DNA of 64,000 nt, from contig JAVCDH010000003.1 of the NCBI GenBank assembly GCA_030765805.1, forward strand, positions 5,021-69,020, in the 5' to 3' direction. This document shows, one piece after another, positions 1-64,000 of the stretch (positions are counted from its first letter, which is position 1; the number at the start of each line of letters is the position of its first letter). Source of the stretch: Candidatus Euphemobacter frigidus (GTDB lineage Bacteria > Auribacterota > Erginobacteria > Erginobacterales > Erginobacteraceae). The position numbers were made by a program, and so were the translations under genes. The notes below the pieces were generated by a model. That model was not told the DNA's origin. It was given only the letters and a program-made list of their open reading frames with translations, and did not search any database.

Positions 1-123
1 CCGGTGCGGGATGGAATAAACCCGGCCGCCCTCTATCCCGATAGGGCCCAGGTTTATCTTTTCGTTGCCGCCGGCGATACAGTAGAGATACAGACTCCGG
101 CCGACCGTGATCTCTTCACTCAT
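1..123 (-). CDS. GvpL/GvpF-family gas vesicle protein, 5' part only (runs off window start)
   Basis: Not in ORF track. ATG at 123 overlaps the gvpK stop (ATGA). Reads MSEEITVGRSLYLYCIAGGNEKINLGPIGIEGGRVYSIPHR, the same YLYC..G..G.G..VY.I N-terminus as the three complete GvpF/L genes here. Confidence 0.8.
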   Translation of the reverse strand, partial: MSEEITVGRSLYLYCIAGGNEKINLGPIGIEGGRVYSIPHR

Positions 124-431
124 TTTAACTCCCTGTTTGTCCACCGGGTGGGATTGGCAATCCTATCGACGCAATCATTAACTATATCGTCCAATCCGTC
201 CCTCACCGACTGAACCGCCTCCCCGACACCCTGCTCTTCTTTGATGTGATCGATCGCCAGGTCGAGTTCCCTGAGCGCCCGCCCCAGGCGTTCTGTCTCT
301 TCCTCGTTCAAGCTCCCCCCTTCCATCCGTCTTACCGCCTGGAGTTGAAGCGCGTCCCTGATGATCTCGACCAGCGCGATCACCAATCCCAGAACACCGC
401 TTTTCAGATTGTCCTCTTCAATATTGATCAT
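120..431 (-). CDS. gvpK: Gas vesicle protein GvpK
   Basis: LGLVIALVEIIRDALQLQAVRRMEGGSLNEEETERLGRALRELD is the GvpK signature. Confidence 0.9.
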   Translation of the reverse strand: MINIEEDNLKSGVLGLVIALVEIIRDALQLQAVRRMEGGSLNEEETERLGRALRELDLAIDHIKEEQGVGEAVQSVRDGLDDIVNDCVDRIANPTRWTNRELK

Positions 432-433
432 GT

Positions 434-1036
434 TTAATCGGATTTCTTCTTTATCTGCAACTCAAGAATCCCGTTCTTATATGACTTCTCTAATTTGCCT
501 TCCGGTTGAGAGGGGAGTTTCAGGTCCTGCCGGTATTTACGCCCGGGCTTATCCACGGATATAATGAGTCTGTTTTTGGCTAAATTGACCTTTATGTCCT
601 TCTCTTCAACTCCGGGAATCTCGGCGATTACCCTGATGTGATCTTCCTCATCAAAGATATCTACCGGGCGCTCCTGTGGCTCCGGGGAGGGTGAAAGGGG
701 GCGTTTCGATTTTTGTTTAACAAAAGGTTTCCCCCCGAAAGTTGCTTTCCGTGCCCCCGGAGGGCGCCCGGTTGGTCTCCCCGAAGGCCTTCCACCACTC
801 CTCTCACCCCTCTCCACGTGCCCCTCTTTTATCCGGCGCTCGATCTCTTGATCAGCCTCCTTGAGCCGATCCCGGAAGGCAGGAGATTTCTCTAAACTCT
901 CTAATAAACCACCAAGCCCGGGGATCACCTTGCCGATTCCTTTAAGAATTCCTCCAGCGACACCTTCTTCTTTGCCGGATTCCTTCTCTTCGTCACTTTG
1001 CCCCTCAGGATCTCGCTTTTCACCTTCTTTATCCAT
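434..1036 (-). CDS. Hsp20/alpha-crystallin family protein (GvpH-like)
   Basis: C-terminal PVDIFDEEDHIRVIAEIPGV...YKNGILEL alpha-crystallin domain. ATG 1036 has an AAGGAG upstream; the track start is GTG 1069. Confidence 0.85.
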   Translation of the reverse strand: MDKEGEKRDPEGQSDEEKESGKEEGVAGGILKGIGKVIPGLGGLLESLEKSPAFRDRLKEADQEIERRIKEGHVERGERSGGRPSGRPTGRPPGARKATFGGKPFVKQKSKRPLSPSPEPQERPVDIFDEEDHIRVIAEIPGVEEKDIKVNLAKNRLIISVDKPGRKYRQDLKLPSQPEGKLEKSYKNGILELQIKKKSD

Positions 1037-1145
1037 CTTTCTTCTCCTTCCTTTTCCGGTTTTGGGCACTTTTAATTATTGCACTCCAAAGTTCTTCTGA
1101 TACTGGATCAGCAGGCATGTTATACTCACATCAGTCTGATTGCTT

Positions 1146-1382
1146 TTACCATCTAATTAACGGCTTTCTTGCTTTCACTGCCAGGCCGGTAAACTCTTTA
1201 CCCTTGAACGTAAGTTTAAATTCGCCATCTGGTTTTTCTTCAAGATAACCATCTTTAGTCAAAATAGAACAAATTTGAACTACATATTTTGTTGAGACTC
1301 CTAACTTAAAACCTACTGATTCTTTATCAGCTTCCTCTAATTTTTTAATTATATTTAAAACTTGTTTCTCAATACCTTTCAT
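1146..1382 (-). CDS. Small winged-helix protein, paralog of 11043..11288
   Basis: IEKQVLNII..L..AD..SVG.KLGVS..YV..IC..L.KDGYL...DG.F.LT.KG wHTH pattern. Confidence 0.7.
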   Translation of the reverse strand: MKGIEKQVLNIIKKLEEADKESVGFKLGVSTKYVVQICSILTKDGYLEEKPDGEFKLTFKGKEFTGLAVKARKPLIRW

Positions 1383-1457
1383 TTTCAGTTCTCACTTCGT
1401 CGGATTGATTAAATGGTTGATTGCTAAATTAATCACTCGCCGCTCATTAATTAACTA

Positions 1458-1808
1458 TTACTCCGCCTTTATCCCCTTGACTTTGGCGGATATCCAGCCG
1501 CACCAGGGGCAGCCTTCGCCCAGAAGTTCATCGGTTTGGACTTTTTTCCCGCACTGGGGACACTCTTCCTTGCCCTTTAACGCCTCTTGCCAGGCGGCGG
1601 TCTCGACATTGGTCCCGGAGGGGAACTCCAGGCCGTACCGGGCCGCGGTCTCAAAAGAAGCCAGGGCGGCCCTTATCTTGATCCCCAGGAGTTCCACCCC
1701 GGCCACGGAGATGGAGATATCTGCGTTTATCACCAGGCCCTTGTCAAGAACACGGTCTATGACGTCTACCAATGTGGCGCCTGTATCCCTGGTTGCTTCT
1801 ATGGACAT
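1458..1808 (-). CDS. gvpJ: GvpJ/GvpM-type GvpA-family protein with C-terminal zinc ribbon
   Basis: TLVDVIDRVLDKGLVINADISISVAGVELLGIKIRAALASFETAARYGL, then CPQC...CPWC. Confidence 0.85.
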   Translation of the reverse strand: MSIEATRDTGATLVDVIDRVLDKGLVINADISISVAGVELLGIKIRAALASFETAARYGLEFPSGTNVETAAWQEALKGKEECPQCGKKVQTDELLGEGCPWCGWISAKVKGIKAE

Positions 1809-1917
1809 GTCGTCGCCTCTCTCTATTTTTAGAATACAGAGGTCAGAAGCCGGAATATCTAATCGCCCGGTTAAACCCCGTTCTCCTATTCTCTGATGTT
1901 TCGAAATTTAAATAATT

Positions 1918-1966
1918 GTAGTGGCGGAGCTTGCTCCGCTATCAGTCGAGCAAGCTCGACCACTAC
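1918..1966. repeat. GTAG-type REP doublet (REPIN-like)
   Basis: GTAGTG-GCGGAGCTTGCTCCGC then GTCGAGCAAGCTCGAC-CACTAC, two inverted palindromic units. Confidence 0.65.
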
Positions 1967-2124
1967 AGTTAGCGCGAAGCGCTAAATTCCTGCTTCGGAA
2001 TTTTAAATAAAATATATCAATGAGATTGCTGAAATATTTTTTGGCATTGCCTCTGTCTAGTGATGATAGTCTTGGTTCAAAACTAAATTAGCGCCGCAGG
2101 CGCTAATTTATTCTATTCTCTGTT

Positions 2125-2517
2125 CTACTTGGGTACAACCCCCTGGCCTTTACATTTCGGACAGGGCACGGGATGAGGACGTCGCGGGTACACGCCGGTC
2201 CCATCGCAGTTGGCGCATTTTTTCGAAGGCTCGATCCCGGTGACCATTCCCGCTCCGCCGCAGGCCGGGCAGGTTAAACGGCTGGTGGTGTACGGGTCTA
2301 TTCCTTTGCCCGCGCAAAAATTGCATTTAACCGCCGGCCCGCTGATCTTCAACTTGCCTTTTCCCAGGCAGACCTGACAATCGGAGAGTTTGGATAAAAG
2401 CTGAAAAGGGTCCTTCCCCTTACCCCGGCAAAAGGCGCATTCAATTTCCACCCGGTTCTTTTCCCACTTCTTTATTTCTTCCGGGCTTACGGTGGTCCAT
2501 CTTGGTTTTCGCGTCAT
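2125..2517 (-). CDS. DnaJ-type cysteine-rich zinc-finger protein (6 CxxCxGxG)
   Basis: CAFCRGKG, CQVCLGKG, CNFCAGKG, CPACGGAG, CANCDGTG, CPKCKGQG. No J domain. Confidence 0.85.
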   Translation of the reverse strand: MTRKPRWTTVSPEEIKKWEKNRVEIECAFCRGKGKDPFQLLSKLSDCQVCLGKGKLKISGPAVKCNFCAGKGIDPYTTSRLTCPACGGAGMVTGIEPSKKCANCDGTGVYPRRPHPVPCPKCKGQGVVPK

Positions 2518-2518
2518 C

Positions 2519-3127
2519 TCAATCTCCTTTTAGCTTATCGATTTCTTCCTGAATTAACGCCGCTTTTTCCTGATAGTCCTCCTCCGTGATCTCTCCCATC
2601 TCCCGGAGCATCTTGAGCTCAAGCAGTCCCTGCTCTAAAACGGCCCGGGGCTCTATATCTTCCTCGGCCCGGGAGTGAATCGCCGCGGTAAGCCCTTTGA
2701 TCATCTCTACCGGCTGGTAGGGGGCCGTTAATACTTTCCCCAGGAATTTGAACAGACCTATATCGGTGGGGCGATCCAGCTTTCGCTTTTCCGCGCCCGG
2801 GTAGATGTCCGTTCCCCATTTCCGGTCCGGCATTATTCCCCATTTCCTGGGTATGGTAATGCCGGGCTTAGCGCTTACTTGAGGAAACGAACTGGTAATT
2901 AATGGGATTTCCTTGCTGACCAGGGGAATCATGCTGGCCGCCGGAGGCATGGCCCGGCTGACAGAGGGGAGGCGGCCGGCGGTGAAGGGGATAAGCCTTC
3001 TTTGCGGCTTCTCTTCTTCCCTGTCGGGAGGATTTCCGGCAACGGGCTTTCCCTCGCCTTTATCGCTATTTTTAATTTTCTTTGGCCCGGGCTTTTTGGC
3101 CGATCTATCTTTCTTTTCGGGTTTCAT
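2519..3127 (-). CDS. GvpG-domain protein with long low-complexity N-terminal extension
   Basis: C-terminal VLTAPY.PV..I...IH..AEED....LEQGLLELKMLREMGEITEEDYQEK matches GvpG at 5752..6054. Confidence 0.7.
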   Translation of the reverse strand: MKPEKKDRSAKKPGPKKIKNSDKGEGKPVAGNPPDREEEKPQRRLIPFTAGRLPSVSRAMPPAASMIPLVSKEIPLITSSFPQVSAKPGITIPRKWGIMPDRKWGTDIYPGAEKRKLDRPTDIGLFKFLGKVLTAPYQPVEMIKGLTAAIHSRAEEDIEPRAVLEQGLLELKMLREMGEITEEDYQEKAALIQEEIDKLKGD

Positions 3128-3136
3128 GGTGTCTCC

Positions 3137-5095
3137 TTAGCCATATATCTTCCCGGCTAACTTCTTCAGGCGTCCCGGGCCCTTGACCTGATAGGGGAGA
3201 AGAGGGACCCGGCTGATTTCGTATTTACGGGTTCTCTCCCGGTTTATTTCCCGGATGACCGCGGTCTGTTCTTTTCTCCTGGATTCGCAGAAATTGCATC
3301 CGGTGGCCGGGAGGACCATGTTGATTATAATCCGGCGGCACGGTATCTCGAGCCGGTTGAAGCTCTCGAGCAGGTCGTCCATCTCATCTTTGCCCATAAC
3401 TTCCGGGATCGAGATGACCACGAACCGGCAGCGGGCCGGGTCCATTAGAATCTCCTGCAGCTTTCTCACCTTCCGGGAGAGCTCAATCATCTCCTCCGCC
3501 ACCCGAGACAATCTCACCACCTCTTTATACTTGATCAGCAATTTAAAGATCGTGTTCAGCCACTCCCGGGCCACCCGCGGCATCTCCAGGAAACGCAGCA
3601 TGTGACCGGTAGCCGCATTATCCAGAACGTATAAGTCGAATTTACCTTCATCAATAAAATCCACCACCCGGGTCAAGGCCATTATCTCGTCCAACCCCGG
3701 AGGAGTGAGGGATATAAGTCCCTCGAAAACTTCCCGGTCAAACTTAATATCCACGCCCTGATTAAAAAAACCGGTGAACGCTTCATTTATTTCTTTCCGG
3801 TAGGTCTTTTTATAATCCTCAAACAGCTTTGGCGCGTCCATCTCCAGGCCATAGAGATTATCGGTCTCTCCCAGCCGGGTTATGCTGTCCCCGACCGGCA
3901 GGCCGAAGCTGTCGGAGAGAGAGTGAGCGGGGTCGGTGGAGAAGATCAGAACCTTCCGGGAGGGATATCTCGCGGCGATGGTAAGGGCGGTAGCCGAAGC
4001 TATGGATGTTTTCCCCACGCCGCCTTTCCCGCCGAATACATATAATAAAATATCATCCTCGATTAAATCGGAAGGACTGCGCTTGAAACCGTTAACACCG
4101 GCGAGCCGGGACTTGAAATTAAATAATTTCTTCCCCGCCGGCAGGTAAGGGGTTTTTCCCTCGAACAGAACTTCGGCATACTCCTTTAGACGCTCCAATC
4201 CCCGGATTTGATAGGGGAAGGCGGGGACCCGGAAAAGTTCGTAGTCAGCGAATTTTCGATCGATACGGTTTAACTCTTTCTTCTGTTCCTTTTCTTCCCG
4301 GGAACAGAAAGGACATTGATTTCGGCTGCTATTAATTTTATTTATAATAATAGACTTCACCGGAATCCCGTACCCCTTCAATGATCTCAGCAGCCTTTCC
4401 GTTTCTTCAATAGCCAGCGAGTGGGGGATGGTGACCGGTATGAACTCCGTTAAATCGCGGTTTTTCAATAAACCCCTCACCCGTTTAACATCTTTTGCCA
4501 TCATTTCCAAAAATTCATCGGTGTCGTCCTTTCGATACCGGCCGGTAAAATGCCGGGCTAAAAACCGGTGCTTGGCCTGCATCAGATTAAGAACCTTGAT
4601 CCATTTTTTCATCTGGGCCGGGAGACCTAAAAGCCGGATGGCATGCCCGGTCGGAGCCGTGTCCAGAATAACCAGGTCAAATTCTTCCTCCTTCAATATG
4701 TTCGCTATTTTTATTACCGCCATGACCTCGTCCAGTCCCGGGATGGAAAGAGAAAAAAAGTTCTCAATATCCCGCCGGTCGAAGTAGGTCCCCCGCTCGG
4801 CAATCTTTTTCAGGACGGAGCCGTATTTTTTCTTAAAATCTATGGCGTCTTCTTCCGCCTCAATCTCCAGGGCGCTGAGGTTATCGACGTCTCCTATCCG
4901 GGTGATGGTATTGCCGACGGCGCGCTCGAAACTGTCGCCAACGGAATGGGCGGGATCGCAGGATACAATCAGTATCTTTTTACCGGGATGGGCCCGGGCT
5001 AAATAAAGCCCGGCCGCGCAGGCAGAAGTGGTCTTCCCGCATCCTCCCTTCCCGCCAAAGATTATCAGGGACCGATCTTCGATATTCCGAAACAT
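3137..5095 (-). CDS. Tandem-duplicated ArsA/GET3(TRC40)-family ATPase
   Basis: Two halves, each with GKGGxGKT, DPAHS, PGLDE, DTAPTGH/DNAATGH and a CxxC (CPFC, CNFC). Confidence 0.9.
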   Translation of the reverse strand: MFRNIEDRSLIIFGGKGGCGKTTSACAAGLYLARAHPGKKILIVSCDPAHSVGDSFERAVGNTITRIGDVDNLSALEIEAEEDAIDFKKKYGSVLKKIAERGTYFDRRDIENFFSLSIPGLDEVMAVIKIANILKEEEFDLVILDTAPTGHAIRLLGLPAQMKKWIKVLNLMQAKHRFLARHFTGRYRKDDTDEFLEMMAKDVKRVRGLLKNRDLTEFIPVTIPHSLAIEETERLLRSLKGYGIPVKSIIINKINSSRNQCPFCSREEKEQKKELNRIDRKFADYELFRVPAFPYQIRGLERLKEYAEVLFEGKTPYLPAGKKLFNFKSRLAGVNGFKRSPSDLIEDDILLYVFGGKGGVGKTSIASATALTIAARYPSRKVLIFSTDPAHSLSDSFGLPVGDSITRLGETDNLYGLEMDAPKLFEDYKKTYRKEINEAFTGFFNQGVDIKFDREVFEGLISLTPPGLDEIMALTRVVDFIDEGKFDLYVLDNAATGHMLRFLEMPRVAREWLNTIFKLLIKYKEVVRLSRVAEEMIELSRKVRKLQEILMDPARCRFVVISIPEVMGKDEMDDLLESFNRLEIPCRRIIINMVLPATGCNFCESRRKEQTAVIREINRERTRKYEISRVPLLPYQVKGPGRLKKLAGKIYG

Positions 5096-5175
5096 TCCTG
5101 GGGCTCGTTTCCGTGGCGCCGACTTTCATTGTTTGCCGGGCAGTTTATCAGGCGCCGGCAACCGGTACCGGTTCT

Positions 5176-5445
5176 TTAATCCATTTCGCCGCCGGCGGTG
5201 TCCACTCTCTTCCTCAGTCCTGTCCGGTCAAACCCGAGAATGTCGCCCTCATTATTAAGGACCACCTCGTAAATGGCCAGGATGTCCATCTGGTCGGGGA
5301 TGGAATGTTTCTCCACCATCTCCAGGGCAACCACCCAGCCCCTCTCTTCCTTGACCGCCCCGACGGTGGTGGAAAGCTCCAGCCCCGTGATCGCGCTAAG
5401 TTCCTCCCGGGCCTTCTCGATAATCTGTGACATTGACTTAGCCAT
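5176..5445 (-). CDS. gvpO: Gas vesicle protein GvpO
   Basis: AREELSAITGLELSTTVGAVKEERGWVVALEMVEKHSIPDQMDILAIYEVVLNNEGDILGFDR. Start trimmed to ATG 5445 behind AAGGAGG. Confidence 0.88.
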   Translation of the reverse strand: MAKSMSQIIEKAREELSAITGLELSTTVGAVKEERGWVVALEMVEKHSIPDQMDILAIYEVVLNNEGDILGFDRTGLRKRVDTAGGEMD

Positions 5446-5497
5446 CTCTCTTCCTCCTTTTTTAGAATTTTCCTTCGGGAAAATTCGTTTGAACATA

Positions 5498-5692
5498 TTA
5501 CTTAAGTTGTCGGTTTTTAACTTTGGCCCCGCAGGAGGGGCAGAAAGAATAGTGATACATGAATCGCCAGGTTTCCCCGCACTCCAGGCATTCAATAAGC
5601 AGAGGTTCACCACATTCGGAGCAAAAATTCTTGCCTCCACTGGTTGCCGAACCGCATTTAGGACACCTGAAAGCGCCCAGGCTTTTTTGCAT
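5498..5692 (-). CDS. Double zinc-ribbon protein
   Basis: CPKC, FCSECG, CLECG, FCPSCG; AAGGAGG RBS upstream. Confidence 0.8.
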   Translation of the reverse strand: MQKSLGAFRCPKCGSATSGGKNFCSECGEPLLIECLECGETWRFMYHYSFCPSCGAKVKNRQLK

Positions 5693-5751
5693 TTCTATTG
5701 CCTCCTTTCTATTAAAATTTTCCTTCGAGAAATTTTAATAACGTTCAAGCT

Positions 5752-6054
5752 TCACTTGCGGCCTTCTTCGTATTTCCGGATGGCCTCCAGTCTTTCCAGG
5801 AGCCCGGTCTCTTCCCGGTTGTACTCTTCCTCCTCTATCTCCCCCATCTCGAAGCGCATCTGAAGGTTCAGCAATTCCTCATGCACTTTGGATTTATCGG
5901 TTATCTCGGTATCGGCCATATCTTTTAATTTATTGCCGATCCAGACCACCCCTTTTACCGGAATCAAAAAGGGAAACACAATGTCAAGCAATCCAAATCC
6001 GGGGCCCGGACTTTCCTGACTTTCCCGGGGCCTATCAGGGTATGATTTTTTCAT
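5752..6054 (-). CDS. gvpG: Gas vesicle protein GvpG
   Basis: PVKGVVWIGNKLKDMADTE...LLNLQMRFEMGEIEEEEYNREETGLLERL. Confidence 0.9.
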   Translation of the reverse strand: MKKSYPDRPRESQESPGPGFGLLDIVFPFLIPVKGVVWIGNKLKDMADTEITDKSKVHEELLNLQMRFEMGEIEEEEYNREETGLLERLEAIRKYEEGRK

Positions 6055-6834
6055 TCATTCCTCATCAAGGGTTATTACTAATTCCACAAAATTAATCGGC
6101 GGGACCGGTCCGATATACTTGAATTTTGTTCGCCCATTATATTCCGTTGCCAGTTTATCCATCAATCCGTCGAACTCTCCCGCCCGGGTTTTATCCACCA
6201 GGAAGGCCAGGTTGGTTATCATGGCATCGCCGAAGACCTTGTTGCCGCGCCATTCAACGCTGGTTCGCTTAAAAATGCCCAGTATGTTTTTCTCTTCCTT
6301 CGCTTTCTTCCGTTCCAGCGCTTCTTTTACCAGCTCTCCCAGTGTTGCCCTCTGCGGGATCGATTGAACTGACTGGTGTGAAATCAACTTCTGCCGCAGT
6401 CTCCTGATCTCGGTATTTTCATCCACAATCTCCCGGAAGATCGACTCCATGTCGGTCCAGATGGCCTTGAGGCCCAATTCCATCTTGTTGTCCATCTTGA
6501 GCGATAAATCTTTCAGCTCTTCATATCTTGTTTTAAGCACTTCCTCTCTTATTCTGTCATCGGGAGCAACATTCTCTTTGCCGCCGGCGATTGTGCCGAA
6601 CCTGACCGGCAAGACGGTAAAATCATCCATCAACTCTTCCAGGACCTTCTGGTGAGCCATGGTGTTGGCCCGGGAGATGGGGTACTTGATGATCGGGGAG
6701 ACGCTGATTACCGCCGCTATATCCCGATGAGAAATACTGTAAACATCGTCTCCCCGCTCGCCGATCGCCGGCGAGTCAAACTTCCTCTCTTCCCTGTCCC
6801 CGATTATGCAGTAAATGTATCTCCCTTCTTCCAT
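6055..6834 (-). CDS. gvpF: GvpL/GvpF-family gas vesicle protein
   Basis: GRYIYCII, AHQKVLEE, TVLPVRFGT, ELGLKAIW, KYIGPVPPINFV. Start trimmed to ATG 6834. Confidence 0.9.
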   Translation of the reverse strand: MEEGRYIYCIIGDREERKFDSPAIGERGDDVYSISHRDIAAVISVSPIIKYPISRANTMAHQKVLEELMDDFTVLPVRFGTIAGGKENVAPDDRIREEVLKTRYEELKDLSLKMDNKMELGLKAIWTDMESIFREIVDENTEIRRLRQKLISHQSVQSIPQRATLGELVKEALERKKAKEEKNILGIFKRTSVEWRGNKVFGDAMITNLAFLVDKTRAGEFDGLMDKLATEYNGRTKFKYIGPVPPINFVELVITLDEE

Positions 6835-6869
6835 CTCTCGCCTTGCGGGTTGCCAATTCACTCTTCCGG

Positions 6870-7631
6870 TTATTGTTCCTGCCCCCATTTTATAACCAGT
6901 TCCGCGAAATTGAACGGGGCCACCGGGCCGACATACTTGAACTTCAGCCTGTCCTCATATTTTCGGCTTAATTCTTCTACCAGGTCGTCAAATTCAATCT
7001 CGTGGGCCTTGTCCACCAGGAAGGCGCAGTTCAGTACCATGTTTTCACCCGCGATCTTGTTAACGCGAAGGTCAACGCAACGGGGTCGCAACGCGTCTAA
7101 AATCTCTTCCGCCTCGGCTTCTCTTTTCTGCTCCAGGGCCTGCTTGACCTCCTTCCCCAGGTTCACCTTCTCATTCACAGCTGGAGGAGAGGACTTTCCG
7201 GCCATTTTCTTCTTCAGGCTTGTTATCCGGGGATCGGTCTCCCCGATCTCCCGGAAAATACCGCTCAGGTCAAGCCAGAAGACCTTCAGCCCCAGTTCCA
7301 CTTTATTGTCCATGTCTCTCAATAAGTTTTTTAATTCATGGTACCGCTTCATCAGGAGGCTCCTGATCTCTTCCGCGCCGGCGGCGATAGTGCAGAACCG
7401 GAAGGGAAGGACATCGTATTCCTTCATTACCTCTTCCAGCACCTTTTCCTGGGCGATCAGGTTGTCCCGGCTGATCACGTATTTGGTCATCGGGGTCGGG
7501 CTGATCACGCAGGCCAGATCACGGAAGCAGAGGGTATGCACCTCGTCCCCCCGGCCGCCGATCCCGATCGGCCCGAAATTCCTCTCATTGGATTCGTTGA
7601 TCACGCAGTAAAGATATTTTCCCTCATCCAT
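6870..7631 (-). CDS. GvpL/GvpF-family gas vesicle protein
   Basis: GKYLYCVI, DVLPFRFCT, ELGLKVFW, KYVGPVAPFNFA. Confidence 0.9.
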   Translation of the reverse strand: MDEGKYLYCVINESNERNFGPIGIGGRGDEVHTLCFRDLACVISPTPMTKYVISRDNLIAQEKVLEEVMKEYDVLPFRFCTIAAGAEEIRSLLMKRYHELKNLLRDMDNKVELGLKVFWLDLSGIFREIGETDPRITSLKKKMAGKSSPPAVNEKVNLGKEVKQALEQKREAEAEEILDALRPRCVDLRVNKIAGENMVLNCAFLVDKAHEIEFDDLVEELSRKYEDRLKFKYVGPVAPFNFAELVIKWGQEQ

Positions 7632-7741
7632 CCTGGAACCTCATGCTGGATTATTATTGCCTCTTAATTTAGGTTAAAATCACTTTCCGGGTATTAATCC
7701 ACGTATCAGCAAATTTATCGCATAGGAATTTTAATAATTCT

Positions 7742-7800
7742 GTCGACCTAAAGGTCGACGGCTACGACATCTTCGTAGTCGCCCCGCCAGGGCGGGGCTA
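7742..7800. repeat. GTAG-type REP element(s)
   Basis: GTCGACCTAAAGGTCGAC-GGCTAC-GACATCTTC-GTAGTC-GCCCCGCCAGGGCGGGGC. Near reverse complement of 25023-25070 and similar to 48155-48213. Confidence 0.75.
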
Positions 7801-7818
7801 AGTCCATTAACAGCCGGT

Positions 7819-8841
7819 TCAGGGCCGGACAATCTCAACGACAACAAGATCTTTTTGGTCCCCCGGGCCGAAAATTATCTCCTCCCCCCCACAGCAACTC
7901 GTCAGCAGCTTGTAAGCATCGGTTATCTCTTCAAATTTTTTCTCCAGGTGCGGATTATCCGGGTCCCGGTCCGGGTGTTCTTTTTGAGCTATCTCCCGGT
8001 AAGCCTCCTTGACGGCTTCCGCCGTGACATTATTCCCCAGCCTTAACAACTTCCCGGCTTCGTCCAGCCGCTCATACCCGATTTTATTTAACCGGCAGGT
8101 GGCAAAGCTGTAAGGGGGGAGGGGACCCACGCACCGGAAGTTCACTTCTTGCTCGTACTCTTCGTCCAGTTCCTTTAAGGAGGCGTCGAAATCCGGTTCC
8201 TTGATCTTCTCCAGCAGAAAGGCGCAATTGACGATCATCTTGTCGTCCATCACCGGGTGTTTCTGGAAATCCACCGCGGATTTCTTGAGAAAGTCAACGA
8301 TCCGCTCCTCCTCTTTTGTCCTTCGTCTCTCCAGCGCTTCCTTGATCATTATCCCTATCTTTATCCGGTCCTGGAAACCCTGGGCGGGGGGCCCGGAGGC
8401 AATCAGCGTCTTGAATTCTTTTATTTCCCGGTCCTCTTCGCCGATCCGCCTGATGACGCCGTTCAGATCCACCCGGGTGACCGCCACGTCCAGTTCTATC
8501 CTGCCCTCCATGGAAGCAAGCAGTTCTTCGAACCGCTGAAAGCCTTTTTTTAAAACTTCCCTCACCCCCTCGTCTCCGGAAACAGTCGTCCCGAACTTCA
8601 TGGGGATGACGATTTGTTCGCTCATAATCTTCTCGATGGTCTGCTGGTGTCTTACCAGCAGGCGCCCCAGGGCTTCCTTCAGCATGGTATCGGGACTGGG
8701 GATTTGGGATTCGCTCACCACGCCGGCGATACCCCGGTAGGGAATTGTATAAACCTCCTCATCGGAAATAATCCCGCCGGGGCCGAAAGATTTTTTTTCG
8801 GCGCCTTTTATTATCCCGTAAAGGTATCTTTCTTTATCCAT
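7819..8841 (-). CDS. GvpL/GvpF-family protein fused to a C-terminal J domain
   Basis: YLYGII, VIPMKFGT, CVGPLPPYSF, then LLRL....T.EAVKEAYREIAQKEHPDR...KKFEEITDAYKLL (intact HPD). Confidence 0.88.
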   Translation of the reverse strand: MDKERYLYGIIKGAEKKSFGPGGIISDEEVYTIPYRGIAGVVSESQIPSPDTMLKEALGRLLVRHQQTIEKIMSEQIVIPMKFGTTVSGDEGVREVLKKGFQRFEELLASMEGRIELDVAVTRVDLNGVIRRIGEEDREIKEFKTLIASGPPAQGFQDRIKIGIMIKEALERRRTKEEERIVDFLKKSAVDFQKHPVMDDKMIVNCAFLLEKIKEPDFDASLKELDEEYEQEVNFRCVGPLPPYSFATCRLNKIGYERLDEAGKLLRLGNNVTAEAVKEAYREIAQKEHPDRDPDNPHLEKKFEEITDAYKLLTSCCGGEEIIFGPGDQKDLVVVEIVRP

Positions 8842-8854
8842 CTGCCACCCTTTC

Positions 8855-11032
8855 TCATAATTCCGGGATCCGTGTCTTCGCTTCCAGGATCGCCTCTTCG
8901 AAGTGTTTTCGCTTGATTGTGAATGTTTTGATTGATTTTTCGTCGGGCTGGCCTTTCACTTTCGTCAAAAATTCCCTTATGGCCATCATGGAAGCCCTCT
9001 TGACGACGGCCGCGATGTCCGCCCCGGTATATCGATCGGTTTTCCCGGCCAGCGCCGCGAGATCAACGCCCTTAGCCAGCGGCTTGCCCTCCATGTGGAT
9101 TTTAAATATCTCCAGGCGGGCGGCCCGATCCGGGACGGGAAATTCTAAAATCAGATCAAACCGGCCCGGTCGGAGTATCGCCGGGTCCAGCATGTCGGCC
9201 CGGTTGGTCGCGCCGATGACAACCACGCCCTTCAGCTCTTCTATGCCGTCCATTTCAGTGAGGAACTGGCTGATGACCCGCTCAGCGGTGTGGGCGGCAT
9301 CCCCGCCTCCCCGGATCGGGATCAGGGCGTCGATCTCGTCAAAGAAGATGATGGTAGGGGCGGCCTGTTTGGCCTTTTTGAAGACCTCTCTTATCCCCCG
9401 CTCGCTTTCCCCTACGTATTTGCTCATCAGGGCCGGCCCTTTAACCGAGATAAAATTGACTTCGCTTTCGTTGGCCACCGCCTTGGCTACCAGGGTCTTG
9501 CCGGTTCCGGGAGTGCCGCGGAGCAGGATGCCCTTCGGGGGGGTAGTTTTTGATCGGGCAAAAAGTTCCGGGTATTTCAGCGGCCATTCTATGGTTTCCA
9601 TGAGCCGGCTCTTTATATCTTCCAGACCCCCCACATCGTCCCATCCGACATCAGGCACCTCGATAAACACCTCCCGGATAGCCGAGGGCTCGATCTCCTT
9701 CAGCGCCTCCATGAAGTTATCCATGGTCACCTGGAGCTCCAGGAGGATCTCATAGGGTATCTCTGCCAGCTCGAAATCCACCCGGGGGAATATCTTCCTC
9801 AAGGCCGACATGGCCGCCTCCCGGGCCAGGGCTTCCAGATCCGCCCCCACGAAACCGTGAGTGATCGCCGCCAGTTTCTCCAGGTCGACGTCCTCGGCCA
9901 GGGGCATGCCCCGGGTGTGAATCTGGATTATCTCGTACCTGCCGTTCTTGTCGGGGATGGGTATCGACAGCTCCCGGTCAAACCGGCCCGGCCTTCGCAG
10001 GGCCGGGTCCACCGTGTTGGGAATATTTGTGGCGCCGATCACGACGATCTGGCCCCGGGACTGCAACCCGTCCATCAGGGCCAGGAGCTGGGCCACCACC
10101 CGGCGCTCCACCTGCTTTTCCGCCCCCATCTCTTCCCTTTTGGGAGCGATCGACTCTATCTCGTCGAGGAATATAATGGCGGGAGCGTTGGCCTGGGCGT
10201 CGTTAAATATGCTTCGCAAGCGGCCCTCGCTCTCTCCGTAATATTTTCCCATGATCTCCGGCCCGCTGATGCTGGTGAAGTAGGCGTCGGTCTCGTTGGC
10301 CACCGCCCGGGCGATCAGGGTCTTGCCGCAGCCGGGGGGGCCGTGGAGGAAAATTCCTTTCGGAGCTTCGATCCCCAGCCGCTCGAAGACCTGGGGATAC
10401 TTGAGGGGAAGCTCGATCAGCTCCCGGACCCGGTGGATCTGCTTGTCCAGACCGCCGATGTCCTCATAAGAGATCCGGAGGCCGCCCTTTCTTTCCGGAG
10501 ACTCCTTCCCCTCCATTTTGATAGCCGTGGTGGACTGGATGAGAACCACTTCTTTTTTTGGAACCGTGTCCACCACCTTGAAGTCGCAGGATCGGGTTCC
10601 GAAGAGGTTGGCCCGGACCCGGTCCCCGGCCAGCAGGGGGAGTCCTTCCAGAAGCCGGCCGATGTACCGGGTGTCCCTTTCTCCCCGCAATCCGCTGATG
10701 GTAATGGGCGACAGGGTGATCTTTTCGGCGCCCCGGGAGGTGGTTTTTTCCACGGAGGCTTTTTCATCCAGGCCGACCTGGGCGTTCTCCCGGATGATCC
10801 CGTCGATCTGGACAATCCCCTTGTCCCGGTCCTCCCGGTAGGCGGGCATTATCTTGGCGGCGGTTTGACGCTTACCCTCGATCCGGACGACATCACCGAT
10901 CTCGCAGCCCAGTTTTTCGAGATCCGCGGGGTCGACCCGGGCTATGCCCCTTCCCACGTCGCGCGGCCTCGCCTCGGCCACTTTCAATGTCAATTTGTCA
11001 TTCGCCATAATTTTTTTCTCTCTATTATCCAC
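8855..11032 (-). CDS. CDC48/p97/VAT-family double-ring AAA+ ATPase
   Basis: N domain ([19 protein letters not shown]), D1 [25 protein letters not shown]2 [21 protein letters not shown]. Start may be ATG 11008. Confidence 0.93.
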
Positions 11033-11042
11033 GCTCTGTTTC

Positions 11043-11288
11043 TCAGCCCCCCCCCTTCAATATGGGTATCGGCCCCCTGGTTTTAACCGGGTTGATTGCT
11101 CTCTGAGCCTTGGGCGTGACCCGGTATTGGCCATCGCTTCCTACCACAAGATAATCGTCTTTAAGAAGCCCCGCGCAGACCCTTGCCGCGTATTCAGCGG
11201 AGACCCCGATCCTTCGAGCTATTGACTCACTATCTGCCTCGCGCAGGTTTGTAACAACCTTTACGATCTGGAGCTCTATTCCTTTCAT
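11043..11288 (-). CDS. Small winged-helix protein, paralog of 1146..1382
   Basis: [43 protein letters not shown]...DGQYRVTPK. Confidence 0.7.
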
Positions 11289-11299
11289 CTTTAGCCTCT

Positions 11300-12022
11300 T
11301 TAATTTCCCGACAACCTTATGAAATCTTTCAATTCCCGCAGAGCCTCGAACCTCTGCCCCCGTGTCTTGTATAAGCGACTCAGGTTATAATGGGCCTCCG
11401 CGAAGCGGGAATTAAGCGCGATAGCTGTTTTGTATTCGTCGACCGCCTTCTCCGTCATACCCTTTTCCTGATAAGAGAGTGCCAGATTGAAATGGGAGTT
11501 GGCGTCGATAAAATCAAGCTCGATCGCCTTCTTTAATTCACGGATAGAATCATCCATTCTCCCCGACATCCCGTAAGTCGTACCCAGGTTGTAATAAGGT
11601 TCGGCCAGGTCCGGTTCAATCTCAACCGCTGTCCGGAACTCCGCCTTCGCCCTCTCGCGATCACCCATCCGATCGCAGGCTATCCCCAGATTATTATGGG
11701 CCCGCGCGTTGCCCGGATTTATCTGAAGGGCCTTCTCGAAGGCGATGATGGCGATTTGACAGTCCCCGAAGATCAGGCAGATTACCCCGAGATTGTTCCA
11801 GGCCGGGTCCAGAAGGGGGTCAATCTCCAGGGCCTTCTTATACTCCTTTATCGCCTTCCGGTACTCCTCCCTCTCTTTATATATTACCCCCAGGTTATTA
11901 TGGGCTTCGGGCAGCCCGGGGTTCAGTTCCAGCGCCTTCAAGTACTCGGATATAACACCCTGTGGGTGGCCGTCCCCGGCGAGGCTATTGGCGCGCTCAA
12001 AATGAACCAGGGCTTCTTTCAT
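11300..12022 (-). CDS. Tetratricopeptide-repeat protein
   Basis: About six 34-aa repeats A(H/W/Y)NNLG...A...Y.KA(L/I)E(L/I).P. Confidence 0.92.
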   Translation of the reverse strand: MKEALVHFERANSLAGDGHPQGVISEYLKALELNPGLPEAHNNLGVIYKEREEYRKAIKEYKKALEIDPLLDPAWNNLGVICLIFGDCQIAIIAFEKALQINPGNARAHNNLGIACDRMGDRERAKAEFRTAVEIEPDLAEPYYNLGTTYGMSGRMDDSIRELKKAIELDFIDANSHFNLALSYQEKGMTEKAVDEYKTAIALNSRFAEAHYNLSRLYKTRGQRFEALRELKDFIRLSGN

Positions 12023-12027
12023 GGTAT

Positions 12028-12957
12028 TTAGTTATAACAGATCTCATCAATCAATCTGGTTATCTTTCCCCTGAAATCCGATCTCCGGGATACGTCCAGC
12101 GAGTCCATCTCCGAATCCAGGATATCCAGACAGATCTTCGTGAAGCCCTCATCGGAAGAGGTTGGGCTTAGGTCGGCCATGTTCATCACCTTGCCGATCA
12201 TAATGGCGGCGCGGACTGTGGGTATGGCTCCGTTATTGTCGTGGTTTCTCAGCCCCCGGACAAGGTCCACGACCATCCCGGCTTCCGGAGGCGATATCCC
12301 GGTCTTGGCGGCGGTTATGGCTATCTCGGTATCCCGGTCGTAATGGCCCAGCTTTATGGTGATCAGCCGGTCCCAGAGGGCATCCTGCGCCCGGTGCACA
12401 CCGGCGTACTCATGGGGATTGCTGGTAAAGATAGCCCGGAAATCGGGATGCACCTTTAAATATCCCTCCGTTCCCCGGGCCGCGGGAAGGTCGAGCATCT
12501 TTTCTTCCAGGACGGAGAGGAGGACATTATTGGCCTCGGCCCGGGAGCGGGTAAATTCATCATAGATAAGAGTGAAGCCGTGCTTGCAGGCCACGGTGAG
12601 TCGATTGTCCACCCACTTGCCGCTCACGTCTTCTTCGGCCTTGAGGACCGAGTGGATGAAATTGTCCACCAGCTTTCTCTTCCGATAACCAAACTCCGAT
12701 CCGACCAGGTCGGAAGTGCCGAACTGTTCGTCCCCGTGAATCAGGATGGTCGGCTGACCCGCCTGGGCCGCCAGGTACATGGCCAGCGTGGTCTTGCCGG
12801 TCCCGGCGGGGCCGGAGAGGTTGATCGGATAACCCACATCCAGGTACAAAAAAGCCCGCTTTAATATATCTTCTATCTGGGGCGTCATTACAAAAGCGGG
12901 CTGCTCCCTGGCCAGCATGATGGGCTGAACCTCGGCGATGGTATCGATCTCATTCAT
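12028..12957 (-). CDS. gvpN: Gas vesicle AAA+ ATPase GvpN (copy 2)
   Basis: GPAGTGKTTLAM, DNFIHSVLK, WVDNRLTVACKHGFTLIYDEFTRSR, FTSNP.EYAGVH. Confidence 0.95.
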   Translation of the reverse strand: MNEIDTIAEVQPIMLAREQPAFVMTPQIEDILKRAFLYLDVGYPINLSGPAGTGKTTLAMYLAAQAGQPTILIHGDEQFGTSDLVGSEFGYRKRKLVDNFIHSVLKAEEDVSGKWVDNRLTVACKHGFTLIYDEFTRSRAEANNVLLSVLEEKMLDLPAARGTEGYLKVHPDFRAIFTSNPHEYAGVHRAQDALWDRLITIKLGHYDRDTEIAITAAKTGISPPEAGMVVDLVRGLRNHDNNGAIPTVRAAIMIGKVMNMADLSPTSSDEGFTKICLDILDSEMDSLDVSRRSDFRGKITRLIDEICYN

Positions 12958-14071
12958 TTTTCTTCTCCTCAGGGTTGTATTCTAATTTCCCCTCTCTCCA
13001 GTTGAACTTTATCTCCTCGGTTACAACCGGGGGTTCCCCCCCGCGGTTTAAGTTTCGTTTCTTCATCTCCTCCCAGCTCTCGATAACGGCCAGCCAACCG
13101 GTCCCGGTGCGCTCCAGGTTGATCAGACGGCCTATATCCGAGAGTTGACTCTCCAGGAACTGCTCGGCTTTTTCCTCGTCGCCGGCGTTAAAAGGCACGC
13201 TGTTCAGGGATTCCCGGAGGGGCCGCGTCAAGAGCCGCTCTTTAAGATTCTCCAGCATCGTTTCATCTGTTATCTGATCACAGGAAGATACAGCCAGTTC
13301 ATCGTCAATTGCCACCCGGCAGATAACCGGGATATCATCCCCTGAAATTCTCCTTCGTTTCTTCTCTTCCCAGGGTTCCATCCATATAAGACACCCGTTC
13401 TCCCGCCACTCGATATCGAATACCTGCCCCGCGTTTTCCAGCGACTCTTTCAGGAGACCGGCCAATTTTTCCGTGTCTGGCGTACTTTTAGCCACTTCCC
13501 TTAATCTCGCGCCGAAATCGTCCAGGGCCTCTCCCAGTCTCTGCCTCAGCCTCTCCCTCCGCTGTCTCAGTTCTTCCTTCCTTATCTTCTCCGCCTCCCT
13601 CTTCTTCTCCCACGAGGTCGCTTCCCGTTCTAAATCACCGGCCCGGTCCCGGTTGCCCGGAGGCGGCTTCCCCAGGGCCCGGGCCCACTCCCGGGCGATC
13701 AGTTTCTTCCTGATCGAGACTACCGTGGCCGTGTTGAGCGGTATCTCCTTCTTCTTTTTTTTGTCTTTGTTGTCTTCCTCCTTCCAGGGATTATATTGAA
13801 CCCAGGCCGCTTCATCGGGTTCGCCGGCCAGCTTTCGCTTGTCGTGTTCAATTATCGTTTTCGCCACGGCATCCCGAAAAGGAAGCCCCCCGGAAGAATC
13901 CTTTTTCAGCAGCTCCTTTCGTTGCAGCCTCCCGTCCCTTTCCATCTGCTTTTTCCAGGCCAGGGCCGCCTCTTCGAGAGGGGAGATGACCGCGACCTTC
14001 TTCCGTAGAATCCGGGCCTTTTCCCGGGACATTTCCTTTATCGCTTGAACTCTCGCGTTTATCACTTTCAT
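12950..14071 (-). CDS. Coiled-coil protein with two C-terminal GvpO-like domains
   Basis: K/E/R-rich N-terminus; two similar segments GQVFDIEWRENGCLIWMEPWEE and GRLINLERTGTGWLAVIESWEE resembling the GvpO beta-hairpin. Overlaps gvpN start. Confidence 0.55.
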   Translation of the reverse strand: MKVINARVQAIKEMSREKARILRKKVAVISPLEEAALAWKKQMERDGRLQRKELLKKDSSGGLPFRDAVAKTIIEHDKRKLAGEPDEAAWVQYNPWKEEDNKDKKKKKEIPLNTATVVSIRKKLIAREWARALGKPPPGNRDRAGDLEREATSWEKKREAEKIRKEELRQRRERLRQRLGEALDDFGARLREVAKSTPDTEKLAGLLKESLENAGQVFDIEWRENGCLIWMEPWEEKKRRRISGDDIPVICRVAIDDELAVSSCDQITDETMLENLKERLLTRPLRESLNSVPFNAGDEEKAEQFLESQLSDIGRLINLERTGTGWLAVIESWEEMKKRNLNRGGEPPVVTEEIKFNWREGKLEYNPEEKKNE

Positions 14072-14859
14072 AATTTTCTGTCAGGTGGATTCCCGGCATG
14101 AGAAGCAAGGATGTAGTAGCGGCCTTCTCTCAAGAGAAGGCCCTTTCTGACCAGGGAGTCGCAGAGCTGCTCGGCGTAAGTTGAGGAGATCGGGGGCGAT
14201 GCGTGCCTGCTCACGGCCACCCGGTCCGCCCGGCCCAGTTCCTTGACCACTTCCAGGACGTCCCGCTCGCTTCCCGAGGCCGTGCCGACCGGCCTTTCCC
14301 GCTCGACTTTAGCGGACAGGAAACTCTCCCCGCCTCCGCTCCACGGATTTCTGTCCGATGCTTTTAAATCATGGGATCTGGTCTCTTCTCTTACCGTGAC
14401 AACACCTTTCCCCCGGCAGGTCCCGCAGACAAGCTTGTTGGTCGGCTCCTTGCCCGTTCCCCGGCATTTGGGGCATATCTCCACCGGCGCCTCCACGTGG
14501 TGAACTCCTTTGCCTTTACAGGCATTACAGGTCACATTGCTCCGGGGTTTTTCTTCACCCCTCCCCCGGCAGAAGGCGCAGGTGACGACGGGCGGGTCCA
14601 CGATGAGGGTGCCCGTGCCCCGACAGACCGGGCACTTTGTGCCCCGGGGCCTTTCCCCCTGTCCCCGGCAGAATCCGCAGGGGTACTCCTCGTCCTCAAA
14701 GAGGGCGCCGGCCTGATGGCCACCGTAGGATTTCCCGGGACCTAGGGTGACCGGCTGCCAGGCCCATTCATCCTGCAGTTTTTTAATCCCGGTTTTCCCG
14801 GTCTTCAGCTTTGTTTTAAAACTTGCCTTGTCCCATTCCCAGCTCATCTTTACCCCCAT
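14068..14859 (-). CDS. DnaJ-type zinc-finger (6 CxxCxGxG) plus C-terminal winged helix
   Basis: CGFCRGQG, CPVCRGTG, CAFCRGRG, CNACKGKG, CPKCRGTG, CGTCRGKG; then ERDVLEVVKELGRADRVAVS...ISSTYAEQLCDSLVRKGLL. Confidence 0.8.
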   Translation of the reverse strand: MGVKMSWEWDKASFKTKLKTGKTGIKKLQDEWAWQPVTLGPGKSYGGHQAGALFEDEEYPCGFCRGQGERPRGTKCPVCRGTGTLIVDPPVVTCAFCRGRGEEKPRSNVTCNACKGKGVHHVEAPVEICPKCRGTGKEPTNKLVCGTCRGKGVVTVREETRSHDLKASDRNPWSGGGESFLSAKVERERPVGTASGSERDVLEVVKELGRADRVAVSRHASPPISSTYAEQLCDSLVRKGLLLREGRYYILASHAGNPPDRKL

Positions 14860-14897
14860 TTACATGGTGCAAAATAGTGAACAAATCCCTGATTACT

Positions 14898-15290
14898 TCA
14901 GTAGCTCCAATCCATCTTCTTAAAATGCCCTGGGACCTTCCGCTTGGTTTTTACGTCTGTCTTGTTTTCAGATTCTTCTAAACCACCCTTGGGGACCTTG
15001 GGTAATTTATCTTCCTTTTCCAGCAGGTCTTTTTTTACATCTCGCCATGAATCTGAAATGTTCTTTTGTCGTTTTCCTAAAATTTCGCCATATTTTTCCG
15101 TCCGTTCTTTCTCCTTAGTTCTTATATACATATCCAGATAATCCTGTCCTTCGGTCTTTGGCTTTGAATGGACTCTGGACTGTATATTTGTCTTCGGGGG
15201 GATGCTGTCGCCTCTGCTCGGCTTTCTTTTTCTCCCCTCCTCATCTTCCCAAGGGAAAAATTTATCTGCATCTTTTTTATAGTCCGGCAC
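14898..15290 (-). CDS. GvpV-like gas vesicle accessory protein
   Basis: KTEGQDYLDMYIRTKEKER...coiled coil...FKKMDWSY resembles the YL..Y.L..EK.RL motif and terminal Tyr of GvpV-type proteins; lies downstream of gvpN. Confidence 0.5.
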   Translation of the reverse strand: MPDYKKDADKFFPWEDEEGRKRKPSRGDSIPPKTNIQSRVHSKPKTEGQDYLDMYIRTKEKERTEKYGEILGKRQKNISDSWRDVKKDLLEKEDKLPKVPKGGLEESENKTDVKTKRKVPGHFKKMDWSY

Positions 15291-15384
15291 GGTTCATCAC
15301 CCCCTTAATTGATTTACTCCCGGTCTCTGAAACCGGTAAAATGCCCTCTTTCTTCCGTCCTCTGCCCTCTATCCTTACCGTCCT

Positions 15385-15555
15385 CTACTTGGCCGCCTTG
15401 CGGGCGTGGATTGTTATATGCTGGGCCAGTTGAGTCCCCTGTATCTTGATCTCGACCATTTGACCGGGCTCCAACTTGGCCTCTCTCCGGATGTTGCCGG
15501 GAATAGGAATTCGGCCTTCTTCATCGACCCGCGCGTAAGCTCTCATCAATGTCAT
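15385..15555 (-). CDS. AbrB/MazE/SpoVT-family DNA-binding protein (56 aa)
   Basis: Below ORF-track cutoff. AAAAGGAGG RBS; MTLMRAYARVDEEGRIPIPGNIRREAKLEPGQMVEIKIQGTQLAQHITIHARKAAK; VD..GRI.IP..IR....L.PG..VEI motif. Confidence 0.8.
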   Translation of the reverse strand: MTLMRAYARVDEEGRIPIPGNIRREAKLEPGQMVEIKIQGTQLAQHITIHARKAAK

Positions 15556-15848
15556 CTTCTTCCTCCTTTTATAAAATTAGCGGCTTCGCCGCTACTTTTA
15601 TGTTTTGAACAACGACCATCATGATTCTATTGAGGCAATATCGGAAATTATTTTCACAATTGCAATGGGCATTTTATATCGAAATAATCTTATTTTTCCT
15701 GCGTAAAAATAATATTATTGAAATTTGAGCTTATCTTCTCAACTGCCTGGCGAGGTCTTCCTACCCCAGGTTCCGGGTTGGGATGGCCTTCCCGCGGGTA
15801 TCTTTCTGAATTTCCGGATAACAATCCGGCCGGACACCGGTGGTCTCT

Positions 15849-16766
15849 TCAGCAGTATTGATCGAGCAGCTTGTTGATGATCTCTCTGACCTTCTGCTGG
15901 TGGGAGCGGGAACCGACCCGGCTGGTCTCGGAAGTCAATATCTCCAGGGCCGTCTCCCGGAAGACCGGATTGTCCCTGGAGACGACCGCTCCCCGCACTT
16001 TCAGGGTCTTGCCGATCATGATCGGTCCCCGGATGGTGGGGGCGTACTCGCACTTGCCCGACTCCCGCAGGCCCCGCACCACGTTAATCAACTTTTCCGC
16101 GTCCGGAGGAGAAAGATCGGTTTTCGCTACCGTGATGGCCACCTCGGTTTCCCCGTCATAGTGATCAAGGTCGATGGTGATCATCCGGTCTCGCAGGGCA
16201 TCCTGGCTCCGATAGACACCGGCGTACTCTTCGGGATTGGAGGTGAAGATGGCCGTGAAATTGGGATCGACCTTGAGGTAGCTCTCATTGCCTTCCCGGG
16301 CGGCGGGAAGATCGAGCATCTTTTCCTGAAGGACGGAGAGCAGAGTGTTGTTGGCCTCGGGGCGGGAACGGGTGAACTCGTCGTAGATCAGGGTGAACCC
16401 GTACTTGCAGGCCACGGTCAGGCGGTTGTCCACCCAGCGCCTCTGCATGTCTTCTTCGGTTTTCAGGACCGAGTGGATGAAATTGTCGATGACCTTCTTT
16501 ACGCGGTACCCGTATTCTCCCCCCACCAGGTCGGAGGAGGAGAACTCCTCGTCCCCGTGGATCAGCATCACCGGCCGGCCGATCTTCGAGGCGATATGCA
16601 TGGCCAGCGTGGTCTTCCCGGTGCCGGAAACTCCCCTGAAGTGGACGGGAAACCCGGCGGCGATATAGGCCAGCGATCTCTCGGTGACTCCTATGACCTG
16701 GGGGGTTTCAACGAAATTAGGCAGGGCCCGCGGCTCTAATACAGTGGTTAACTCTTCTACCGGCAT
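15849..16766 (-). CDS. gvpN: Gas vesicle AAA+ ATPase GvpN (copy 1)
   Basis: GFPVHFRGVSGTGKTTLAM, WVDNRLTVACKYGFTLIYDEFTRSRPEANN, FTSNPEEYAGVY; AAGGAGGTG RBS. Confidence 0.95.
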   Translation of the reverse strand: MPVEELTTVLEPRALPNFVETPQVIGVTERSLAYIAAGFPVHFRGVSGTGKTTLAMHIASKIGRPVMLIHGDEEFSSSDLVGGEYGYRVKKVIDNFIHSVLKTEEDMQRRWVDNRLTVACKYGFTLIYDEFTRSRPEANNTLLSVLQEKMLDLPAAREGNESYLKVDPNFTAIFTSNPEEYAGVYRSQDALRDRMITIDLDHYDGETEVAITVAKTDLSPPDAEKLINVVRGLRESGKCEYAPTIRGPIMIGKTLKVRGAVVSRDNPVFRETALEILTSETSRVGSRSHQQKVREIINKLLDQYC

Positions 16767-16994
16767 CTTACACCTCCTTTTTTTTTAAGACGCACCCGCT
16801 GTCATGCCTTAACAGCGAATGGGCCGTTTGCGTTCTCCCATTCTGTACAAGTTACGACCGGAGACGCAATTCTTGTTGATACTCACTCCCGGATAACGGA
16901 GGAGGGGCTTTTATATGTCAAAAATAAGAGATAGTGCTAAAGTTTCCAACATTAAAGCAAGGGCGCCTTAACAATTTCCCCGCGGGGTGATTGA

Positions 16995-17348
16995 CTATAC
17001 GACTCCTTTGCCCCCGCAATTCAGACAGGGAAGACTGTCGGGGGCCTGCCCGGTGCCTTTGCATACGGGACAGACTTTGGTTTTCTCCGGTACAGTGTTC
17101 ACACCCTTACCCCCGCACACGGTGCAGGTGAGCCTCCGATCGGGGTAAATGCCGGTCCCATTACAGAAGGCGCATTCCGCGGTGGGGAGGATGACACTCA
17201 CTTTCCCGGTTCCCCCACAGACCTGGCAGACGGACAACGGAGAGAGGAGACCAAAGGGGTCAATCCCTTCCCCGTCGCAGAAGGCGCATTTTATGGTCTT
17301 GCTGGAAACCTTTATTTCTTTGCCTGCTTTTACTTTTTTCTTGGCCAT
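16995..17348 (-). CDS. DnaJ-type cysteine-rich zinc-finger protein (6 CxxCxGxG)
   Basis: CAFCDGEG.DPF.LLS.LS.CQVCGGTG, shared with 2125..2517; four more motifs follow. Confidence 0.85.
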   Translation of the reverse strand: MAKKKVKAGKEIKVSSKTIKCAFCDGEGIDPFGLLSPLSVCQVCGGTGKVSVILPTAECAFCNGTGIYPDRRLTCTVCGGKGVNTVPEKTKVCPVCKGTGQAPDSLPCLNCGGKGVV

Positions 17349-17462
17349 TTTACTTTCCTCTTCTTATATTCAGCATATATTCTTGTCTCAACCCTTCTCA
17401 CAATTCGGGGAAACAGCCCCCGGCTGTGATTTACTTCCCCTGAAGTATCTCCCCAACCGATA

Positions 17463-18722
17463 TTAACCCTTTTTAGCTGGAGTGCGCTCCGGCGGGCGTT
17501 CGATCTTTACCGGCTTGGGCGCCTCTGCCTTGGGCGCTTCGATCTTGGGCGCCTCGATCTTGGGCGCTTCGATCTTGGGCGCTTCGATCTTGGGCGGAGC
17601 GGCCTTCGGGGCCTCGGGTTTCGGGGCCGGCTCTTTTCCGGCTTTTCCCGGGGCTTCTTCTTTTGGTTCAGGAGGGGGTTTTGGTCCCCGGACGCCGGAC
17701 ATTGTTGACAACAGGGATTTCCAGGCGCCGGCGGCTGCTACTCTCTCTTCCCCGAAACCGGAAATTAAAACAGCTATATCAGCAGCACGAGTTTTATCTC
17801 CCTGCTTGCTTTCACCAATAAACTTGGCCATATCAGCAGCTCTGGCTTTATCCTCTTCTTTTAATACTACCAGGAGCCTGAAGACCTCATCGGCCATGAT
17901 CTGAATTTCAGATGAAAACCTCTTGATAAGTTCTTTGGTTTCAATCTTTAACTTCTCGTTGTCTCCATGAAGTATGGCTACTAGTTTATCGGTATCCCCC
18001 TTTAATTGTTGGTTTGCCGAAGCAATGGCCATGATCAATTTGTCGGCAGCAGCCTTTAGATTTGAAACCTCTTCGGCTCTTGCTTTATCCTGATCTTTAC
18101 ATTCTGATAGATACTTGACCATATCAGCAGCACGAGTTTTATCTCCCTGCTTGCATTCATCAATGAACTTGGCCATATCAGCAGCTCTGGCTTTATCCTC
18201 TTCTTTTAAGACCCCCAGGAGCCTGGAGACTTCATCGGCCATGGTTTGGATCTCGGCGCCAAACCTCTTGATAAGTTCTTTGGTTTCAATCTTTAACTTC
18301 TCGTTGTCGCCATGAAGATCACCTATCAATTTGCCGGTATCCCTCTTCAGTTGCTTATTCGCCGAAGAGATAGCAGTCATTAACTTATCGGTGTCCGCCT
18401 TCAATCGCGTATTCGCCGAGCTAATAGCTTTGACCAATTTGTCTGAAGCTTGCTTTAAATCACGAACTATTTTAGCTCTTTTATTATCCTGGATGTTACA
18501 TTCAGCTAAATACTTGGATATATCAGCGGCTCTGGCTTGATCTTCTTTCTGGCACTCGTTTAAAAGTGCGTCAACATCCATCACCCGGGCCCGATCCTCT
18601 TTTTTGCATTCCCCGATAAACACCTCCGTGTCTTTTTTAATCTCTTTGATCCGTTTCACCCTATCCTGATAGGCATCGGCTATATCTTCAGCCAGGCTTG
18701 TATAATCTTGTGCGGTTGACAT
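17463..18722 (-). CDS. Helical repeat protein in GvpC position (GvpC analogue) with Pro/Lys/Glu/Ala tail
   Basis: 18-aa repeats, a 115-aa (345-nt) internal duplication and (PKIEA)4. ATG 18722 follows AAGGAGGTG; lies between gvpA and gvpN. Confidence 0.65.
   Translation of the reverse strand: MSTAQDYTSLAEDIADAYQDRVKRIKEIKKDTEVFIGECKKEDRARVMDVDALLNECQKEDQARAADISKYLAECNIQDNKRAKIVRDLKQASDKLVKAISSANTRLKADTDKLMTAISSANKQLKRDTGKLIGDLHGDNEKLKIETKELIKRFGAEIQTMADEVSRLLGVLKEEDKARAADMAKFIDECKQGDKTRAADMVKYLSECKDQDKARAEEVSNLKAAADKLIMAIASANQQLKGDTDKLVAILHGDNEKLKIETKELIKRFSSEIQIMADEVFRLLVVLKEEDKARAADMAKFIGESKQGDKTRAADIAVLISGFGEERVAAAGAWKSLLSTMSGVRGPKPPPEPKEEAPGKAGKEPAPKPEAPKAAPPKIEAPKIEAPKIEAPKIEAPKAEAPKPVKIERPPERTPAKKG
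17521..17595. repeat. 15-bp coding tandem repeat (PKIEA)
   Basis: GC(T/C)TCGATCTTGGGC x4 plus one degenerate copy. Confidence 0.85.
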
Positions 18723-18805
18723 CTCTTTCACCTCCTTGCTGTTCTTTACTATCGTTACTATTTAATTACCTTTTCGCGTGACTCTTATCTTTAGTTTGGA
18801 AAAAA

Positions 18806-19450
18806 CTATGAATTAACAGTGGCCATGACCCTTTGCCACTGACTGCTTATTTCATCCTTGACCTGTTCAAACTCTTCCAGCACCCTTTCCACTTCAATGT
18901 TGTCGTCTTTGCGCTCGATAGTAAACGCCTTTACCATCGCCTTGATGTCCTTGACCCTGATTGCGGGACCTTTTTCCAGCAACATCCGCAGGGCGATATT
19001 CAATTCTTCACGATCACGGTGGAAGTCCCGGAGCATCCGGCTGATTCTTCTCTCCCTCTCTTTCGGCCGTCTCAGCACCTTCTCCTTTAAAACATTGAAA
19101 TCATCCACTACCGAAGGACTGCTCACGGTGAGAATCTCTTTCAATTTAGCCACCGTCTCCTCTTCATTCCGGCAGAAATCCTCCACCATCCGGTTAACCT
19201 CGTTTTCACGCTCCTCCTGATGGCTTCGAATTCCCTCCATCAGAGCGTCGAAATCACTTCTCCGCAGGGATTGATACCGGGAAAACCTCTCCCTCAGGTT
19301 ATCAATCATCCGCTCCTGTTCCGCGTGATATTCCCCGAGCTTCCGGTTAACCTCCCTCATCAGGGCAATTACTACCTTTACCTTTGATTCGTACGATCCG
19401 ACTATCTCTCCGACCATTTTTGAGATTAACTCATGACTTCGCGTAACCAT
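18806..19450 (-). CDS. Helical protein directly downstream of gvpA, probable paralog of the GvpC analogue
   Basis: ATG 19450 after GAGGT; amphipathic helical pattern; termini align with 17463..18722. Confidence 0.65.
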   Translation of the reverse strand: MVTRSHELISKMVGEIVGSYESKVKVVIALMREVNRKLGEYHAEQERMIDNLRERFSRYQSLRRSDFDALMEGIRSHQEERENEVNRMVEDFCRNEEETVAKLKEILTVSSPSVVDDFNVLKEKVLRRPKERERRISRMLRDFHRDREELNIALRMLLEKGPAIRVKDIKAMVKAFTIERKDDNIEVERVLEEFEQVKDEISSQWQRVMATVNS

Positions 19451-19645
19451 AATCAACCTCTCAAACTTTCCTATCAGAGTGAGCGAGATGCGCTCAGAAT
19501 CAAGCGGATGCCCTATAAAGCGGCATTTATTGCTGACTACCACGGATTACAAACTCAAACGTTCGCATGTCCCATCAGTGGTGATCCGTGTTAAAGCGGC
19601 TTTATACTCCCAAGGACATCCCGCTACCCCTTGGCCTGCTGCGGT

Positions 19646-19849
19646 TTAGGCAGCCGGTAAGAGACCCACTGCTTCGGCATACTTCAGGAAAGTCTCGACC
19701 GACGCAACCACGACCCGGGCTTCAATCGCCAGAAGTTCGATTCCGACGAGCGAAACCCTGACCCAGGCGTCAACCACGACGCCCTTGTCCAGGATCCGGT
19801 CGACAACTTCGACCAGGCTGGATGAGGCTATTGCTTTTTCTACGGCCAT
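19646..19849 (-). CDS. gvpA: Major gas vesicle shell protein GvpA
   Basis: MAVEK...[55 protein letters not shown]; AAAGGAGG RBS. Confidence 0.98.
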
Positions 19850-20042
19850 CTTCGGCCTCCTTTGCTCCCGAGGGAGCTTTTCAGGATTCTATCAACCGCC
19901 TCAAAACACGTTTTACATTATCGATTCCGCGAACGGATATCGAAAACTTATGTAAAACCGCGTATTATGGAGGGGCGGTTATCCTCAATTCACCCCGGTG
20001 AACCGTGATGAATTATCCTTACCCCGAGGTAAGGACCATAAT

Positions 20043-20399
20043 TTATTTCAAAGCTTTCTTTGCAACTTTCATTAACTTTGTCATATCAACCGGCTTTTCC
20101 ATAAAGTCATAAACTTCCAGTTCGCCGGCCCTCTCCCGAGTGGATTTATCCCCGTATGCGGATATCATTATCGTTCTTGTTGAAGGACTTATAGCCTGGA
20201 CTTTTTCGAGAACAGTTAAACCGCTTATTTTATATAGCCTGATGTCGAGGATTATTAAATCATATCGGTTATGACTGATTTTTCTTAAAGCATCTCTTCC
20301 GCTGTGGGCACTGTCAACGTCATATCCGTCATCTTTCAGGAAACAGGAGATAAGCCAGCAAGTGTCGTTATCATCATCAACCACTAACACTCTGGACAT
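20043..20399 (-). CDS. Single-domain response regulator (receiver)
   Basis: VLVVDDD, LIILDIRL, MISAYG, FMEKP. Confidence 0.92.
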   Translation of the reverse strand: MSRVLVVDDDNDTCWLISCFLKDDGYDVDSAHSGRDALRKISHNRYDLIILDIRLYKISGLTVLEKVQAISPSTRTIMISAYGDKSTRERAGELEVYDFMEKPVDMTKLMKVAKKALK

Positions 20400-20470
20400 G
20401 CTTATTACCCTTCCTCACCTTGCAGACTAACTCCCGCACCTTTGAACAAATAAAACTTACTGACATTTAT

Positions 20471-20487
20471 AGCAATAACCGTGCCAA
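20471..20487 (-). promoter_or_regulatory. Sigma54 (-24/-12) promoter for the receiver-gvpA operon
   Basis: Minus strand TTGGCAC-GGTTA-TTGCT matches TGGCAC-N5-TTGCW; an NtrC-type activator gene lies immediately upstream. Confidence 0.9.
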
Positions 20488-20872
20488 TGTTGCATGATGT
20501 GTTGAAATAATCTCCGAAACCTTTTTAACTCACCTAAAAAATCCCCGAAGGCCCTGGTGTCTTAGGGGTCACCGCGGAAGCCCGGAAAACGGCAGCATAA
20601 ATATTTTGAGATACATCCGGTTTTTATAACCATTGCATTCTCAAAATATTAACGCATCTCGCCCATCCGCCAAACAAGCGCAGGCTTTTCGCAACAGTCG
20701 CATAATCCGGGATGATCTGGTGATTCGCGGATTACTTTTAATCGGGGAGGGCAGGGGAAGAATATTTTTTAACCTGATCGGACCGGGGGGACTAATAAAA
20801 AGAAAGGCCGGGAAAAAATGGGACACTTCCGGGACGCGGCGGACGGAACTGACACAGTTTTAAAATTTTACT

Positions 20873-20921
20873 GTGGGAGCGGCTTCCAGCCGCGATTATC
20901 GGGGCAAGATGCCCCTCCCAC
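20873..20921. repeat. GTGG-type REP doublet, possibly also terminating the activator gene
   Basis: GTGGGA-GCGGCTTCCAGCCGC...GGGGCAAGATGCCCC-TCCCAC. Confidence 0.55.
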
Positions 20922-20978
20922 AATCCACCGATACGGGTCCACTGAACGCTTACGAATCGCTCAATTTAGGTTCAAATT

Positions 20979-22373
20979 CTAACCAGACAGGCCCAGGCTC
21001 TTTAACTTGCGATAGAGGGTCTTTCGACTCATGCCGAGAATTTTTGCCGCCTTCACTTTTTTCCCACCGCTTTGCTCAAGGGCTTTATTGATCAAATCTC
21101 TCTCAACTTCCCTGGTTATATCTTCAAAGGAAGCGCCTTCTTCCAGGGCTTTTGTCAGATGAACTCTATCCTGAGAAAGACCGAAGGATCTTTGAATTCC
21201 ATCTCGCTCTTTGATGTCTTTCGGTAAATCAGCCGGGGTAACATGAGCGGACCCGGCCAGCAGTACCGCTCTTCTGACCGCGTTTTTCAACTCCCGAACG
21301 TTGCCGGGCCAGCGGTAGTTGAGCAGACTTCTCATCGCCTGGGCGGCGAACCCTTTGATTTTTTTGTCGAACTCATCATTTGCTTCCTTCAGAAAATGCC
21401 TGGCCAGGAAGGGGATATCATCTTTTCTCTCCCGGAGAGGAGGGAGATCGATGTGAAATTCATTCAGCCTGTGAAAAAGGTCGGGCCTGAACCTTCCCTG
21501 CCGAACGGCTTCCGATAAAGGGGTGTTCGTAGTCACAATAATCCGTACATCTATCTTTATATGTTTCTTGGCCCCCAGGCGGTAAAGTTTCCTCTCCTGG
21601 ATAACTCTCAAAAGTTTCATCTGCATGTTCTCGGAGAGATTCGTGATTTCATCTAAAAATAAAGTGCCCCCGTCAGCCTGCTCAAATTTACCCGTCTTCT
21701 TCGCGTCCGCGCCGGTAAAAGCCCCTTTTTCATATCCGAAAAGTACACTTTCGGCCAATGTCCCCGGGATGGTGCCACAGTCTACCGGGATAAAAGACTT
21801 GTCCTTCCGGGTACTATTCTGACGAACCAGATGGGCGATCAGTTCCTTGCCCGCGCCGCTTTCGCCCTGGATGATCACGGTCATATTAGTGGGAGCTATT
21901 ACTTTGACCTGGTTCAAAACCTGCTTTATTTGAAGGCTGTCTCCCATAACATCTTCTAAAGCAATCTCCTCCCCCAGTCTCTTTCTCAGGATTTCTACTT
22001 CCCTGCTCAGATATTGAGTCTGGAGAGCCCTCTTGACCAGAAGAACCAGCTCCTCGTTGTCAAACGGTTTGGTGATGTAATCAAACGCCCCTAACTTCAT
22101 TGCTTTTACCGCCCCTCTGACTTCGCCGAAGGCGGTAAGCATTATTACGATCACATTCTTGTCAATTTTTTTTATATTTTTTAATACCTCCATCCCATCC
22201 TCACCCGGGAGCTTGATGTCCAATAAAATCAGGTTGGGTGTGTCTTTTTTAACCGCTTTCAGCGCTTGTTTCCCATCAGAGACGGCTATGGTATGGTATC
22301 CTTCCTCCTTCAGAATATTGGAAAGGTTCCAGCGCAAATCCGCGTTATCGTCAACGATAAGTATTGATTCCAC
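20979..22373 (-). CDS. Sigma54-dependent response regulator (NtrC/AtoC family, REC-AAA+-Fis HTH)
   Basis: Receiver, GESGAGKE, GAFTGA, LFLDEI, WPGNVRELKN, AAKILGMSRKTLYRK. Confidence 0.96.
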   Translation of the reverse strand: MESILIVDDNADLRWNLSNILKEEGYHTIAVSDGKQALKAVKKDTPNLILLDIKLPGEDGMEVLKNIKKIDKNVIVIMLTAFGEVRGAVKAMKLGAFDYITKPFDNEELVLLVKRALQTQYLSREVEILRKRLGEEIALEDVMGDSLQIKQVLNQVKVIAPTNMTVIIQGESGAGKELIAHLVRQNSTRKDKSFIPVDCGTIPGTLAESVLFGYEKGAFTGADAKKTGKFEQADGGTLFLDEITNLSENMQMKLLRVIQERKLYRLGAKKHIKIDVRIIVTTNTPLSEAVRQGRFRPDLFHRLNEFHIDLPPLRERKDDIPFLARHFLKEANDEFDKKIKGFAAQAMRSLLNYRWPGNVRELKNAVRRAVLLAGSAHVTPADLPKDIKERDGIQRSFGLSQDRVHLTKALEEGASFEDITREVERDLINKALEQSGGKKVKAAKILGMSRKTLYRKLKSLGLSG

Positions 22374-22394
22374 CCCATTAACCTCCTGAATGCA

Positions 22395-23024
22395 TCAATT
22401 AAATTTACCTGCTATTTTTCTAACCTCTTCCTCAAAAAACTTCTTCACCTCTTCCCAGGCCAGTTCCTTTAACATATGTGGCATTTCATCAGGCTCAGCG
22501 TCGTTAAAAAATACTAAACTCTTTTGAATATGAATAAGATTAGAAGCTAATTTTCCATATTTCTTATCATAAAACTTCAATAATTCATTTAATCCATAAC
22601 CAGATTTTAATATGAAGTACAAATCGATAAAATCCCTCTTTGCCCCTCGAGTTGCTACAGCATCTATCTTCATCGCAGCAATGTCTCGAATATCAGCTAT
22701 ATTCAATAAAAAATGTTTTAACGGAGGGAGAACCAAAGGATATTTGTAAATAAAAAGGCTAAATTTTATCCCCTCAAATTCGCCTATAACTGTTCCTTTA
22801 TCTGCCTGTTCTTCATCAAATGAACCCAATTTTGACAGCTCAGTAGAAAAAACTTTGGGCACGAACTCTTTAGTTGTAAAAAAGTCAAAATCAACAGAAA
22901 TGCGGTGTCCTAACTGGAGGGCAGCCGCAGTGCCACCCGCCAAATAGGCATCCTTCAAAATACCCGAACGGCCTAATAAGGCCAAATTTTCTTTTGCTCC
23001 TTTGATGAGCGTTTCTTCAAACAT
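22395..23024 (-). CDS. AbiEii/AbiGii-family nucleotidyltransferase (type IV TA toxin-like)
   Basis: YLAGGTAAALQLGHRISVDFDFF, IAAMKIDAVATRGAKRDFIDLY. Start trimmed to ATG 23024. Confidence 0.85.
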   Translation of the reverse strand: MFEETLIKGAKENLALLGRSGILKDAYLAGGTAAALQLGHRISVDFDFFTTKEFVPKVFSTELSKLGSFDEEQADKGTVIGEFEGIKFSLFIYKYPLVLPPLKHFLLNIADIRDIAAMKIDAVATRGAKRDFIDLYFILKSGYGLNELLKFYDKKYGKLASNLIHIQKSLVFFNDAEPDEMPHMLKELAWEEVKKFFEEEVRKIAGKFN

Positions 23025-23275
23025 AATACCTCTTCTCTGGGCACATCTAACAAAAGAGTCCAAAAATTAGCGCTTTTTTGAGAATAGCCACGAAAATTAG
23101 ATAAAACATTTTTTATTTCTGATCTCTTAAAATTCTTCCCCATCCAAGCAACGGCTTTCTCATCACCATATTCCAAAATCCTTCTCAGAACAAACACCCT
23201 GCGTTTTTGAAATTCTATCTTTTCAAATTCTACATCCCAAAAATACTTCTCCAAGAATTTAGGCAAACTTTTCAT
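22973..23275 (-). CDS. DUF6922-like small partner (putative antitoxin)
   Basis: YFWDV......RVFVLRRILEYGD..AVAW motif; overlaps the nucleotidyltransferase gene. Confidence 0.7.
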   Translation of the reverse strand: MKSLPKFLEKYFWDVEFEKIEFQKRRVFVLRRILEYGDEKAVAWMGKNFKRSEIKNVLSNFRGYSQKSANFWTLLLDVPREEVLCLKKRSSKEQKKIWPY

Positions 23276-23310
23276 AAATCATATGGTCTTCGAAGACGAA
23301 CCAAAAATTC

Positions 23311-24861
23311 CTATTCTTGTTCGATTTTGCTAAGGATAGGAAGCCGGACTGTTACCTCTGTTCCCTGACCAAGGGTACTCTTTATTTTAATACTCCCTTT
23401 ATGGAAGCTTATAATCTGGTGAGCCAGAGAAAGCCCCAAACCTATACCGTCTTTTTTCCTGGTGAAGAAAGGATCAAATATTTTATCCATATCTTTATCC
23501 GGGATTCCTACCCCGGTATCTAAAAACCGGACTACAATTTCTTTCTCTTCCGAATAAGCGTTGATAAATAATCTCCCCCCCGTTTTCATAGAGTCCAGGG
23601 AATTTATTATAAAATTCAAGAACACCTGCTCCAACCGCTTTTCATCTATCATAATCTCCGGCATTCTCCGGGACGCCCTCTTGCTCAAGCGCACGTTCTG
23701 TTCAATACATCTGGCTTTGGCAAGGCTACAAACACGTGTTAGTATATTGCCTATCCGGCCCGGATTAAAAATCATTTCACTAGGCTTGGCAAAATTTAAT
23801 AGATCTTGAATAATTTTATTCGCGCTCCTCGAATTTCTCAATATAAGCCTCATATGTTTTTTAAATTGTTCACTCCGCATCTGCTTGCTGAGGCATAATT
23901 GAGCCGAGGCGTAAATATTGCCGAGAGGGTTTCTTATCTCATGGGCGATGCCCGCTGCTAATTCTCCGACGCCCGCCATCCTCTCGGAATGAAACAATTG
24001 TTCTTCTGTTCGTTTTCGTATAGAAATATCCTTTGCGATGTGAACAGCACCAATAGCTCTACCTTTTTCAACTATAGGTGATATAGTTTCCTCCAGATAA
24101 ATCCCCAGATGAGGTTCAAAAAATTCCCTTATAACTGGAATCTTGCTTTTCATTGCCTGATTAAACGGGCAATCATTGGGGGGAGCTTTTCCCCCATGGA
24201 AAACTTCATAACACTTCATGCCAATCAATTCTTTCGGCGCCATCTTGAAAATATCTGAACAAGTTCTGTTTATCTGAGTAAGCTCGTAATTTTTATCTAT
24301 GATCACAGCCATATCCGAGATGGAGTTAAAAGTCGTTTCCCATTCTTCGGCTAACTTCCTTGACTCTTCCTCCGCCTTCTTACGTTCGGCAACCTCGGTT
24401 TGCAGTTTTTCGTTTGCTTTCTTAAGTTCGGCCGTTCGTTTCTCTACCTCTCTTTCCAGATCGACATACGCTTTTTGCAATGCGGCCTCGGCTTCGCGTT
24501 TCTCAATCGCCCTTTGGACAGTCAACAATAATTGATCTAAATTGTAGGGTTTTTCAAGATAGTCAAAGGCGCCCAGGTGGATAGCCTCGATAGCCGATTT
24601 CTGAGAGGCGTAGCCGGTGAACACGATGCACTCCGTCCCGGGACTGAGTTTTTTTATTTCCTTCATTACTTCCAGGCCGAACATATCCCCAAGCCTGAGA
24701 TCTATCAGGGCAACCAAGGGTGCTTCCTTCTTTAACTTGATCAGGGCTTCTTTTCCCGTGGAAGCGGTTATAGACATGTATCCCCTCTTCTCCAGGTACT
24801 CTGCCAGGCTTTCCCTCACGCCGGGGTCATCGTCTATGACGAGAATTTTGTTCTTCTTCAT
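23311..24861 (-). CDS. Hybrid sensor histidine kinase (REC-coiled coil-PAS-HisKA-HATPase)
   Basis: ILVIDDD, CYEVFHG...CP PAS motif, AHEIRNPL, DTGVGI, FDPFFT, GIGLGL. Confidence 0.93.
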   Translation of the reverse strand: MKKNKILVIDDDPGVRESLAEYLEKRGYMSITASTGKEALIKLKKEAPLVALIDLRLGDMFGLEVMKEIKKLSPGTECIVFTGYASQKSAIEAIHLGAFDYLEKPYNLDQLLLTVQRAIEKREAEAALQKAYVDLEREVEKRTAELKKANEKLQTEVAERKKAEEESRKLAEEWETTFNSISDMAVIIDKNYELTQINRTCSDIFKMAPKELIGMKCYEVFHGGKAPPNDCPFNQAMKSKIPVIREFFEPHLGIYLEETISPIVEKGRAIGAVHIAKDISIRKRTEEQLFHSERMAGVGELAAGIAHEIRNPLGNIYASAQLCLSKQMRSEQFKKHMRLILRNSRSANKIIQDLLNFAKPSEMIFNPGRIGNILTRVCSLAKARCIEQNVRLSKRASRRMPEIMIDEKRLEQVFLNFIINSLDSMKTGGRLFINAYSEEKEIVVRFLDTGVGIPDKDMDKIFDPFFTRKKDGIGLGLSLAHQIISFHKGSIKIKSTLGQGTEVTVRLPILSKIEQE

Positions 24862-25004
24862 AAATTAGCTCCCGCAGTCTACCCCGCAAAATGCGGGGGT
24901 CGCAAATTTATGTTTTGAAAAAAGACTATTGTGATTAAATCAAGGCAAAAACTAAAAAAGGTCTTATAGCCTCAGCCAACATATAATTTCTATCCGAGAA
25001 CTTA

Positions 25005-25061
25005 GTGGACCTAAAGGTCCACAACTACGAAGATGTCGTAGTCGTCGACCTTTAGGTCGAC
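25005..25061. repeat. GTAG-type REP doublet
   Basis: GTGGACCTAAAGGTCCAC-AACTAC-GAAGATGTC-GTAGTC-GTCGACCTTTAGGTCGAC. Confidence 0.75.
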
Positions 25062-25183
25062 AGAATTATTGTCCCGATACTTTTTATTTGAAAAGATATG
25101 AAATCGGGATCCCGATGGATATCGGGAAAATTCTTAAGCAATAAATTAGCTCCCGGAGTCTGTCCCAGGGCAGCGCCGCGCCT

Positions 25184-25807
25184 CTAACCGTGCGTGGCCA
25201 CCTCATACCTCTCCCTGAACGGCAACCTGTGAATCAGATAAGAGACCGTCACATTTTTCAAATATTTATCCACCGCATGCTCCAGGCCAATGAACAGAAG
25301 GCCGATTTCATGCTCGGCCAGAGTACTCTCTACCCTTTCAGCTATGAACTTGTCCCGCTTGGCAAGTAACTCTGATGCCGTCTTCCTGTAATTCTGCATG
25401 AACGCTGTCCTCTGCGCTGTATGGGCGAGTTCATATAACCTCTTTAGATTGTTATATTCTTGAATAAGAAGCTCGTGATCTTCCGTTCCCTCCAGTCTTG
25501 CTCCTTTCTCGACCAGCTCCAAGATAATCTTGTGATTTGGGCTTCCCATCCCGGCCACTTCACGGACTATCTCCAGTTCCCGGCCGCAGACGGGGAGCCC
25601 GTCTTGATATATCTTCAGCTTTTTGAATGGCAAGTTCAGACTGAATATCTTCCCCCGCAGGCCGTTCCAGGTTTCATTTATGACCCTTATGTGCTCCTCC
25701 CACTTCCCCTCGCCGTACCTGGCCAGGTACTCTTTTTTCGCGAATTCCGACATGCTCCCCAGGTCGATCTCCGTATGCACTATGGGAATATAGATCAAAT
25801 TTTTCAT
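25184..25807 (-). CDS. Hypothetical protein, TraB/Tiki-like motifs
   Basis: IPIVH, YQDGLPVCG, RDKFIAERV, LLFIGLEH; tightly packed in the regulatory operon. Confidence 0.6.
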   Translation of the reverse strand: MKNLIYIPIVHTEIDLGSMSEFAKKEYLARYGEGKWEEHIRVINETWNGLRGKIFSLNLPFKKLKIYQDGLPVCGRELEIVREVAGMGSPNHKIILELVEKGARLEGTEDHELLIQEYNNLKRLYELAHTAQRTAFMQNYRKTASELLAKRDKFIAERVESTLAEHEIGLLFIGLEHAVDKYLKNVTVSYLIHRLPFRERYEVATHG

Positions 25808-25810
25808 CTG

Positions 25811-26176
25811 TTACTTTCTTGACAGGGCATCTTTGACAATTGATGATATAAGTTTTATGTCGAACGGCTTGGTGATGTATTCTAAAGCGCCCAGTTGCAT
25901 GGCTTTTCTGGCTGTATCCAACGAACCGTAAGCGGTTATCATGACCACCGCTATCTCTTTTTCTAATTTCCTCATCCGTTCCAATGTGTCTATCCCGTCC
26001 ATTTCGGCCATCTTGATATCCAGGAGAACCAGATCCGGCTTGTTCTCCTTGATTTTTCGCAAAGCCGATCGACCGCTGAGGACGTAAGACGCGTCATAAC
26101 CCTCGTCCTCCAGGATCTCCGCAAGGATTTCGCAGGTATCTTTCTCATCGTCCACGATCAGAATTTTCTTTTTCAT
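25811..26176 (-). CDS. Single-domain response regulator (receiver)
   Basis: ILIVDDE, LVLLDIKM, MITAYG, YITKPF. Confidence 0.93.
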   Translation of the reverse strand: MKKKILIVDDEKDTCEILAEILEDEGYDASYVLSGRSALRKIKENKPDLVLLDIKMAEMDGIDTLERMRKLEKEIAVVMITAYGSLDTARKAMQLGALEYITKPFDIKLISSIVKDALSRK

Positions 26177-26690
26177 CTTTTCTCCTCTTTTTTTTCGTGT
26201 CTTTTTTTTCGCGCAGTTTTATCTCCAGGATGTTATTTTGGAAATGGGTCTTTATTTTTCCGGGGTCGACCATGAACGGGAGCAACATTTCTTTGGCGTA
26301 TTTTTTCACTCCGGACGTGTCTTTGCCCCGGGCCGATATTTCAAGAATGTCGCCATGTATCTTCAACTGGATATCCTCCTTTTCTTCGACCCCCGGCAGG
26401 TAAGCGACAATCACCAGATCGGACACATACTCCAGGATGCTCATCGCCGGCTCCTTTATTCTCTCCACCATAAAATACTTGTCCGCTGAGAAACATCTGG
26501 TGAACTTTGGCTTCGGAGCAAATGTCCAGGAACGAATAGGCGCGGTCTTCTCCCGACTGACCGGTCCGGCTACTTTTATCCCCCCGACACCGACTTTAAT
26601 GCTTACCCCGGGTTTTACGGATTTCTTCCGACCGCCTCTGCGGGTCCCGGATGAACCGGTGCTTGTTACTGAAGGTATGGATCCGATCAT
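26145..26690 (-). CDS. Hsp20/alpha-crystallin family protein (GvpH-like)
   Basis: KEP...LVIVAYLPGVEE..DIQLKIHGDILEISA...KYAKEMLLP...FQNNILEIKL. Confidence 0.8.
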   Translation of the reverse strand: MIGSIPSVTSTGSSGTRRGGRKKSVKPGVSIKVGVGGIKVAGPVSREKTAPIRSWTFAPKPKFTRCFSADKYFMVERIKEPAMSILEYVSDLVIVAYLPGVEEKEDIQLKIHGDILEISARGKDTSGVKKYAKEMLLPFMVDPGKIKTHFQNNILEIKLREKKDTKKKRRKDEKENSDRGR

Positions 26691-29083
26691 TGTTCTGTTA
26701 CTCCGTATTTTTGAGCTTTTACCGGGACCAGTACAGTGAATGTGGTCCCTTTGCCTTCCTCGCTTGTTACTTCTATGGCGCCCCCGAGCTTTTCTATAAT
26801 TCCATAGGTGATAGAGAGCCCCAGGCCTACGCCTTTACCGGGCACTTTAGTGGTAAAAAACGGATCGAATATCCTGATCATATCTTTCTCCGATATACCG
26901 TGTCCTGTGTCGCTGAATTCAATCTCCACCGCTGTGCCGGACTCCGCTGTCTCCCCGGCCGCCTCTTTAACCCCCTCGTTCCGGAGCTTGGTTTTTATTC
27001 TCAAACGTCCTCCTTCGGGCATAGCTTCGCATGAGTTCATGATTAGGTTGCTGAAGGCCAGGCTGAGCTGATGTCTATCGGTTTCCACTTTTGGCAGATG
27101 GGCCGCAAAGCCTTTTGACACTTCCATATTCGTAGTTTTGATTTGATCATGTAAATATTTCAGGGTTTCTTTTATAACTTCGTTTACATCGGTGGGAGCT
27201 AATTCAAAACGAGGCGTATGATAAGAGATCAGGAGGCTGCCCACGATCTCCTTGCATCGTTCGGTGGCTCGTTCCACTCTCTCCAGGCCCTTCGCGTAAA
27301 TTTTTAAGTCGGGCATGTCAGCAACCTGCTTTTTAAGTAAAATAGACAGCCTCTGTACGTTTAGCATAATCGACGTCAGCGGGTTGTTGAGCTCATGAGC
27401 GACCCCTGCCGCCAGTTGGCCGATCGAAGTCAGTTTCTCGGTTTGAATAAGTTTTTCTTGTGTCTCTTTCAGTTTTATGTAAGCATTCTCTAACTCCTTG
27501 CTCTTCCTGGCCAATTCCTCTGCCCTTCTGCGTTCAGCCTCAGACGCTGCTATGGCAACGGCAAGTTCCTTCTCTCTTTGCATAAGGCGATTTATTTCAC
27601 GCATATCGCGTGCGATACCGACTATGCCCACCAGCTTTTCTTTTTTATCTCTCATTACCGAACCGGAGAAACTGACGGGGATTTTCTCGCCCAATTTTGT
27701 CTTATAGGGCATATCATAATCCCTGAGCGAGCCCTCTTTTATTAACTTTTTCAATTTGGCGGTACTAAATTCTTCTTCTTCTTCTTCTTCTTCTTCTTCT
27801 TCTTCTTCTGCAAAAAGTATATCAACAGGCTTTCCGATCAGCTCTTTTTTCGTGTATCCCAGCAGATCAAGTGTGGCCCGGTTAACAGTTTTTATCATCC
27901 CATCCGAGTCCGCCACGATCAGGGTATCGATCATGCTCCTGACTATATTGTCGGTATAATCCTTCGCCGCGATCAACTCGTCCAGGGATTTGCTCAAATC
28001 CCTGGTCATCCTGTCAAACGCCCTGGAAAGCTGCCCGATTTCATCCTTCGCGTCAGTGCCTACCCTGTAACCCAGATCGCCGCGGCCGATTACTTCGGTA
28101 CCTTTGTGCAATTTTCGGATTGGCCCGCTGATGTTTCTCGAAACAAAAATGGCTACAAGCCATGCCAGTAACGGGATAACAGCCATGATGCCGATGAAGG
28201 TGTTTCTTATTCCGGCCAGGAGCGCCAAGGCCTCTTTTTCGTCGATCTCCGCCACAAGGCACCACTGCATACACGGGATATGGTCGTGTATACCGAGCAC
28301 CCTGACTCCCCTGTAGTCCGTGTAAATCATCGCCTTGTGCGGATGCGGCTTTGAGCCGAACTTCTCGACGTCTTCAAAGCCCGCCCTTACGCCTGCGGTA
28401 TCGACCTTCTGCCTGAGGAAAGTATCCTTCACAAAGTGGGAGGGCGTTATCATGTAGCCGTACTTGTTCACCAGGTATATCTCGCCCGTTCTGCCGAGGC
28501 CCGTCCTGTCGGTTACTATTTTATTTAATTTGGCCAGGCTGAACCTGGCCGCGACCACGCCCAGAAACTTCTTGTTCTCTATTACGGGCGCCGAGATAAC
28601 CAGATGCTTTTTCCCCGTCGTTCTGGAATAGTAGGCATCTTTAATATACGGTCCTCTTCTTCCTCCCAAAAAATACGCGTCGGTTGACCTGTCCAGGCCG
28701 ATGCTCTTCATGTCGCTGGAATTAACAATTACGCCGGTCGTGTTCATGACGAAAAATTCCTGAACGCATTTGCTGGCCTTTTCCGTCCCGTCCAGCCTTT
28801 CTGTGGCGATCTCTAATTTTCCGCCGTAACCCGGGGAGCCTTTGCCTGCCGATAGCAGGTTTGCGATATACATGCTTTTGGACAGTTGCACTACCTTCTC
28901 TCTCTCCGTTTCAAGGAAAGTCTCGACATGCCTCGCCCTTGATTGGGCCACTGAGTTCAGATGAGCGAATATCTCTTTTTTCAGGTTGTTTTTAGCCGGG
29001 ATATATAAACTGAGCATGGCGAAACCGGCGAGCAGGGCGACCGCTATAATGAAATAGATGGTTATCTTACTTCCTGTCTTCAT
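26687..29083 (-). CDS. Membrane sensor histidine kinase (TM-Cache-TM-HAMP-PAS-HisKA-HATPase)
   Basis: Two TM helices, GLGRTGEIYLVN Cache motif, DEIGQLSRAFDRM HAMP, AHELNNPL, GVGLGL. Confidence 0.93.
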   Translation of the reverse strand: MKTGSKITIYFIIAVALLAGFAMLSLYIPAKNNLKKEIFAHLNSVAQSRARHVETFLETEREKVVQLSKSMYIANLLSAGKGSPGYGGKLEIATERLDGTEKASKCVQEFFVMNTTGVIVNSSDMKSIGLDRSTDAYFLGGRRGPYIKDAYYSRTTGKKHLVISAPVIENKKFLGVVAARFSLAKLNKIVTDRTGLGRTGEIYLVNKYGYMITPSHFVKDTFLRQKVDTAGVRAGFEDVEKFGSKPHPHKAMIYTDYRGVRVLGIHDHIPCMQWCLVAEIDEKEALALLAGIRNTFIGIMAVIPLLAWLVAIFVSRNISGPIRKLHKGTEVIGRGDLGYRVGTDAKDEIGQLSRAFDRMTRDLSKSLDELIAAKDYTDNIVRSMIDTLIVADSDGMIKTVNRATLDLLGYTKKELIGKPVDILFAEEEEEEEEEEEEEFSTAKLKKLIKEGSLRDYDMPYKTKLGEKIPVSFSGSVMRDKKEKLVGIVGIARDMREINRLMQREKELAVAIAASEAERRRAEELARKSKELENAYIKLKETQEKLIQTEKLTSIGQLAAGVAHELNNPLTSIMLNVQRLSILLKKQVADMPDLKIYAKGLERVERATERCKEIVGSLLISYHTPRFELAPTDVNEVIKETLKYLHDQIKTTNMEVSKGFAAHLPKVETDRHQLSLAFSNLIMNSCEAMPEGGRLRIKTKLRNEGVKEAAGETAESGTAVEIEFSDTGHGISEKDMIRIFDPFFTTKVPGKGVGLGLSITYGIIEKLGGAIEVTSEEGKGTTFTVLVPVKAQKYGVTEQ
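27770..27808. repeat. Perfect (GAA)13 coding microsatellite (poly-Glu)
   Basis: 39 nt of uninterrupted TTC on + strand, within the kinase PAS domain. Confidence 0.95.
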
Positions 29084-30062
29084 AAAGCGTCCTCAGCAGC
29101 GTTCTGTCGAATGCCTTTTTCGCGTCCGGTTTCTTTGATATTCTCCCGCCGGCAAACTTAATCCCGGCAATAGTATTGAAGCATTCGATCAACTCCTTTT
29201 CTTCCTCTGGCCCAATCTGTTCCTCATAACCTACCCATCTAAGGCCCGTGACCTGTTTTCTGTACTGCTCCGGCGTTATATCGTAGTGGTGGGCAATAAT
29301 CCCGCTCGCCTCAACGGGATGCGCTTTATAATATTTTATAGCCCTGAACCAACCCCTCATCAGCTTCTTGACAAGCCCCGGGCGGTTTTTTACCATATCC
29401 TCCCTCACGTTGAGAGTGTCTATTATTATCTCCGGTTCGTCCCTGGTTGTGAGCAGGACATGCGCCCCGGGCCTTTCCAGGGCCTTCGACAGCCACGGCT
29501 GCCAGGTGACCACCGCGTCCGCATCGCCTTTCAGAAACGCCTCCCATACGTCATCAGGGCCTCTTGGAACTATGATTATATCCGCAAGCGACATCCCCTT
29601 CTTATCGAGCACATGGGCCAGGAGAGTCTCCCCGACATTGTCCCTCGCCAGGGCCACCCTCCTGCCCTTCAAATCCTCCACTTTTTTAATGCCCTTTGCC
29701 GCGACAATCCCGTCACTCCCGGCAGAATGGTCTATCTCCATGACGGCGACTATCGGCGTCTCCTGTGCCCTCTTCGCGACCAGCAGGTCGATAGTCCCCG
29801 CCTCGCAATCGAGCATTCCCTGCTTGAAGGCGTCGCGCCTGGCAGAGTCGAGCGGCTCATCCACGATCACAAGCTCCATCCCCTCTTCTTTGAAAAACCC
29901 CTTCTCCTTCGCCAGGTAAAACGGCCCGTAGCCCACCCACTTCTGAAAAGCGATGTTCATTCTCTCCGGTTCCGCCTCTTCCGCCCTTCGCGCGCAGCCG
30001 GGAGAAAGTAGAACGAGCGCCAAAAAATATAAAAAGCCGGACTTATAACAGATTGCTTTCAT
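29067..30062 (-). CDS. ABC-type solute-binding lipoprotein (SsuA/THI5/NMT1-like)
   Basis: Lipobox LSPGC; WVGYGPFYLAKEKGFFKEEG, DLKGRRVA, DAVVTWQPW. Overlaps kinase start. Confidence 0.88.
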   Translation of the reverse strand: MKAICYKSGFLYFLALVLLSPGCARRAEEAEPERMNIAFQKWVGYGPFYLAKEKGFFKEEGMELVIVDEPLDSARRDAFKQGMLDCEAGTIDLLVAKRAQETPIVAVMEIDHSAGSDGIVAAKGIKKVEDLKGRRVALARDNVGETLLAHVLDKKGMSLADIIIVPRGPDDVWEAFLKGDADAVVTWQPWLSKALERPGAHVLLTTRDEPEIIIDTLNVREDMVKNRPGLVKKLMRGWFRAIKYYKAHPVEASGIIAHHYDITPEQYRKQVTGLRWVGYEEQIGPEEEKELIECFNTIAGIKFAGGRISKKPDAKKAFDRTLLRTLYEDRK

Positions 30063-30231
30063 TACCTAAATCCATCCCCGTTCTCCCCCGCGCCGCAGGC
30101 GCGGAGGGGATTCCTCCTGGTTTTCAGTCACAACTCCACTGGGACAAGCCCGGTGGTGACCATAAATTACCCTCCCCCAATACTAAGTCTTCAGCAATTT
30201 CGCGAAGTGTGAAATGTCGTTCGTGATTAAA

Positions 30232-31476
30232 TTATGGTCTCACTCTGTTACATTTCGGTGCTAAACCATAGGTAGCAACGAATAGTTTATATAATCTCCT
30301 TTCCTCTTCCTTCCAGTTCCTTGAAAACTGGATATATCTGAAAGAACATTCGTATTTTTTTAAAAAAACCTTTATCCGCCCGTTTTTGCTGTTTCTTCCC
30401 AGGTGTTCTCTTAATCTCTTTTTGATATTCCCGGAACTTCCGATGTAAAAGACCGTATCTCGTATTTTTTTCTTTATACTAAATTCATAAACTCCGCTTT
30501 TTTCCGGAGCGAATTTTACAACGGATTCAATTGTCATAGGATACAGCATTGAGAAATTCGCCGAAAGAGGGGGATATTTATATCCTGATAATCTCCTGTT
30601 GGCAGGAGGTATCCCCATATCCTTGCGACAAAGACCGATTGAGTGTCTGGAACGTCTAACCCCATATTCGCTCTCTAATTCAACCCTTATCTGGTTATCC
30701 GTGAGAGGCTTTTTTAACCTTCCAGACTCAATATCCTCATTTTCTTTATCAAGGAGCTGTTTTACAAGCCTTTTATTTATATCCTTCTGGGTTTGAAAAA
30801 ACCATTTTAAGGGTTTTTCCTCGCCAGAGGGAATAATCACTGAAAGTCTATTTGCCAATCTCGATGTCCAACTATTTTCGATGGGTAACTGGACTTGGCT
30901 GAATGGCACTAAATCAATTGGTTCGCCTGTCCTTAGATACTTGCGTTGATGTTCGATTATTCCTTTCAGTATTTTATGAGTAAGTTCATTCCTTGAGCTT
31001 AAGCGTCTAACCCGGAATAACCACATTAGATAGACTTCGTCATCTAACGGAACAGGCGTGGACTGAAACTCCGTAAACTCACTCCGTTCGCACGGGGCAG
31101 GCATGGACTCATGCGGACCGGAACGGTGATTTGCACGGACTCTTTCATTCAATAGCTTATCAATCAGATACACTTTATTAAATCCCTCATGGGTATATCT
31201 GATAGAGAAATCATCGCTTCTTCTTGTTATCTCGGCGACTACATTTGGCGAATAACTTTTGGTTTTCCGGCTGATCCCGGCTCTGGAGAGTCTTTTAACT
31301 TTTATATCATTGCGAGGTTGGCAGGCCCGCAACTTGTCAAAGAACAGTAAATTCTCCGTGTTCTCAATAAAACGTCTGTATTTCTTTAATGGTAGCTCAA
31401 GAATATTAGCGAATATTATCCTACCGATAAGTTTCTTGTGTTGTATATCGCCTCCCAATCTTCCACTGGTTGACAA
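30232..31476 (-). CDS. Sigma54 (RpoN)-derived DNA-binding region fused to a GIY-YIG nuclease domain
   Basis: RNELTHKILKGIIEHQRKYL, SW.SR....IIPSG..PLKWFF, KPLTDNQI...SRHSIGLCRKDMGIPPANRR (RpoN-box-like); then GVYEF...FYIGSSGNIKKRLREH...EEERRL...PKCN. Confidence 0.8.
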   Translation of the reverse strand: MSTSGRLGGDIQHKKLIGRIIFANILELPLKKYRRFIENTENLLFFDKLRACQPRNDIKVKRLSRAGISRKTKSYSPNVVAEITRRSDDFSIRYTHEGFNKVYLIDKLLNERVRANHRSGPHESMPAPCERSEFTEFQSTPVPLDDEVYLMWLFRVRRLSSRNELTHKILKGIIEHQRKYLRTGEPIDLVPFSQVQLPIENSWTSRLANRLSVIIPSGEEKPLKWFFQTQKDINKRLVKQLLDKENEDIESGRLKKPLTDNQIRVELESEYGVRRSRHSIGLCRKDMGIPPANRRLSGYKYPPLSANFSMLYPMTIESVVKFAPEKSGVYEFSIKKKIRDTVFYIGSSGNIKKRLREHLGRNSKNGRIKVFLKKYECSFRYIQFSRNWKEEERRLYKLFVATYGLAPKCNRVRP

Positions 31477-31497
31477 TGGAGAATAATGGGCTCTCCC

Positions 31498-33195
31498 TCA
31501 CATCCTCCCGTGGCGGAGGATGGTGATCAATAGCCAGAAGCCCATAATTCCCGCGAACAGGAAGCCGAGGAGCCCGATGATCGGGATGTCGTTCCATTTT
31601 GGAGGAAGCCCGGAGAGCACTATCAGAGACGACCCGATGATCAGCGCCGCCAGAACGATGGAAAAAGAAACCCGGTTGCTGGTCCGGTCGAAGGTGGAGA
31701 GAGCCCGATCCAATCCCCGATGCTGGAAGATGATCTTCAGTTTCCCTTCCCGGGTTTGAGTAAGGATAGAACGTAACTCCCCGGGGATCTCCCTGAGCAG
31801 ACCGAGTAATTCGGTGCTTGATTCGAAGAGTTCACCGACTATCCGCTTCGGGTTGAGGCGAGCCAGCTGAATACGCTGAACAAACGGCCGCGCTATAGAT
31901 ATGAATTCAAAGTTAGGGTCGAGTGCCACCCCGATGCTCTCAACCTGGCTGAGCGCTTTCATCATCAGGAAGAAATCGGCCTTTATGGTCAGGCGGTGTG
32001 TGGCCATAAATTTCAGGAGCTTTTGCATCAATTTCCCCAGGCTTAACTCCTTAAGTGATGAGTAGAGGTATTGATCGGCAAGATCGGCCATGTCCCGTTC
32101 CAGTTTCTCCCGGTCCGGTTCGGTATCATAATCCGTTAACTTCAGAACCGCTTCGACAGACTTTTTATAGTCCCGCTGGACGGTCGCCATCAGCAGATCG
32201 GCAAAATCTTCGCGTTCCTGCCGGTTGATCCGGCCCATCATCCCGAAGTCAACGTAACAGATAATATTCTCCGGAAGGAAGAAGATGTTCCCCGGATGAG
32301 GGTCACCGTGGAAGAAGCCGTAAACGAAGATCTGCTTCATAATCAGATCGGCGCCCCGTTCGGCGAGGAGGGGAAGATCGTAATTTTCCTTTTTCAGGGA
32401 GTCGAGATCGGATCCTTTGACGCCGTGAATATCCTCCATGGTAAGGATCCGTTCGGTTGTCATATCCCGGTAGACCCGGGGAACCCGGATGGTTTCATCG
32501 TCTTTAAACTGGGCGGCGAACCGTTCGATATGGGATGCCTCGACAGTATAGGCGATCTCCTCTTCTAGAGTGTGAGCGAACTCCTCAACAATCCGGCTTG
32601 GGCGGATGACCCGCAGTTCTTCCAGGTGCCGCTCCATCAAGCCGGCCAGATGGAGCATTATCTCCAGATCAATCTCGATCGTCTTCCTGATCCGGGGACG
32701 CTGAACCTTGACCACGACATCGGTCCCATCTTTCAGCCGGGCTTTATGCGCCTGGCCGATCGAAGCGGCGGCCATCGGTTTCTCTTCGAAGCTTCCAAAG
32801 AGGTCTTCCGGGAACTGGCCGGTCTCGGCTTTGATGATCTCCCGGACCTCTCGGTAGGGAAAGGGAGGGACTTCGTCCTGGAGTTTTGTGAGTTCCTCAA
32901 TAAAGGCCAGGGGGATCAGATCGGGACGGGTGGAGAGTATCTGCCCCAGCTTGACAAAGGTAGGCCCCAGTTCTTCCAGGGCCAGTTTGAATCGCTGGGG
33001 GCCGGTCAGGACCTCGACCTCCTCATGTCGCCTCCGGTGTAACTTCTGAAGACCCAGTTCAACAATCTGCTCGATCTTCAGGGTATCAAGAAGTTCCCCG
33101 AAGCCGTACTTGAAGAGGACCCGGATGATCTGGCGATATCGGCCGATATGCCGGTAAGTACGACCGACACCGGCAATTTTACGGATGCTCAGCAT
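31498..33195 (-). CDS. AarF/ABC1/UbiB-family atypical kinase
   Basis: LGPTFVKLGQILSTRPD, AASIGQAH, VKVQRP, FFHGDPHPGN, DFGMMG; two C-terminal TMs. Confidence 0.93.
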   Translation of the reverse strand: MLSIRKIAGVGRTYRHIGRYRQIIRVLFKYGFGELLDTLKIEQIVELGLQKLHRRRHEEVEVLTGPQRFKLALEELGPTFVKLGQILSTRPDLIPLAFIEELTKLQDEVPPFPYREVREIIKAETGQFPEDLFGSFEEKPMAAASIGQAHKARLKDGTDVVVKVQRPRIRKTIEIDLEIMLHLAGLMERHLEELRVIRPSRIVEEFAHTLEEEIAYTVEASHIERFAAQFKDDETIRVPRVYRDMTTERILTMEDIHGVKGSDLDSLKKENYDLPLLAERGADLIMKQIFVYGFFHGDPHPGNIFFLPENIICYVDFGMMGRINRQEREDFADLLMATVQRDYKKSVEAVLKLTDYDTEPDREKLERDMADLADQYLYSSLKELSLGKLMQKLLKFMATHRLTIKADFFLMMKALSQVESIGVALDPNFEFISIARPFVQRIQLARLNPKRIVGELFESSTELLGLLREIPGELRSILTQTREGKLKIIFQHRGLDRALSTFDRTSNRVSFSIVLAALIIGSSLIVLSGLPPKWNDIPIIGLLGFLFAGIMGFWLLITILRHGRM

Positions 33196-33507
33196 CTATT
33201 TTGGAACCTCAACGCCCTTTGATCGGCCCTCCAGTTTCTTTATCCTCTTCTTAAGCGCGGAGAGATCATCTCTGGTGACCAGGTCCAGTCTCTGCAGTGT
33301 ACTCTTGATTATCTTCTCGATCCGTTCTTCCACCGCTTTCCGGGCACTCTCCGATTTTTTTGCCAGCTCATCAAAAAATTCTTTTGCCTCTTTCTCGGAT
33401 AGTTCCCCCTTTTTAACGAGTTCCTGAGAGATCTCCTCCACTTTCTCCTTGGTCAGATACGCCAATCCGACACCGGCATACATGGTTTTTTTAAGCAGAT
33501 CCAACAT
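33196..33507 (-). CDS. Phasin-like / PHA granule-associated protein
   Basis: LKKTMYAGVGLAYLTKEK...LVKKGELSEKEAK...LDLVTRDDL..L..RI..LE; usual partner of ABC1 kinases. Confidence 0.8.
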   Translation of the reverse strand: MLDLLKKTMYAGVGLAYLTKEKVEEISQELVKKGELSEKEAKEFFDELAKKSESARKAVEERIEKIIKSTLQRLDLVTRDDLSALKKRIKKLEGRSKGVEVPK

Positions 33508-33672
33508 GACCAGCCTCCTTCCCCGGTAACGCGGCCCGAGAATTCAGTTATCAAGTATAGGCCACTGGTTATTAATAATAATATCTTCGGAAAATATACC
33601 GCATCAGGGATAAAAAATAAAGAGGTTTAAGAAGAGATTGCTATCTCCCCCATCTTTTGATAAAGATAGAAC

Positions 33673-34890
33673 ATGAAAAACTGGTTGCCAATTATTGTCT
33701 GGTATCTATTGTTTCCATCCTTTCCGAGTGAAGAGGCAGCGGGAATGGAGATCACCAGTTATTACAGCCCGAGAAATCGGGAACGTCCCCTCCGGTCCCG
33801 CACCGATTATATCATCCTCCATACAACCGAAGGTCCGGCCCGAGGATCCCTGAGGAAAGTTCGCAGGAATGGAGAAACTCATTATTTCGTCAATACCGAC
33901 GGACATGTTTACCGGATCATCAGCAAGGAACGAGTCGCTTTCCATACCGGGAGAAGCATGTGGGGGGGGAAGACAAATCTCGATAACCGCTCCCTGGGAA
34001 TAGAGGTTGTCGGCTATCACAATAAAAACATCACTACCGCTCAGTATCAGGCACTCCGAGAACTCCTCCGGCAGCTTCAATCAATCTATCATATCCCGGA
34101 CGAACGCGTGCTCTCACACTCCATGATCGCCTATGGAGTTCCCAACACCTGGCATAAACACTCCCACCGCGGGCGAAAGCGGTGCGGAATGCTTTTCGCT
34201 CGAGAGTCCGTGCGAAAGAAGCTCGGACTGGATAAGAAGCCCCGGTATGACCCGGATGTGAAAGCCGGGAGACTGGTGGTGGGCGATCCCTATCTGGCCA
34301 AGGTCTTATACGGCCGGGAGCGGGAAGTTAAGACCGGGGTCGGCCGATTCACCGCCGATAACGCCAACATTATCGCGGCCGGCCGGACAGCCTGGGATAT
34401 AGCCGGGGACAGATATAACAGCGCCGGGGTTCTTTACCGTTTCCCCGATGGCAAGGAACTCCGGGGAGACCAGATTATAGCCTGGAAGAAGCTCACGGCC
34501 GGTACAATTGTTGTCCTGGGGGAGAGGCAGAGGGAGAACGAACTGGAACAGATCAAGGTCATCGGCTGGGACGGAAAGTCCGCGCGGGAGATCGCCGGGG
34601 ATGAGTATGACAACCGGGCCACGATCTATTTTTTGCCAGACGGCCGAATCCGGCGCGGAGATGAGCTCACCAAGTCCGAACTGGCGGCTCTGCCGGTAAA
34701 AACCAGGCTCCTGGTGGGATATATCGATGGCGGATATATTACCGCCCGGCGGAGCGCCTTCGATATCTGCGGATCCCGCTGGAAACTGCCGGACACGTTC
34801 TACCGCTTCTCCGACAGTTCAATCGTCTCCGGCAGCCAGATAACGGATAAGGCAATCCCGGAGCAGACCAGAATTTTCTTCCGTAACTAA
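33673..34890 (+). CDS. N-acetylmuramoyl-L-alanine amidase (Amidase_2) with three C-terminal repeats
   Basis: IILHTT, HYFV..DG, AFHTGRS.W, SLGIEVVG, VLSHSMIA; signal-like N-terminus. Confidence 0.85.
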   Translation: MKNWLPIIVWYLLFPSFPSEEAAGMEITSYYSPRNRERPLRSRTDYIILHTTEGPARGSLRKVRRNGETHYFVNTDGHVYRIISKERVAFHTGRSMWGGKTNLDNRSLGIEVVGYHNKNITTAQYQALRELLRQLQSIYHIPDERVLSHSMIAYGVPNTWHKHSHRGRKRCGMLFARESVRKKLGLDKKPRYDPDVKAGRLVVGDPYLAKVLYGREREVKTGVGRFTADNANIIAAGRTAWDIAGDRYNSAGVLYRFPDGKELRGDQIIAWKKLTAGTIVVLGERQRENELEQIKVIGWDGKSAREIAGDEYDNRATIYFLPDGRIRRGDELTKSELAALPVKTRLLVGYIDGGYITARRSAFDICGSRWKLPDTFYRFSDSSIVSGSQITDKAIPEQTRIFFRN

Positions 34891-34915
34891 AACTTACTCG
34901 AAAAGGTATTTTATT

Positions 34916-36139
34916 ATGATTACCAAAAAATTTATCGAAGCGGTTCCCAAGACCGATCTTCATGTTCATCTGGACGGCTCTCTCCGTCTATCAACTCTAA
35001 TCGATATAGCCAAGCAGGAGAAGTTTGAGCTTCCATCGTACACGGAAGAAGGTCTGAACGAGCTGGTTTTTAAGGATAATTACGCCGACCTGGAAGAATA
35101 CCTGGCTGGTTTCCAATATACGGTCAAAGCTATGCAGACCCCTGAAAACCTGGAACGGATCGCCTATGAATTCGCTCAAGATAATCAGGCCGAGGGGGTA
35201 CGTTATGTTGAAGTGCGTTTCGCTCCCCAGCTCCATGTCAACTCCCGGATGGATCTGGAGAATGTCCTGACGAGTGTGAATCGGGGGATGGAGCGGGCCG
35301 CGAAAGAATACAACGCGCGCCCGGCCATCACCAGCGGCGAAGAACCTCTTTTTATTTACGGAATTATTACCTGCGCGCTGAGGTTCTTTGGGAGGAGGAT
35401 GTCCGAGTATTATCGGATCTTTCTTGATGCTCATCCATTTTCAGACCAGCGACGCAACTTCGGCGTCGCCTCTTATGAGCTGGTTCAGGGAGTTGTTCAG
35501 GTCCGGAACCGTCTATCTCTCCCTATCGTTGGTTTCGATCTGGCCGGCCCGGAGTACGGCTTTCCGGCCGATGATCATTGGAAGGCGTTTCATTTCGCGC
35601 AGAAGAACTTTCTCCACAAAACCGTTCACGCCGGAGAGGCGTACGGCCCGGAGTCCATCTTCCAGGCTATTACCGATCTCTATGCGGAGCGCCTCGGGCA
35701 CGGTTACTATCTCTTCGACGAGTCCAAGATCACCAACCCCGAGATAAAGGACAGAAAGAAATACATCCAGAATCTCAGTCAGTATATCGCGGACAGACGC
35801 ATTACCATCGAAGTCTGCCTGACCAGCAACCTTCAGACCAACCCACTGATCGGGGATATCGCCAATCATCAGTTTAAGAAGATGAAAGAAGCGAAACTCA
35901 GCGCCACCTTCTGTACCGATAACCGGCTGATGAGCAAAACCACGGTTACCCGGGAGATTGGGCGGGCGGTCAATGCCTTCGCGATTGATCCCAAGGAATT
36001 AAAGAATCATATTATTTACGGGTTCAAGCGGTGTTTTTACCCCGGTAAATATACCGAGAAACGCCGCTATGTCCGCACTATTATTGATTATTACGAGGAA
36101 CTGGAAAGAGAGTTTGGACTGTTTTATCCTTCAATATGA
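34916..36139 (+). CDS. add: Adenosine deaminase family protein
   Basis: DLHVHLDGS, EVRFAP, GFDLAGPE, TVHAGE, RLGHG, EVCLTSN, TDNRL. Confidence 0.9.
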   Translation: MITKKFIEAVPKTDLHVHLDGSLRLSTLIDIAKQEKFELPSYTEEGLNELVFKDNYADLEEYLAGFQYTVKAMQTPENLERIAYEFAQDNQAEGVRYVEVRFAPQLHVNSRMDLENVLTSVNRGMERAAKEYNARPAITSGEEPLFIYGIITCALRFFGRRMSEYYRIFLDAHPFSDQRRNFGVASYELVQGVVQVRNRLSLPIVGFDLAGPEYGFPADDHWKAFHFAQKNFLHKTVHAGEAYGPESIFQAITDLYAERLGHGYYLFDESKITNPEIKDRKKYIQNLSQYIADRRITIEVCLTSNLQTNPLIGDIANHQFKKMKEAKLSATFCTDNRLMSKTTVTREIGRAVNAFAIDPKELKNHIIYGFKRCFYPGKYTEKRRYVRTIIDYYEELEREFGLFYPSI

Positions 36140-37455
36140 AATCAAGAATTCTCTGCATCGGTGATATCCATCTCGGGAATCGAACTACCAGACTGCCGTC
36201 GAACATCGGCGAATATGGGATTGACCCCTCCGAGTTGACACCGGCCGCGACCTGGCGCGCCGCGGTTAGTTGGGCGGTTGCCCATGATATCGAGGCGGTT
36301 CTTCTATCCGGGGATGTCATAGAGAACGACCGGGATCGCTTTGAAGCTTACGGACATCTTAAATGGGGAGTGGAAGAACTCCTTGCTTCCCGGATACCAG
36401 TCTTTGCCGTAGCGGGAAATCATGACTGGATGGCGTTGCCACGCCTCTCCGACCAGATCCCCGCTTTTCGGTTGCTCGGGCGAGACGGAAAATGGGAAGT
36501 GGTGGAGATAGATTTAAAGAACGGCACCCGGATCCGGATTGCCGGCTGGTCCTTCCGGGACCGTTATTACCGAAAGAACCCGATCCGGGAACTCTCCCTC
36601 ACCCGGGACTCGGATCTACCCACTCTGGGGCTCCTTCACTGCGATCTTGACGCCTCCGGGAGTCCTTACGCTCCCGTCTCCTCCCGCGACCTGGAAGAAG
36701 TTCCGGTGGACGCCTGGTTCCTCGGCCACATCCATAGACCATCCCCTCTCTCCGGGCCCCGGCCGATCGGGTATCTCGGCAGCCTCTCCGGCCTCAACCC
36801 CGGAGAACCGGGCCCGCACGGCGCCTGGCTGGCGACCGTGAATGGACCGGGAGATGTCCAGATCGAACTTCTTCCCCTGAGCCGCCTTCGCTGGGAAGCG
36901 CTGGAGGTCGCGATCGACGGGGTTGAAGGCTCCGATCCGGAAGATCTGAAAGACGCTCTCTTTTCCTTGATGCGACGGGCGATTGGGCGGGCCCATGAAG
37001 ACGTCGTCGCCTCCCCGATCAGGCCCCGCGTGGGCGGCTGCCGTCTCAGATTAACCGGGCGTACCGCCTCTCACCACCGGATCCGCACCCTGGCGCGAAG
37101 CCTTGTCTTTCCCCAGGAGACCCTCGGAGATACCCACTACTTCATTGAGAAGGTCATTGACGAGGGCGCCCCCGCCCTTGATCTCGCCGGGTTGGCTGAG
37201 GGCTCCGATCCCCCGGCTGCCCTGGCCCGGCTGCTCGATGAGATTATAGAAAGAAAAGGACGGGCCGGGGAACTTATCGCCGCCGCCCGGGGATCCTTCG
37301 GAAGAACAACCGCCAATTCCCGATGGAGCCGGCTGCGAAGAAATCCTCCCGCCACGGATGACGAGATCCGGAGGATTCTGGTTACCGCGGGGTTCGAGGC
37401 CCTGGAAGAGCTCCTGGCCCAGCAAGGCGAGGGGGAAGTGAGAGGAAGACAGTGA
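36136..37455 (+). CDS. Mre11/SbcD-like (YhaO-type) metallophosphoesterase nuclease
   Basis: GDIHLG, SGDV, GNHD, LLHC, LGHIH. Confidence 0.88.
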   Translation: MKSRILCIGDIHLGNRTTRLPSNIGEYGIDPSELTPAATWRAAVSWAVAHDIEAVLLSGDVIENDRDRFEAYGHLKWGVEELLASRIPVFAVAGNHDWMALPRLSDQIPAFRLLGRDGKWEVVEIDLKNGTRIRIAGWSFRDRYYRKNPIRELSLTRDSDLPTLGLLHCDLDASGSPYAPVSSRDLEEVPVDAWFLGHIHRPSPLSGPRPIGYLGSLSGLNPGEPGPHGAWLATVNGPGDVQIELLPLSRLRWEALEVAIDGVEGSDPEDLKDALFSLMRRAIGRAHEDVVASPIRPRVGGCRLRLTGRTASHHRIRTLARSLVFPQETLGDTHYFIEKVIDEGAPALDLAGLAEGSDPPAALARLLDEIIERKGRAGELIAAARGSFGRTTANSRWSRLRRNPPATDDEIRRILVTAGFEALEELLAQQGEGEVRGRQ

Positions 37456-40400
37456 AGATCACCCGGATCACTATTCACCGGTTGCCCGGGATCGAACGGC
37501 CTTTCCGGATTGAGAGAATCGCTCCCGGGCTGAATATCATTCTGGGGCCGAACGGCTCCGGGAAGAGTTCCCTCTGCCGGGTCATCCGGCAGACTCTCTG
37601 GCCCGGGAATCCACCAGCCCGGACCCGGGCCCGGATCACCTGGGCCGAAGCAAAAAAAATCATCATCTCCGAGATCGAGGGCCGGGTGACCTGGCAACGC
37701 GACGGGGAAGATCTCCCCCCCCCCCGGAAGTGCCCCCCGGCTATCTGGCCCGGTGTTATACTCTAACCCTGCATGACTTGCTGAAAGACAAGAACCCCGG
37801 CGACCACAAGTTGGCGGAAGAGATCAAGGTTAAGATGGCCGGGGGATATAACCTTCCCGCGGTCGAAGATTTATTTCGCCTGAAAACAAATCACGCCCGA
37901 AATGAAGCTAAACTGTTATCCGAAGCGGAGGCCGAGCTCTCACGGCTCCAGAATGAACGCAGAGGACTGGCCGAGGAGGAGGACCGATTGGGCTCCCTTG
38001 AGAAAGAGCGGGAAGAGAGCCGCGCCGCGGCGCAGGAGATGATCGCCCTTACCAATGCCGGGGAACTGGCTAAAAAGCGCGAAGAAGTTGACGCGCTCCG
38101 GCCTGTCCTCGCCGGATTTCCCAAAGGAATGGAGGACTTACAGGGGAACGAACTGGAACGGATCAGAGAGATCGAGGATGAGATCGAGGAGTTGGAGACA
38201 AGTATCGCGGGTTATCGCCGGGAGATAAGTGAGTCTTCAAGCGAGCTGGATGAGAACAAGCTTCCGGAAGGCCCGGTCGATGAGACAACGATCGCCACCT
38301 GGGAGGAGCGTGGCCGCCGCCTGGAGCGGTTGGACCGGGAACGGGAGGATCAGGATAAGAACCGGGAACAGGCCGGAGAACTCCTGGCGAAGACCGCCGA
38401 GCGGCTGGGAATCCGGGGAGAAGATATCATCTCCATTGAACTGAACGATCGGGATCTCGAAAAGGTTGATTCCTGGATAAAAAAAGCTATCCGGGTCAAG
38501 GAGCGACGCGGGGTGATCGAGGCTCGACTGGCTGACCTGTCACCGGAAAGGAATGGCGCCCAAAGGCAGGTCGATGAATTGCGGAGGGGGGCCGATCTCT
38601 TGCGGGACTGGTTGAGCAGCCCCGGAAGTCCGGCTCTGGTCAAGGAATGGTCTCCGATCCTCTGGAGTATCTCCGGTCTGCTGGTTGCGGCGGGGATTGT
38701 ACTGTCTATCCTGCTCAGTCCCTGGTGCGTTATTTTGAGCGGGATGGTGATGGGGGTATTGGTGGCCCGCTCCGCCTCCGGGAGAGGGCGACAAGACCGG
38801 CGGGCCCCATTCCGTGAACGATTTGAGGAGCTTGACATTCCTTCTCCCACCACCTGGAGACGTTCTGATATCCGCCGGAAGTTGCGGGTGATGGAAGAAG
38901 ATCTTCGGAAAGAAGAGAGGACACTTGAAGATATCCGGGAAGTCGCACGGCTTCAACATCAACTATCTATTCTTGATGAAGAGGCGCGAAAGGTCCGGGA
39001 AGAACGGGAAACAATTCGCCGGGCGGTTGGATTCAACCCGGCGGCCAGCGAGCTGGCGATCGGAGACCTGGTAGACCTGATCCGGGCTTACCGGGCCGCC
39101 GCACTAAAAAGTTCGGAGGCGAAGGCCGGGTTTGCTTCGGCCGAGAAGATCTATTATGAAGAACTGAAGAAGCTGCGCTCCTTTCTTCTTCAGAAGCTGG
39201 GGAGATCACCGGATGACAGCCTGGAGGCCCGAAATCTTCTGTCATCCCTGAAAAACCGGAGTGACCGGATCAGGAACGCGGCGCGAAAAATCAAGAATGC
39301 TAAAAAGGAGGTTGCCGCCCGGGAAGCAAAGATTCAAAAAAAGCGGGAAAGGATAAGCAAGATTTTTCAGGCCGCCGCCCTCAGTCCGACTGATCCAGTC
39401 ATCGCCCGGCGGCTACTGACCGATATGCTTGAGCGGCTGGATGAGTACCGGAAGAAGAAACGCCGGTTATACAGCCTCGAAAGCGCCGTAGCCGAACTTT
39501 CCGCGGGGCTCCGGGACCGGCTCGACCTGGTGGACCTGGACCCTTCCCAGGCCGAAATCCTCCTGGAGGAGGCGCGCCAAAAAGAAAGGCAACTGGAAGA
39601 TATTATCGGCGCTATCAATAAGATAACATACCGGATTGAGGAAGCCAAGCACGGGGATTCTCTGGAACAAGCCATGGCCGAAATCAAGGCCGCCTCCCTA
39701 CAACTGGAAGAGAGATACATTGAAGCGCTGAGGGCGGATGCCGGGAGGCTGCTGCTTTCGAAAGCTGAAGAGGATTATGAAGAGAAGAGCCGTCCGGCGG
39801 TTCTCGATCAAGCGGCCCGGTGGTTCTCTACCTTCACCCGCTCACGATATGAGCTCCGGGTCTCAGTCGACCCCGGTGCCCCCGTCTTCCAGGCTCTGGA
39901 TACCGATACCGGCCGGGGACTGAAGCTGGATGAACTCTCCGACGCCACCCGGGTTCAGCTGTTGCTGGCCGCGCGCCTGGCCTTTGCCACTCAGGCTGAA
40001 CGGAGCACTTCACTTCCTCTCTTTCTTGATGAGGCGCTTACCACCTCCGATCCCGACCGTTTTCAAGCCGTTGTTCAAAGCTTGATCGTTATGGTGGAAG
40101 AAGGACGTCAGATCTTCTATCTCACTTCCAACCCATCCGATGTTGAACTATTCAGGGTTGTCTGCCGGAACCAGAACAAAAGGAAGCCGAATCTGATCAA
40201 CCTCGGCCGGATCAGAAAGATATCTTCGGCCGAATTCAAGCCCGAGATGCTCTCCCTACCCGTCCCGGATCTTATCCCCTCGCCGGAGGGACTGACCGCG
40301 GCCCGGTACGGGAACCGCCTGGAAGTGCCGACGTTCGACCCCTCCGCTCCGGTCTCTTCCTGCCATCTCTTTTACATCCTTCGCGACGATCTGAAATTGT

Positions 40401-40903
40401 TATATAATATCATGGAAAATATCGGGGTTAATACTATCGGGCAATGGCGATCTTTCGTTCGTTTTAACCGGAATCCTCCGGGAATCAAACCGGAAGAGAG
40501 AGATTTGATCAGCGCCCGGGCCGACCTCCTGGAGTACTTCGTGGAACAGTGGTCGATCGGGCGAGGCAGGCCCCTTAACCGGGAGGTCCTGGTGGAGAGC
40601 GGATCGATCAGTTCCAAGTATTTAGATAAGTTCGTGGAATTAGCCGGTGAACTGGGAGGTGATTCCCATCGATTTATCGAGTGCCTGGAAGAGGGCACCG
40701 ATCCCAGAGCCCGGGGCTTCCGCAAGCTTAAGAAAGAGCAACTCCGCCTCTACCTGGAAGAGAACGGCTTCATCGATCAGCGTAATCGCTTGGAGAGAGA
40801 AGAGATAACGGCCGTAATCATGAAAAAACATGAACTATCCGGGCGGATGCCACCCGAAGAGATTGCCCGCCGGGTCTCTGAATTATGGAACTTGCTGAAC
40901 TGA
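37452..40903 (+). pseudogene. YhaN/SbcC-like SMC-type ATPase split by a frameshift at a C11 run
   Basis: Walker A (GPNGSGKS) in 37452..37766; coiled coil, TM pair, LSDATR signature and FLDEALTTSD Walker B in 37730..40903. Frames join if C11 at 37715-37725 is C12 or C9. Confidence 0.8.
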
Positions 40904-40976
40904 AAAGGTATTATATCAATCGGGGCGGGCGGATTCTCCGCCAGAGGCGGATGCGCCTCCGGCGCAGAACCTAAAG

Positions 40977-41051
40977 TCGGGGCGGGGAGATTTGAACTCC
41001 CGACCTCCTGCTCCCAAAGCAGGCGCGCTAACCAGACTGCGCTACGCCCCG
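40977..41051 (-). tRNA. tRNA-Pro(TGG)
   Basis: CGGGGCG acceptor stem, CCTGC-TT-TGG-GA-GCAGG anticodon arm, GTTCAAATC T-loop; CCA not encoded. Confidence 0.96.
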
Positions 41052-41080
41052 CACTATTCGTGAAAACTTTCAATTTTCGA

Positions 41081-41109
41081 ATAATGCGAGGTAAAGGATG
41101 AGTTGTCAA
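41081..41109 (-). promoter_or_regulatory. Sigma70-type promoter for tRNA-Pro
   Basis: Minus strand TTGACA-N17-CATTAT. Confidence 0.7.
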
Positions 41110-41329
41110 GAGATGAATATTGTCGGCGGGATCGGCCGGTATATCGGTGGTGGTACGGAGAATCCCCCGGACGGACGCCTCCCTTCCGCTGCCGCAGCCA
41201 AGGCTTTTTCCGCCCCGGGAGAAAGCTGAAAAGTTAACAATCCTGCGCCATCTGGCTGTCTTCTTCCGACATAAATACGGTCAAAACGCCGCTAAACTTT
41301 TTCTTTGAAAAATTTTGTTAAATAGCCCG

Positions 41330-41358
41330 ATGACAATATAACCTGTCTTTGTTACAAT
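41330..41358 (+). promoter_or_regulatory. Sigma70-type promoter, probably giving a leaderless restriction-gene mRNA
   Basis: ATGACA-N17-TACAAT with extended TG; ATG lies 7 nt after the -10 box; no SD. Confidence 0.6.
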
Positions 41359-41365
41359 CGGTTAA

Positions 41366-42103
41366 ATGAAGAAGAAAATCCTTCAAAACATGCAAGCGAG
41401 AGTCGGGAAAGCAGTGGCCGGTTACTGGCTTACCCGTGATAGCCAGACGAAAAGGCAGAAAAAATCTGGGCGTCTGGATCAAGGAGCTCGGGGGGCGGTA
41501 ACCGGCGGAGCGCAGATGGATGGATTTATATCCTTACTGACGGAGATACTTCAAGAAGACGGTGTTCGTGAAGAGCATATCTTTCGGAAGAGATGCCTGG
41601 AATTGCCGGGGTTCTTCCGGCCTACCAAGGAATGGGATCTGCTTGTTGTCCGGGATGAGCAACTTATCATCGCTCTGGAGGCGAAGTCACAAGTCGGCCC
41701 TTCGTTCGGGAATAATTTCAACAATAGAACCGAGGAGGCGATGGGAAACGCCCTGGATCTCTGGACCGCTTACCGTGAAGGGGCTTTCAATAGCACGGTT
41801 AAACCATGGTTGGGTTATATCTTCCTCATAGAAGATTGTCCCCAATCAAGATATCCGGTGAAGGTTAGAGAGCCCCATTTCGAGGTTTTCCCGGAGTTTA
41901 AGGGTGCTTCTTATGCGAAGAGATATGAACTATTCTGCCGCAAATTAGTCCGAGAACGACATTACTCCGCTACAACGTTCTTGATGGCTAATAAGGTTGA
42001 TGGACTCAAGGGGATTTATACCGAGCCGGCGAATGATCTGAAATTTGAGTTATTTGCCCGTTCTCTCGTCGCTCAGGCGGCTGCTTTTGGGAAGAAGATA
42101 TAG
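41366..42103 (+). CDS. PaeR7I/XhoI-family type II restriction endonuclease
   Basis: RGAVTGGAQMDGF, LPGFFRPTKEWDLLV, EAKSQVGPSFGNNFNNRTEEAMG, SYAKRYELFCRKLVRER. Confidence 0.88.
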   Translation: MKKKILQNMQARVGKAVAGYWLTRDSQTKRQKKSGRLDQGARGAVTGGAQMDGFISLLTEILQEDGVREEHIFRKRCLELPGFFRPTKEWDLLVVRDEQLIIALEAKSQVGPSFGNNFNNRTEEAMGNALDLWTAYREGAFNSTVKPWLGYIFLIEDCPQSRYPVKVREPHFEVFPEFKGASYAKRYELFCRKLVRERHYSATTFLMANKVDGLKGIYTEPANDLKFELFARSLVAQAAAFGKKI

Positions 42104-42105
42104 CT

Positions 42106-43035
42106 ATGATCCGTACGATTGAAATGGAAGATATCGTTACCTCACATCGCCTCATTCAGGGTGACGCGAGGCACCTGCCGTATATTTCTGACGGATCAGT
42201 TCATCTGGTCCTGACATCACCTCCTTACTGGACCCTCAAGAAATATAATGATAGTCCCGGTCAGCTAGGGAGTGTTTCTGATTATGAAAACTTTCTCAAT
42301 CAATTGAAAAAAGTATGGCAGGAAGCTTATCGGGTTCTGGTTCCGGGCGGCAGATTGGTCTGTGTAGTGGGGGACGTCTGCCTTTCCCGAAAGAAGCATG
42401 GTCGGCACGTTGTCGTACCGCTTCACGCGGATATCTGCGTGATCTGCCGGAAGATAGGATTCGATAATCTAAATCCGGTTATCTGGTACAAGATTTCGAA
42501 TGCAAGCTTTGAGGCGAACAACGGATCAAAATTCCTCGGCAAGCCTTACGAGCCTAACGCAATCATTAAGAATGACATCGAGTTTATTCTGATGCAGAGG
42601 AAACCGGGAGGGTACCGGAAACCGACCGCAGATCAACGGCGGTTAAGCAAGATCGGCAAACGTGAATTCAACGAATGGTTTCGCCAGTTCTGGACCATTA
42701 CCGGGGCCTCGACCAGAAATCATCCGGCTCCTTTTCCCCTGGAATTAGCCTATCGCCTAGTTCGCATGTTCTCTTTCTGGGGAGATACCGTTCTCGATCC
42801 ATTCTGCGGAAGCGGGACGACCATGCTCGCGGCTATGAGATGCAATCGGAACAGTATCGGAATCGAGATTGACCGGGAGTATTGCCGAATAGCAGCCAAT
42901 AGACTCCAAAATGAAACTCAGGATCTTTTTTTCAACTACCGTTTGGAATTCAAGAAACAGATCAACACCCAAGCTCGTGGTCTGGTCCTCCATGAAGAAC
43001 GAGCGTTGTATAAAGCGAGGCGAAAAGGCATTTAG
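42106..43035 (+). CDS. Beta-class N4/N6 site-specific DNA methyltransferase
   Basis: TSPPY before HPAPFP and VLDPFCGSGTT. Confidence 0.92.
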   Translation: MIRTIEMEDIVTSHRLIQGDARHLPYISDGSVHLVLTSPPYWTLKKYNDSPGQLGSVSDYENFLNQLKKVWQEAYRVLVPGGRLVCVVGDVCLSRKKHGRHVVVPLHADICVICRKIGFDNLNPVIWYKISNASFEANNGSKFLGKPYEPNAIIKNDIEFILMQRKPGGYRKPTADQRRLSKIGKREFNEWFRQFWTITGASTRNHPAPFPLELAYRLVRMFSFWGDTVLDPFCGSGTTMLAAMRCNRNSIGIEIDREYCRIAANRLQNETQDLFFNYRLEFKKQINTQARGLVLHEERALYKARRKGI

Positions 43036-43060
43036 ATCCTTCAGCATGTTGGATCGTAGC

Positions 43061-44635
43061 CTATCTCCCTCGCCGGCTGCTTCTTGATTCGTTCTTCTCG
43101 CTCCTCCCTCCAACCGTGATATTCAAGGGGGCGTTATTACTCCCGGTAATACTCACTCCTGCTCCGGTGCTGCCTTTCCGGAAACTGATCCCGGGTCTGA
43201 TTCCGGGAGTGGGGGGAGGGGCTACTCTAACAGATGGAGAAGAAACCGTTTCCGGAGGACAAACCGCCGGTTCGGGAGATGAAGATGAAGTCGGAGAGAC
43301 TGCCGGGGATGGGGTGGGGGAGGGGGAGAGCACGATCGTTGGGGACGGCCTGGGAGTCGGGGGAGGCGTTAATATCGACAACAGTGTTGGAGAAAGAGAG
43401 GGGGGCGGGGACGGCGTGCCCTGAGTTTGCCGAAGGGGCGAGGGAGGGATGGAAGCTGTGGCTGACGGACTGGGAGCAGCTGTCCGGGTTGGTCGTGGTA
43501 ATGGCGTGAGAGAAGGAGAAGTGGTTGGTGAGGGCATGAGAACGCGATCGGATATCGCGTAGAGATTGCCGTCAAAGCTCCCGAAATATACCCAATCTTC
43601 CCGCACAGCGGGAGATGACCAGACCGCGGCTCCGGTCTTGAACCTCCATCTTCCGCGCCCGGAGTCCGCCTCAACCCCGTAAAGACAACCGTCGAAACTA
43701 CCGAAGTAGACCACACCGTTGGAAACGAAGGGAGAGGAACGGAGAGGCCCGCCGGCTTCGAATCTCCACCTCTTCCGTCCGGTCGCTCCGTCAACCGCGT
43801 AAAAGTAATGGTCCATGCTCCCGAAATATACCGTCCCATCGGCGATAACCGGTGAGGATGATACTGAGGCGCTGGTTCTGAACCTCCATCTCTCCCGGCC
43901 GGTGGTACTATCCAGAGCGTAGAGATGGCCATCATTGCTGCCGAAGTAGATTGCCCCGTTAAAGATGGCAGGGGTTGACCAGACCTCACCCTCTGTTTTA
44001 AATCTCCACTTAACCCGGCCTAGAGCCGAGTCTACCGCATAGAGACAGCCGTCGTTGCTACCGAAATAAATCGTACCGGCCGCTATCAGAGGAGAGGACC
44101 AGATACCGTCTCCTGTTTTTTGAACCCATTGTTTTTCCCCGGTATCCGCCGCCAGGGCATAGAGGTTGCCGTCATTACTGCCGAAGTAGACCTTGCCTCC
44201 GGCCAAGGCGGGAGAAGAAGCAACCTCATCTCCCGCAGCGAATCTCCATATCTCCCGGCCGGTCGCTCTGTCAACCGCGTACAGATTATGATCCAGGCTT
44301 CCGAAATAGACCACCCCACCGGCTACGGCAGGGGAGGAACAGACAGCAGCGGCCGTTTTGAATGACCACTTTTCTTCACCGGAAAAACTATCCAGGGCGT
44401 ACAGGTTCCCGTCATTGCTCCCACAGTAGATGGTGGACCCGGAGATAACTGGAGAAGAGTAAACAAACGCGCCGGTATTGAACATCCACCGGGGTTTATC
44501 ATGGCGGATCCGGGTCTCATTCCCGGAAGTTCCCGGGAATAACCGGTTCGCCGGTTCGAAAGACCCTTTCTCCGGACCGCGGCATCCCGGGATCAGGATG
44601 ATCATCAGCCCAATGCTGATTACATATTTTTTCAT
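43061..44635 (-). CDS. PQQ-like 8-bladed beta-propeller lipoprotein with Pro/Ser/Thr tail
   Basis: Lipobox IPGC; eight ~40-aa repeats SSP....VYFGS.DG.LYA.D..TG..KW.F. Confidence 0.88.
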   Translation of the reverse strand: MKKYVISIGLMIILIPGCRGPEKGSFEPANRLFPGTSGNETRIRHDKPRWMFNTGAFVYSSPVISGSTIYCGSNDGNLYALDSFSGEEKWSFKTAAAVCSSPAVAGGVVYFGSLDHNLYAVDRATGREIWRFAAGDEVASSPALAGGKVYFGSNDGNLYALAADTGEKQWVQKTGDGIWSSPLIAAGTIYFGSNDGCLYAVDSALGRVKWRFKTEGEVWSTPAIFNGAIYFGSNDGHLYALDSTTGRERWRFRTSASVSSSPVIADGTVYFGSMDHYFYAVDGATGRKRWRFEAGGPLRSSPFVSNGVVYFGSFDGCLYGVEADSGRGRWRFKTGAAVWSSPAVREDWVYFGSFDGNLYAISDRVLMPSPTTSPSLTPLPRPTRTAAPSPSATASIPPSPLRQTQGTPSPPPSLSPTLLSILTPPPTPRPSPTIVLSPSPTPSPAVSPTSSSSPEPAVCPPETVSSPSVRVAPPPTPGIRPGISFRKGSTGAGVSITGSNNAPLNITVGGRSEKNESRSSRRGR

Positions 44636-44737
44636 TATTGGAGGAAAGATAACAAAACCAATATTATCTTACTCTGTCAACTCTGTATACTGCAAGATTG
44701 ACCTTTTTCTTTAGTTATTTTCCGGAAGGAATTTATC

Positions 44738-44766
44738 TTGACGCTGTTACCAATTTCCCCTATTAT
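44738..44766 (+). promoter_or_regulatory. Sigma70-type promoter
   Basis: TTGACG-N17-TATTAT upstream of AGGAGGT and ATG 44809. Confidence 0.75.
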
Positions 44767-44808
44767 GTTATCAACAATCTTAACTCGCAACACAGGAGGT
44801 GTTGGCAA

Positions 44809-45075
44809 ATGATAATTGTTCTCTTTATAATTGCTGTCGTGGCGGTAATCGTCATCTACGTTATTGCCAATCGTTCAAAAAAAGAAGTAGTGATCGAAGA
44901 AGATAAGGAACCTACTCCGACCATGGCGCCTGAAGACACCGGGGCGAAGGAGGAGGAACGTTTTTCATCGCCGCCACCGCCCCCTCCGCCCCCGCCGCCT
45001 CCTCCGCCCCCGCCGCCTCCTCCGCCCCCGCCGCCTCCTCCGCCTTTTTCGCCTCCTCCGCCTTCTTCGCCTTAA
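44809..45075 (+). CDS. Small single-TM protein with a 25-proline run
   Basis: MIIVLFIIAVVAVIVIYVI TM, acidic linker, P25; own promoter and RBS. Confidence 0.75.
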   Translation: MIIVLFIIAVVAVIVIYVIANRSKKEVVIEEDKEPTPTMAPEDTGAKEEERFSSPPPPPPPPPPPPPPPPPPPPPPPPPFSPPPPSSP

Positions 45076-45251
45076 GTGGTGTCAGTTATTTGGGGATGTA
45101 CGCAAGACCGGGAAGAATGAAAGACGGCCCCGATGAGTAATTCCGGGTGCTGGCCTTTCTCCTTTTCGGTCTTGTTTTTTAATATTTAGGTTGTAAATGA
45201 ATATCTGACGGTATAGTAAAGAGTTGTTCTGTCGTAAATTCGATTTCAAGA

Positions 45252-45326
<75 letters not shown>

Positions 45327-45382
45327 TATAAGAATTGCCTTATATATTACCCTTGAGTATCACAATAAATTCATTTAAATAA

Positions 45383-47119
45383 ATGGTTGATAAAGAATAT
45401 CTTGACCGGTATCGTCACAGCGTGGCCCATGTCATGGCCCAGGCTGTAAAATGCCTCTTTCCCGACGTAAAACTGGGGATCGGCCCCCCGATTGAGGACG
45501 GATTTTATTACGATTTCGATCTGAAAGAAACACTCTCTCCGGAGATATTCAACCGAATCGAAGAAGAGATGCGGAGAATCATCGATGAGGACTATTCTTT
45601 TGAACGGGAAGAACTGACGTATCAAGAAGCGAAAGCGCTCTTTAAAGAAAGAGCTGAAGATTATAAATTAGAACTGCTGGAGAGATTAAAAGACGAGACA
45701 ATCAGCGTCTACCGGGATGGAGATTTTCTTGATCTCTGCCGGGGACCGCACCTGGAAAGCACCGGGAAGATCAAAGCCTTCAAGCTCCTCAGTGTAGCCG
45801 GCGCTTACTGGAAAGGTGATGAACAGCGTCCGATGCTCCAGCGAATCTACGCGACGGCGTTTCCGGACAAAAAAGCCCTCCGGCGGTATCTTGCGGCAGT
45901 CGAGGATGCGAAAAAACGAGATCATCGCAAGCTCGGCCGTGAGATGGACCTCTTCAGTTTTCACGATGAGGCCCCGGGCGCCCCTTTTTTTCATCCCCTG
46001 GGGGTTGTTCTCTACCGTACCTTGCTTGACTATTGGCGGGAGGTTCATCGCAAAGCCGGCTATCGGGAGATAATGACCCCGCTTATTCTTCGTGAGGAAC
46101 TCTGGCACCAAAGCGGGCACTGGGAACATTACCGGGACCACATGTATTTGAGCGTGGTTGGAGAACAGACGTTCGCGGTCAAACCGATGAACTGCCCCGG
46201 CACCCTCCTGTTCTACAAGGAGAGACAGCATTCCTACCGGGAGTTCCCCCTCAAGATTGCTGAACTGGGACGGGTTCATCGCCGGGAGTTGACCGGCGTG
46301 CTGCACGGCCTCTTCCGGGTCCAGAGTTTTATTATCGATGACGCCCATATCTTCTGTCTGCCGGAACAGATCAAGGATGAAATCGCAAAAGTTACCGAGC
46401 TGATCCTCGCAATCTACCGGACGGTCGGCTTTGATGAATTCCAGATTGAGATATCCACCCGTCCGGAGTCGTCGATCGGGAGCGATGAAGACTGGGAACT
46501 CGCGACCCGTAGCCTCCGGGAAGCGCTCGATGAAAACGGCATCGACTACACGATCAGTGAAGGAGAGGGGGCTTTCTACGGCCCGAAGATAGATTTTCAT
46601 ATCAAGGACTGTCTGAAGCGAACCCATCAATGCGGGACCATTCAGCTTGATTTTTCCATGCCCGAACGCTTTAACCTGGAGTATGTGGGAAAGGATGGAC
46701 GTAAACACCGGCCGGTTATGATCCACCGGGCGGCTTTTGGATCGGTGGAACGGTTTTTAGCTATTCTGCTCGAGCATTATGATGGAGAACTTCCACTCTG
46801 GCTGGCGCCGGTTCAGGCAATCGTGCTGCCGATCTCGGAAAAATTCGTTCAATATGCTCAGACCATAAGTGATCGACTGGAGGAAGCGGGCATCCGGGTC
46901 ATACTGGACACACGCAATGAGAAGATCGGCTATAAAATTCGTTCCGCCCGGCTCCGAAAAATCCCTTATATGCTGGTGGTGGGCCACTCGGAGATGGAAT
47001 CGGGGACGGTCGCGGTCCGAATGTTAAGAGGAGGGCAAGCCGGGGAATGGAAGATCGAAAAATGTATTGAGATATTAAAAGAAGAGATCAAAGATCGAGG
47101 TAGGAGCAAGTCCGGGTAA
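45383..47119 (+). CDS. thrS: Threonine--tRNA ligase
   Basis: HSVAH, DLCRGPH, RDHRKLG, KPMNCP, AFYGPKIDF, IHRA.FGS.ERF. Confidence 0.97.
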   Translation: MVDKEYLDRYRHSVAHVMAQAVKCLFPDVKLGIGPPIEDGFYYDFDLKETLSPEIFNRIEEEMRRIIDEDYSFEREELTYQEAKALFKERAEDYKLELLERLKDETISVYRDGDFLDLCRGPHLESTGKIKAFKLLSVAGAYWKGDEQRPMLQRIYATAFPDKKALRRYLAAVEDAKKRDHRKLGREMDLFSFHDEAPGAPFFHPLGVVLYRTLLDYWREVHRKAGYREIMTPLILREELWHQSGHWEHYRDHMYLSVVGEQTFAVKPMNCPGTLLFYKERQHSYREFPLKIAELGRVHRRELTGVLHGLFRVQSFIIDDAHIFCLPEQIKDEIAKVTELILAIYRTVGFDEFQIEISTRPESSIGSDEDWELATRSLREALDENGIDYTISEGEGAFYGPKIDFHIKDCLKRTHQCGTIQLDFSMPERFNLEYVGKDGRKHRPVMIHRAAFGSVERFLAILLEHYDGELPLWLAPVQAIVLPISEKFVQYAQTISDRLEEAGIRVILDTRNEKIGYKIRSARLRKIPYMLVVGHSEMESGTVAVRMLRGGQAGEWKIEKCIEILKEEIKDRGRSKSG

Positions 47120-47239
47120 TGTGATTTTTACGTTGAACTGTTCTCAAAGGATTGTAATATATCCAAAGAGTTCATAAGAACAGCAAGTTAAATTAGCCCC
47201 GCCAGGGGCCGGGCTAATTTATAAAGGAGGTGATCCGCT

Positions 47240-47764
47240 ATTCGAAGAGATATATTTATTAACAAGGACATCCGGGCCAATAAAGTCAGAGCCATCGATA
47301 CCGATGGAACTCAGTTGGGAATCCTGCTCATATCCGAAGCACTGAAATTAGCCGAAGAACGAGGACTTGACCTGGTCTGCGTGGCACCCAGGTCAATCCC
47401 TCCGGTCTGCCGTATTCTTGATTACGGGAAATATAAGTACGAGCTGAACAAGCGGGATAGAGAGAGCAAGAAGCAGCAGTATATCAGTAGATTGAAGGAG
47501 ATCAAGCTGAAAGCCCGGATCGGAGAGCATGACTATCAGGTTAAATTACGGAAGGCGATAGAATTTCTGGAGCGGGGCGATAAGCTGAGATTAACCCTGA
47601 CTTTCCGAGGACGCGAGATGATCCGCCAGGATTTGGGACGCCAGATGCTGGAGCGAATGATCGAGGATCTGAAGGAATATGGTCATCTGGAAGGTAATTC
47701 CCGGATGATGGGCCGACGTCTGGCGGTTGTTTTATGCCCTACTCATTCGCATCATAGGGAATAG
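47240..47764 (+). CDS. infC: Translation initiation factor IF-3 (ATT start)
   Basis: AAGGAGGTG then in-frame ATT at 47240; IN..IRA..VR.ID.DG.QLG, PPVCRILDYGKYKYE, FRGRE. Confidence 0.95.
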   Translation: MRRDIFINKDIRANKVRAIDTDGTQLGILLISEALKLAEERGLDLVCVAPRSIPPVCRILDYGKYKYELNKRDRESKKQQYISRLKEIKLKARIGEHDYQVKLRKAIEFLERGDKLRLTLTFRGREMIRQDLGRQMLERMIEDLKEYGHLEGNSRMMGRRLAVVLCPTHSHHRE

Positions 47765-47953
47765 CAAGCGGGGGTATCTTCAAAACCTATCGATATTTTT
47801 CCCAGCTGTGACCCGGGTCGTAATAACCGGCTTGGTAAAAACAAACCGGCGCCCGAACTAACTCTCCCAATGTGCCGGTGGTTTTGTATCTATTTCCCAA
47901 CCCTATTTTTATTGTGTTTTAACCTAAATTGAAATTATAAGGGAAGACAAATT

Positions 47954-48148
47954 ATGCCAAAGATAAAAACTAGAAAAGGAATCCGGAAGAGATTTAAAGT
48001 TTCCAAACAGGGGAAGGTGCAATTTCGACGTTCAGGCAAAAGCCACCTTCTTACCACTAAAAGCCGGAAACGGAAAAGAAAATTGAGGACTACCGATGTA
48101 CTGACCGGATCAACGGCGAAAAATATCAAGCGCCTCCTTCAATCTTAA
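47954..48148 (+). CDS. rpmI: 50S ribosomal protein L35 (bL35)
   Basis: MPKIKTRKG..KRFK....GK......GKSHLL. Confidence 0.96.
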   Translation: MPKIKTRKGIRKRFKVSKQGKVQFRRSGKSHLLTTKSRKRKRKLRTTDVLTGSTAKNIKRLLQS

Positions 48149-48154
48149 TTTTCT

Positions 48155-48213
48155 GTCGACCTTTAGGTCGACAGCTACGACATCAATTACTACTGCCCCG
48201 CCGGGACGGGGCT
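48155..48213. repeat. GTAG-type REP element between rpmI and rplT
   Basis: GTCGACCTTTAGGTCGAC-AGCTAC-GACATC...GCCCCGCCGGGACGGGGC; same family as 7742. Confidence 0.7.
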
Positions 48214-48234
48214 AAATTCTAACGAGGAAAGATC

Positions 48235-48582
48235 ATGACCAAAGTCAAGACAGCGCCAGCCAGCCATCAGCGCAGGAAGAAAATACGAAAACAGGCTAAA
48301 GGATTTCGAGGTGGAAGGAGTAAACTTCACCGCACCGCCCGTGAAGCCGTCATGCGATCGATGGCGGAAGCGTATCGCGGACGCAAACTGAGAAAACGGG
48401 ACTTTCGCTCTCTCTGGATAACCCGGATCAGAGCTGGTGTAAACCGGGAAGGAATATCCTATTCCCGATTTATGGGAATGCTCGGCAAGTCGGATGTCTC
48501 TATTAATCGTAAGATCCTGGCCGATCTGGCCGCCCAACATCCCGATGTCTTTAGCCAGCTAGTGCAATCAGTTGTAAAATAA
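48235..48582 (+). CDS. rplT: 50S ribosomal protein L20 (bL20)
   Basis: AKGFRGGRS, AYRGRKLRKRDFRSLWITRI, NRKILADLA. Confidence 0.97.
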   Translation: MTKVKTAPASHQRRKKIRKQAKGFRGGRSKLHRTAREAVMRSMAEAYRGRKLRKRDFRSLWITRIRAGVNREGISYSRFMGMLGKSDVSINRKILADLAAQHPDVFSQLVQSVVK

Positions 48583-48608
48583 AATTTTTCCCCTGGAAAA
48601 ATTTTCCG

Positions 48609-49628
48609 ATGGAAGAAAAACTTCGTAATATTGCGAGAGAGGCTCAGGGTGAACTGGACGGAGTCGACAACCTGGTGAATCTTGAAGCTCTGCGAACCGC
48701 CTATCTGGGGCGCAAAGGCAGATTGATATATCTCATCCGTTCAATTGGGAAGCTTCCACCCGATAAGCGGCCCCGGATGGGGAAGATGGCTAACCGGTTG
48801 AAGGTCGAGCTCCAGAGCAGCTTTGACTACGTCAAAGATAATCTGCTGGAGCGGGAGAGGGAGAAGAAGATCCGGGAAGAGGCGATCGATGTCACTCTCC
48901 CCGGTATTTCTTTCCACCGGGGCCGAAGACATCCGATCACCGCGACTCTTGATGAGATTATTGATATTTTTTCCGGTCTGGGATTTAAGCTGGAGAAGGG
49001 TCCCGAGATAGAGTCGGAATACAATAATTTCGACGCCCTGAACATGTCGGCCGATCATCCGGCCCGGGATATGCATGATACCCTCTATCTCCGTCCGGGG
49101 GTTCTGCTTAGAACCCACACCTCTCCGGTTCAGATCAGAACCATGAAAAAGCAAAAACCGCCACTCAGAATGATCTGCGCCGGAAAATCCTTCCGCGCCG
49201 ATACGGCGGATGCCTCACATTCACCCATGTTTCATCAACTGGAAGGCTTGATGGTCGACCGGAACGTAACGCTGGCTGATCTCAAAGGGATCCTGACGAG
49301 GTTTGTTCATCAGTTCTTTGGAGAGAAGATCAAGTTGCGTTTCCGCCCCAGTTTCTTCCCTTTTACCGAACCCAGCGCGGAGGTAGATATCTCCTGCGTT
49401 GTCTGCAACGGGGAAGGGTGCCCGCTCTGTTCCCAGCGTGGGTGGTTGGAGATCCTGGGGGCGGGGATGGTCGATCCTGAAGTATTCAAGGAGGTTGGAT
49501 ATGATGCCGAACGCTACACTGGTTTTGCCTTCGGGATGGGGATCGAGCGGATCGCCATGCTTAAATACGGGATCAATGATATCCGCCTCTTCTTTGAGAA
49601 CGATCTGCGCTTTTTGCATCAATTTTAA
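48609..49628 (+). CDS. pheS: Phenylalanine--tRNA ligase alpha subunit
   Basis: HPARDMHDT, LRTHTSPVQ, FRPSFFPFTEPS, GFAFGMGIER. Confidence 0.97.
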   Translation: MEEKLRNIAREAQGELDGVDNLVNLEALRTAYLGRKGRLIYLIRSIGKLPPDKRPRMGKMANRLKVELQSSFDYVKDNLLEREREKKIREEAIDVTLPGISFHRGRRHPITATLDEIIDIFSGLGFKLEKGPEIESEYNNFDALNMSADHPARDMHDTLYLRPGVLLRTHTSPVQIRTMKKQKPPLRMICAGKSFRADTADASHSPMFHQLEGLMVDRNVTLADLKGILTRFVHQFFGEKIKLRFRPSFFPFTEPSAEVDISCVVCNGEGCPLCSQRGWLEILGAGMVDPEVFKEVGYDAERYTGFAFGMGIERIAMLKYGINDIRLFFENDLRFLHQF

Positions 49629-49764
49629 ATTGTTACTGTTTCGGAATTTCAAAACAGCTCAGGAAAGCAGGAATACAGGAGGATAAATTATATAAAATTT
49701 TCCTGATTTCTTGCTTTCCTAAGATATAAAGTTGCCCGAGCCGAAGGCGAGGGCTAAGTTCTAC

Positions 49765-52170
49765 ATGAAAGTTAGTTACAACTGGCTGAAAGAATTTGTC
49801 ACCATTGATCTTGAGCCCGATCTCCTGGCCGAGAAACTGACCCTCTCCGGCGCCGAAGTCGAGAGAGTTGAGAAGATCCGCCCTTTATTTGCCGGGGTCG
49901 TCGTGGGCCGGATTGTCTCCGTCGAGCCGGATGAGAAAGAGCAGAACCGGACCTGGTGCCGGGTGGATATCGGCTCCAGAGAGATAACAACTCTCTGCGC
50001 GGCTCCCAACACCTTGAAAGGGCTCCTCACCGCCGTGGCGCTTCCGGGCGTCACCCTCCCCGGGGGCTATACGGTTGAAGCTAAAAAGATCGAGGGGCGA
50101 TTCTCTGAAGCCGTCCTCTGTTCGGAGAAAGAACTTGATCTAAGCGACAACTCCAGCGCCATCCTCGAACTCCCTTCAACATTCACTCCGGGGCAGGAGC
50201 TGGCCGAAGCCCTAAAATTGGAGGACTATATCCTGGATATAGATGTTACCCCGAACCGGCCTGATCTGCTGAGCATCCGGGGGGTCGCCCGGGATATTGC
50301 CGCGCTGACCGGCCGGAAGCTGCGAAAGATCACTCTTCGTCTGAAAGAGATCGGTCCTCCAATTGAAGACAATGCCGCAGTTACAGTCAGAGCTTATCGA
50401 CTCTGTCCCCGATACTGTGCCCGCCTGATCCGGGGGGTGGCGATTAAAAAGAGTCCGTTTCGAATTCGACGCCGTCTTACGTTATGCGGAATCAAACCGG
50501 TCAATAACGTAGTCGACGCCACCAACTATCTGCTGCTGGAACTGGGGCAACCCCTTCACGCGTTTGATCACGAAAGGCTGGCCGAGGGGAAGATCATTGT
50601 CCGTCGAGCCCGGCCCGGTGAGCGGATCATGACCATCGACGGAGAAGAGCGACAACTCTCTTCCCCGATGCTGGTTATCGCCGACGCGGAAAAACCGGTG
50701 GCGGTGGCCGGTGTAATGGGGGGAATCTCAACGGAGATCAGCGATTACACTTCCATGGTATTACTGGAGAGCGCTTACTTCGACCCGATCAGTATCCGGC
50801 GCACTTCCCGCGCGCTGGGCTTGAGCACGGAAGCGTCACGACGTTTTGAGCGTGGAGTGGATCCTCGGGCTGTTCCTCTCGCCCTCGACCGGGCGTCCGC
50901 CCTTATTCTTGAATTGGCCGGCGGTAAGATCGCGTCGGGGGTCATCGATAAAAAAAGACGGGCCTTCAAGAATATATCCGTCTCCATCCGGCGATCCCGG
51001 ACGGAGCAGCTTCTGGGATACCCTTTAACTTCCGGGGAGATAACATATTCTCTTAACGGACTGGGTCTGGAGACGGAGAAGAAAGGAGAGGATTGGCTTA
51101 CGTTTAAGATTCCATCCTGGCGCCCGGATCTGACCAGGGAGGTAGATCTGATCGAGGAGGTCGCCCGACTTACCGGTTTTGACAGGATTCCCGCCGTGAT
51201 GTCGGTCAATCGAATCACTTATCAGCCCAAAACCGCTGAACAGAAAATATTGGACCAGATCCGGGAAATTCTTTGCGGCCTGGGTTTAGACGAGGTAATT
51301 ACCTATAGTTTTATGGAGACAAAATCATTTGACCGGCTCCATATTCCCCTCGTCCATCCACTTCGCCGGGCTTGCGAGATCGCGAACCCGGTCAATAAGG
51401 CGCAGGGACTGCTCCGGACCACTCTCATCCCCGGTTTGCTGGAGATCATGGAACGAAATATGAACCAGAAGGCGGATCAGGTAAATATCTTCGAACTGGG
51501 GAATGTTTTCACGGAACGCTCCAGATCGAAAATGCCGACCGAGAGAATGTTTCTTTCATTGGCTCTTTCACGACGATCGGATACGTCCGATTGGTGCCGT
51601 CCGGAGCCTACCCTTGATTTTTACACCCTAAAAGGCATCCTGGAAATATTGGGAAAGCGGTTGGGGGGGGCAGAGATCACATTTCAACCCGTGGATCTTC
51701 CAGTCTTCCAATCCGGCCAGAACGCCCGGTTGATGATGGGAGAAAAAATAGTTGGTATCGCGGGAACGGTTGGTGGGGCGATTCTTGAGAGTTATTCACT
51801 TTCCGCACCCGTTTATCTGGCGGAACTGGAGGTCAGCCCCTTCCTGAAAGCGGGGAGCTGGACGGCACGTTTTCAAAATCTTGATCAGTATCCGTCCGTT
51901 CGACGAGACATGGCACTTGTTGTGGATAAATCGGTTCTCTACGCGACGATAAGGAAGGCAATTGAAACCCACCGCCCCGAACTTCTGGAAGAATACATCC
52001 TCTTTGATCTTTACGAGGGAAACCCGCTCCCCAAAGGCAAAAAAAGTTTTGCCTTTCGCTTGAAATATTGTTCATCATATGATACTCTTTGTGAAACAAC
52101 AGTAAATAAGATGCACCGGGCGTTTCAGGAAGCATTGGTTTCCGCGCTTGGTTGCAGTTTTAGAGAATAA
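49765..52170 (+). CDS. pheT: Phenylalanine--tRNA ligase beta subunit
   Basis: MKVSYNWLKEF, TPNRPD, NNVVDATNY, GQPLHAFD, RFERGVD, DLIEEVAR, GKKSFA. Confidence 0.96.
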   Translation: MKVSYNWLKEFVTIDLEPDLLAEKLTLSGAEVERVEKIRPLFAGVVVGRIVSVEPDEKEQNRTWCRVDIGSREITTLCAAPNTLKGLLTAVALPGVTLPGGYTVEAKKIEGRFSEAVLCSEKELDLSDNSSAILELPSTFTPGQELAEALKLEDYILDIDVTPNRPDLLSIRGVARDIAALTGRKLRKITLRLKEIGPPIEDNAAVTVRAYRLCPRYCARLIRGVAIKKSPFRIRRRLTLCGIKPVNNVVDATNYLLLELGQPLHAFDHERLAEGKIIVRRARPGERIMTIDGEERQLSSPMLVIADAEKPVAVAGVMGGISTEISDYTSMVLLESAYFDPISIRRTSRALGLSTEASRRFERGVDPRAVPLALDRASALILELAGGKIASGVIDKKRRAFKNISVSIRRSRTEQLLGYPLTSGEITYSLNGLGLETEKKGEDWLTFKIPSWRPDLTREVDLIEEVARLTGFDRIPAVMSVNRITYQPKTAEQKILDQIREILCGLGLDEVITYSFMETKSFDRLHIPLVHPLRRACEIANPVNKAQGLLRTTLIPGLLEIMERNMNQKADQVNIFELGNVFTERSRSKMPTERMFLSLALSRRSDTSDWCRPEPTLDFYTLKGILEILGKRLGGAEITFQPVDLPVFQSGQNARLMMGEKIVGIAGTVGGAILESYSLSAPVYLAELEVSPFLKAGSWTARFQNLDQYPSVRRDMALVVDKSVLYATIRKAIETHRPELLEEYILFDLYEGNPLPKGKKSFAFRLKYCSSYDTLCETTVNKMHRAFQEALVSALGCSFRE

Positions 52171-52185
52171 AACACATTTAACTAT

Positions 52186-52475
52186 CCGGCAACGGATTAG
52201 ATAATTACCTGGACCTGGTTGTTTGTCTGTCAGAGCTATATGTCCAGGCTGAAAAGCAAGGCATTGTTCAATTATTCGGGAATATTATTCAGCACATCTT
52301 TTATTGCTGATTTCGTTCTATATTAGTTACTGGTAAAGGTCGGGAACGTGAGTGGGACCATAATAAAAGCGAAATGCGCAGTTGGAACATAATCGGATAA
52401 GATAGTACTCATCTCTCCGTCCCTTCACGTCCACTTTACCGGGATATGCCTTGCCCCAACCAGTCTTGTTGCCGG
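52186..52475 (+). ncRNA. Candidate structured RNA or MITE (unassigned)
   Basis: Nested complementary pairs spanning the whole pheT-rarA intergenic region; see findings. Confidence 0.35.
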
Positions 52476-52488
52476 CCGGGCATTTTTT

Positions 52489-53811
52489 ATGGACCTTTTT
52501 CAAGACCATCCGACCCAATTCAGGTCGCCGCGCGCTCCCCTCGCGTTCCGGATACGTCCCCGCACCCTCTCCGAGATGATCGGACAGGAAGACCTCCTTG
52601 GCAACGGCAGTCTGCTTCGTCGGCTGATCGAAGAGGATCGTATCCAGTCCGCCATCTTCTTCGGGCCGCCCGGCTCCGGCAAGACAAGCCTGGTAAATAT
52701 AATTGGTTCTATCACGAGTTCTCATTTTATTACGATCAGCGCCGTTACCTCAAATGTCGCCCGAATCAAGGAGATAATTGCCGGCGCTCGAAATCGTCTG
52801 GCCAACACGGGAAAGTCGACCTTGCTTTTTGTGGATGAATTCCATCGATTCAATCGCGCCCAGCAGGAAGTACTCCTCCCTCATATCGAAGATGGAACCA
52901 TAGCGTTTATCGGTCTTACCACCAGCAACCCATTCCACGCCATGGCCCCCGCGCTCCTCTCCCGATCACAACTATTCCAGTTCCCGGCTCTCTCACCGGA
53001 TTCAATTGCGGAGATCCTCCAGCGGGCCCTGACTGACCCGGACCGGGGATTGGGAAATTACTCCTCCGCGGTTTCGGAAGAGGCTATCGCCTGGTTGGCG
53101 CAGTACTGTGAGGGTGACGCGCGGCGAGGCCTCAATATTCTGGAGCTGGCGATAGTAACCACGCCGCCCGGGGAGGCCGGGAAAATAATCATTACGGCGG
53201 AGATCATGGCCGGAGCCGCGCAGGAAAAGCTTGTTTCCTACGATCGGAATGGGGATGAACACTACAATACAATCTCGGCCTTTATCAAGAGTGTGCGGGG
53301 AAGCGATCCGGACGCGGCTCTCTACTGGCTGGCCAAGATGATCCGGGGCGGCGAAGACTATCGTTTTCTCGCGCGTCGTCTGATTATTCTTGCTTCCGAG
53401 GATATCGGAAACGCCGATCCCCATGCCCTGACCCTGGCGGTAGATGCCGCTCAAGCGGTGGAGTTCGTCGGAACGCCGGAAGGGCAACTGGCCCTGGCCC
53501 AGGCGACCACCTATCTGGCATCCGCTCCCAAGAGCAATGCTTCCTACCTGGGCCTCAAGAAAGCCTTAAGAGATATTGATAAAAAACCCCTCCAGGCCGT
53601 TCCCTCACATTTGAAGAACGTCCCGCACCGGGATGGGGGTGCGGCGAGTGAGGAGAAACCCTATCTCTCCCCCCACAGATACCCCGGGGGGTGGGTAAAA
53701 CAGGATTACCTGAAGATCAAGAGGCAATATTATTATCCCACCGATCGCGGTTATGAAGCGGTGATCAAAAAGAGAATGAAGTTGCTCAGGTCCAATCAGA
53801 CGGGACTCTAA
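52489..53811 (+). CDS. rarA: Replication-associated recombination protein A (RarA/MgsA)
   Basis: PLA.RIRP, GPPGSGKT, DEFHRFN, ISAFIKSVRGSDPDA, ASEDIGNADP, PKSNA. Confidence 0.95.
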   Translation: MDLFQDHPTQFRSPRAPLAFRIRPRTLSEMIGQEDLLGNGSLLRRLIEEDRIQSAIFFGPPGSGKTSLVNIIGSITSSHFITISAVTSNVARIKEIIAGARNRLANTGKSTLLFVDEFHRFNRAQQEVLLPHIEDGTIAFIGLTTSNPFHAMAPALLSRSQLFQFPALSPDSIAEILQRALTDPDRGLGNYSSAVSEEAIAWLAQYCEGDARRGLNILELAIVTTPPGEAGKIIITAEIMAGAAQEKLVSYDRNGDEHYNTISAFIKSVRGSDPDAALYWLAKMIRGGEDYRFLARRLIILASEDIGNADPHALTLAVDAAQAVEFVGTPEGQLALAQATTYLASAPKSNASYLGLKKALRDIDKKPLQAVPSHLKNVPHRDGGAASEEKPYLSPHRYPGGWVKQDYLKIKRQYYYPTDRGYEAVIKKRMKLLRSNQTGL

Positions 53812-54444
53812 ATGATGAAGAAGAGCATCAGAACCAGATTGCTCGGGATCCGGAACTCACTCTCCGCCGAGGAGATACACTCAAAAAGCCGGGTCATTGC
53901 GAGGAGACTGTTTGGAATCCCGACTTTCCGGGAGACGCGAACGGTTATGTTCTACGTCTCTTACGGCAGCGAGGTCGACACCCACCAAATGCTCAAGGAG
54001 GCCCTCCGGAAAGGACTGCGGGTGGCGGTTCCTCTCACCCAGCGCGAGAGCAAGCGATTGCTTTCAGTGCTCATCCAGGAACCCGACCGGGATCTCTTCC
54101 CCGGTTTCAAAGAGATCCCGGAACCGGATCTAAAACGATCGGTTGAACTACGGCCGACCGAACTGGATCTGGTTATCGTCCCCGGGGTGGCTTTCGATCC
54201 AATAGGGAACCGCCTGGGCATGGGAAAGGCTTATTATGACGATTTTCTCAAGTCGATCCGCCCATCGGCCGTAAAGATTGGTCTGGCCTTTGAATGCCAG
54301 ATTGTCGAGAAGATCCCCCCGGCCTATCATGATGTCGCGATGGATAAGATAATCACGGAAAAACGGGTGATCGACTGCACCTTGAACAAACCTGATTCAA
54401 AATTTAGATCGGTAGATCAGATAAAAAAACAGCAATACAGCTAA
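53812..54444 (+). CDS. 5-formyltetrahydrofolate cyclo-ligase
   Basis: [38 protein letters not shown]. Confidence 0.93.
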
Positions 54445-54461
54445 AGAGCGAGGGGTTAACA

Positions 54462-56024
54462 ATGAATAATACACTGGAATATATAATACCCGCCGTCTGC
54501 GGTGTGATTGGTATCGGTATCGGCATCGGGTTCTATGCATTCTGGGCGACACAAAAGTTGAATTCCACCACTCAGCGGGCGAAAAAAGTTATGGAAGATG
54601 CTGATCGCGAGGTTATCGCCAAGCGAAAAGAACTTGCCATTCAGGTCAAGGAGGAACTCTACCAAACCCGGGCCCGTTTTGAGAAGGAGACGAAAGAACA
54701 GCGGCGGGAATTAAAGAACGCGGAGAAACGGATTCGTGGGCGGGAAGCGAATATAGAGCGAAAACTAAACTTCCTGGAACGGAGGGAGAGCAAGATTCAA
54801 GAAAAAGAACGGCATTTCAAAGAGCGGGAACGAAGATTTGAACAGAAAGAAGAACAGATGCGGGGGTTATTGGATAAACAACAGATCAAGCTTCAACAAA
54901 TTTCCGGGCTAAGCCGGGAAGAAGCGAAAAATATCCTGCTGGCTTCCCTTCGGGAGGAGGCGGAGCGGAGTGCGGGGCTTTTAAGTCGGCAGATAGAGGC
55001 GGAAGCGCGGGACAAAGCGGAGAAGGAAGCCCGTAAGATCATCACTCTCGCCATCCAGCGCTACGCATCCGACCAGGTCTCCGAGATAACTGTCTCGACC
55101 GTCTCTTTGCCTAATGATGAGATGAAAGGGAGGATTATCGGACGGGAAGGACGGAATATCCGCGCGTTTCAGGCGGCAACCGGGGTGGATATTATCGTTG
55201 ATGACACGCCGGAGGTGGTAGTTCTCTCCGGCTTTGACCCGGTCCGGCGGGAGATCGCCCGAGTCTCGCTGAAGAAGCTGATTAGCGACGGGCGTATCCA
55301 CCCCCCCCGGATCGAGGAGATCGTAAAAAAGTCCGGCCAGGAGATCGAGCGAACAATCCGGGAAGCCGGAGAGCGGGCTGCCTTCGATGTGGGAGTACAC
55401 GGATTGAAACCCGATCTCATCAAGATCCTGGGGAGGCTCCGCTTTCGAACCAGCTACGGACAGAATGTCCTCTCCCATTCCCGGGAAGTCGCTTTTATCA
55501 TGGGAATAATGGCCTCGGAATTGCATCTCGATATCCAGACGGCCAAAAAGATCGGCTTGCTTCATGATATCGGTAAAGCGGTCGATCACGAAGTGGAAGG
55601 GCCCCACGCTCAGATCGGCGCCAACCTGGCGAAGAAATACGGTCTCCCTCAGGTCATCGTCCATGCCATCGCCGCTCACCATGGCGAGGTAGAACCACAG
55701 TCAGTCTTCGATGTCCTGGGGCAGGCCGGTGATGCGATCTCCGCGGCGCGACCCGGCGCCAGGTCGGAAACCATGGGGGGATATATCAAACGCCTGGAAA
55801 AACTGGAAGAACTGGCTCTCTCATTTCACGGGGTCAAGAAAGCCTACGCTATCCAGGCCGGACGGGAGGTCCGGGTTATGGTCGAGCCGGATAAAGTAGG
55901 TGATAACGAAACCGTTCATATCGCCCGCAATATCAGCAAGCGGATTGAAGAAGAGATGGACTATCCCGGCCAGGTAAAAGTGACGGTCCTGAGAGAGACG
56001 AGGGCGGTGGAGTATGCGAAATGA
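54462..56024 (+). CDS. rny: Ribonuclease Y
   Basis: N-terminal TM, coiled coil, KH ([14 protein letters not shown]), HD (LLHDIGK), AIQAGRE. Confidence 0.97.
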
Positions 56025-56087
56025 AGTCGAAAGTGAGCTAAAGTTCGAAGTGACTAAAGTTGGAAGTGAACTAAATATATATCCAAT

Positions 56088-56888
56088 ATGAGCACAACAG
56101 TTCATGTTTTATTCGTCGGTGATATAGTCGGCAAGCCCGGTCGGCGCGCTTTCAGCGAGATCTATCCCCGTCTGAAGATACGGGAAAATATCCATTTCTG
56201 CGTGGTCAACGGCGAGAACGCGGCCGGCGGCTCCGGCTTGAATGAGAAGTCCGTCACCGGGCTGCTGGCGGGAGGTGCCGACGTCCTGACTTCGGGGGAC
56301 CACATCTGGCGAAACAAAGAAGTATTTTCGATCATCGGCGCGGAACGGAGATTGCTCCGCCCGGCTAACTTTCCTCCCGGAACCCCGGGAGAGGGGAGCG
56401 GCGTCTTCACAACTTCTTCCGGCCTTAAGATCGGGGTCATCAATCTATTAGGCCGGGTCTTCATGGACCCGATCGACTGTCCGTTCCGTCAATGTACCCA
56501 CGAGATCGATCTCATCTCTCGCCAGACCAACATTATCGTCATCGATTTTCACGCCGAAGCCACCTCCGAAAAAGTTGCCATGGGTTATTACTGCGATGGG
56601 CGCGTCTCCGCTCTAATCGGCACTCATACTCACATCCCGACCGCCGACGAACGAATATTAAAGAAGGGAACGGCCTATATCACCGACATCGGTATGACCG
56701 GAAGCTCCGAGTCTGTTCTGGGCCGGGAGATCGAGCCCGTATTGAAAAGATTCGTTTCCGGACTACCGGCTTATTTTAATGTCTCCGGGGATCGACCGGT
56801 TCTGCAGGGTGTAATTGTTGATATCGATACCGAGACCGGACGGGCGACGGGGATCAAACGAGTAAATGAACCATTGGTGGAGGGATAA
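56088..56888 (+). CDS. ymdB: YmdB/TIGR00282 metallophosphoesterase
   Basis: GDIVGKPGR, NGEN.AGG, DFHAEATSEK, GTHTH, TDIGMTG. Confidence 0.93.
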   Translation: MSTTVHVLFVGDIVGKPGRRAFSEIYPRLKIRENIHFCVVNGENAAGGSGLNEKSVTGLLAGGADVLTSGDHIWRNKEVFSIIGAERRLLRPANFPPGTPGEGSGVFTTSSGLKIGVINLLGRVFMDPIDCPFRQCTHEIDLISRQTNIIVIDFHAEATSEKVAMGYYCDGRVSALIGTHTHIPTADERILKKGTAYITDIGMTGSSESVLGREIEPVLKRFVSGLPAYFNVSGDRPVLQGVIVDIDTETGRATGIKRVNEPLVEG

Positions 56889-56899
56889 AAAACAAATTT

Positions 56900-58114
56900 A
56901 TGAATGAACGTCCGACGTCGAACATCTATACAGTCACCGAGATTACCGGCCGGATAAAGAAGCTTCTGGAAGTACGATTTGTCCGGGTCGGAGTGGTGGG
57001 AGAACTCTCCAACCTCCGGAGGCCGTCTTCCGGACATATCTATTTCACGATCAAGGACACCGGAAACCAGCTCTCCGCGGTTCTCTTCCGTGACGACGCG
57101 CGGCGGATCCGATTTGAGCTGCAAGATGGTCTGGAGGTAACAGCCTGGGGACGAATCAGTGTCTATCGACCGCGGGGGAACTACCAGTTGATCGTCAATC
57201 GCCTGGAACCGCGGGGAGTTGGCGCGCTCCAGCTCGCTCTGGAACAGCTCAAGATCAAACTCTCATTGGAAGGGCTCTTTGACGCCTCCCATAAAAAGCC
57301 GCTCCCCCGCTATCCCTCCCGGATCGGTGTTATTACTTCTCCGACCGGCGCCGCCCTTCGTGACATCCTGCAGGTTATCAACCGGAGGTTCGGCTCTCTC
57401 CGGGTCATTGTCAATCCGGTTCCGGTTCAGGGTGAAGGCGCCGCCGCTGAACTCGCCCGGGCGGTGGAGGAGTTCAATCAATGGAAGAACGTCGAAGTCA
57501 TCATTATAGGCCGGGGCGGGGGGAGCCTGGAGGACCTCTGGGCTTTTAACGAGGAGGAGGTCGTGCGCAGTATCTTCGCTTCCCGGATTCCGGTGATCTC
57601 CGCGGTAGGGCATGAGATAGACTGGACGCTTTCGGATCTGGTTGCCGATCTCAGAGCTCCCACTCCCTCGGCGGCCGCTGAATTGGTGGTAGCGGAAAAG
57701 AGTAAGTTGCTGGATGACGTGCGGCGTCTCCAACGACGCCTTGACCGGATCATGGAACACATGATTAACCTCTTCCGGGAGCGGGTAGAGCGAGCTTTCA
57801 GAAGCGCATCCCTCCACGATCCCCGACGGGTGCTGCGGCAGTCCCAGCAACAACTGGATGAATTGAATGCCCGGTTGGATCGTATAATCAGGCACCGTCT
57901 TCGGCTGGAACGTCAGAATATCAACGCCCTCCAGTGGAGACTAAAATCATTGAGTCCACTCTCTGTCCTCTCCCGGGGATACGGCTTTACCCGGCGGTTG
58001 AGTGATGGTAGGATAATAACATCGTCCACCATGCTGAAACCGGGCGAACTGGTAGAGACCCGGCTCAAGAAGGGGAGTTTCATCTCCGTGGTCCGTGAGA
58101 TTACTCGAAAATAA
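56900..58114 (+). CDS. xseA: Exodeoxyribonuclease VII large subunit
   Basis: SGHIYFTIKD, ITSPTGAA, RGGGSLEDLWAFN, VGHE, TPSAAAE. Confidence 0.96.
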   Translation: MNERPTSNIYTVTEITGRIKKLLEVRFVRVGVVGELSNLRRPSSGHIYFTIKDTGNQLSAVLFRDDARRIRFELQDGLEVTAWGRISVYRPRGNYQLIVNRLEPRGVGALQLALEQLKIKLSLEGLFDASHKKPLPRYPSRIGVITSPTGAALRDILQVINRRFGSLRVIVNPVPVQGEGAAAELARAVEEFNQWKNVEVIIIGRGGGSLEDLWAFNEEEVVRSIFASRIPVISAVGHEIDWTLSDLVADLRAPTPSAAAELVVAEKSKLLDDVRRLQRRLDRIMEHMINLFRERVERAFRSASLHDPRRVLRQSQQQLDELNARLDRIIRHRLRLERQNINALQWRLKSLSPLSVLSRGYGFTRRLSDGRIITSSTMLKPGELVETRLKKGSFISVVREITRK

Positions 58115-58158
58115 TCTTATTTAGCGTGAAGCGCTCAATTCTTGGAGGAAAAAATCTT

Positions 58159-58431
58159 ATGTCAGAGATAAAGTTCGATCAGTCGCTCAAGCAATTGGAA
58201 AAACTGGTGGAGGAGATGGAGGAGGAAGAGATGCCGCTGGAAAAAAGCTTGCGGAAATATGAAGAAGGTATCGGGCTGGCTCGGTCCTGCCTGGAGAAAC
58301 TTAATCAGGCGGAGAAAAGGATTGAGATATTGAAGAAGCCGGCCGGGGCGTCCCCGGAGACGAGGCCGTTGGAAGTAGATCTGGGCCCGGATAACGAAGA
58401 GATGGATCGGGAAGAGACTCTCCGTGAGTAA
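58159..58431 (+). CDS. xseB: Exodeoxyribonuclease VII small subunit
   Basis: F...L..LE.LV..ME....LE.SL..YEEG..L...C...L..AE; ATG 58159 after GGAGG. Confidence 0.92.
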   Translation: MSEIKFDQSLKQLEKLVEEMEEEEMPLEKSLRKYEEGIGLARSCLEKLNQAEKRIEILKKPAGASPETRPLEVDLGPDNEEMDREETLRE

Positions 58432-60334
58432 TTACCTGAAAAAAATCAACAGCCCGGCCGACTTGAAGAGACTCAGCGTGGCAGAGCTTTCACTCCTGGC
58501 GGAGGAGATCCGGGAAGAAATCATCCGGGTAGTCTCGCGAACAGGAGGTCACCTGGCATCCAGCCTCGGGGTGGTGGAACTCACACTCGCCATGTATTAC
58601 GTCTTCGATCTCCCCCATGATAAGGTGATCTGGGATGTCGGCCACCAGGCGTACGCCCATAAAATACTGACCGGACGACGGGAAGGGTTCTCCACCCTCC
58701 GTCAATACGGGGGGTTGAGCGGGTTTCCGAAGATAGAGGAGAGCCCCTATGACTTTTTCGGAACCGGGCACGCTAGCACCTCTCTCTCAGCGATGCTGGG
58801 TATGGCCGTGGCCCGGGACCATGAGGGAAGACATGAGAAGATCATCGCCTGCATCGGTGATGGTTCCCTGACCGGAGGGTTGGCCCTGGAAGCCTTGAAT
58901 CAAAGAGCCAACGTCGCCGGAAATATCCTAGTGGTCTTGAACGCCAATGAGATGGCTATCTCCCCCAGTGTAGGTGAACTCTCCCACCATTTAAACCGGC
59001 TGATCTCGGCCCCCGCGTACAACCGTCTGAAACACGAGATCGAGCTGGCGATACGGAAGATCCCATCTATCGGACTTCGGATGGTGGATGTCACCCACCG
59101 GCTGGAGGACGCGCTGAAACATCTGATCACACCAGGGGGCATATTTGAAGACTTCGGGTACCGCTACTTCGGGCCGGTTGACGGCCATAACCTGGGATCC
59201 CTGATTAAAATATTTAATAATATTAAAAACATGGATGATCCTATCCTGCTCCATGTTTTGACCAAGAAGGGAAAAGGCTATCCCCCGGCCGAGAAAAACC
59301 CCGAGGGCTTTCACGGTCCGGGTGCGTTTGACATCAAGACCGGGGAAGCCCTCAGTCCTAAGAAGACGCTCTCTTATTCCCAGGTCTTTGGGAAAGCTCT
59401 GATTTCGCTGGCGGAGAAAAACCGGAAGATAGTCGCTGTCACCGCGGCGATGGCCTCCGGGACCGGACTGGTGCCCTTCGCAAAACGCTTTCCCAATCGT
59501 TTTTTTGATGTCGGGATCGCGGAAGGACACGCGCTAACCTTCTCGGCGGGGATGGCGGCTCTTGGTCTGAAACCGGTCGCAGCCATCTACTCCACATTCC
59601 TGCAACGTGGGTTCGATCAGATCGTTCACGATATCTGTCTCCAGAACCTGCCGGTGGTGATGGCGGTTGACCGGGCTGGCCTGGTGGGGGAAGATGGCCC
59701 CACCCATCATGGCGTTTTTGATATCGGGTTTCTCCGGATCATACCCAATATAATCATCATGCAGCCGAAAGATGGACGGGAGTTGCCGGCCCTGTTGGCC
59801 ACGGCGCTCTCTCATCCCGGCCCTTCCGTTCTCCGTTACCCCCGGGGGGAGACCGGATTACACTGGGTGAAGCCTTCCTTCTCCCCGATCCCGGTGGGGC
59901 GCGCCGAGATCATCCGCAAAGGTTCTAACGGCGTTATCTGGGCAATCGGGGAGATGGTCGGAACCGCCGCCCAGGCGGCGGAACTGCTTCAAGCCCGGGG
60001 GTTGGATTTCGGAGTAGTTAACGCGCGATTCATCAAGCCACTCGACCACGAACTGTTGTTGGAAGCCGGCCGGCAAGGGAAGATGATTGTAACCCTGGCT
60101 GAGCATGCCCTGTCCGGCGGCTTCGGCACGGCGATCTGGGAATGCCTGGATGAGGCCGGGTTGGGGGGCCTCCAGATCCTCCGCCTGGGAATCCCCGATC
60201 AATTTATTCAGCATGGACCGATCCCGCGATTGCGGCAGGACTGCGGCCTTACCCCGGAGATTATAGCGAAACAAGTGGAGGAACGTTTTATCCTTGAAAA
60301 AAGTGAAGATGCGGCTGGATTTACTCCTGGTTGA
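58424..60334 (+). CDS. dxs: 1-deoxy-D-xylulose-5-phosphate synthase
   Basis: GGHLASSLGVVEL, WDVGHQAY, GDGS, GPVDGH, DVGIAE, YSTFLQR, DGPTHHG. Confidence 0.97.
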   Translation: MSNYLKKINSPADLKRLSVAELSLLAEEIREEIIRVVSRTGGHLASSLGVVELTLAMYYVFDLPHDKVIWDVGHQAYAHKILTGRREGFSTLRQYGGLSGFPKIEESPYDFFGTGHASTSLSAMLGMAVARDHEGRHEKIIACIGDGSLTGGLALEALNQRANVAGNILVVLNANEMAISPSVGELSHHLNRLISAPAYNRLKHEIELAIRKIPSIGLRMVDVTHRLEDALKHLITPGGIFEDFGYRYFGPVDGHNLGSLIKIFNNIKNMDDPILLHVLTKKGKGYPPAEKNPEGFHGPGAFDIKTGEALSPKKTLSYSQVFGKALISLAEKNRKIVAVTAAMASGTGLVPFAKRFPNRFFDVGIAEGHALTFSAGMAALGLKPVAAIYSTFLQRGFDQIVHDICLQNLPVVMAVDRAGLVGEDGPTHHGVFDIGFLRIIPNIIIMQPKDGRELPALLATALSHPGPSVLRYPRGETGLHWVKPSFSPIPVGRAEIIRKGSNGVIWAIGEMVGTAAQAAELLQARGLDFGVVNARFIKPLDHELLLEAGRQGKMIVTLAEHALSGGFGTAIWECLDEAGLGGLQILRLGIPDQFIQHGPIPRLRQDCGLTPEIIAKQVEERFILEKSEDAAGFTPG

Positions 60335-61091
60335 TCAAGGTTATGCGGTCAGTCTGGAGCAGGCCCAACGGAGCATTCGGGCGGGGTGGGTCTTTGTTGA
60401 TGATCGTCGGGTCGATAAACCGGGGCGGGAGGTCCCGGTGGACGCCGTCATCCGGGTTAAAGAAAAACCCCGATATGTCGGGCGGGGAGGGGAGAAGCTG
60501 AAGGGAGCTCTCGATGCCTTCGGCCTGGAAGTCGCGGGAAAAGTAATCCTGGATATAGGTGCGTCGACCGGCGGCTTTACCGATTGCGTCCTGCAGGCGG
60601 GGGCCCGGCGTGTCTATAGCCTGGACGTCGGTAAAGGACAACTGGCCTGGAAGCTCAGGCAAGATCCCCGGGTAATTGTGAAAGAGGGGATGAATGCCCG
60701 GTATCTGACCGGGGACGATCTCCCGGAAACACCGGATATAATCACCGTTGACGTTTCTTTTATCTCTCTGACCAAAATACTGCCGGCCTGCGGCAATCTG
60801 CTGAAAACGAACGGTCTCATCCTAGCTTTAATCAAGCCTCAGTTTGAAGCCGGACGGAATGAGGTCAAGCGGGGAGGATTAGTCCGTGACTCCGAGGTTC
60901 ACCGAAGGGTGATTGAAGAGATAAAAGATTTTTCCGCCCGAATCGGGTTGAGGGCTGAGGGTATCTCTCAATCGGTTCTAATCGGCCCGGCTGGCAACAA
61001 AGAGTTTTTTGTGCTATTTAATAAAGTAACGACCCCCGATAAACCCCGATTAAGGCCTCGGGGCGGGGACGGGGTAAACTTCGGGAGTTAA
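60294..61091 (+). CDS. tlyA: TlyA-family rRNA 2'-O-methyltransferase
   Basis: S4 domain, YVGRGGEKL, DIGASTGGFTD, DVSFISL, KPQFE, GNKEF. Confidence 0.94.
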   Translation: MKKVKMRLDLLLVDQGYAVSLEQAQRSIRAGWVFVDDRRVDKPGREVPVDAVIRVKEKPRYVGRGGEKLKGALDAFGLEVAGKVILDIGASTGGFTDCVLQAGARRVYSLDVGKGQLAWKLRQDPRVIVKEGMNARYLTGDDLPETPDIITVDVSFISLTKILPACGNLLKTNGLILALIKPQFEAGRNEVKRGGLVRDSEVHRRVIEEIKDFSARIGLRAEGISQSVLIGPAGNKEFFVLFNKVTTPDKPRLRPRGGDGVNFGS

Positions 61092-61099
61092 TTTATAAA

Positions 61100-61987
61100 A
61101 TGAAGACGATGGGAATAATAGCCAACCTGGACAAGCGAAACGCCCGGCGGCAGGCTAAAAAGATCGGCGCCTGGTTGAAGGACCGGGGAGTGGACGTCCG
61201 TTTCGAGAAGGAACTGGCAGCCGTCCTTCATCGTGAAGACGCCGCCTTCTCTCTGGAGGAGATCGACCGGGCGACAGATGCCCTGGTAATACTGGGCGGG
61301 GACGGGACTATGATCCGGGCCTACCGTCAATTAAACCGCAAGAAGATCCCCTTGCTGGGGATAAACCTGGGGGGACTGGGTTTTCTGACTGAAGTCCGCC
61401 TCAATGATGCGGACCGGGCCCTGGAGGATCTGCTTCGGGATAAGTTAATTGTGCAGAAGAGAAATACGCTGGATGGCTTCTGCCGGCGGAAAGGGAAGGA
61501 TACCAAGACCTTTACCGCGATCAATGATATAGTCATCGGGAAAGGCGGCCTGGCCAGAGTTATTCACATGGAAGCGTTTGTGGATGACGACTATCTGACC
61601 TCCTATATGGCGGACGGGATCATTGTGGCTACCCCGACCGGATCGACCGCATATTCTCTCTCCGCTCAGGGACCGATCATCAGCCCGGAAACGGACGCCT
61701 TTCTGCTGAACCCGATCTGCCCCCATACCCTGACCAATCGACCAATTATTTTCGGAGGACGCCGGATCATCCGGATTAAGATAATGACCACACCGGATGG
61801 GACTTATCTGACCGTCGATGGCCAGATCGGCTTCCCGCTCCAGTCGGGAGACGAGGTGGTTGTCCAAAAGGGGAGGAGACAGCTCCATCTGCTGACCGCC
61901 CCCGGTTTTAGTTATTACGGGATTCTCCGAAGTAAGCTGAACTGGGGAGGGCGTTCCCATTACCGTCTAACCAAGAAGAAGAAATAG
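61100..61987 (+). CDS. nadK: NAD(+) kinase
   Basis: LGGDGT, GINLGGLGFL, ND, TPTGSTAYSLSA.GP, DGQ. Confidence 0.95.
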   Translation: MKTMGIIANLDKRNARRQAKKIGAWLKDRGVDVRFEKELAAVLHREDAAFSLEEIDRATDALVILGGDGTMIRAYRQLNRKKIPLLGINLGGLGFLTEVRLNDADRALEDLLRDKLIVQKRNTLDGFCRRKGKDTKTFTAINDIVIGKGGLARVIHMEAFVDDDYLTSYMADGIIVATPTGSTAYSLSAQGPIISPETDAFLLNPICPHTLTNRPIIFGGRRIIRIKIMTTPDGTYLTVDGQIGFPLQSGDEVVVQKGRRQLHLLTAPGFSYYGILRSKLNWGGRSHYRLTKKKK

Positions 61988-62080
61988 TTACCCCGGATTA
62001 TTCGCGAATTTACGAATAATTCAGGTTGAAATCTCTCCGGGAGCGTTATAGAGTGCTAACTTCCTAAAAAAAGATTGCCC

Positions 62081-62129
62081 GTAGCCCGATTTATTCCTGT
62101 CTGTCGACAGGCAGGCATAAATCGGGCTA
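62081..62129. repeat. Nested palindromic REP-like element
   Basis: GTAGCCCGATTTAT...ATAAATCGGGCTA enclosing CCTGTCTGTCGACAGGCAGG. Confidence 0.6.
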
Positions 62130-62139
62130 GTTTTGAACA

Positions 62140-62343
62140 ATGCCGAAGATATTTATAGATCAGGACCGTTGTAAGGGTTGCGCCTTATGTGTTGAAGTTT
62201 GTCCGAAGGATATAATCTCCATCGGGGAACGGATAAATAAATACGGCGCCTACCCAGCCTACAGCGCCCGGCCGGATGAATGTACCGGATGCGGACTCTG
62301 CGTCACCATCTGCCCCGATGTGGCGATCACCATATATAAATAA
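62140..62343 (+). CDS. 2[4Fe-4S] ferredoxin subunit of 2-oxoacid oxidoreductase
   Basis: CKGCALCVEVCP and CTGCGLCVTICP. Confidence 0.93.
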   Translation: MPKIFIDQDRCKGCALCVEVCPKDIISIGERINKYGAYPAYSARPDECTGCGLCVTICPDVAITIYK

Positions 62344-62344
62344 T

Positions 62345-63415
62345 ATGAAGAAGAAAGAAAAAGCCGAACCGATTCTTATCTGCGGGAATGAGGCCGTCGG
62401 AGAGGCGGCGATCCAGGCCGGCTGCCGGGCGTACTTCGGTTATCCGATCACTCCCCAGAATGAGCTGACGGCATATATGGCCGCGCGAATGCCGGAGGAG
62501 GGCCGGGTCTTTATCCAGTCCGAAAGTGAGCTGGCGGCGATCAACATGGTCTTCGGCGCGTCCGCGTTGGGGGTCAGGGCGATGACCTCTTCTTCGAGCC
62601 CCGGGATCAGTCTCAAACAAGAAGGCATCTCCTATCTGGCCGGCTGCGAACTGCCGGCGGTGATCGTTAACATGTCCCGGGGAGGGCCGGGGCTGGGGAA
62701 CATCGGTCCGTCCCAGTCAGACTACTTCCAGGCGACCCGGGGTGGGGGACATGGTGATTACCGGACCCCGGTCCTGGCCGGAGCCTCAGTCCAGGAACTT
62801 GCCGATACAACCTTCCTGGCCTTTAACCTGGCCGACCGGTACCGGACACCGGTTCTTATTCTGGGTGACGGTATTCTCGGGCAGATGATGGAGCCGGTCT
62901 CTATCACCCATCCGGAGCCGACAGACCTTCCTCAAAAAGATTGGATCCTCGGTGGCGCCAGCGGGCGCTCTCCCCGGGTGATAAAATCCCTTTTTTTAAA
63001 GCCGGGGGCTCTTGATGCCCACAACCGGAAGCTGCAGGGCCGTTATCGGACCATTCAGGAGAAGGAAGTTAGATATGAAGACTTTATGACCTCTGACGCG
63101 ACTCTGATCCTGGTAGCCTACGGGATCACCGCCCGGCTCTGCCGGGAGGTGATCAAAAATCTCCGGCAAGAAGGGTATGCTGTTGGCCTTCTCCGGCCGA
63201 TCACGCTCTGGCCGTTTCCAACGAAAAAAATCAAGGAATTAGCCCGAACGTCATCGACATTCTTGACAGTTGAGATGAATTACGGCCAGATGGTGGAGGA
63301 CGTTCGTCTATCGGTCAACGGAAACTGTCCGGTTGAGTTCTTCGGCTACGGTGGAGGAGAAATCCTGACGGTCGAAGAGATCGAAGAGGCCGCCCGAAAA
63401 TATATTTTATCATGA
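62345..63415 (+). CDS. 2-oxoacid:ferredoxin oxidoreductase alpha subunit (VorB-type)
   Basis: [50 protein letters not shown]. Start ATG 62345. Confidence 0.93.
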
Positions 63416-64000
63416 AAGAGAATAACCGGGAAACGATCTACCGGCGCCCCGAGAGCCTGCGGGATGTTCCCACCCATTACTGTGCCGGGTGCGGACACGG
63501 AACGGTCCATCGTCTTATCGCCGAGGTAATCGATGAACTGGGAATCAGGGAACGGACAGTGGGAATCGCCCCGGTCGGGTGCGCTGTCTTAGCGTACGAT
63601 TACTTCAACTTTGATGTTACTGAAGCCGCGCACGGACGTCCGCCGGCGGTAGCAACCGGGATGAAGCGGGTCCGCCCGGACTTAATCATATTTACCTATC
63701 AGGGAGACGGAGACCTGGCCGCGATCGGGACCGCGGAGATTATTCACGCCGCCAACCGGGGTGAGAAGATAACGGTTATCTTTGTCAATAACGGAATCTA
63801 CGGGATGACCGGGGGGCAGATGGCCCCAACGACCTTGATCGATCAGGAGACCGCCACTACTCCAGGGGGGAGGAGTTTCCAGGAGGCCGGACCTCCCCTC
63901 AAGGTCTGCGAGATGATGGCTCCCCTTGATGGAACCGTCTTTATCGCCCGGGGGGCACTCGATACACCGGCCAATATTATCAAGGTCAAGCAATACATTA
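63412..64000 (+). CDS. 2-oxoacid:ferredoxin oxidoreductase beta (TPP-binding) subunit, runs off window end
   Basis: Not in track. [44 protein letters not shown]. Confidence 0.92.

Follow-up and report, generated by a model that had tools for sequence, protein, structure and literature searches.

Two accessory proteins, ArsA and Hsp20, were already reported in 2010 to be encoded next to gas vesicle (gvp) genes (PMC2963123). In haloarchaea, GvpF binds GvpA, and GvpL binds GvpJ and GvpM (PMC9501494). A study on a cyanobacterium describes the induction of heat-shock genes by gas vesicle collapse, and calls the cellular handling of the collapsed sheets unknown (10.64898/2026.05.31.729101). Proteotoxic stress upon heterologous expression of gas vesicles is described in another report (PMC12848028). 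The locus studied here combines ArsA and Hsp20 genes with a Cdc48 ATPase, a J-domain fusion, and DnaJ-type zinc-finger proteins. A sequence-only reading of this DNA had taken the architecture for a distinct gas-vesicle type. Its ArsA/Hsp20 part was already published; our literature searches turned up no account of gvp clusters containing Cdc48, the J-domain fusion, or the zinc-finger proteins.

The stretch analyzed (referred to as the window) is 64,000 nucleotides long, and domains were assigned to its genes with Pfam and NCBIfam profiles. Thirty-six genes were counted at positions 1–31476, all of them co-oriented on the minus strand, as are all features described below. The count excludes four ORFs of 40–61 residues (15690–15824, 20641–20826, 20792–20923, and 25084–25206), because they were unsupported by anything. 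The co-oriented locus of more than 31 kb that the sequence-only reading proposed is therefore real, and every accessory gene named in it (Cdc48, ArsA/Get3, Hsp20s, J domain, zinc fingers, TPR, wHTH, AbrB) was present. Its continuation past the left edge was also borne out: the contig extends 5020 nt further, and carries there the remainder of a fourth GvpF/L, a 349-residue GvpJ-like protein, an Hsp70 paralog, a double AbrB protein, a wHTH protein, and a TPR protein. The cluster probably continues on a 4.1-kb contig (C111). Contigs from four other public runs matched at 99–100% and spanned the junctions between gvp and accessory genes; hence, faulty assembly does not account for the arrangement. 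It may be noted that dispersed palindromic repeats occur in the intergenic gaps of the island. For comparison, we surveyed the loci of the 80 best matches (65–82% identity) among 450 relatives of Cdc48 from species genomes, and the counts of related loci given below refer to these 80.

All genes of the cluster are intact. The major shell protein GvpA (19646–19849; PF00741, 59.8 bits) is typical, and a protein of the GvpA/J family whose C terminus is a zinc ribbon (CxxC...CxxC, two CxxC motifs) is encoded at 1458–1808. GvpK (120–431; PF05121, 65.4 bits), GvpG (5752–6054; PF05120, 85.8 bits), and GvpO (5176–5640; PF05800, 59.7 bits) were also identified; the true start of GvpO is probably more internal, since the Pfam match begins at residue 58. 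A GvpG-like protein with a long N-terminal extension lies at 2519–3127 (PF05120, 36.5 bits). GvpN (15849–16766; 330.8 bits with TIGR02640, cut-off 266.8) is accompanied by a second GvpN-like AAA+ ATPase (12028–12957; AAA_5) that is 55% identical to it and has homologs in 6 of the 80 loci. Two GvpF/L paralogs (6055–6888 and 6870–7631) matched PF06386 at 182.6 and 214.5 bits, respectively. The fourth GvpF/L enters the window with its N terminus (1–144); it is 268 residues long on the contig, running on leftward, and the whole protein scored 215 bits with PF06386. Directly downstream of gvpA, an all-helical protein with an internal repeat (18806–19543, the true start being probably at 19450) was found, homologs of which occur in 45 of the related loci. 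The repetitive 422-residue protein at 17463–18731, with a proline/alanine/lysine-rich tail and homologs in 10 loci, is solely from its position a candidate outer-surface (GvpC-like) protein.

Among the accessory proteins, the Cdc48/VAT-type double-ring AAA+ ATPase (8855–11032), consisting of an N domain followed by D1 and D2, matched TIGR01243 at 929.9 bits (cut-off 802.65). When 46 orthologs were aligned, the mean column identity was 72%, and conservation extended to the Walker A/B motifs and to the aromatic pore loops in both rings. The next gene (7819–8841) encodes a fusion (GvpF-J) in which a GvpF/L protein carries a J domain, including the HPD motif, at its C terminus. An ortholog was present in 71 of the 80 loci, directly following Cdc48 in most of them; the HPD motif was seen in 63 of the 71, the remaining eight being truncated by a contig end, and was invariant in 46 aligned sequences. 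The fusion matched 599 database clusters at E ≤ 1e-10, and both Pfam domains were found in 119 of its 120 best database homologs. The Hsp70 paralog to the left of the window is 49% identical to a second Hsp70 encoded on another contig. Its four closest metagenomic relatives (57–76% identity) were all gvp-linked, more distant ones were ordinary dnaK loci, and only 8 of the 80 loci carried it when 10-kb flanks were examined. Possession of an Hsp70 by the cluster thus characterizes a subtype and not the class.

A tandem two-domain ATPase of the Get3/TRC40/ArsA family, with one CxxC in each half, is encoded at 3137–5095. It matched TIGR00345 at 460.7 bits and the ArsA equivalog model at 220 against a cut-off of 650; the nearest solved structures were ARSA1 and archaeal Get3, and its CxxC aligned with that of Get3. 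The protein is Get3-like. ArsA homologs were found in 52 of the 80 loci and Hsp20 homologs in 72. There are two Hsp20 small heat-shock proteins in the window, one with a long charged N-terminal region (434–1069; PF00011, 25.2 bits, cut-off 20.8) and the other at 26145–26690 (PF00011, 25.6 bits). Three proteins with six CxxC motifs each matched DnaJ_CXXCXGXG: two stand alone (2125–2517 and 16995–17348, the latter with homologs in 30 loci), and the third (14068–14859) bears a C-terminal wHTH-like domain. The 207-residue protein at 25184–25807 has a TraB/PrgY/GumN-ChaN-erythromycin-esterase-like fold (Z 10.5, rmsd 3.3 over 154 aligned residues with ChaN). It has homologs in half of the loci (40/80), PF01963 was matched by 28 of 44 family members, and His/Glu/Arg/His residues are conserved; it is a putative hydrolase. 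A TPR protein (11300–12022), a 373-residue protein (12950–14071; homologs in four loci), and a charged protein of 130 residues (14898–15290; homologs in 14) complete the set, the last two matching no family. The second GvpN, the 373-residue protein, the TPR protein, and the tandem form of ArsA were each limited to few of the 80 loci. The TraB/ChaN-like protein, the Hsp70 paralog, which completes the J-domain story, and a sigma-54 promoter described below go beyond the sequence-only reading.

Core gvp genes lay within 10 kb of Cdc48 in 76 of the 80 loci, and the other four were on short contigs or cut by a contig end. The loci carry at least 15 phylum labels. The recurrent order starts with GvpA and the helical protein, continues with (zinc finger), GvpN, (AbrB, charged protein, zinc finger), Hsp20, ArsA, Cdc48, GvpF-J, GvpF, GvpF, and GvpG, and ends with GvpF, GvpJ ... 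GvpK, and the TraB-like protein. The architecture is hence no one-off, being shared by other genomes than the host's. The proposal of a distinct type of gvp cluster with a dedicated proteostasis set held, as the type is conserved and its accessory genes accompany gvp genes in many loci outside the window.

Co-occurrence was also examined within two phyla. In the host's own phylum, where gvpA was found in 11 of 79 species genomes, a full-length Cdc48 ortholog was present in 10 of the 11 gvpA-positive genomes and in none of the 35 gvpA-negative genomes searched; in all five same-phylum relatives with a full-length ortholog, Cdc48 lay within the gvp cluster. In the second phylum (that of the genome with locus L041), 22 of 401 sampled genomes had gvpA. 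Full-length or contig-cut orthologs were present in 17 of these 22, sharing a contig with gvp genes in 15 cases, and in none of the 379 gvpA-negative genomes, five of which had only a 48–57% identical Cdc48 paralog that matched from residue ~142. These counts are not independent events, because genomes within one phylum are kin. With this query, no Cdc48 ortholog was found in five of the 22 and one of the 11 gvpA-positive genomes; Cdc48 is therefore dispensable for some gvp clusters. In the Cdc48 tree phyla are mixed, with sequences of the own phylum in at least three separate well-supported clades, so the gvp island moves horizontally. Such mobility, together with the palindromic repeats, would fit chaperone genes that are general proteostasis passengers with no vesicle-specific role. 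Among at least 15 phylum labels, however, passengers would not have stayed adjacent and in the same order, and they would not be absent from all 35 + 379 gvpA-negative genomes searched; moreover, a J domain that is physically joined to a Gvp protein ties the two functions directly together. We regard hitch-hiking as extremely unlikely.

On balance, we think it probable that the cluster in the window belongs to a conserved class of gvp clusters that has spread horizontally, and in which the canonical shell and assembly genes are accompanied by a dedicated ATP-driven chaperone/unfoldase set that performs quality control and recycling. Most likely, the accessory set is a dedicated chain that holds, hands over, and unfolds the aggregation-prone GvpA-family subunits. 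Known relatives of Get3-like ATPases shield hydrophobic segments. New, very hydrophobic GvpA-family subunits would be held soluble by holdases, namely the small heat-shock proteins, the stand-alone DnaJ-type zinc-finger proteins, and the Get3-like ATPase. GvpF-J would bind these clients through its GvpF/L domain, while its J domain would switch on Hsp70, which here may be the cluster's own paralog and elsewhere is probably the housekeeping DnaK. The Cdc48 pore would then thread misassembled or collapsed shell protein, the subunits being re-used or cleared, and the putative TraB/ChaN-like hydrolase may act downstream of Cdc48. The net effect would be gas vesicle protein quality control and recycling independent of the general stress response. 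The same gene combination in uncultured, mostly anaerobic bacteria of many phyla points to an unstudied route of building or recycling gas vesicles.

The sequence-only reading also suggested that CxxC motifs, of which it claimed 26, possibly couple buoyancy to zinc or redox state. Vesicle formation could in that case depend on the available zinc or on redox conditions; oxidation might, for instance, turn the Get3-like ATPase or the zinc fingers into holdases. Redox switching is known for yeast Get3, and the Get3-type CxxC is kept in most ArsA homologs of the related loci. We counted 22 CxxC motifs in the gene calls: 18 in DnaJ-type CxxCxGxG repeats, two in the zinc ribbon, and two in the Get3-type dimer-interface motif. 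All are canonical structural zinc sites of known families (DnaJ central domain, zinc ribbon, Get3 dimer interface), and the sequence singles out none as a sensor. In the host's own genome (94.7% complete), neither a heme-copper oxidase nor a cytochrome bd oxidase was found, and three loci for 2-oxoacid:ferredoxin oxidoreductase were present. The carriers' labels are mostly anaerobic (anammox, Syntrophorhabdus, Anaerolineales, Clostridia, Omnitrophota, Aminicenantes, and others), in agreement with the anaerobe association proposed earlier. The hosts thus appear to be strict anaerobes, in which oxidative switching would be rare. Coupling to zinc or redox state is unsupported and, in our opinion, very unlikely.

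Regulatory genes are also plentiful. The 64 kb contain a single perfect sigma-54 promoter consensus, at 20472–20486; the start of a single-domain response regulator (20043–20399), situated between this promoter and gvpA, follows 73 nt downstream. An NtrC-type sigma-54 activator (receiver, AAA+, Fis HTH) is encoded next to the promoter at 20979–22373, with homologs in 20 of the 80 loci, and a hybrid receiver-PAS-histidine kinase at 23311–24861, with homologs in 23. A second single-domain response regulator (25811–26176) forms a group with the second Hsp20 and the 207-residue protein, and this group recurs in other loci. A dCache-HAMP-PAS histidine kinase follows (26687–29083), its start overlapped by 17 nt by an NMT1-type periplasmic binding protein (29067–30062) whose membership in the gvp cluster is uncertain. 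The histidine kinases and response regulators may feed the NtrC-type activator, which would fire the promoter upstream of the response-regulator/gvpA operon. Two small winged-helix proteins, wHTH1 (1146–1382; weak HTH_27/HTH_45 matches) and its paralog wHTH2 (11043–11288), and the C terminus of the zinc-finger protein at 14068–14859 gave weak Pfam matches below the cut-off, yet they are mutually homologous. A 56-residue AbrB/MazE-like protein (15385–15555; weak match) has homologs in 19 loci.

Haloarchaea have an NTP-binding repressor, GvpD, that reduces the amount of the activator GvpE. By analogy, the substrate of Cdc48 could be regulators instead of shell protein; with the J domain and Hsp70, it would control the amount or activity of the wHTH, AbrB-like, NtrC, and response-regulator proteins. 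Small proteins that may bind DNA are indeed numerous in the cluster (three wHTH paralogs, the zinc finger-wHTH fusion, AbrB-like proteins), and in loci L033, L036, L044, and L052 Cdc48 adjoins the triad of response regulator, Hsp20, and TraB-like protein and not structural genes. The most constant neighbors of Cdc48, however, are Hsp20, GvpF-J, and ArsA; NtrC is less constant, as are the three small wHTH paralogs, which occur in just 5–6 of the 80 loci each. GvpF/L proteins, moreover, are known binders of GvpA, GvpJ, and GvpM (PMC9501494). We therefore consider regulators an unlikely target, and shell protein remains the preferred one.

All carriers of the class that we encountered are uncultured, and no RNA run containing the locus was encountered. 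Flotation is not known for many soil actinomycetes with gvp genes. The cluster could likewise be real but silent here, or its GvpA-family assemblies could serve a purpose other than buoyancy. Against this, the genes are intact, GvpA is typical, and the conservation of Cdc48 is evidence of purifying selection; the cluster DNA was also found again in runs labelled salt lake metagenome, an environment with a stratified water column in which the depth of a cell is important. A cluster without buoyancy vesicles is thus, in our judgment, quite unlikely.

The gas-vesicle (gvp) cluster at window 1-31476 was found to contain 36 credible genes, a count that omits four unsupported ORFs of 40-61 aa. All are on the minus strand, so transcription runs from right to left. 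The gas-vesicle core was complete by Pfam and NCBIfam. GvpA is encoded at 19646-19849 (minus strand; PF00741, 59.8 bits) and two more GvpA-family members are present, among them a GvpA/J-family protein with a zinc ribbon at 1458-1808 (minus strand). GvpN occurs twice on the minus strand, at 15849-16766 (copy 1, above the curated GvpN cut-off) and at 12028-12957 (copy 2), and GvpO, GvpG, a GvpG-like gene, GvpK and four GvpF/L paralogs share this strand. The assembly genes GvpN, GvpF/L, GvpG, GvpK and GvpJ/M-type are all found in one locus. Interleaved with this core are a tandem Get3/ArsA ATPase (3137-5095), a Cdc48-family double AAA+ ATPase (8855-11032) and a GvpF/L paralog with a C-terminal J domain (7819-8841), all on the minus strand, along with two Hsp20s, a TPR protein and three DnaJ-type CxxCxGxG-repeat proteins. 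The alpha-crystallin domains of the Hsp20s scored 25.2 and 25.6 bits (Pfam cut-off 20.8). Small winged-helix (wHTH) proteins and an AbrB-like protein gave weak hits, but belong to paralogous families.

The Cdc48 protein scored 929.9 bits with TIGR01243 (cut-off 802.65). It has an N domain in two subdomains (PF02359 and PF02933) followed by two AAA+ modules (PF00004), and each ring has intact Walker A and B motifs and a tyrosine-containing pore loop. In 46 aligned Cdc48 sequences, no variation was seen in the Walker motifs or in the Tyr-Gly of the D1 pore loop. The same plan of an N domain and two AAA+ rings is seen in archaeal Cdc48/VAT and eukaryotic p97, and unfolding-competent archaeal VAT has aromatic pore loops in both rings. 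Unlike these proteins, the present Cdc48 is bacterial and tied to the gene cluster of one organelle. Archaeal Cdc48 docks on the 20S proteasome by a hydrophobic-Tyr-X tail; the tail here, I-P-E-L, is of a different form.

We examined how closely Cdc48 is linked to gvp genes. In the phylum of the window's genome, just 5 of 40 relatives had a full-length Cdc48 ortholog (57-69% identity), inside a gvp cluster in 5/5; the other Cdc48 matches among the 40 were only FtsH-level. gvpA was present in 11 of the 79 species genomes of this phylum, the window's own included. A Cdc48 ortholog was found in ten of these eleven, the eleventh genome being 88% complete, and in 0/35 of the gvpA-negative genomes searched (35 of the 68 in this phylum).

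The second phylum examined was that of the genome holding locus L041. gvpA was found in 22 of 401 sampled genomes, and a Cdc48 match at E<=1e-120 likewise in 22 genomes. Full-length or contig-cut orthologs made up 17 of the 22 matches; all 17 occurred in gvpA-positive genomes, and 15 shared a contig with gvp genes. The other five were a different paralog (48-57% identity, matching from residue about 142) in gvpA-negative genomes (G159, G204, G284, G386 and G424), where the match lies within longer frames of 667-919 aa. This paralog seems to represent a distinct bacterial family of Cdc48-like proteins whose N-terminus differs. Five gvpA-positive genomes had no Cdc48 ortholog, and hence Cdc48-free clusters coexist in the second phylum. 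As genomes of one phylum are kin, counts are given without statistics.

A Cdc48 relative is encoded in 450 stretches across species genomes; the 80 best of them (65-82% identity) belong to MAGs and single-cell genomes under at least 15 phylum labels, as assigned by the submitters. A blastn comparison at 95% identity matched five same-phylum Cdc48 loci to none of these 80. When these loci were searched with 43 cluster proteins by phmmer, core gvp genes were found within 10 kb of Cdc48 in 76/80; the other four were on contigs of 2.4-4.4 kb or had Cdc48 at a contig end. The recurrent order was GvpA, the helical protein (18806-19543 in the window), often a zinc finger, GvpN, often AbrB with a charged protein and a zinc finger, then Hsp20 and ArsA, followed by Cdc48, the GvpF/L-J fusion, further GvpF/L, GvpG, GvpJ, GvpK and a 207-aa protein. 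Many contigs are cut, so the counts out of 80 are lower bounds: Hsp20 was found in 72 loci, the fusion in 71, GvpN in 56, ArsA in 52, GvpA in 49, the helical protein in 45, the 207-aa protein in 40, zinc fingers in 30 and 28, NtrC in 20 and Hsp70 in 8. The cluster type is thus widespread and not unique to the window's genome. The sequence-only reading had proposed a distinct, anaerobe-associated gas-vesicle type equipped with its own proteostasis set, and it was largely right in this. Its refuting condition, accessory homologs found mostly away from gvp genes, did not hold: Cdc48 lay near core gvp genes in 76/80 loci. Its further proposal of a coupling to zinc or redox state gained no support, and the 26 CxxC motifs that it counted came to 22 in the called genes.

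Of all the parts of the cluster, the GvpF/L-J fusion is the most informative. Its J domain matched PF00226 at 46.2 bits. The HPD motif was present in 63 of 71 fusion orthologs, the other eight being cut by contig ends, and was invariant in an alignment of 46 sequences. In a collection of 5.8 billion proteins, fusion homologs formed 599 clusters at E<=1e-10, and 119 of the best 120 matching clusters carried both Pfam domains. Nearly all named homologs were called 'GvpL/GvpF family gas vesicle protein', a few being 'DnaJ-domain-containing protein 1' or 'hypothetical protein'; none of these names gives both domains. The fusion is not a type I DnaJ/Hsp40, since its J domain sits on GvpF/L and the zinc-finger domain is found in three separate proteins; the DnaJ family models scored far under their cut-offs. 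The arrangement resembles Hsp70/J-domain/ClpB systems and specialised J-domain adaptors: an HPD-bearing J domain is joined to a client-binding module, which would direct Hsp70 to a defined client, and an AAA+ threading machine is encoded nearby. In contrast to those systems, the parts of DnaJ are split here, and Cdc48 takes the place of ClpB as AAA+ partner. The J domain on GvpF/L predicts a client-adaptor role for GvpF/L proteins. Complex prediction for the Cdc48 N domain (residues 1-200) with the fusion, using 46-row alignments, scored 0.01 and 0.05, the mark being 0.32, and so gave no answer either way.

The tandem ArsA passed the GET3/ArsA/TRC40 model TIGR00345 (460.7 bits; cut-off 135). 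An arsenical pump-driving ArsA was considered and rejected, as the equivalog model TIGR04291 gave 220.4 bits against a cut-off of 650 and the cluster showed no ars genes. The best solved relatives were chloroplast ARSA1 (230 bits) and archaeal Get3 (185 bits), and the CxxC of the window's protein aligned with that of Get3 (3ug6). Unlike in Get3/TRC40 systems, genes for membrane receptors were not evident, and the client would be the hydrophobic GvpA family instead of tail-anchored membrane proteins. ArsA in most related loci has a single domain, is about 311 aa long and contains one CxxC, whereas the tandem form was limited to the window and three of the related loci (L021, L025 and L029).

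Plant BSD2 is a stand-alone DnaJ-type zinc-finger assembly chaperone, and the small zinc-finger proteins of the window likewise consist of CxxCxGxG repeats only. They have six repeats, which would give three zinc sites, compared with four repeats in DnaJ. As far as searched, the link between such zinc fingers and gvp genes is new.

The 207-aa protein (25184-25807) had no Pfam match. Its structure model (pLDDT 89.5) resembled ChaN (Z 10.5; rmsd 3.3, 154 aligned), HopBA1 (8.8) and the erythromycin esterase EreC (6.7), and Foldseek returned a best E of 0.05. PF01963 (TraB/PrgY/GumN) was weakly matched by 28/44 family members at E<=1 (best 1.8e-4), the window's own protein not being among them; nine polar residues, including two His, two Glu and an Arg, are invariant in the family. 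With low confidence, this protein is a putative hydrolase of the TraB/PrgY/GumN-ChaN-erythromycin esterase superfamily. The 245-aa protein downstream of gvpA (18806-19543) is made of long helices throughout, with an internal repeat, and gave no Foldseek match in the PDB at E<=0.001. No Pfam GvpC repeat (PF01304) was found in it or in the 422-aa repeat protein (17463-18731), and the sole link to GvpC was a weak Atlas lead (0.88) to a cluster with PF01304 in 11% of its members. By position and shape only, these two proteins are candidates for an outer GvpC-like layer. It may be noted that a 15-nt tandem repeat (5.5 copies, 17514-17596) encodes the proline/alanine/lysine-rich tail of the 422-aa protein. 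For the 373-aa protein (12950-14071), Pfam and NCBIfam gave no match and the Atlas no usable one.

The genes to the right of gvpA form a regulatory block with two response regulators (the first single-domain), an NtrC-type activator, two histidine kinases, the second Hsp20 and the 207-aa protein. The activator has a receiver, a sigma-54 interaction AAA+ domain and a Fis HTH, and a -24/-12 promoter is also present: the sigma-54 promoter at 20472-20486 was the sole perfect consensus match within the 64 kb. Elsewhere, a loose sigma-54 pattern upstream of gvpA was matched in 9 of 45 related loci, and such regulation is hence a trait of a subset. Serratia also uses an NtrC-type regulator, GvrA. A gene for an AbiEii-type nucleotidyltransferase of a toxin-antitoxin family (22395-23063) separates the NtrC activator from the hybrid kinase and falls where GC is lowest in the region (0.398 over 22001-24000). 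This gene had a homolog in none of the 80 related loci, and is probably a later insertion outside the gvp system.

The cluster was compared with characterized gvp systems. Those of Halobacterium p-vac, Anabaena/Dolichospermum, Bacillus megaterium and Serratia sp. ATCC 39006 share with the window a core of GvpA, GvpN, GvpF/L, GvpG, GvpJ/M-family and GvpK, and the haloarchaeal ones also GvpO. Unlike in the model clusters, GvpC had no Pfam match here; its place may be taken by the repeat protein and by the helical protein encoded downstream of gvpA. The accessible text of a review (PMC9501494) puts model gvp clusters at about 8-19 genes and lists only Gvp proteins (GvpN, GvpF) as energy source or chaperone. 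Castillo and Saier (2010; PMC2963123) described ArsA homologs and Hsp20 in gvp operons from four phyla, with the clusters of Pelodictyon luteolum, Polaribacter irgensii, Anabaena/Nostoc and an acidobacterium among them; in the accessible part of their paper, they proposed that the ATPase energises a step of biogenesis and that Hsp20 is a chaperone. Like the present cluster, theirs have a two- or single-domain ArsA-family ATPase and Hsp20 among gvpN/F/L/G/J/K, with several GvpF/L paralogs; unlike here, that same part of the paper has no mention of Cdc48, a J domain on GvpF/L, DnaJ-type zinc fingers, Hsp70 or a TraB-like protein. In the open-access literature, supplements aside, we found no description of Cdc48, the J-domain fusion, DnaJ-type zinc fingers or Hsp70 as members of a gvp cluster. 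Open-access gas-vesicle papers with Cdc48 were haloarchaeal or general, none being on a cluster, and nothing relevant was found there for gas vesicles with Get3 or with an unfoldase. The Scalindua rubra paper gives just '11 gas vesicle synthesis proteins', and papers on Latescibacteria and an Antarctic lake nothing beyond gas-vesicle genes.

The window corresponds to C4:5021-69020 of a 2.26-Mb genome in 116 contigs, and the contig runs 5 kb further left. This part encodes the rest of the fourth GvpF/L, a 349-aa GvpJ-like protein, Hsp70, a double AbrB protein, a wHTH and a TPR protein. The 349-aa GvpA/J-family protein (L101:3275-4321, in the extended locus) matches a GRAM domain weakly and carries a zinc ribbon at its C-terminus, with a second PH-like stretch visible by eye only. 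Of the 31 ORFs best matched to it, in 30 of the 80 loci, only five had at least two CxxC motifs, so most of its relatives are without the ribbon. The Hsp70 of the cluster is a paralog, the other Hsp70 (49% identical) being on another contig. A raw count of gvp genes around 31 of 80 Hsp70 relatives was discarded as inflated, because ordinary DnaJ proteins match the J domain; real gvp genes were near only four of them (L102-L105). In the two closest metagenomic relatives the cluster extends to a second tandem ArsA (37% identical to that of the window), a B12-binding radical SAM enzyme and another TPR protein (L102:16250-21716). A 4.1-kb contig of the window's genome, C111 (L182:1-4095), is syntenic with this extension, and the cluster probably continues on it. 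The whole locus thus probably spans some 40 kb.

Four other public runs, each labelled salt lake metagenome, yielded contigs that matched at 99-100% and spanned the gvp/accessory junctions; this check rests on contigs. All four have C for T at position 4146, and three have a 1-nt deletion variant at 15567, in an intergenic repeat; both differences are variants within the population of this organism. Short palindromic intergenic elements occur within the cluster at 2069-2112, 7740-7780 and 15567-15692, and give depth spikes and many loose ends in contigs of other runs. The element at 7720-7800 had 28 more matches over the genome's contigs. These elements look like REP-like dispersed hairpin repeats. 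The DNA recurs, with at least half its sampled words, in 10 runs labelled salt lake metagenome, two of which are possibly the source; none of the sequencing runs found to hold the locus was an RNA run. The genome (94.7% complete) had three 2-oxoacid:ferredoxin oxidoreductase loci, and neither a heme-copper oxidase nor a cytochrome bd oxidase was found in it.

A FastTree phylogeny was made from 51 Cdc48 sequences (46 of the 80 loci, with Cdc48 and fusion both complete, and five from the same phylum; midpoint-rooted, SH-like supports only). The window's Cdc48 grouped, with a support of 1.0, with MAGs labelled Nitrospirota and Planctomycetia, and the other same-phylum sequences fell in at least two other well-supported clades, one sequence (G031) lying next to a locus labelled Chlamydiota. 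This mixing of phyla points to horizontal spread of the cluster. An expanded subtype, which adds the second GvpN, the 373-aa protein, TPR, extra wHTH and zinc-finger genes, tandem ArsA and Hsp70, is common to the window, L021, L023, L024, L025, L029 (Candidatus Scalindua rubra) and the metagenomic L102/L103.

Going by the known roles of these families, the cluster would provide its own chain to hold, hand over and unfold GvpA-family proteins. Small Hsps and DnaJ zinc-finger domains are holdases and Get3 is a shield for hydrophobic segments; J domains activate Hsp70, and Cdc48/VAT is a threading unfoldase. Cdc48 may serve assembly quality control, post-collapse recycling, commanded disassembly or regulator turnover. 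As far as the text of PMC9501494 is accessible, haloarchaeal GvpF binds monomeric GvpA, GvpL binds GvpJ/M, and GvpA-family proteins aggregate without helpers. Partial texts of two other sources report that vesicle collapse in a cyanobacterium induces heat-shock genes, with no recognition factor found (10.64898/2026.05.31.729101), and that heterologous gas-vesicle expression is proteotoxic (PMC12848028). Aggregation, collapse-induced heat shock and proteotoxicity are needs that such a cluster-borne chain would fit.

A more far-reaching reading, which we regard as possible but rather doubtful, is that of a horizontally mobile organelle kit giving anaerobic bacteria of many phyla gas vesicles along with an active, ATP-driven route to take them apart. 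The fusion and Hsp70 would target Cdc48, which the Get3-like ATPase and zinc-finger holdases would feed; GvpA would be extracted from intact or collapsed shells, and buoyancy lowered and subunits recycled on command under sigma-54/two-component control, not just by dilution or turgor collapse. If so, a bacterial Cdc48 would gain a defined cellular job, and the missing answer on how cells handle collapsed vesicles would be supplied.

Model systems for gas vesicles are, to our knowledge, all phototrophs, aerobes or haloarchaea. The Cdc48-bearing form was the majority among gvpA-positive genomes of both phyla (10/11 and 17/22), and the common natural form in uncultured anaerobes may thus be unstudied. 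We know of few roles assigned to bacterial Cdc48 homologs; here one is tied to a single organelle. The solubility of GvpA in cells and the fate of collapsed sheets are named as open questions in the accessible text of 10.64898/2026.05.31.729101, and the cluster supplies candidate machinery for both that is directly testable. Ultrasound-reporter expression is hampered by proteotoxic stress, according to the accessible text of PMC12848028, and a co-evolved natural chaperone set is worth trying there.

At the right end of the 1-31476 stretch, 30232-31476 encodes a 414-aa protein with a region like the sigma-54 DNA-binding domain (32 bits) and a C-terminal GIY-YIG nuclease domain, an odd pairing that adjoins a sigma-54-controlled cluster. 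Immediately to its right, on the same strand, 31498-33507 encodes a UbiB/ABC1 kinase and a phasin-like protein, which are probably housekeeping genes unrelated to the cluster.

Follow-up and report, generated by a model that had tools for sequence, protein, structure and literature searches.

A 419-residue helical-repeat protein encoded between gvpA and gvpN in Candidatus Euphemobacter frigidus, most likely a GvpC variant built on an 18-residue unit

The window analysed here, that is, the whole stretch of 64,000 nucleotides from Candidatus Euphemobacter frigidus, contains a gas-vesicle gene cluster that encodes a 419-residue protein of helical repeats. Because its gene sits in the gvpC slot and encodes one long helix of 18-residue units, it is most likely a previously undescribed variant of GvpC, and we are inclined to regard its product as a GvpC-type brace on the outer shell of gas vesicles. 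An earlier, sequence-only reading had called the protein a GvpC analogue with an 18-residue instead of a 33-residue repeat. The gvpC slot and the helical architecture agree with this description, but the protein is probably more than a mere analogue, since the family to which it belongs cross-scores with GvpC. In the cited parts of PMC9994262 and PMC10903477, the structural understanding of GvpC rests on a 33-residue repeat that spans four GvpA subunits, and our literature search turned up no account of a GvpC with an 18-residue repeat.

The gene, its product and its neighbours

The gene was placed at 17463-18722 on the minus strand, stop codon included, from its reading frame and translation, its ATG with a Shine-Dalgarno site, and its family membership. 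The true start is the ATG at 18722, and not the GTG of a longer reading (17463-18731, minus strand). A Shine-Dalgarno AAGGAGG, read from the sequence at 18731-18737 (minus strand), lies 8 nt upstream of this ATG, the alternative GTG falls within that site, and homologues of the protein begin at the same point (MANADD...).

The anatomy of the product, with all positions on the minus strand, is as follows. First, a conserved N-cap (residues 4-40, MSTAQDYTSLAEDIADAYQDRVKRIKEIKKDTEVFIG; 18612-18722) aligns across family members. Second, a repeat array (residues 41-325; 17757-18611), delimited by a table of units, the periodicity, the hydrophobic period and the predicted helix, contains thirteen 18-residue units, a single 26-mer (residues 77-102) and a single 25-mer (residues 211-235). 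Third, the helix ends in a C-cap (residues 326-345, FGEERVAAAGAWKSLLSTMS; 17697-17756) whose Trp is invariant in family alignments. Fourth, a tail rich in Pro, Lys, Glu and Ala, recognised by its composition and by 15-nt repeats (17466-17696), ends in PAKKG; over the last 74 residues it has 28% Pro and a net charge of +5, and within it a 15-nt unit repeated 5.5 times (17514-17596) gives rise to four successive PKIEA. The protein has five Cys (residues 42, 60, 78, 193 and 211), which lie on its hydrophobic face. The sequence-only reading had listed consecutive 18-mers, each of which we found as quoted, together with occasional 25-mers, and the periodic Cys and (PKIEA)4 tail that we could locate.

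Superimposed on these units is a 345-nt (115-residue) duplication on the minus strand, with its first copy at 18121-18401 and its second at 17776-18056. Repeat finding recovers it as a direct repeat of 281 nt at a spacing of 345 nt, with 83% identity between the copies, and both points between which such a duplication had been noticed beforehand, namely, 17941 and 18286, lie inside it. Independent DNA support came from Logan contigs, which in four runs out of four match the gene region with no differing letter. Inside the repeats these contigs fragment into pieces of 48-235 nt, none of which spans the array, so that the order and number of the units are those of the MAG assembly only; an 89-nt piece common to both 345-nt copies has a depth of about 1.0-2.1 times that of the flanking contigs. 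No RNA run was among those listed for the region.

The neighbouring genes, also on the minus strand, form a string headed by gvpA, which encodes the major shell protein (19646-19849; PF00741, E=2.8e-16; NF006874, 126.6 bits). It is followed by a distant paralogue of the 419-residue gene (18806-19450; 214 residues from its ATG; family HMM, E=5.6e-14), the 419-residue gene itself, a gene for a stand-alone zinc-finger protein of the DnaJ CXXCXGXG type (16995-17348; PF00684, E=1.8e-11) and a gvpN-type AAA+ ATPase gene (15849-16766; AAA_5, E=1.9e-17), which closes the gvpA-to-gvpN interval and whose product matches GvpN of related clusters with E down to 1e-183. The paralogue has repeats of about 51 residues, its strongest period being 51, and its HMM cross-scores exceed those of controls. 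In the window, and likewise in 7 of 10 other loci, the zinc-finger gene comes directly after the family gene and ahead of gvpN. The rest of the cluster includes three gvpF/L genes, gvpG, gvpO, gvpK, a J-like gene and a second gvpN, along with CDC48-type and ArsA-type ATPases and Hsp20. No terminator-like site was found on the minus strand between gvpA and the 419-residue gene, and the two are probably co-transcribed. Either or both of the paralogues may coat the shell.

Periodicity and predicted structure

Self-similarity of the protein was scored with BLOSUM offset by offset, and compared with 200 shuffles. The offset of 18 residues gave z=14.1 with 27% identity (z=15.8 with a second script), and the offset of 115 that corresponds to the duplication gave z=19.2 with 47% identity; further signals were found at offsets 36 (z=8.5), 97 (z=9.1) and 133 (z=14.2). 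The hydrophobic period is exactly 3.60 over 285 residues (z=15), with a power of 166 at this value, whereas periods of 3.50 and 3.67 have powers of 11 and 17-20, respectively. The straight amphipathic face that had been proposed from the letters is therefore upheld, with nothing at the two neighbouring periods. Along the same 285 residues the direction of the hydrophobic moment stays mostly between 50 and 130 degrees and never leaves the range of 26-189. The 18-mer has a single hydrophobic face, made of Leu, Ile, Phe or Cys at unit positions 1, 8, 12, 15 and 16, and Arg is conserved in those units that read EDKARAAD.

The protein is predicted to form one nearly unbroken long helix: AlphaFold2, using a 17-row alignment, modelled helices at residues 3-192 and 195-341, with a mean pLDDT of 77.3 and a pTM of 0.31. 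Searches of the PDB by sequence and by profile returned nothing meaningful, the best match being a designed three-helix bundle (E=0.0019). The Protein Atlas led to a SOGA-like coiled coil at the top (0.91) and to a cluster with PF01304 in 10% of its members (0.85), and the structural neighbours of the protein in this resource are generic long helices. Prediction of a complex between four GvpA copies and two repeats (36 residues) gave no answer, with a score of 0.02. A match to Pfam Mating_N (25.3 bits against a cut-off of 21.4) was rejected as a compositional artefact, as no stretch of the protein passes by itself.

An unnamed family and its relation to GvpC

The protein belongs to an unnamed family characterised by an N-cap (xADxxxxLAxDxAxAYxDRVxxI), helical repeats that vary, a C-cap (AAAWKxLL) and a gene located between gvpA and gvpN. 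All four features, including the invariant Trp of the C-cap, are present in the 419-residue protein, and the C-cap motif also occurs in Methylocella and in same-phylum homologues. Among 1.84 billion entries, 17 representatives matched the protein at E<=1e-3 (best E=3e-23), and they have the N-cap, the repeats and the C-cap in common. A word-limited homologue search in which 7999 candidates were scored gave none at E<=1e-3, a search started from the relative P0002 returned seven unnamed metagenomic proteins only, and a single-protein search of 60 relatives gave no match; family members of the same phylum become visible only with a profile, not with a single protein.

When such a profile was used on eight gas-vesicle clusters picked by the presence of gvpA alone, a family member was found between gvpA and gvpN in seven, the locus L004 being without one. 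At the level of whole genomes, a profile of the family matched 7 of the 78 further genomes that represent the phylum. The 10 gvpA-positive relatives include six of these seven, the seventh (G062) lies outside the set scored for gvpA, and no match was obtained in the 50 gvpA-negative relatives. Among the genomes scored for gvpA, the family is restricted to those that bear it.

Members in the gvpA-gvpN interval were found as well in a Ca. Edwardsbacteria MAG and in a Thermodesulfovibrionales MAG, the record of the latter having an assembly gap within the repeats. The Edwardsbacteria homologue (tblastn E=2e-30; family-HMM E=7e-80) carries four successive 'EDKARAAETAKFLGECKE' units, three of them complete and identical, and with these tandem units the number of repeats varies within the family, as it does in GvpC. 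A 'hypothetical protein' encoded between gvpA and gvpN on a Methylocella tundrae plasmid scored 28 bits, where no shuffle exceeded 5.2, and the interval proteins of the Octadecabacter and Spartinivicinus plasmids gave no family match. Across the family the repeat periods are 18, 25, 33 or 40. As 18 is the strongest period in 8 of the 19 helical-family members scanned, with 25, 33 or 40 in the others, the 18-mer is not unique to the 419-residue gene.

The C-termini of most relatives consist of a strongly basic, AT-hook-like tail or of a winged-helix domain. The basic tails, such as KPKKKRGRPRKRG or KKRRKRKR in some relatives, bring the net charge of the final 20 residues to between +7 and +11, and the winged helices of others have weak matches to MarR, IclR and HTH_24; that of the relative P0008 showed no BLAST similarity to the stand-alone 81-residue winged-helix gene of the cluster. 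The 419-residue protein has neither, its last 20 residues carrying a net charge of +3 only, and no basic remnant was found past its stop codon. Such C-termini hint at a second job that GvpC is not known to have, which is a point against the GvpC-type reading.

A weak or absent match to Pfam Gas_vesicle_C had been anticipated from the letters, and none was obtained. Namely, PF01304 matched neither the protein at E<=0.01 or 0.1, nor five relatives at E<=10, nor the six-frame translation of its own genome (94.7% complete) at E<=1, and the NCBIfam GvpC models (E<=1) and haloarchaeal GvpC models did not match the protein either. Profiles of the family gave a different picture. First, an HMM of the 18-mer group scored a maximum of 29 and a median of 16 bits on cyanobacterial GvpCs, versus 4 and 2 on reversed and 8 and 0 on shuffled sequences. 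Second, an HMM of the relatives with 33-mers scored 39 and 24 bits, versus 6 and -1 and 10 and 0 in the same controls, and in alignment these relatives keep the register of Nostoc GvpC through all four of its repeats. Third, the reciprocal GvpC HMM gave 22 and 14 bits and 29 and 15 bits, with controls at or below 8. Since these profile scores of 16-39 bits compare with 10 bits or less in the reversed and shuffled controls, a distant homology of the family to canonical GvpC is plausible, and the likeness can also be convergent between amphipathic helices. A comparison with hhalign (probability 11%, P=0.0026), in which the family N-cap is paired, at low probability only, with the N-terminal end of cyanobacterial GvpC, does not carry enough weight by itself and was considered only together with the HMM controls.

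This relationship could not be reduced to a correspondence between units. When the 18-mer is compared with the 33-mer of cyanobacteria, a score as high as the observed one is obtained in 383 of 2000 column permutations, so that the mapping is not fixed; with the 33-mers of the relatives this is the case in 46 of 2000. An equivalence of the 18-mer to residues 1-18 of the cyanobacterial 33-mer, considered by eye, did not hold up: the best register is a different one, and its score is the one that the 383 permutations reach. The GvpC repeat is all-alpha and amphipathic, with one conserved face that bears Leu, Phe and Arg (Huber 2023); in this unit-level comparison the residues of the 18-mer cannot be aligned one-to-one with GvpC Leu4/12/30, Phe11/33 and Arg19.

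Cyanobacterial GvpC resembles the 419-residue protein in that its gene immediately follows gvpA and precedes gvpN (on the Nostoc plasmid p4), in its all-helical tandem repeats, whose number varies between relatives, in the cross-scores of its N-terminal segment and repeats with family profiles above controls, and in the Pro-rich tails with which some of its representatives end (P0028-P0032). However, all 12 cyanobacterial GvpCs scanned peak at a period of 33 residues and have a hydrophobic period of 3.65-3.66, against 18 residues and 3.60. Moreover, the helix of the 419-residue protein is about twice as long, it has the AAAWKxLL C-cap and Cys on its putative binding face, and its gene is accompanied by a second paralogue and a zinc-finger gene.

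Other known systems share the position of the gene. In Serratia sp. ATCC 39006, compared by gene position alone, gvpC likewise lies between gvpA1 and gvpN, with a further small ORF between it and gvpN in the part of the preprint cited here (10.1101/2021.04.26.441537). The sections of Tashiro 2016 (PMC4982088) drawn on here report this type of GvpC as conserved in seven proteobacteria; in the gvpC mutant the vesicles collapse at 0.14 instead of 0.43 MPa, an experimentally shown strengthening that serves as a precedent for a brace. The one indirect link between the family and the proteobacterial type is the Methylocella plasmid protein described above. Haloarchaeal GvpC (Halobacterium pNRC100) occupies the same gvpA-gvpN slot and, as far as the cited portions of PMC9501494 and PMC10903477 describe it, also has helical repeats, a linker and a separate C-terminal module, which is a globular zinc-finger domain (PMC9501494). 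Unlike the 419-residue protein, which is without a zinc finger, it has acidic repeats of 32-40 residues with a hydrophobic period of 3.51. The family HMM scored -6.7 bits on Halobacterium GvpC, a value that 270 of 500 shuffles equal.

Proposed placement on the shell and competing explanations

Eighteen residues make exactly five alpha-helical turns, and therefore the binding face would keep its direction from unit to unit, unlike that of the cyanobacterial 33-mer. As a GvpC-type brace, the protein would fold as a single amphipathic alpha-helix of about 340 residues and about 50 nm, with the N- and C-caps marking the ends of the brace, and would follow the ribs of GvpA, its single uninterrupted hydrophobic face turned towards the shell. 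The side facing the shell would be that of unit positions 1, 8, 12, 15 and 16, which carries the repeated Cys and an aromatic-aliphatic pair, the conserved Arg and Lys of the EDKARAAD units would form pairs with Glu52 and Glu59, two invariant residues in helix alpha-2 of GvpA, a contact already suggested for GvpC, and the Pro/Lys/Glu tail would extend outwards from the surface. One 18-mer would reach across about two GvpA subunits, and the entire helix across about 40. The ratio of one repeat to two GvpA, which the sequence-only reading had put forward, fits only roughly: by our own arithmetic, 18 residues at 1.5 Å measure 27 Å, that is, 6-12% above two GvpA subunits (24.2-25.4 Å) at the spacing of 12.1-12.7 Å given in the cited part of PMC9994262. 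What the analysis shows is the anatomy, the periodicity, the predicted helix, the place in the cluster and a family confined to gvpA-bearing genomes among those scored; that the protein binds the shell and stiffens it, and in which stoichiometry, is what we infer.

The same amphipathic helix could instead belong to an assembly chaperone or scaffold that transiently shields GvpA, or the growing edge of the shell, and is not present in the mature vesicle. This explanation, which we judge improbable, is modelled on phasins and exchangeable apolipoproteins, whose amphipathic helices coat an organelle or a hydrophobic surface and shield it, and it finds some support in chaperone-like genes of the flanks (DnaJ-type zinc fingers, two GvpN, the CDC48-type ATPase and Hsp20) and in sub-threshold Pfam matches of family members to surface-active helical families, namely, Apolipoprotein, ApoLp-III, PhaP_Bmeg and HsbA. 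However, these matches are below curated cut-offs and may reflect composition alone; the phasin models PhaP_Bmeg (PF09602) and TIGR01837 do not match the 419-residue protein, and phasin models gave 25.1 bits for a relative (cut-off 28.3) and 12.4 bits for the neighbouring paralogue (cut-off 94.7). Phasins and apolipoproteins are also built from 11/22-mers or irregular helices rather than from 18-mers, a perfectly phased face of 285 residues with a changing number of repeats is to be expected of a protein that is matched to a periodic lattice rather than of a general holdase, and the gene stands after gvpA, which is the classical site of structural GvpC.

Slightly more doubtful is an adaptor or tether, in which the repeats would grip the shell and a module at the C-terminus would anchor vesicles to the nucleoid or keep them apart from each other. 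Its logic is that of PhaF and PhaM, phasins whose basic tail binds DNA on PHA granules, with the Pro/Lys/Glu spacer as the module of the 419-residue protein. The interchangeable C-termini of the family, be they basic tails or winged helices, speak for it, as does the zinc-finger domain at the C-terminus of haloarchaeal GvpC (in the part of PMC9501494 cited above), but the 419-residue protein, ending in PAKKG, lacks both the winged helix and the basic tail that its own relatives have. Furthermore, such a role would be compatible with that of a brace, and not opposed to it. The least probable is a coiled-coil, filament-like or regulatory passenger of the cluster with no contact to GvpA, for which one may invoke the helix break at model residues 193-194, which could permit a hairpin (in a model with a pTM of 0.31 only), the resemblance of the 'ISSANTRLKADTDKL' units to repeats of the type SSANTQLKSYTDG in the giant tail-fibre-like proteins P0005 and P0016, and the generic long helices in the Atlas, but which is at odds with a hydrophobic period other than the 3.50 of left-handed coiled coils and with family matches that adjoin gvpA, in genomes that are all positive wherever gvpA was scored.

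The GvpC-type brace could be extended into a modular adaptor, a broader proposal that we put forward only as a speculation of low probability, in which an exactly phased helix clamps the GvpA lattice, an exchangeable C-terminal module is attached to it, and two paralogues make up a two-component coat. A clamp without the drift of 60 degrees per repeat of the 33-mer would have a distinct binding geometry, the AT-hook-like tail or winged helix in relatives, and the Pro/Lys/Glu spacer in the 419-residue protein, would tether vesicles to the nucleoid or space them, and the adjacent paralogues, with repeats of 18 and about 51 residues, would together form the coat.

A conserved module of three genes, two repeat paralogues and a zinc finger, is present in the gvpA-gvpN slot of many uncultured anaerobes, and we found no mention of this module in the cited portions of the papers. 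A natural relative with units of 18 and 25 residues and a straight putative binding face would mean that the brace is not bound to the 33-residue register. GvpC is the main handle for engineering gas vesicles as ultrasound reporters, and the 18-mer would offer a shorter and more modular unit with which to tune their stiffness.

Sequence and architecture of the repeat protein

The repeat gene is a minus-strand open reading frame (17463–18722) and comes third in a long string of genes on that strand, headed by gvpA (19646–19849), from which it is separated by a gene for a 214-aa helical protein (18806–19450, minus strand). The listing of open reading frames places its start at GTG 18731. This codon falls within the Shine-Dalgarno sequence AAGGAGG (18737–18731), ATG 18722 comes 8 nt after it, and the first methionine of the homologues occupies the position equivalent to that ATG. 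With ATG 18722 taken as the start, the product has 419 aa (17463–18722, including the stop codon); residue numbers are nevertheless those of P0001, the same protein counted from the GTG. Four parts can be distinguished, namely, a conserved N-terminal segment (residues 4–40); a repeat array (41–325) of thirteen 18-aa units, one 26-mer and one 25-mer; a conserved C-cap, FGEERVAAAGAWKSLLSTMS (326–345); and a Pro/Lys/Glu/Ala tail (346–422) with four PKIEA units, encoded by 5.5 copies of a 15-nt unit. The stop codon directly follows PAKKG, the last 20 residues carry a net charge of +3, and no basic remnant lies beyond the stop.

The repeats noticed in the sequence-only reading, that is, 18-mers with occasional longer units, a 115-aa duplication visible at a 345-nt offset and a (PKIEA)4 tail, are real. 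Self-similarity at offset 18 gave z=14.1 against 200 shuffles, and z=15.8 with an independent script; at offset 115 it reached z=19.2, with 47% identity (200 shuffles). In the DNA, a 281-nt direct repeat recurs at a spacing of 345 nt with 83% identity. Contigs from public runs labelled as salt-lake metagenomes matched the region with zero differences in four runs out of four, but they break up within the repeat array, which no contig bridges, so that the number of units rests on the assembly of the metagenome-assembled genome (MAG).

The straight amphipathic face proposed from the sequence was likewise borne out. Hydrophobicity peaks at a period of 3.60 with a power of 166, against a null maximum of 39 ± 12, and only 11 at 3.50 and 17–20 at 3.67. 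At this period the stripe stays aligned with the long axis of a standard helix over some 80 turns, and it differs from the pattern of a left-handed coiled coil. AlphaFold2, run with a 17-row alignment, predicted helices at residues 3–192 and 195–341 with one break between them, at which the chain may turn into a hairpin (mean pLDDT 77.3, pTM 0.31).

A repeat-protein family in the gvpA–gvpN interval

Of 1.84 billion representatives searched exhaustively with HMMER, 17 matched the protein at E≤1e-3, the closest with E=3e-23. They have in common an N-cap (MANADDxxxLAxDMAxAYxDRVxRIKxIK), a variable number of EDKARAAE-type repeats and a C-cap (AAAWKxLLxTM), followed by a linker and then either a strongly basic tail or a winged-helix domain. 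A scan of a genome collection found the gene, with gene order kept, in a Candidatus Edwardsbacteria MAG, whose homologue has four successive EDKARAAETAKFLGECKE units, three of them complete and identical, and in a Thermodesulfovibrionales MAG, where a run of N interrupts the 18-aa array (L011, 8253–8348). Assemblies tend to break in the repeat genes of this family; P0004 and P0012, for their part, are short pieces of genes that are nearly identical.

Searching 60 relatives with the single protein gave no match. With the family profile, a member was found between gvpA and gvpN in seven of eight clusters chosen on gvpA presence alone, locus L004 being the exception. In a whole-genome profile search of 79 genomes from the phylum, seven matched besides the host's own; six of these seven belong to the ten gvpA-positive relatives, and none of 50 gvpA-negative relatives matched. 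A ‘hypothetical protein’ in the same interval of a Methylocella tundrae plasmid scored 28 bits, where shuffled sequences reached at most 5.2, and has the Trp of the C-cap. The target belongs to this conserved and unnamed GvpC-like family. Its 214-aa neighbour, by the family profile a distant paralogue (E=5.6e-14), is built of repeats of roughly 51 aa in which an LRKKDFD motif recurs, and its hydrophobic period is 3.63; such a gene accompanies the target-type gene in 8 of 10 other loci examined.

Repeat length varies within the family. A period of 18 aa is found in the target, P0019, P0006 and five of seven winged-helix forms; 25 aa in P0003, P0022 and the L009 protein; and 43 or 61–62 aa, which are composites of 18 and 25, in P0013, P0021, P0002, P0020 and the winged-helix forms P0011 and P0017. 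Two L005 proteins and the Methylocella protein repeat every 33 aa, the L002, L003 and L006 proteins every 40, and six of eight proteins of the neighbour's group every 51 or 58; the periodicity scan detected no clear repeat in three short L5-type proteins and two of the neighbour's group. The C-termini vary as well: the last 20 residues carry a net charge of +3 to +11 in 17 of the 18 other non-winged-helix members (+7 or more in 12 of these 17), several strongly basic ones are AT-hook-like (RGRP), and other members, the target not included, have a winged helix instead. Such exchangeable ends point to a possible further role in tethering or spacing, which would parallel PhaF and PhaM.

GvpA is 97–99% identical between this MAG and the Edwardsbacteria (L010) and Thermodesulfovibrionales (L011) MAGs, and their GvpN proteins match at E of about 1e-183. 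None of 13 relatives of the same family or order as the host has gvpA. The whole gas-vesicle cluster looks to have spread horizontally. Two giant tail-fibre-like metagenomic proteins, P0005 (2611 aa) and P0016 (1116 aa), contain many SSANTQLKSYTDGAIS repeats that resemble the ISSANTRLKADTDKL units of the target (11 stretches matched, the best at 51% identity); convergence and shared origin could both account for this likeness.

Relation to GvpC and predicted seating on the shell

Canonical GvpC models matched neither the target nor the relatives searched. The target does not qualify as a Pfam Gas_vesicle_C (PF01304) protein: a weak match or none had been expected, none was found, and this model has no match at E≤1 anywhere in the host genome. 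We compared group HMMs with an annotated GvpC from a Nostoc plasmid, 14 further cyanobacterial GvpCs and Halobacterium GvpC, using reversed and shuffled sequences as controls (maximum/median bits throughout). First, the HMM of the 18-mer group scored cyanobacterial GvpC at 29/16 (reversed 4/2, shuffled 8/0), and that of the 33-mer relatives at 39/24 (reversed 6/−1, shuffled 10/0). Second, the cyanobacterial HMM scored the 18-mer group at 22/14 and the 33-mer relatives at 29/15 (reversed 4/1, shuffled 8/0 in both cases). Third, five other proteins of the window gave −4 to +5 bits, and Halobacterium GvpC showed no profile signal with the family.

The 33-mer relatives are in register with all four Nostoc GvpC repeats (xxFLxxxxKxRxxxAKxQAxxLxxFxxxL), and hhalign paired the N-terminal segments of family and GvpC weakly (11% probability, P=0.0026). 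At the level of single units, the 18-mer could not be placed on the cyanobacterial 33-mer (score reached by 383 of 2000 permutations); against the relatives' 33-mers, 46 of 2000 permutations reached the score. The family is probably, though not demonstrably, a distant homologue of GvpC.

The hydrophobic period tracks repeat length across the proteins scanned. It is 3.58–3.60 in three further members (P0019, P0002, L009), 3.63 in the 40-mer L002, and 3.65–3.66 both in L005a, a relative with 33-mers, and in cyanobacterial GvpC, whose strongest repeat is 33 aa in all 12 proteins scanned, as against 18 aa and 3.60 in the target; Halobacterium GvpC differs in the other direction, at 3.51. The passages on GvpC found in the literature (PMC9501494, PMC10903477, PMC9994262, PMC4982088) describe repeats of 33 and 32–40 aa and none of 18; homologues from deltaproteobacteria may already be placed together in supplementary material, for instance in the GvpC tree of Tashiro Fig. 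S1. The proposal of a GvpC analogue appears largely right as to a putative GvpC-like working, but the protein is a conserved family member and not a one-off analogue.

GvpC is described as running along the ribs on helix α2 of GvpA, one 33-mer (49.5 Å) covering four subunits of 12.1–12.7 Å, with its conserved Leu, Phe and Arg all on one face and, were the helix ideal, a face rotation of 60° per repeat (Huber et al., PMC9994262). The target's face comprises unit positions 1, 8, 12, 15 and 16, the Arg and Lys of each EDKARAAD unit lie beside it, and Glu52 and Glu59 of GvpA are invariant. In a GvpC-like seating, the helix would lie along the ribs with these Arg and Lys facing Glu52 and Glu59, and the 18-mer would require no face rotation from unit to unit. 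The suggested register of two GvpA per unit is not established, because an 18-mer (18 × 1.5 = 27 Å) is 6–12% too long for two subunits (24.2–25.4 Å); a 25-mer measures 37.5 Å (25 × 1.5), against 36.3–38.1 Å for three. By the same arithmetic, the predicted helix of about 337 residues spans about 505 Å, or 40–42 GvpA subunits. In Serratia, mutation of gvpC cut the collapse pressure by two thirds (PMC4982088), which shows that non-cyanobacterial proteins in the gvpA–gvpN interval do stiffen vesicles; Serratia GvpC is likened to the target by this position.

Accessory and regulatory genes of the cluster

Directly downstream of the repeat gene lie a gene for a DnaJ-type zinc-finger protein (16995–17348) and then gvpN (15849–16766), all on the minus strand, as are the genes that follow: more zinc-finger and unknown genes, a second gvpN, a TPR protein and a CDC48-type double AAA ATPase (8855–11032), and, farther along, three gvpF/L, gvpG, gvpO, a two-domain ArsA/Get3-type ATPase (3137–5095), a GvpJ-like gene, Hsp20 and gvpK. 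This accessory set (120–16766) is unusually rich, with two gvpN paralogues, the TPR protein, small winged-helix proteins, Hsp20 and a GvpF/L protein with a fused J domain (7819–8841). Three stand-alone zinc-finger proteins of the DnaJ type (CXXCXGXG) are present (16995–17348, 14068–14859 and 2125–2517), the first type being found immediately after the repeat gene in 7 of 10 other loci; the exceptions are L004, L007 and L008. Upstream of gvpA, a minus-strand regulatory block (20043–29083) includes response regulators, one of them single-domain, a sigma-54 activator (20979–22373), and histidine kinases, namely, a hybrid response-regulator/histidine kinase (23311–24861) and a sensor kinase that contains 13 consecutive Glu (26687–29083). 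A similar sigma-54 activator and kinase occur at the Thermodesulfovibrionales locus.
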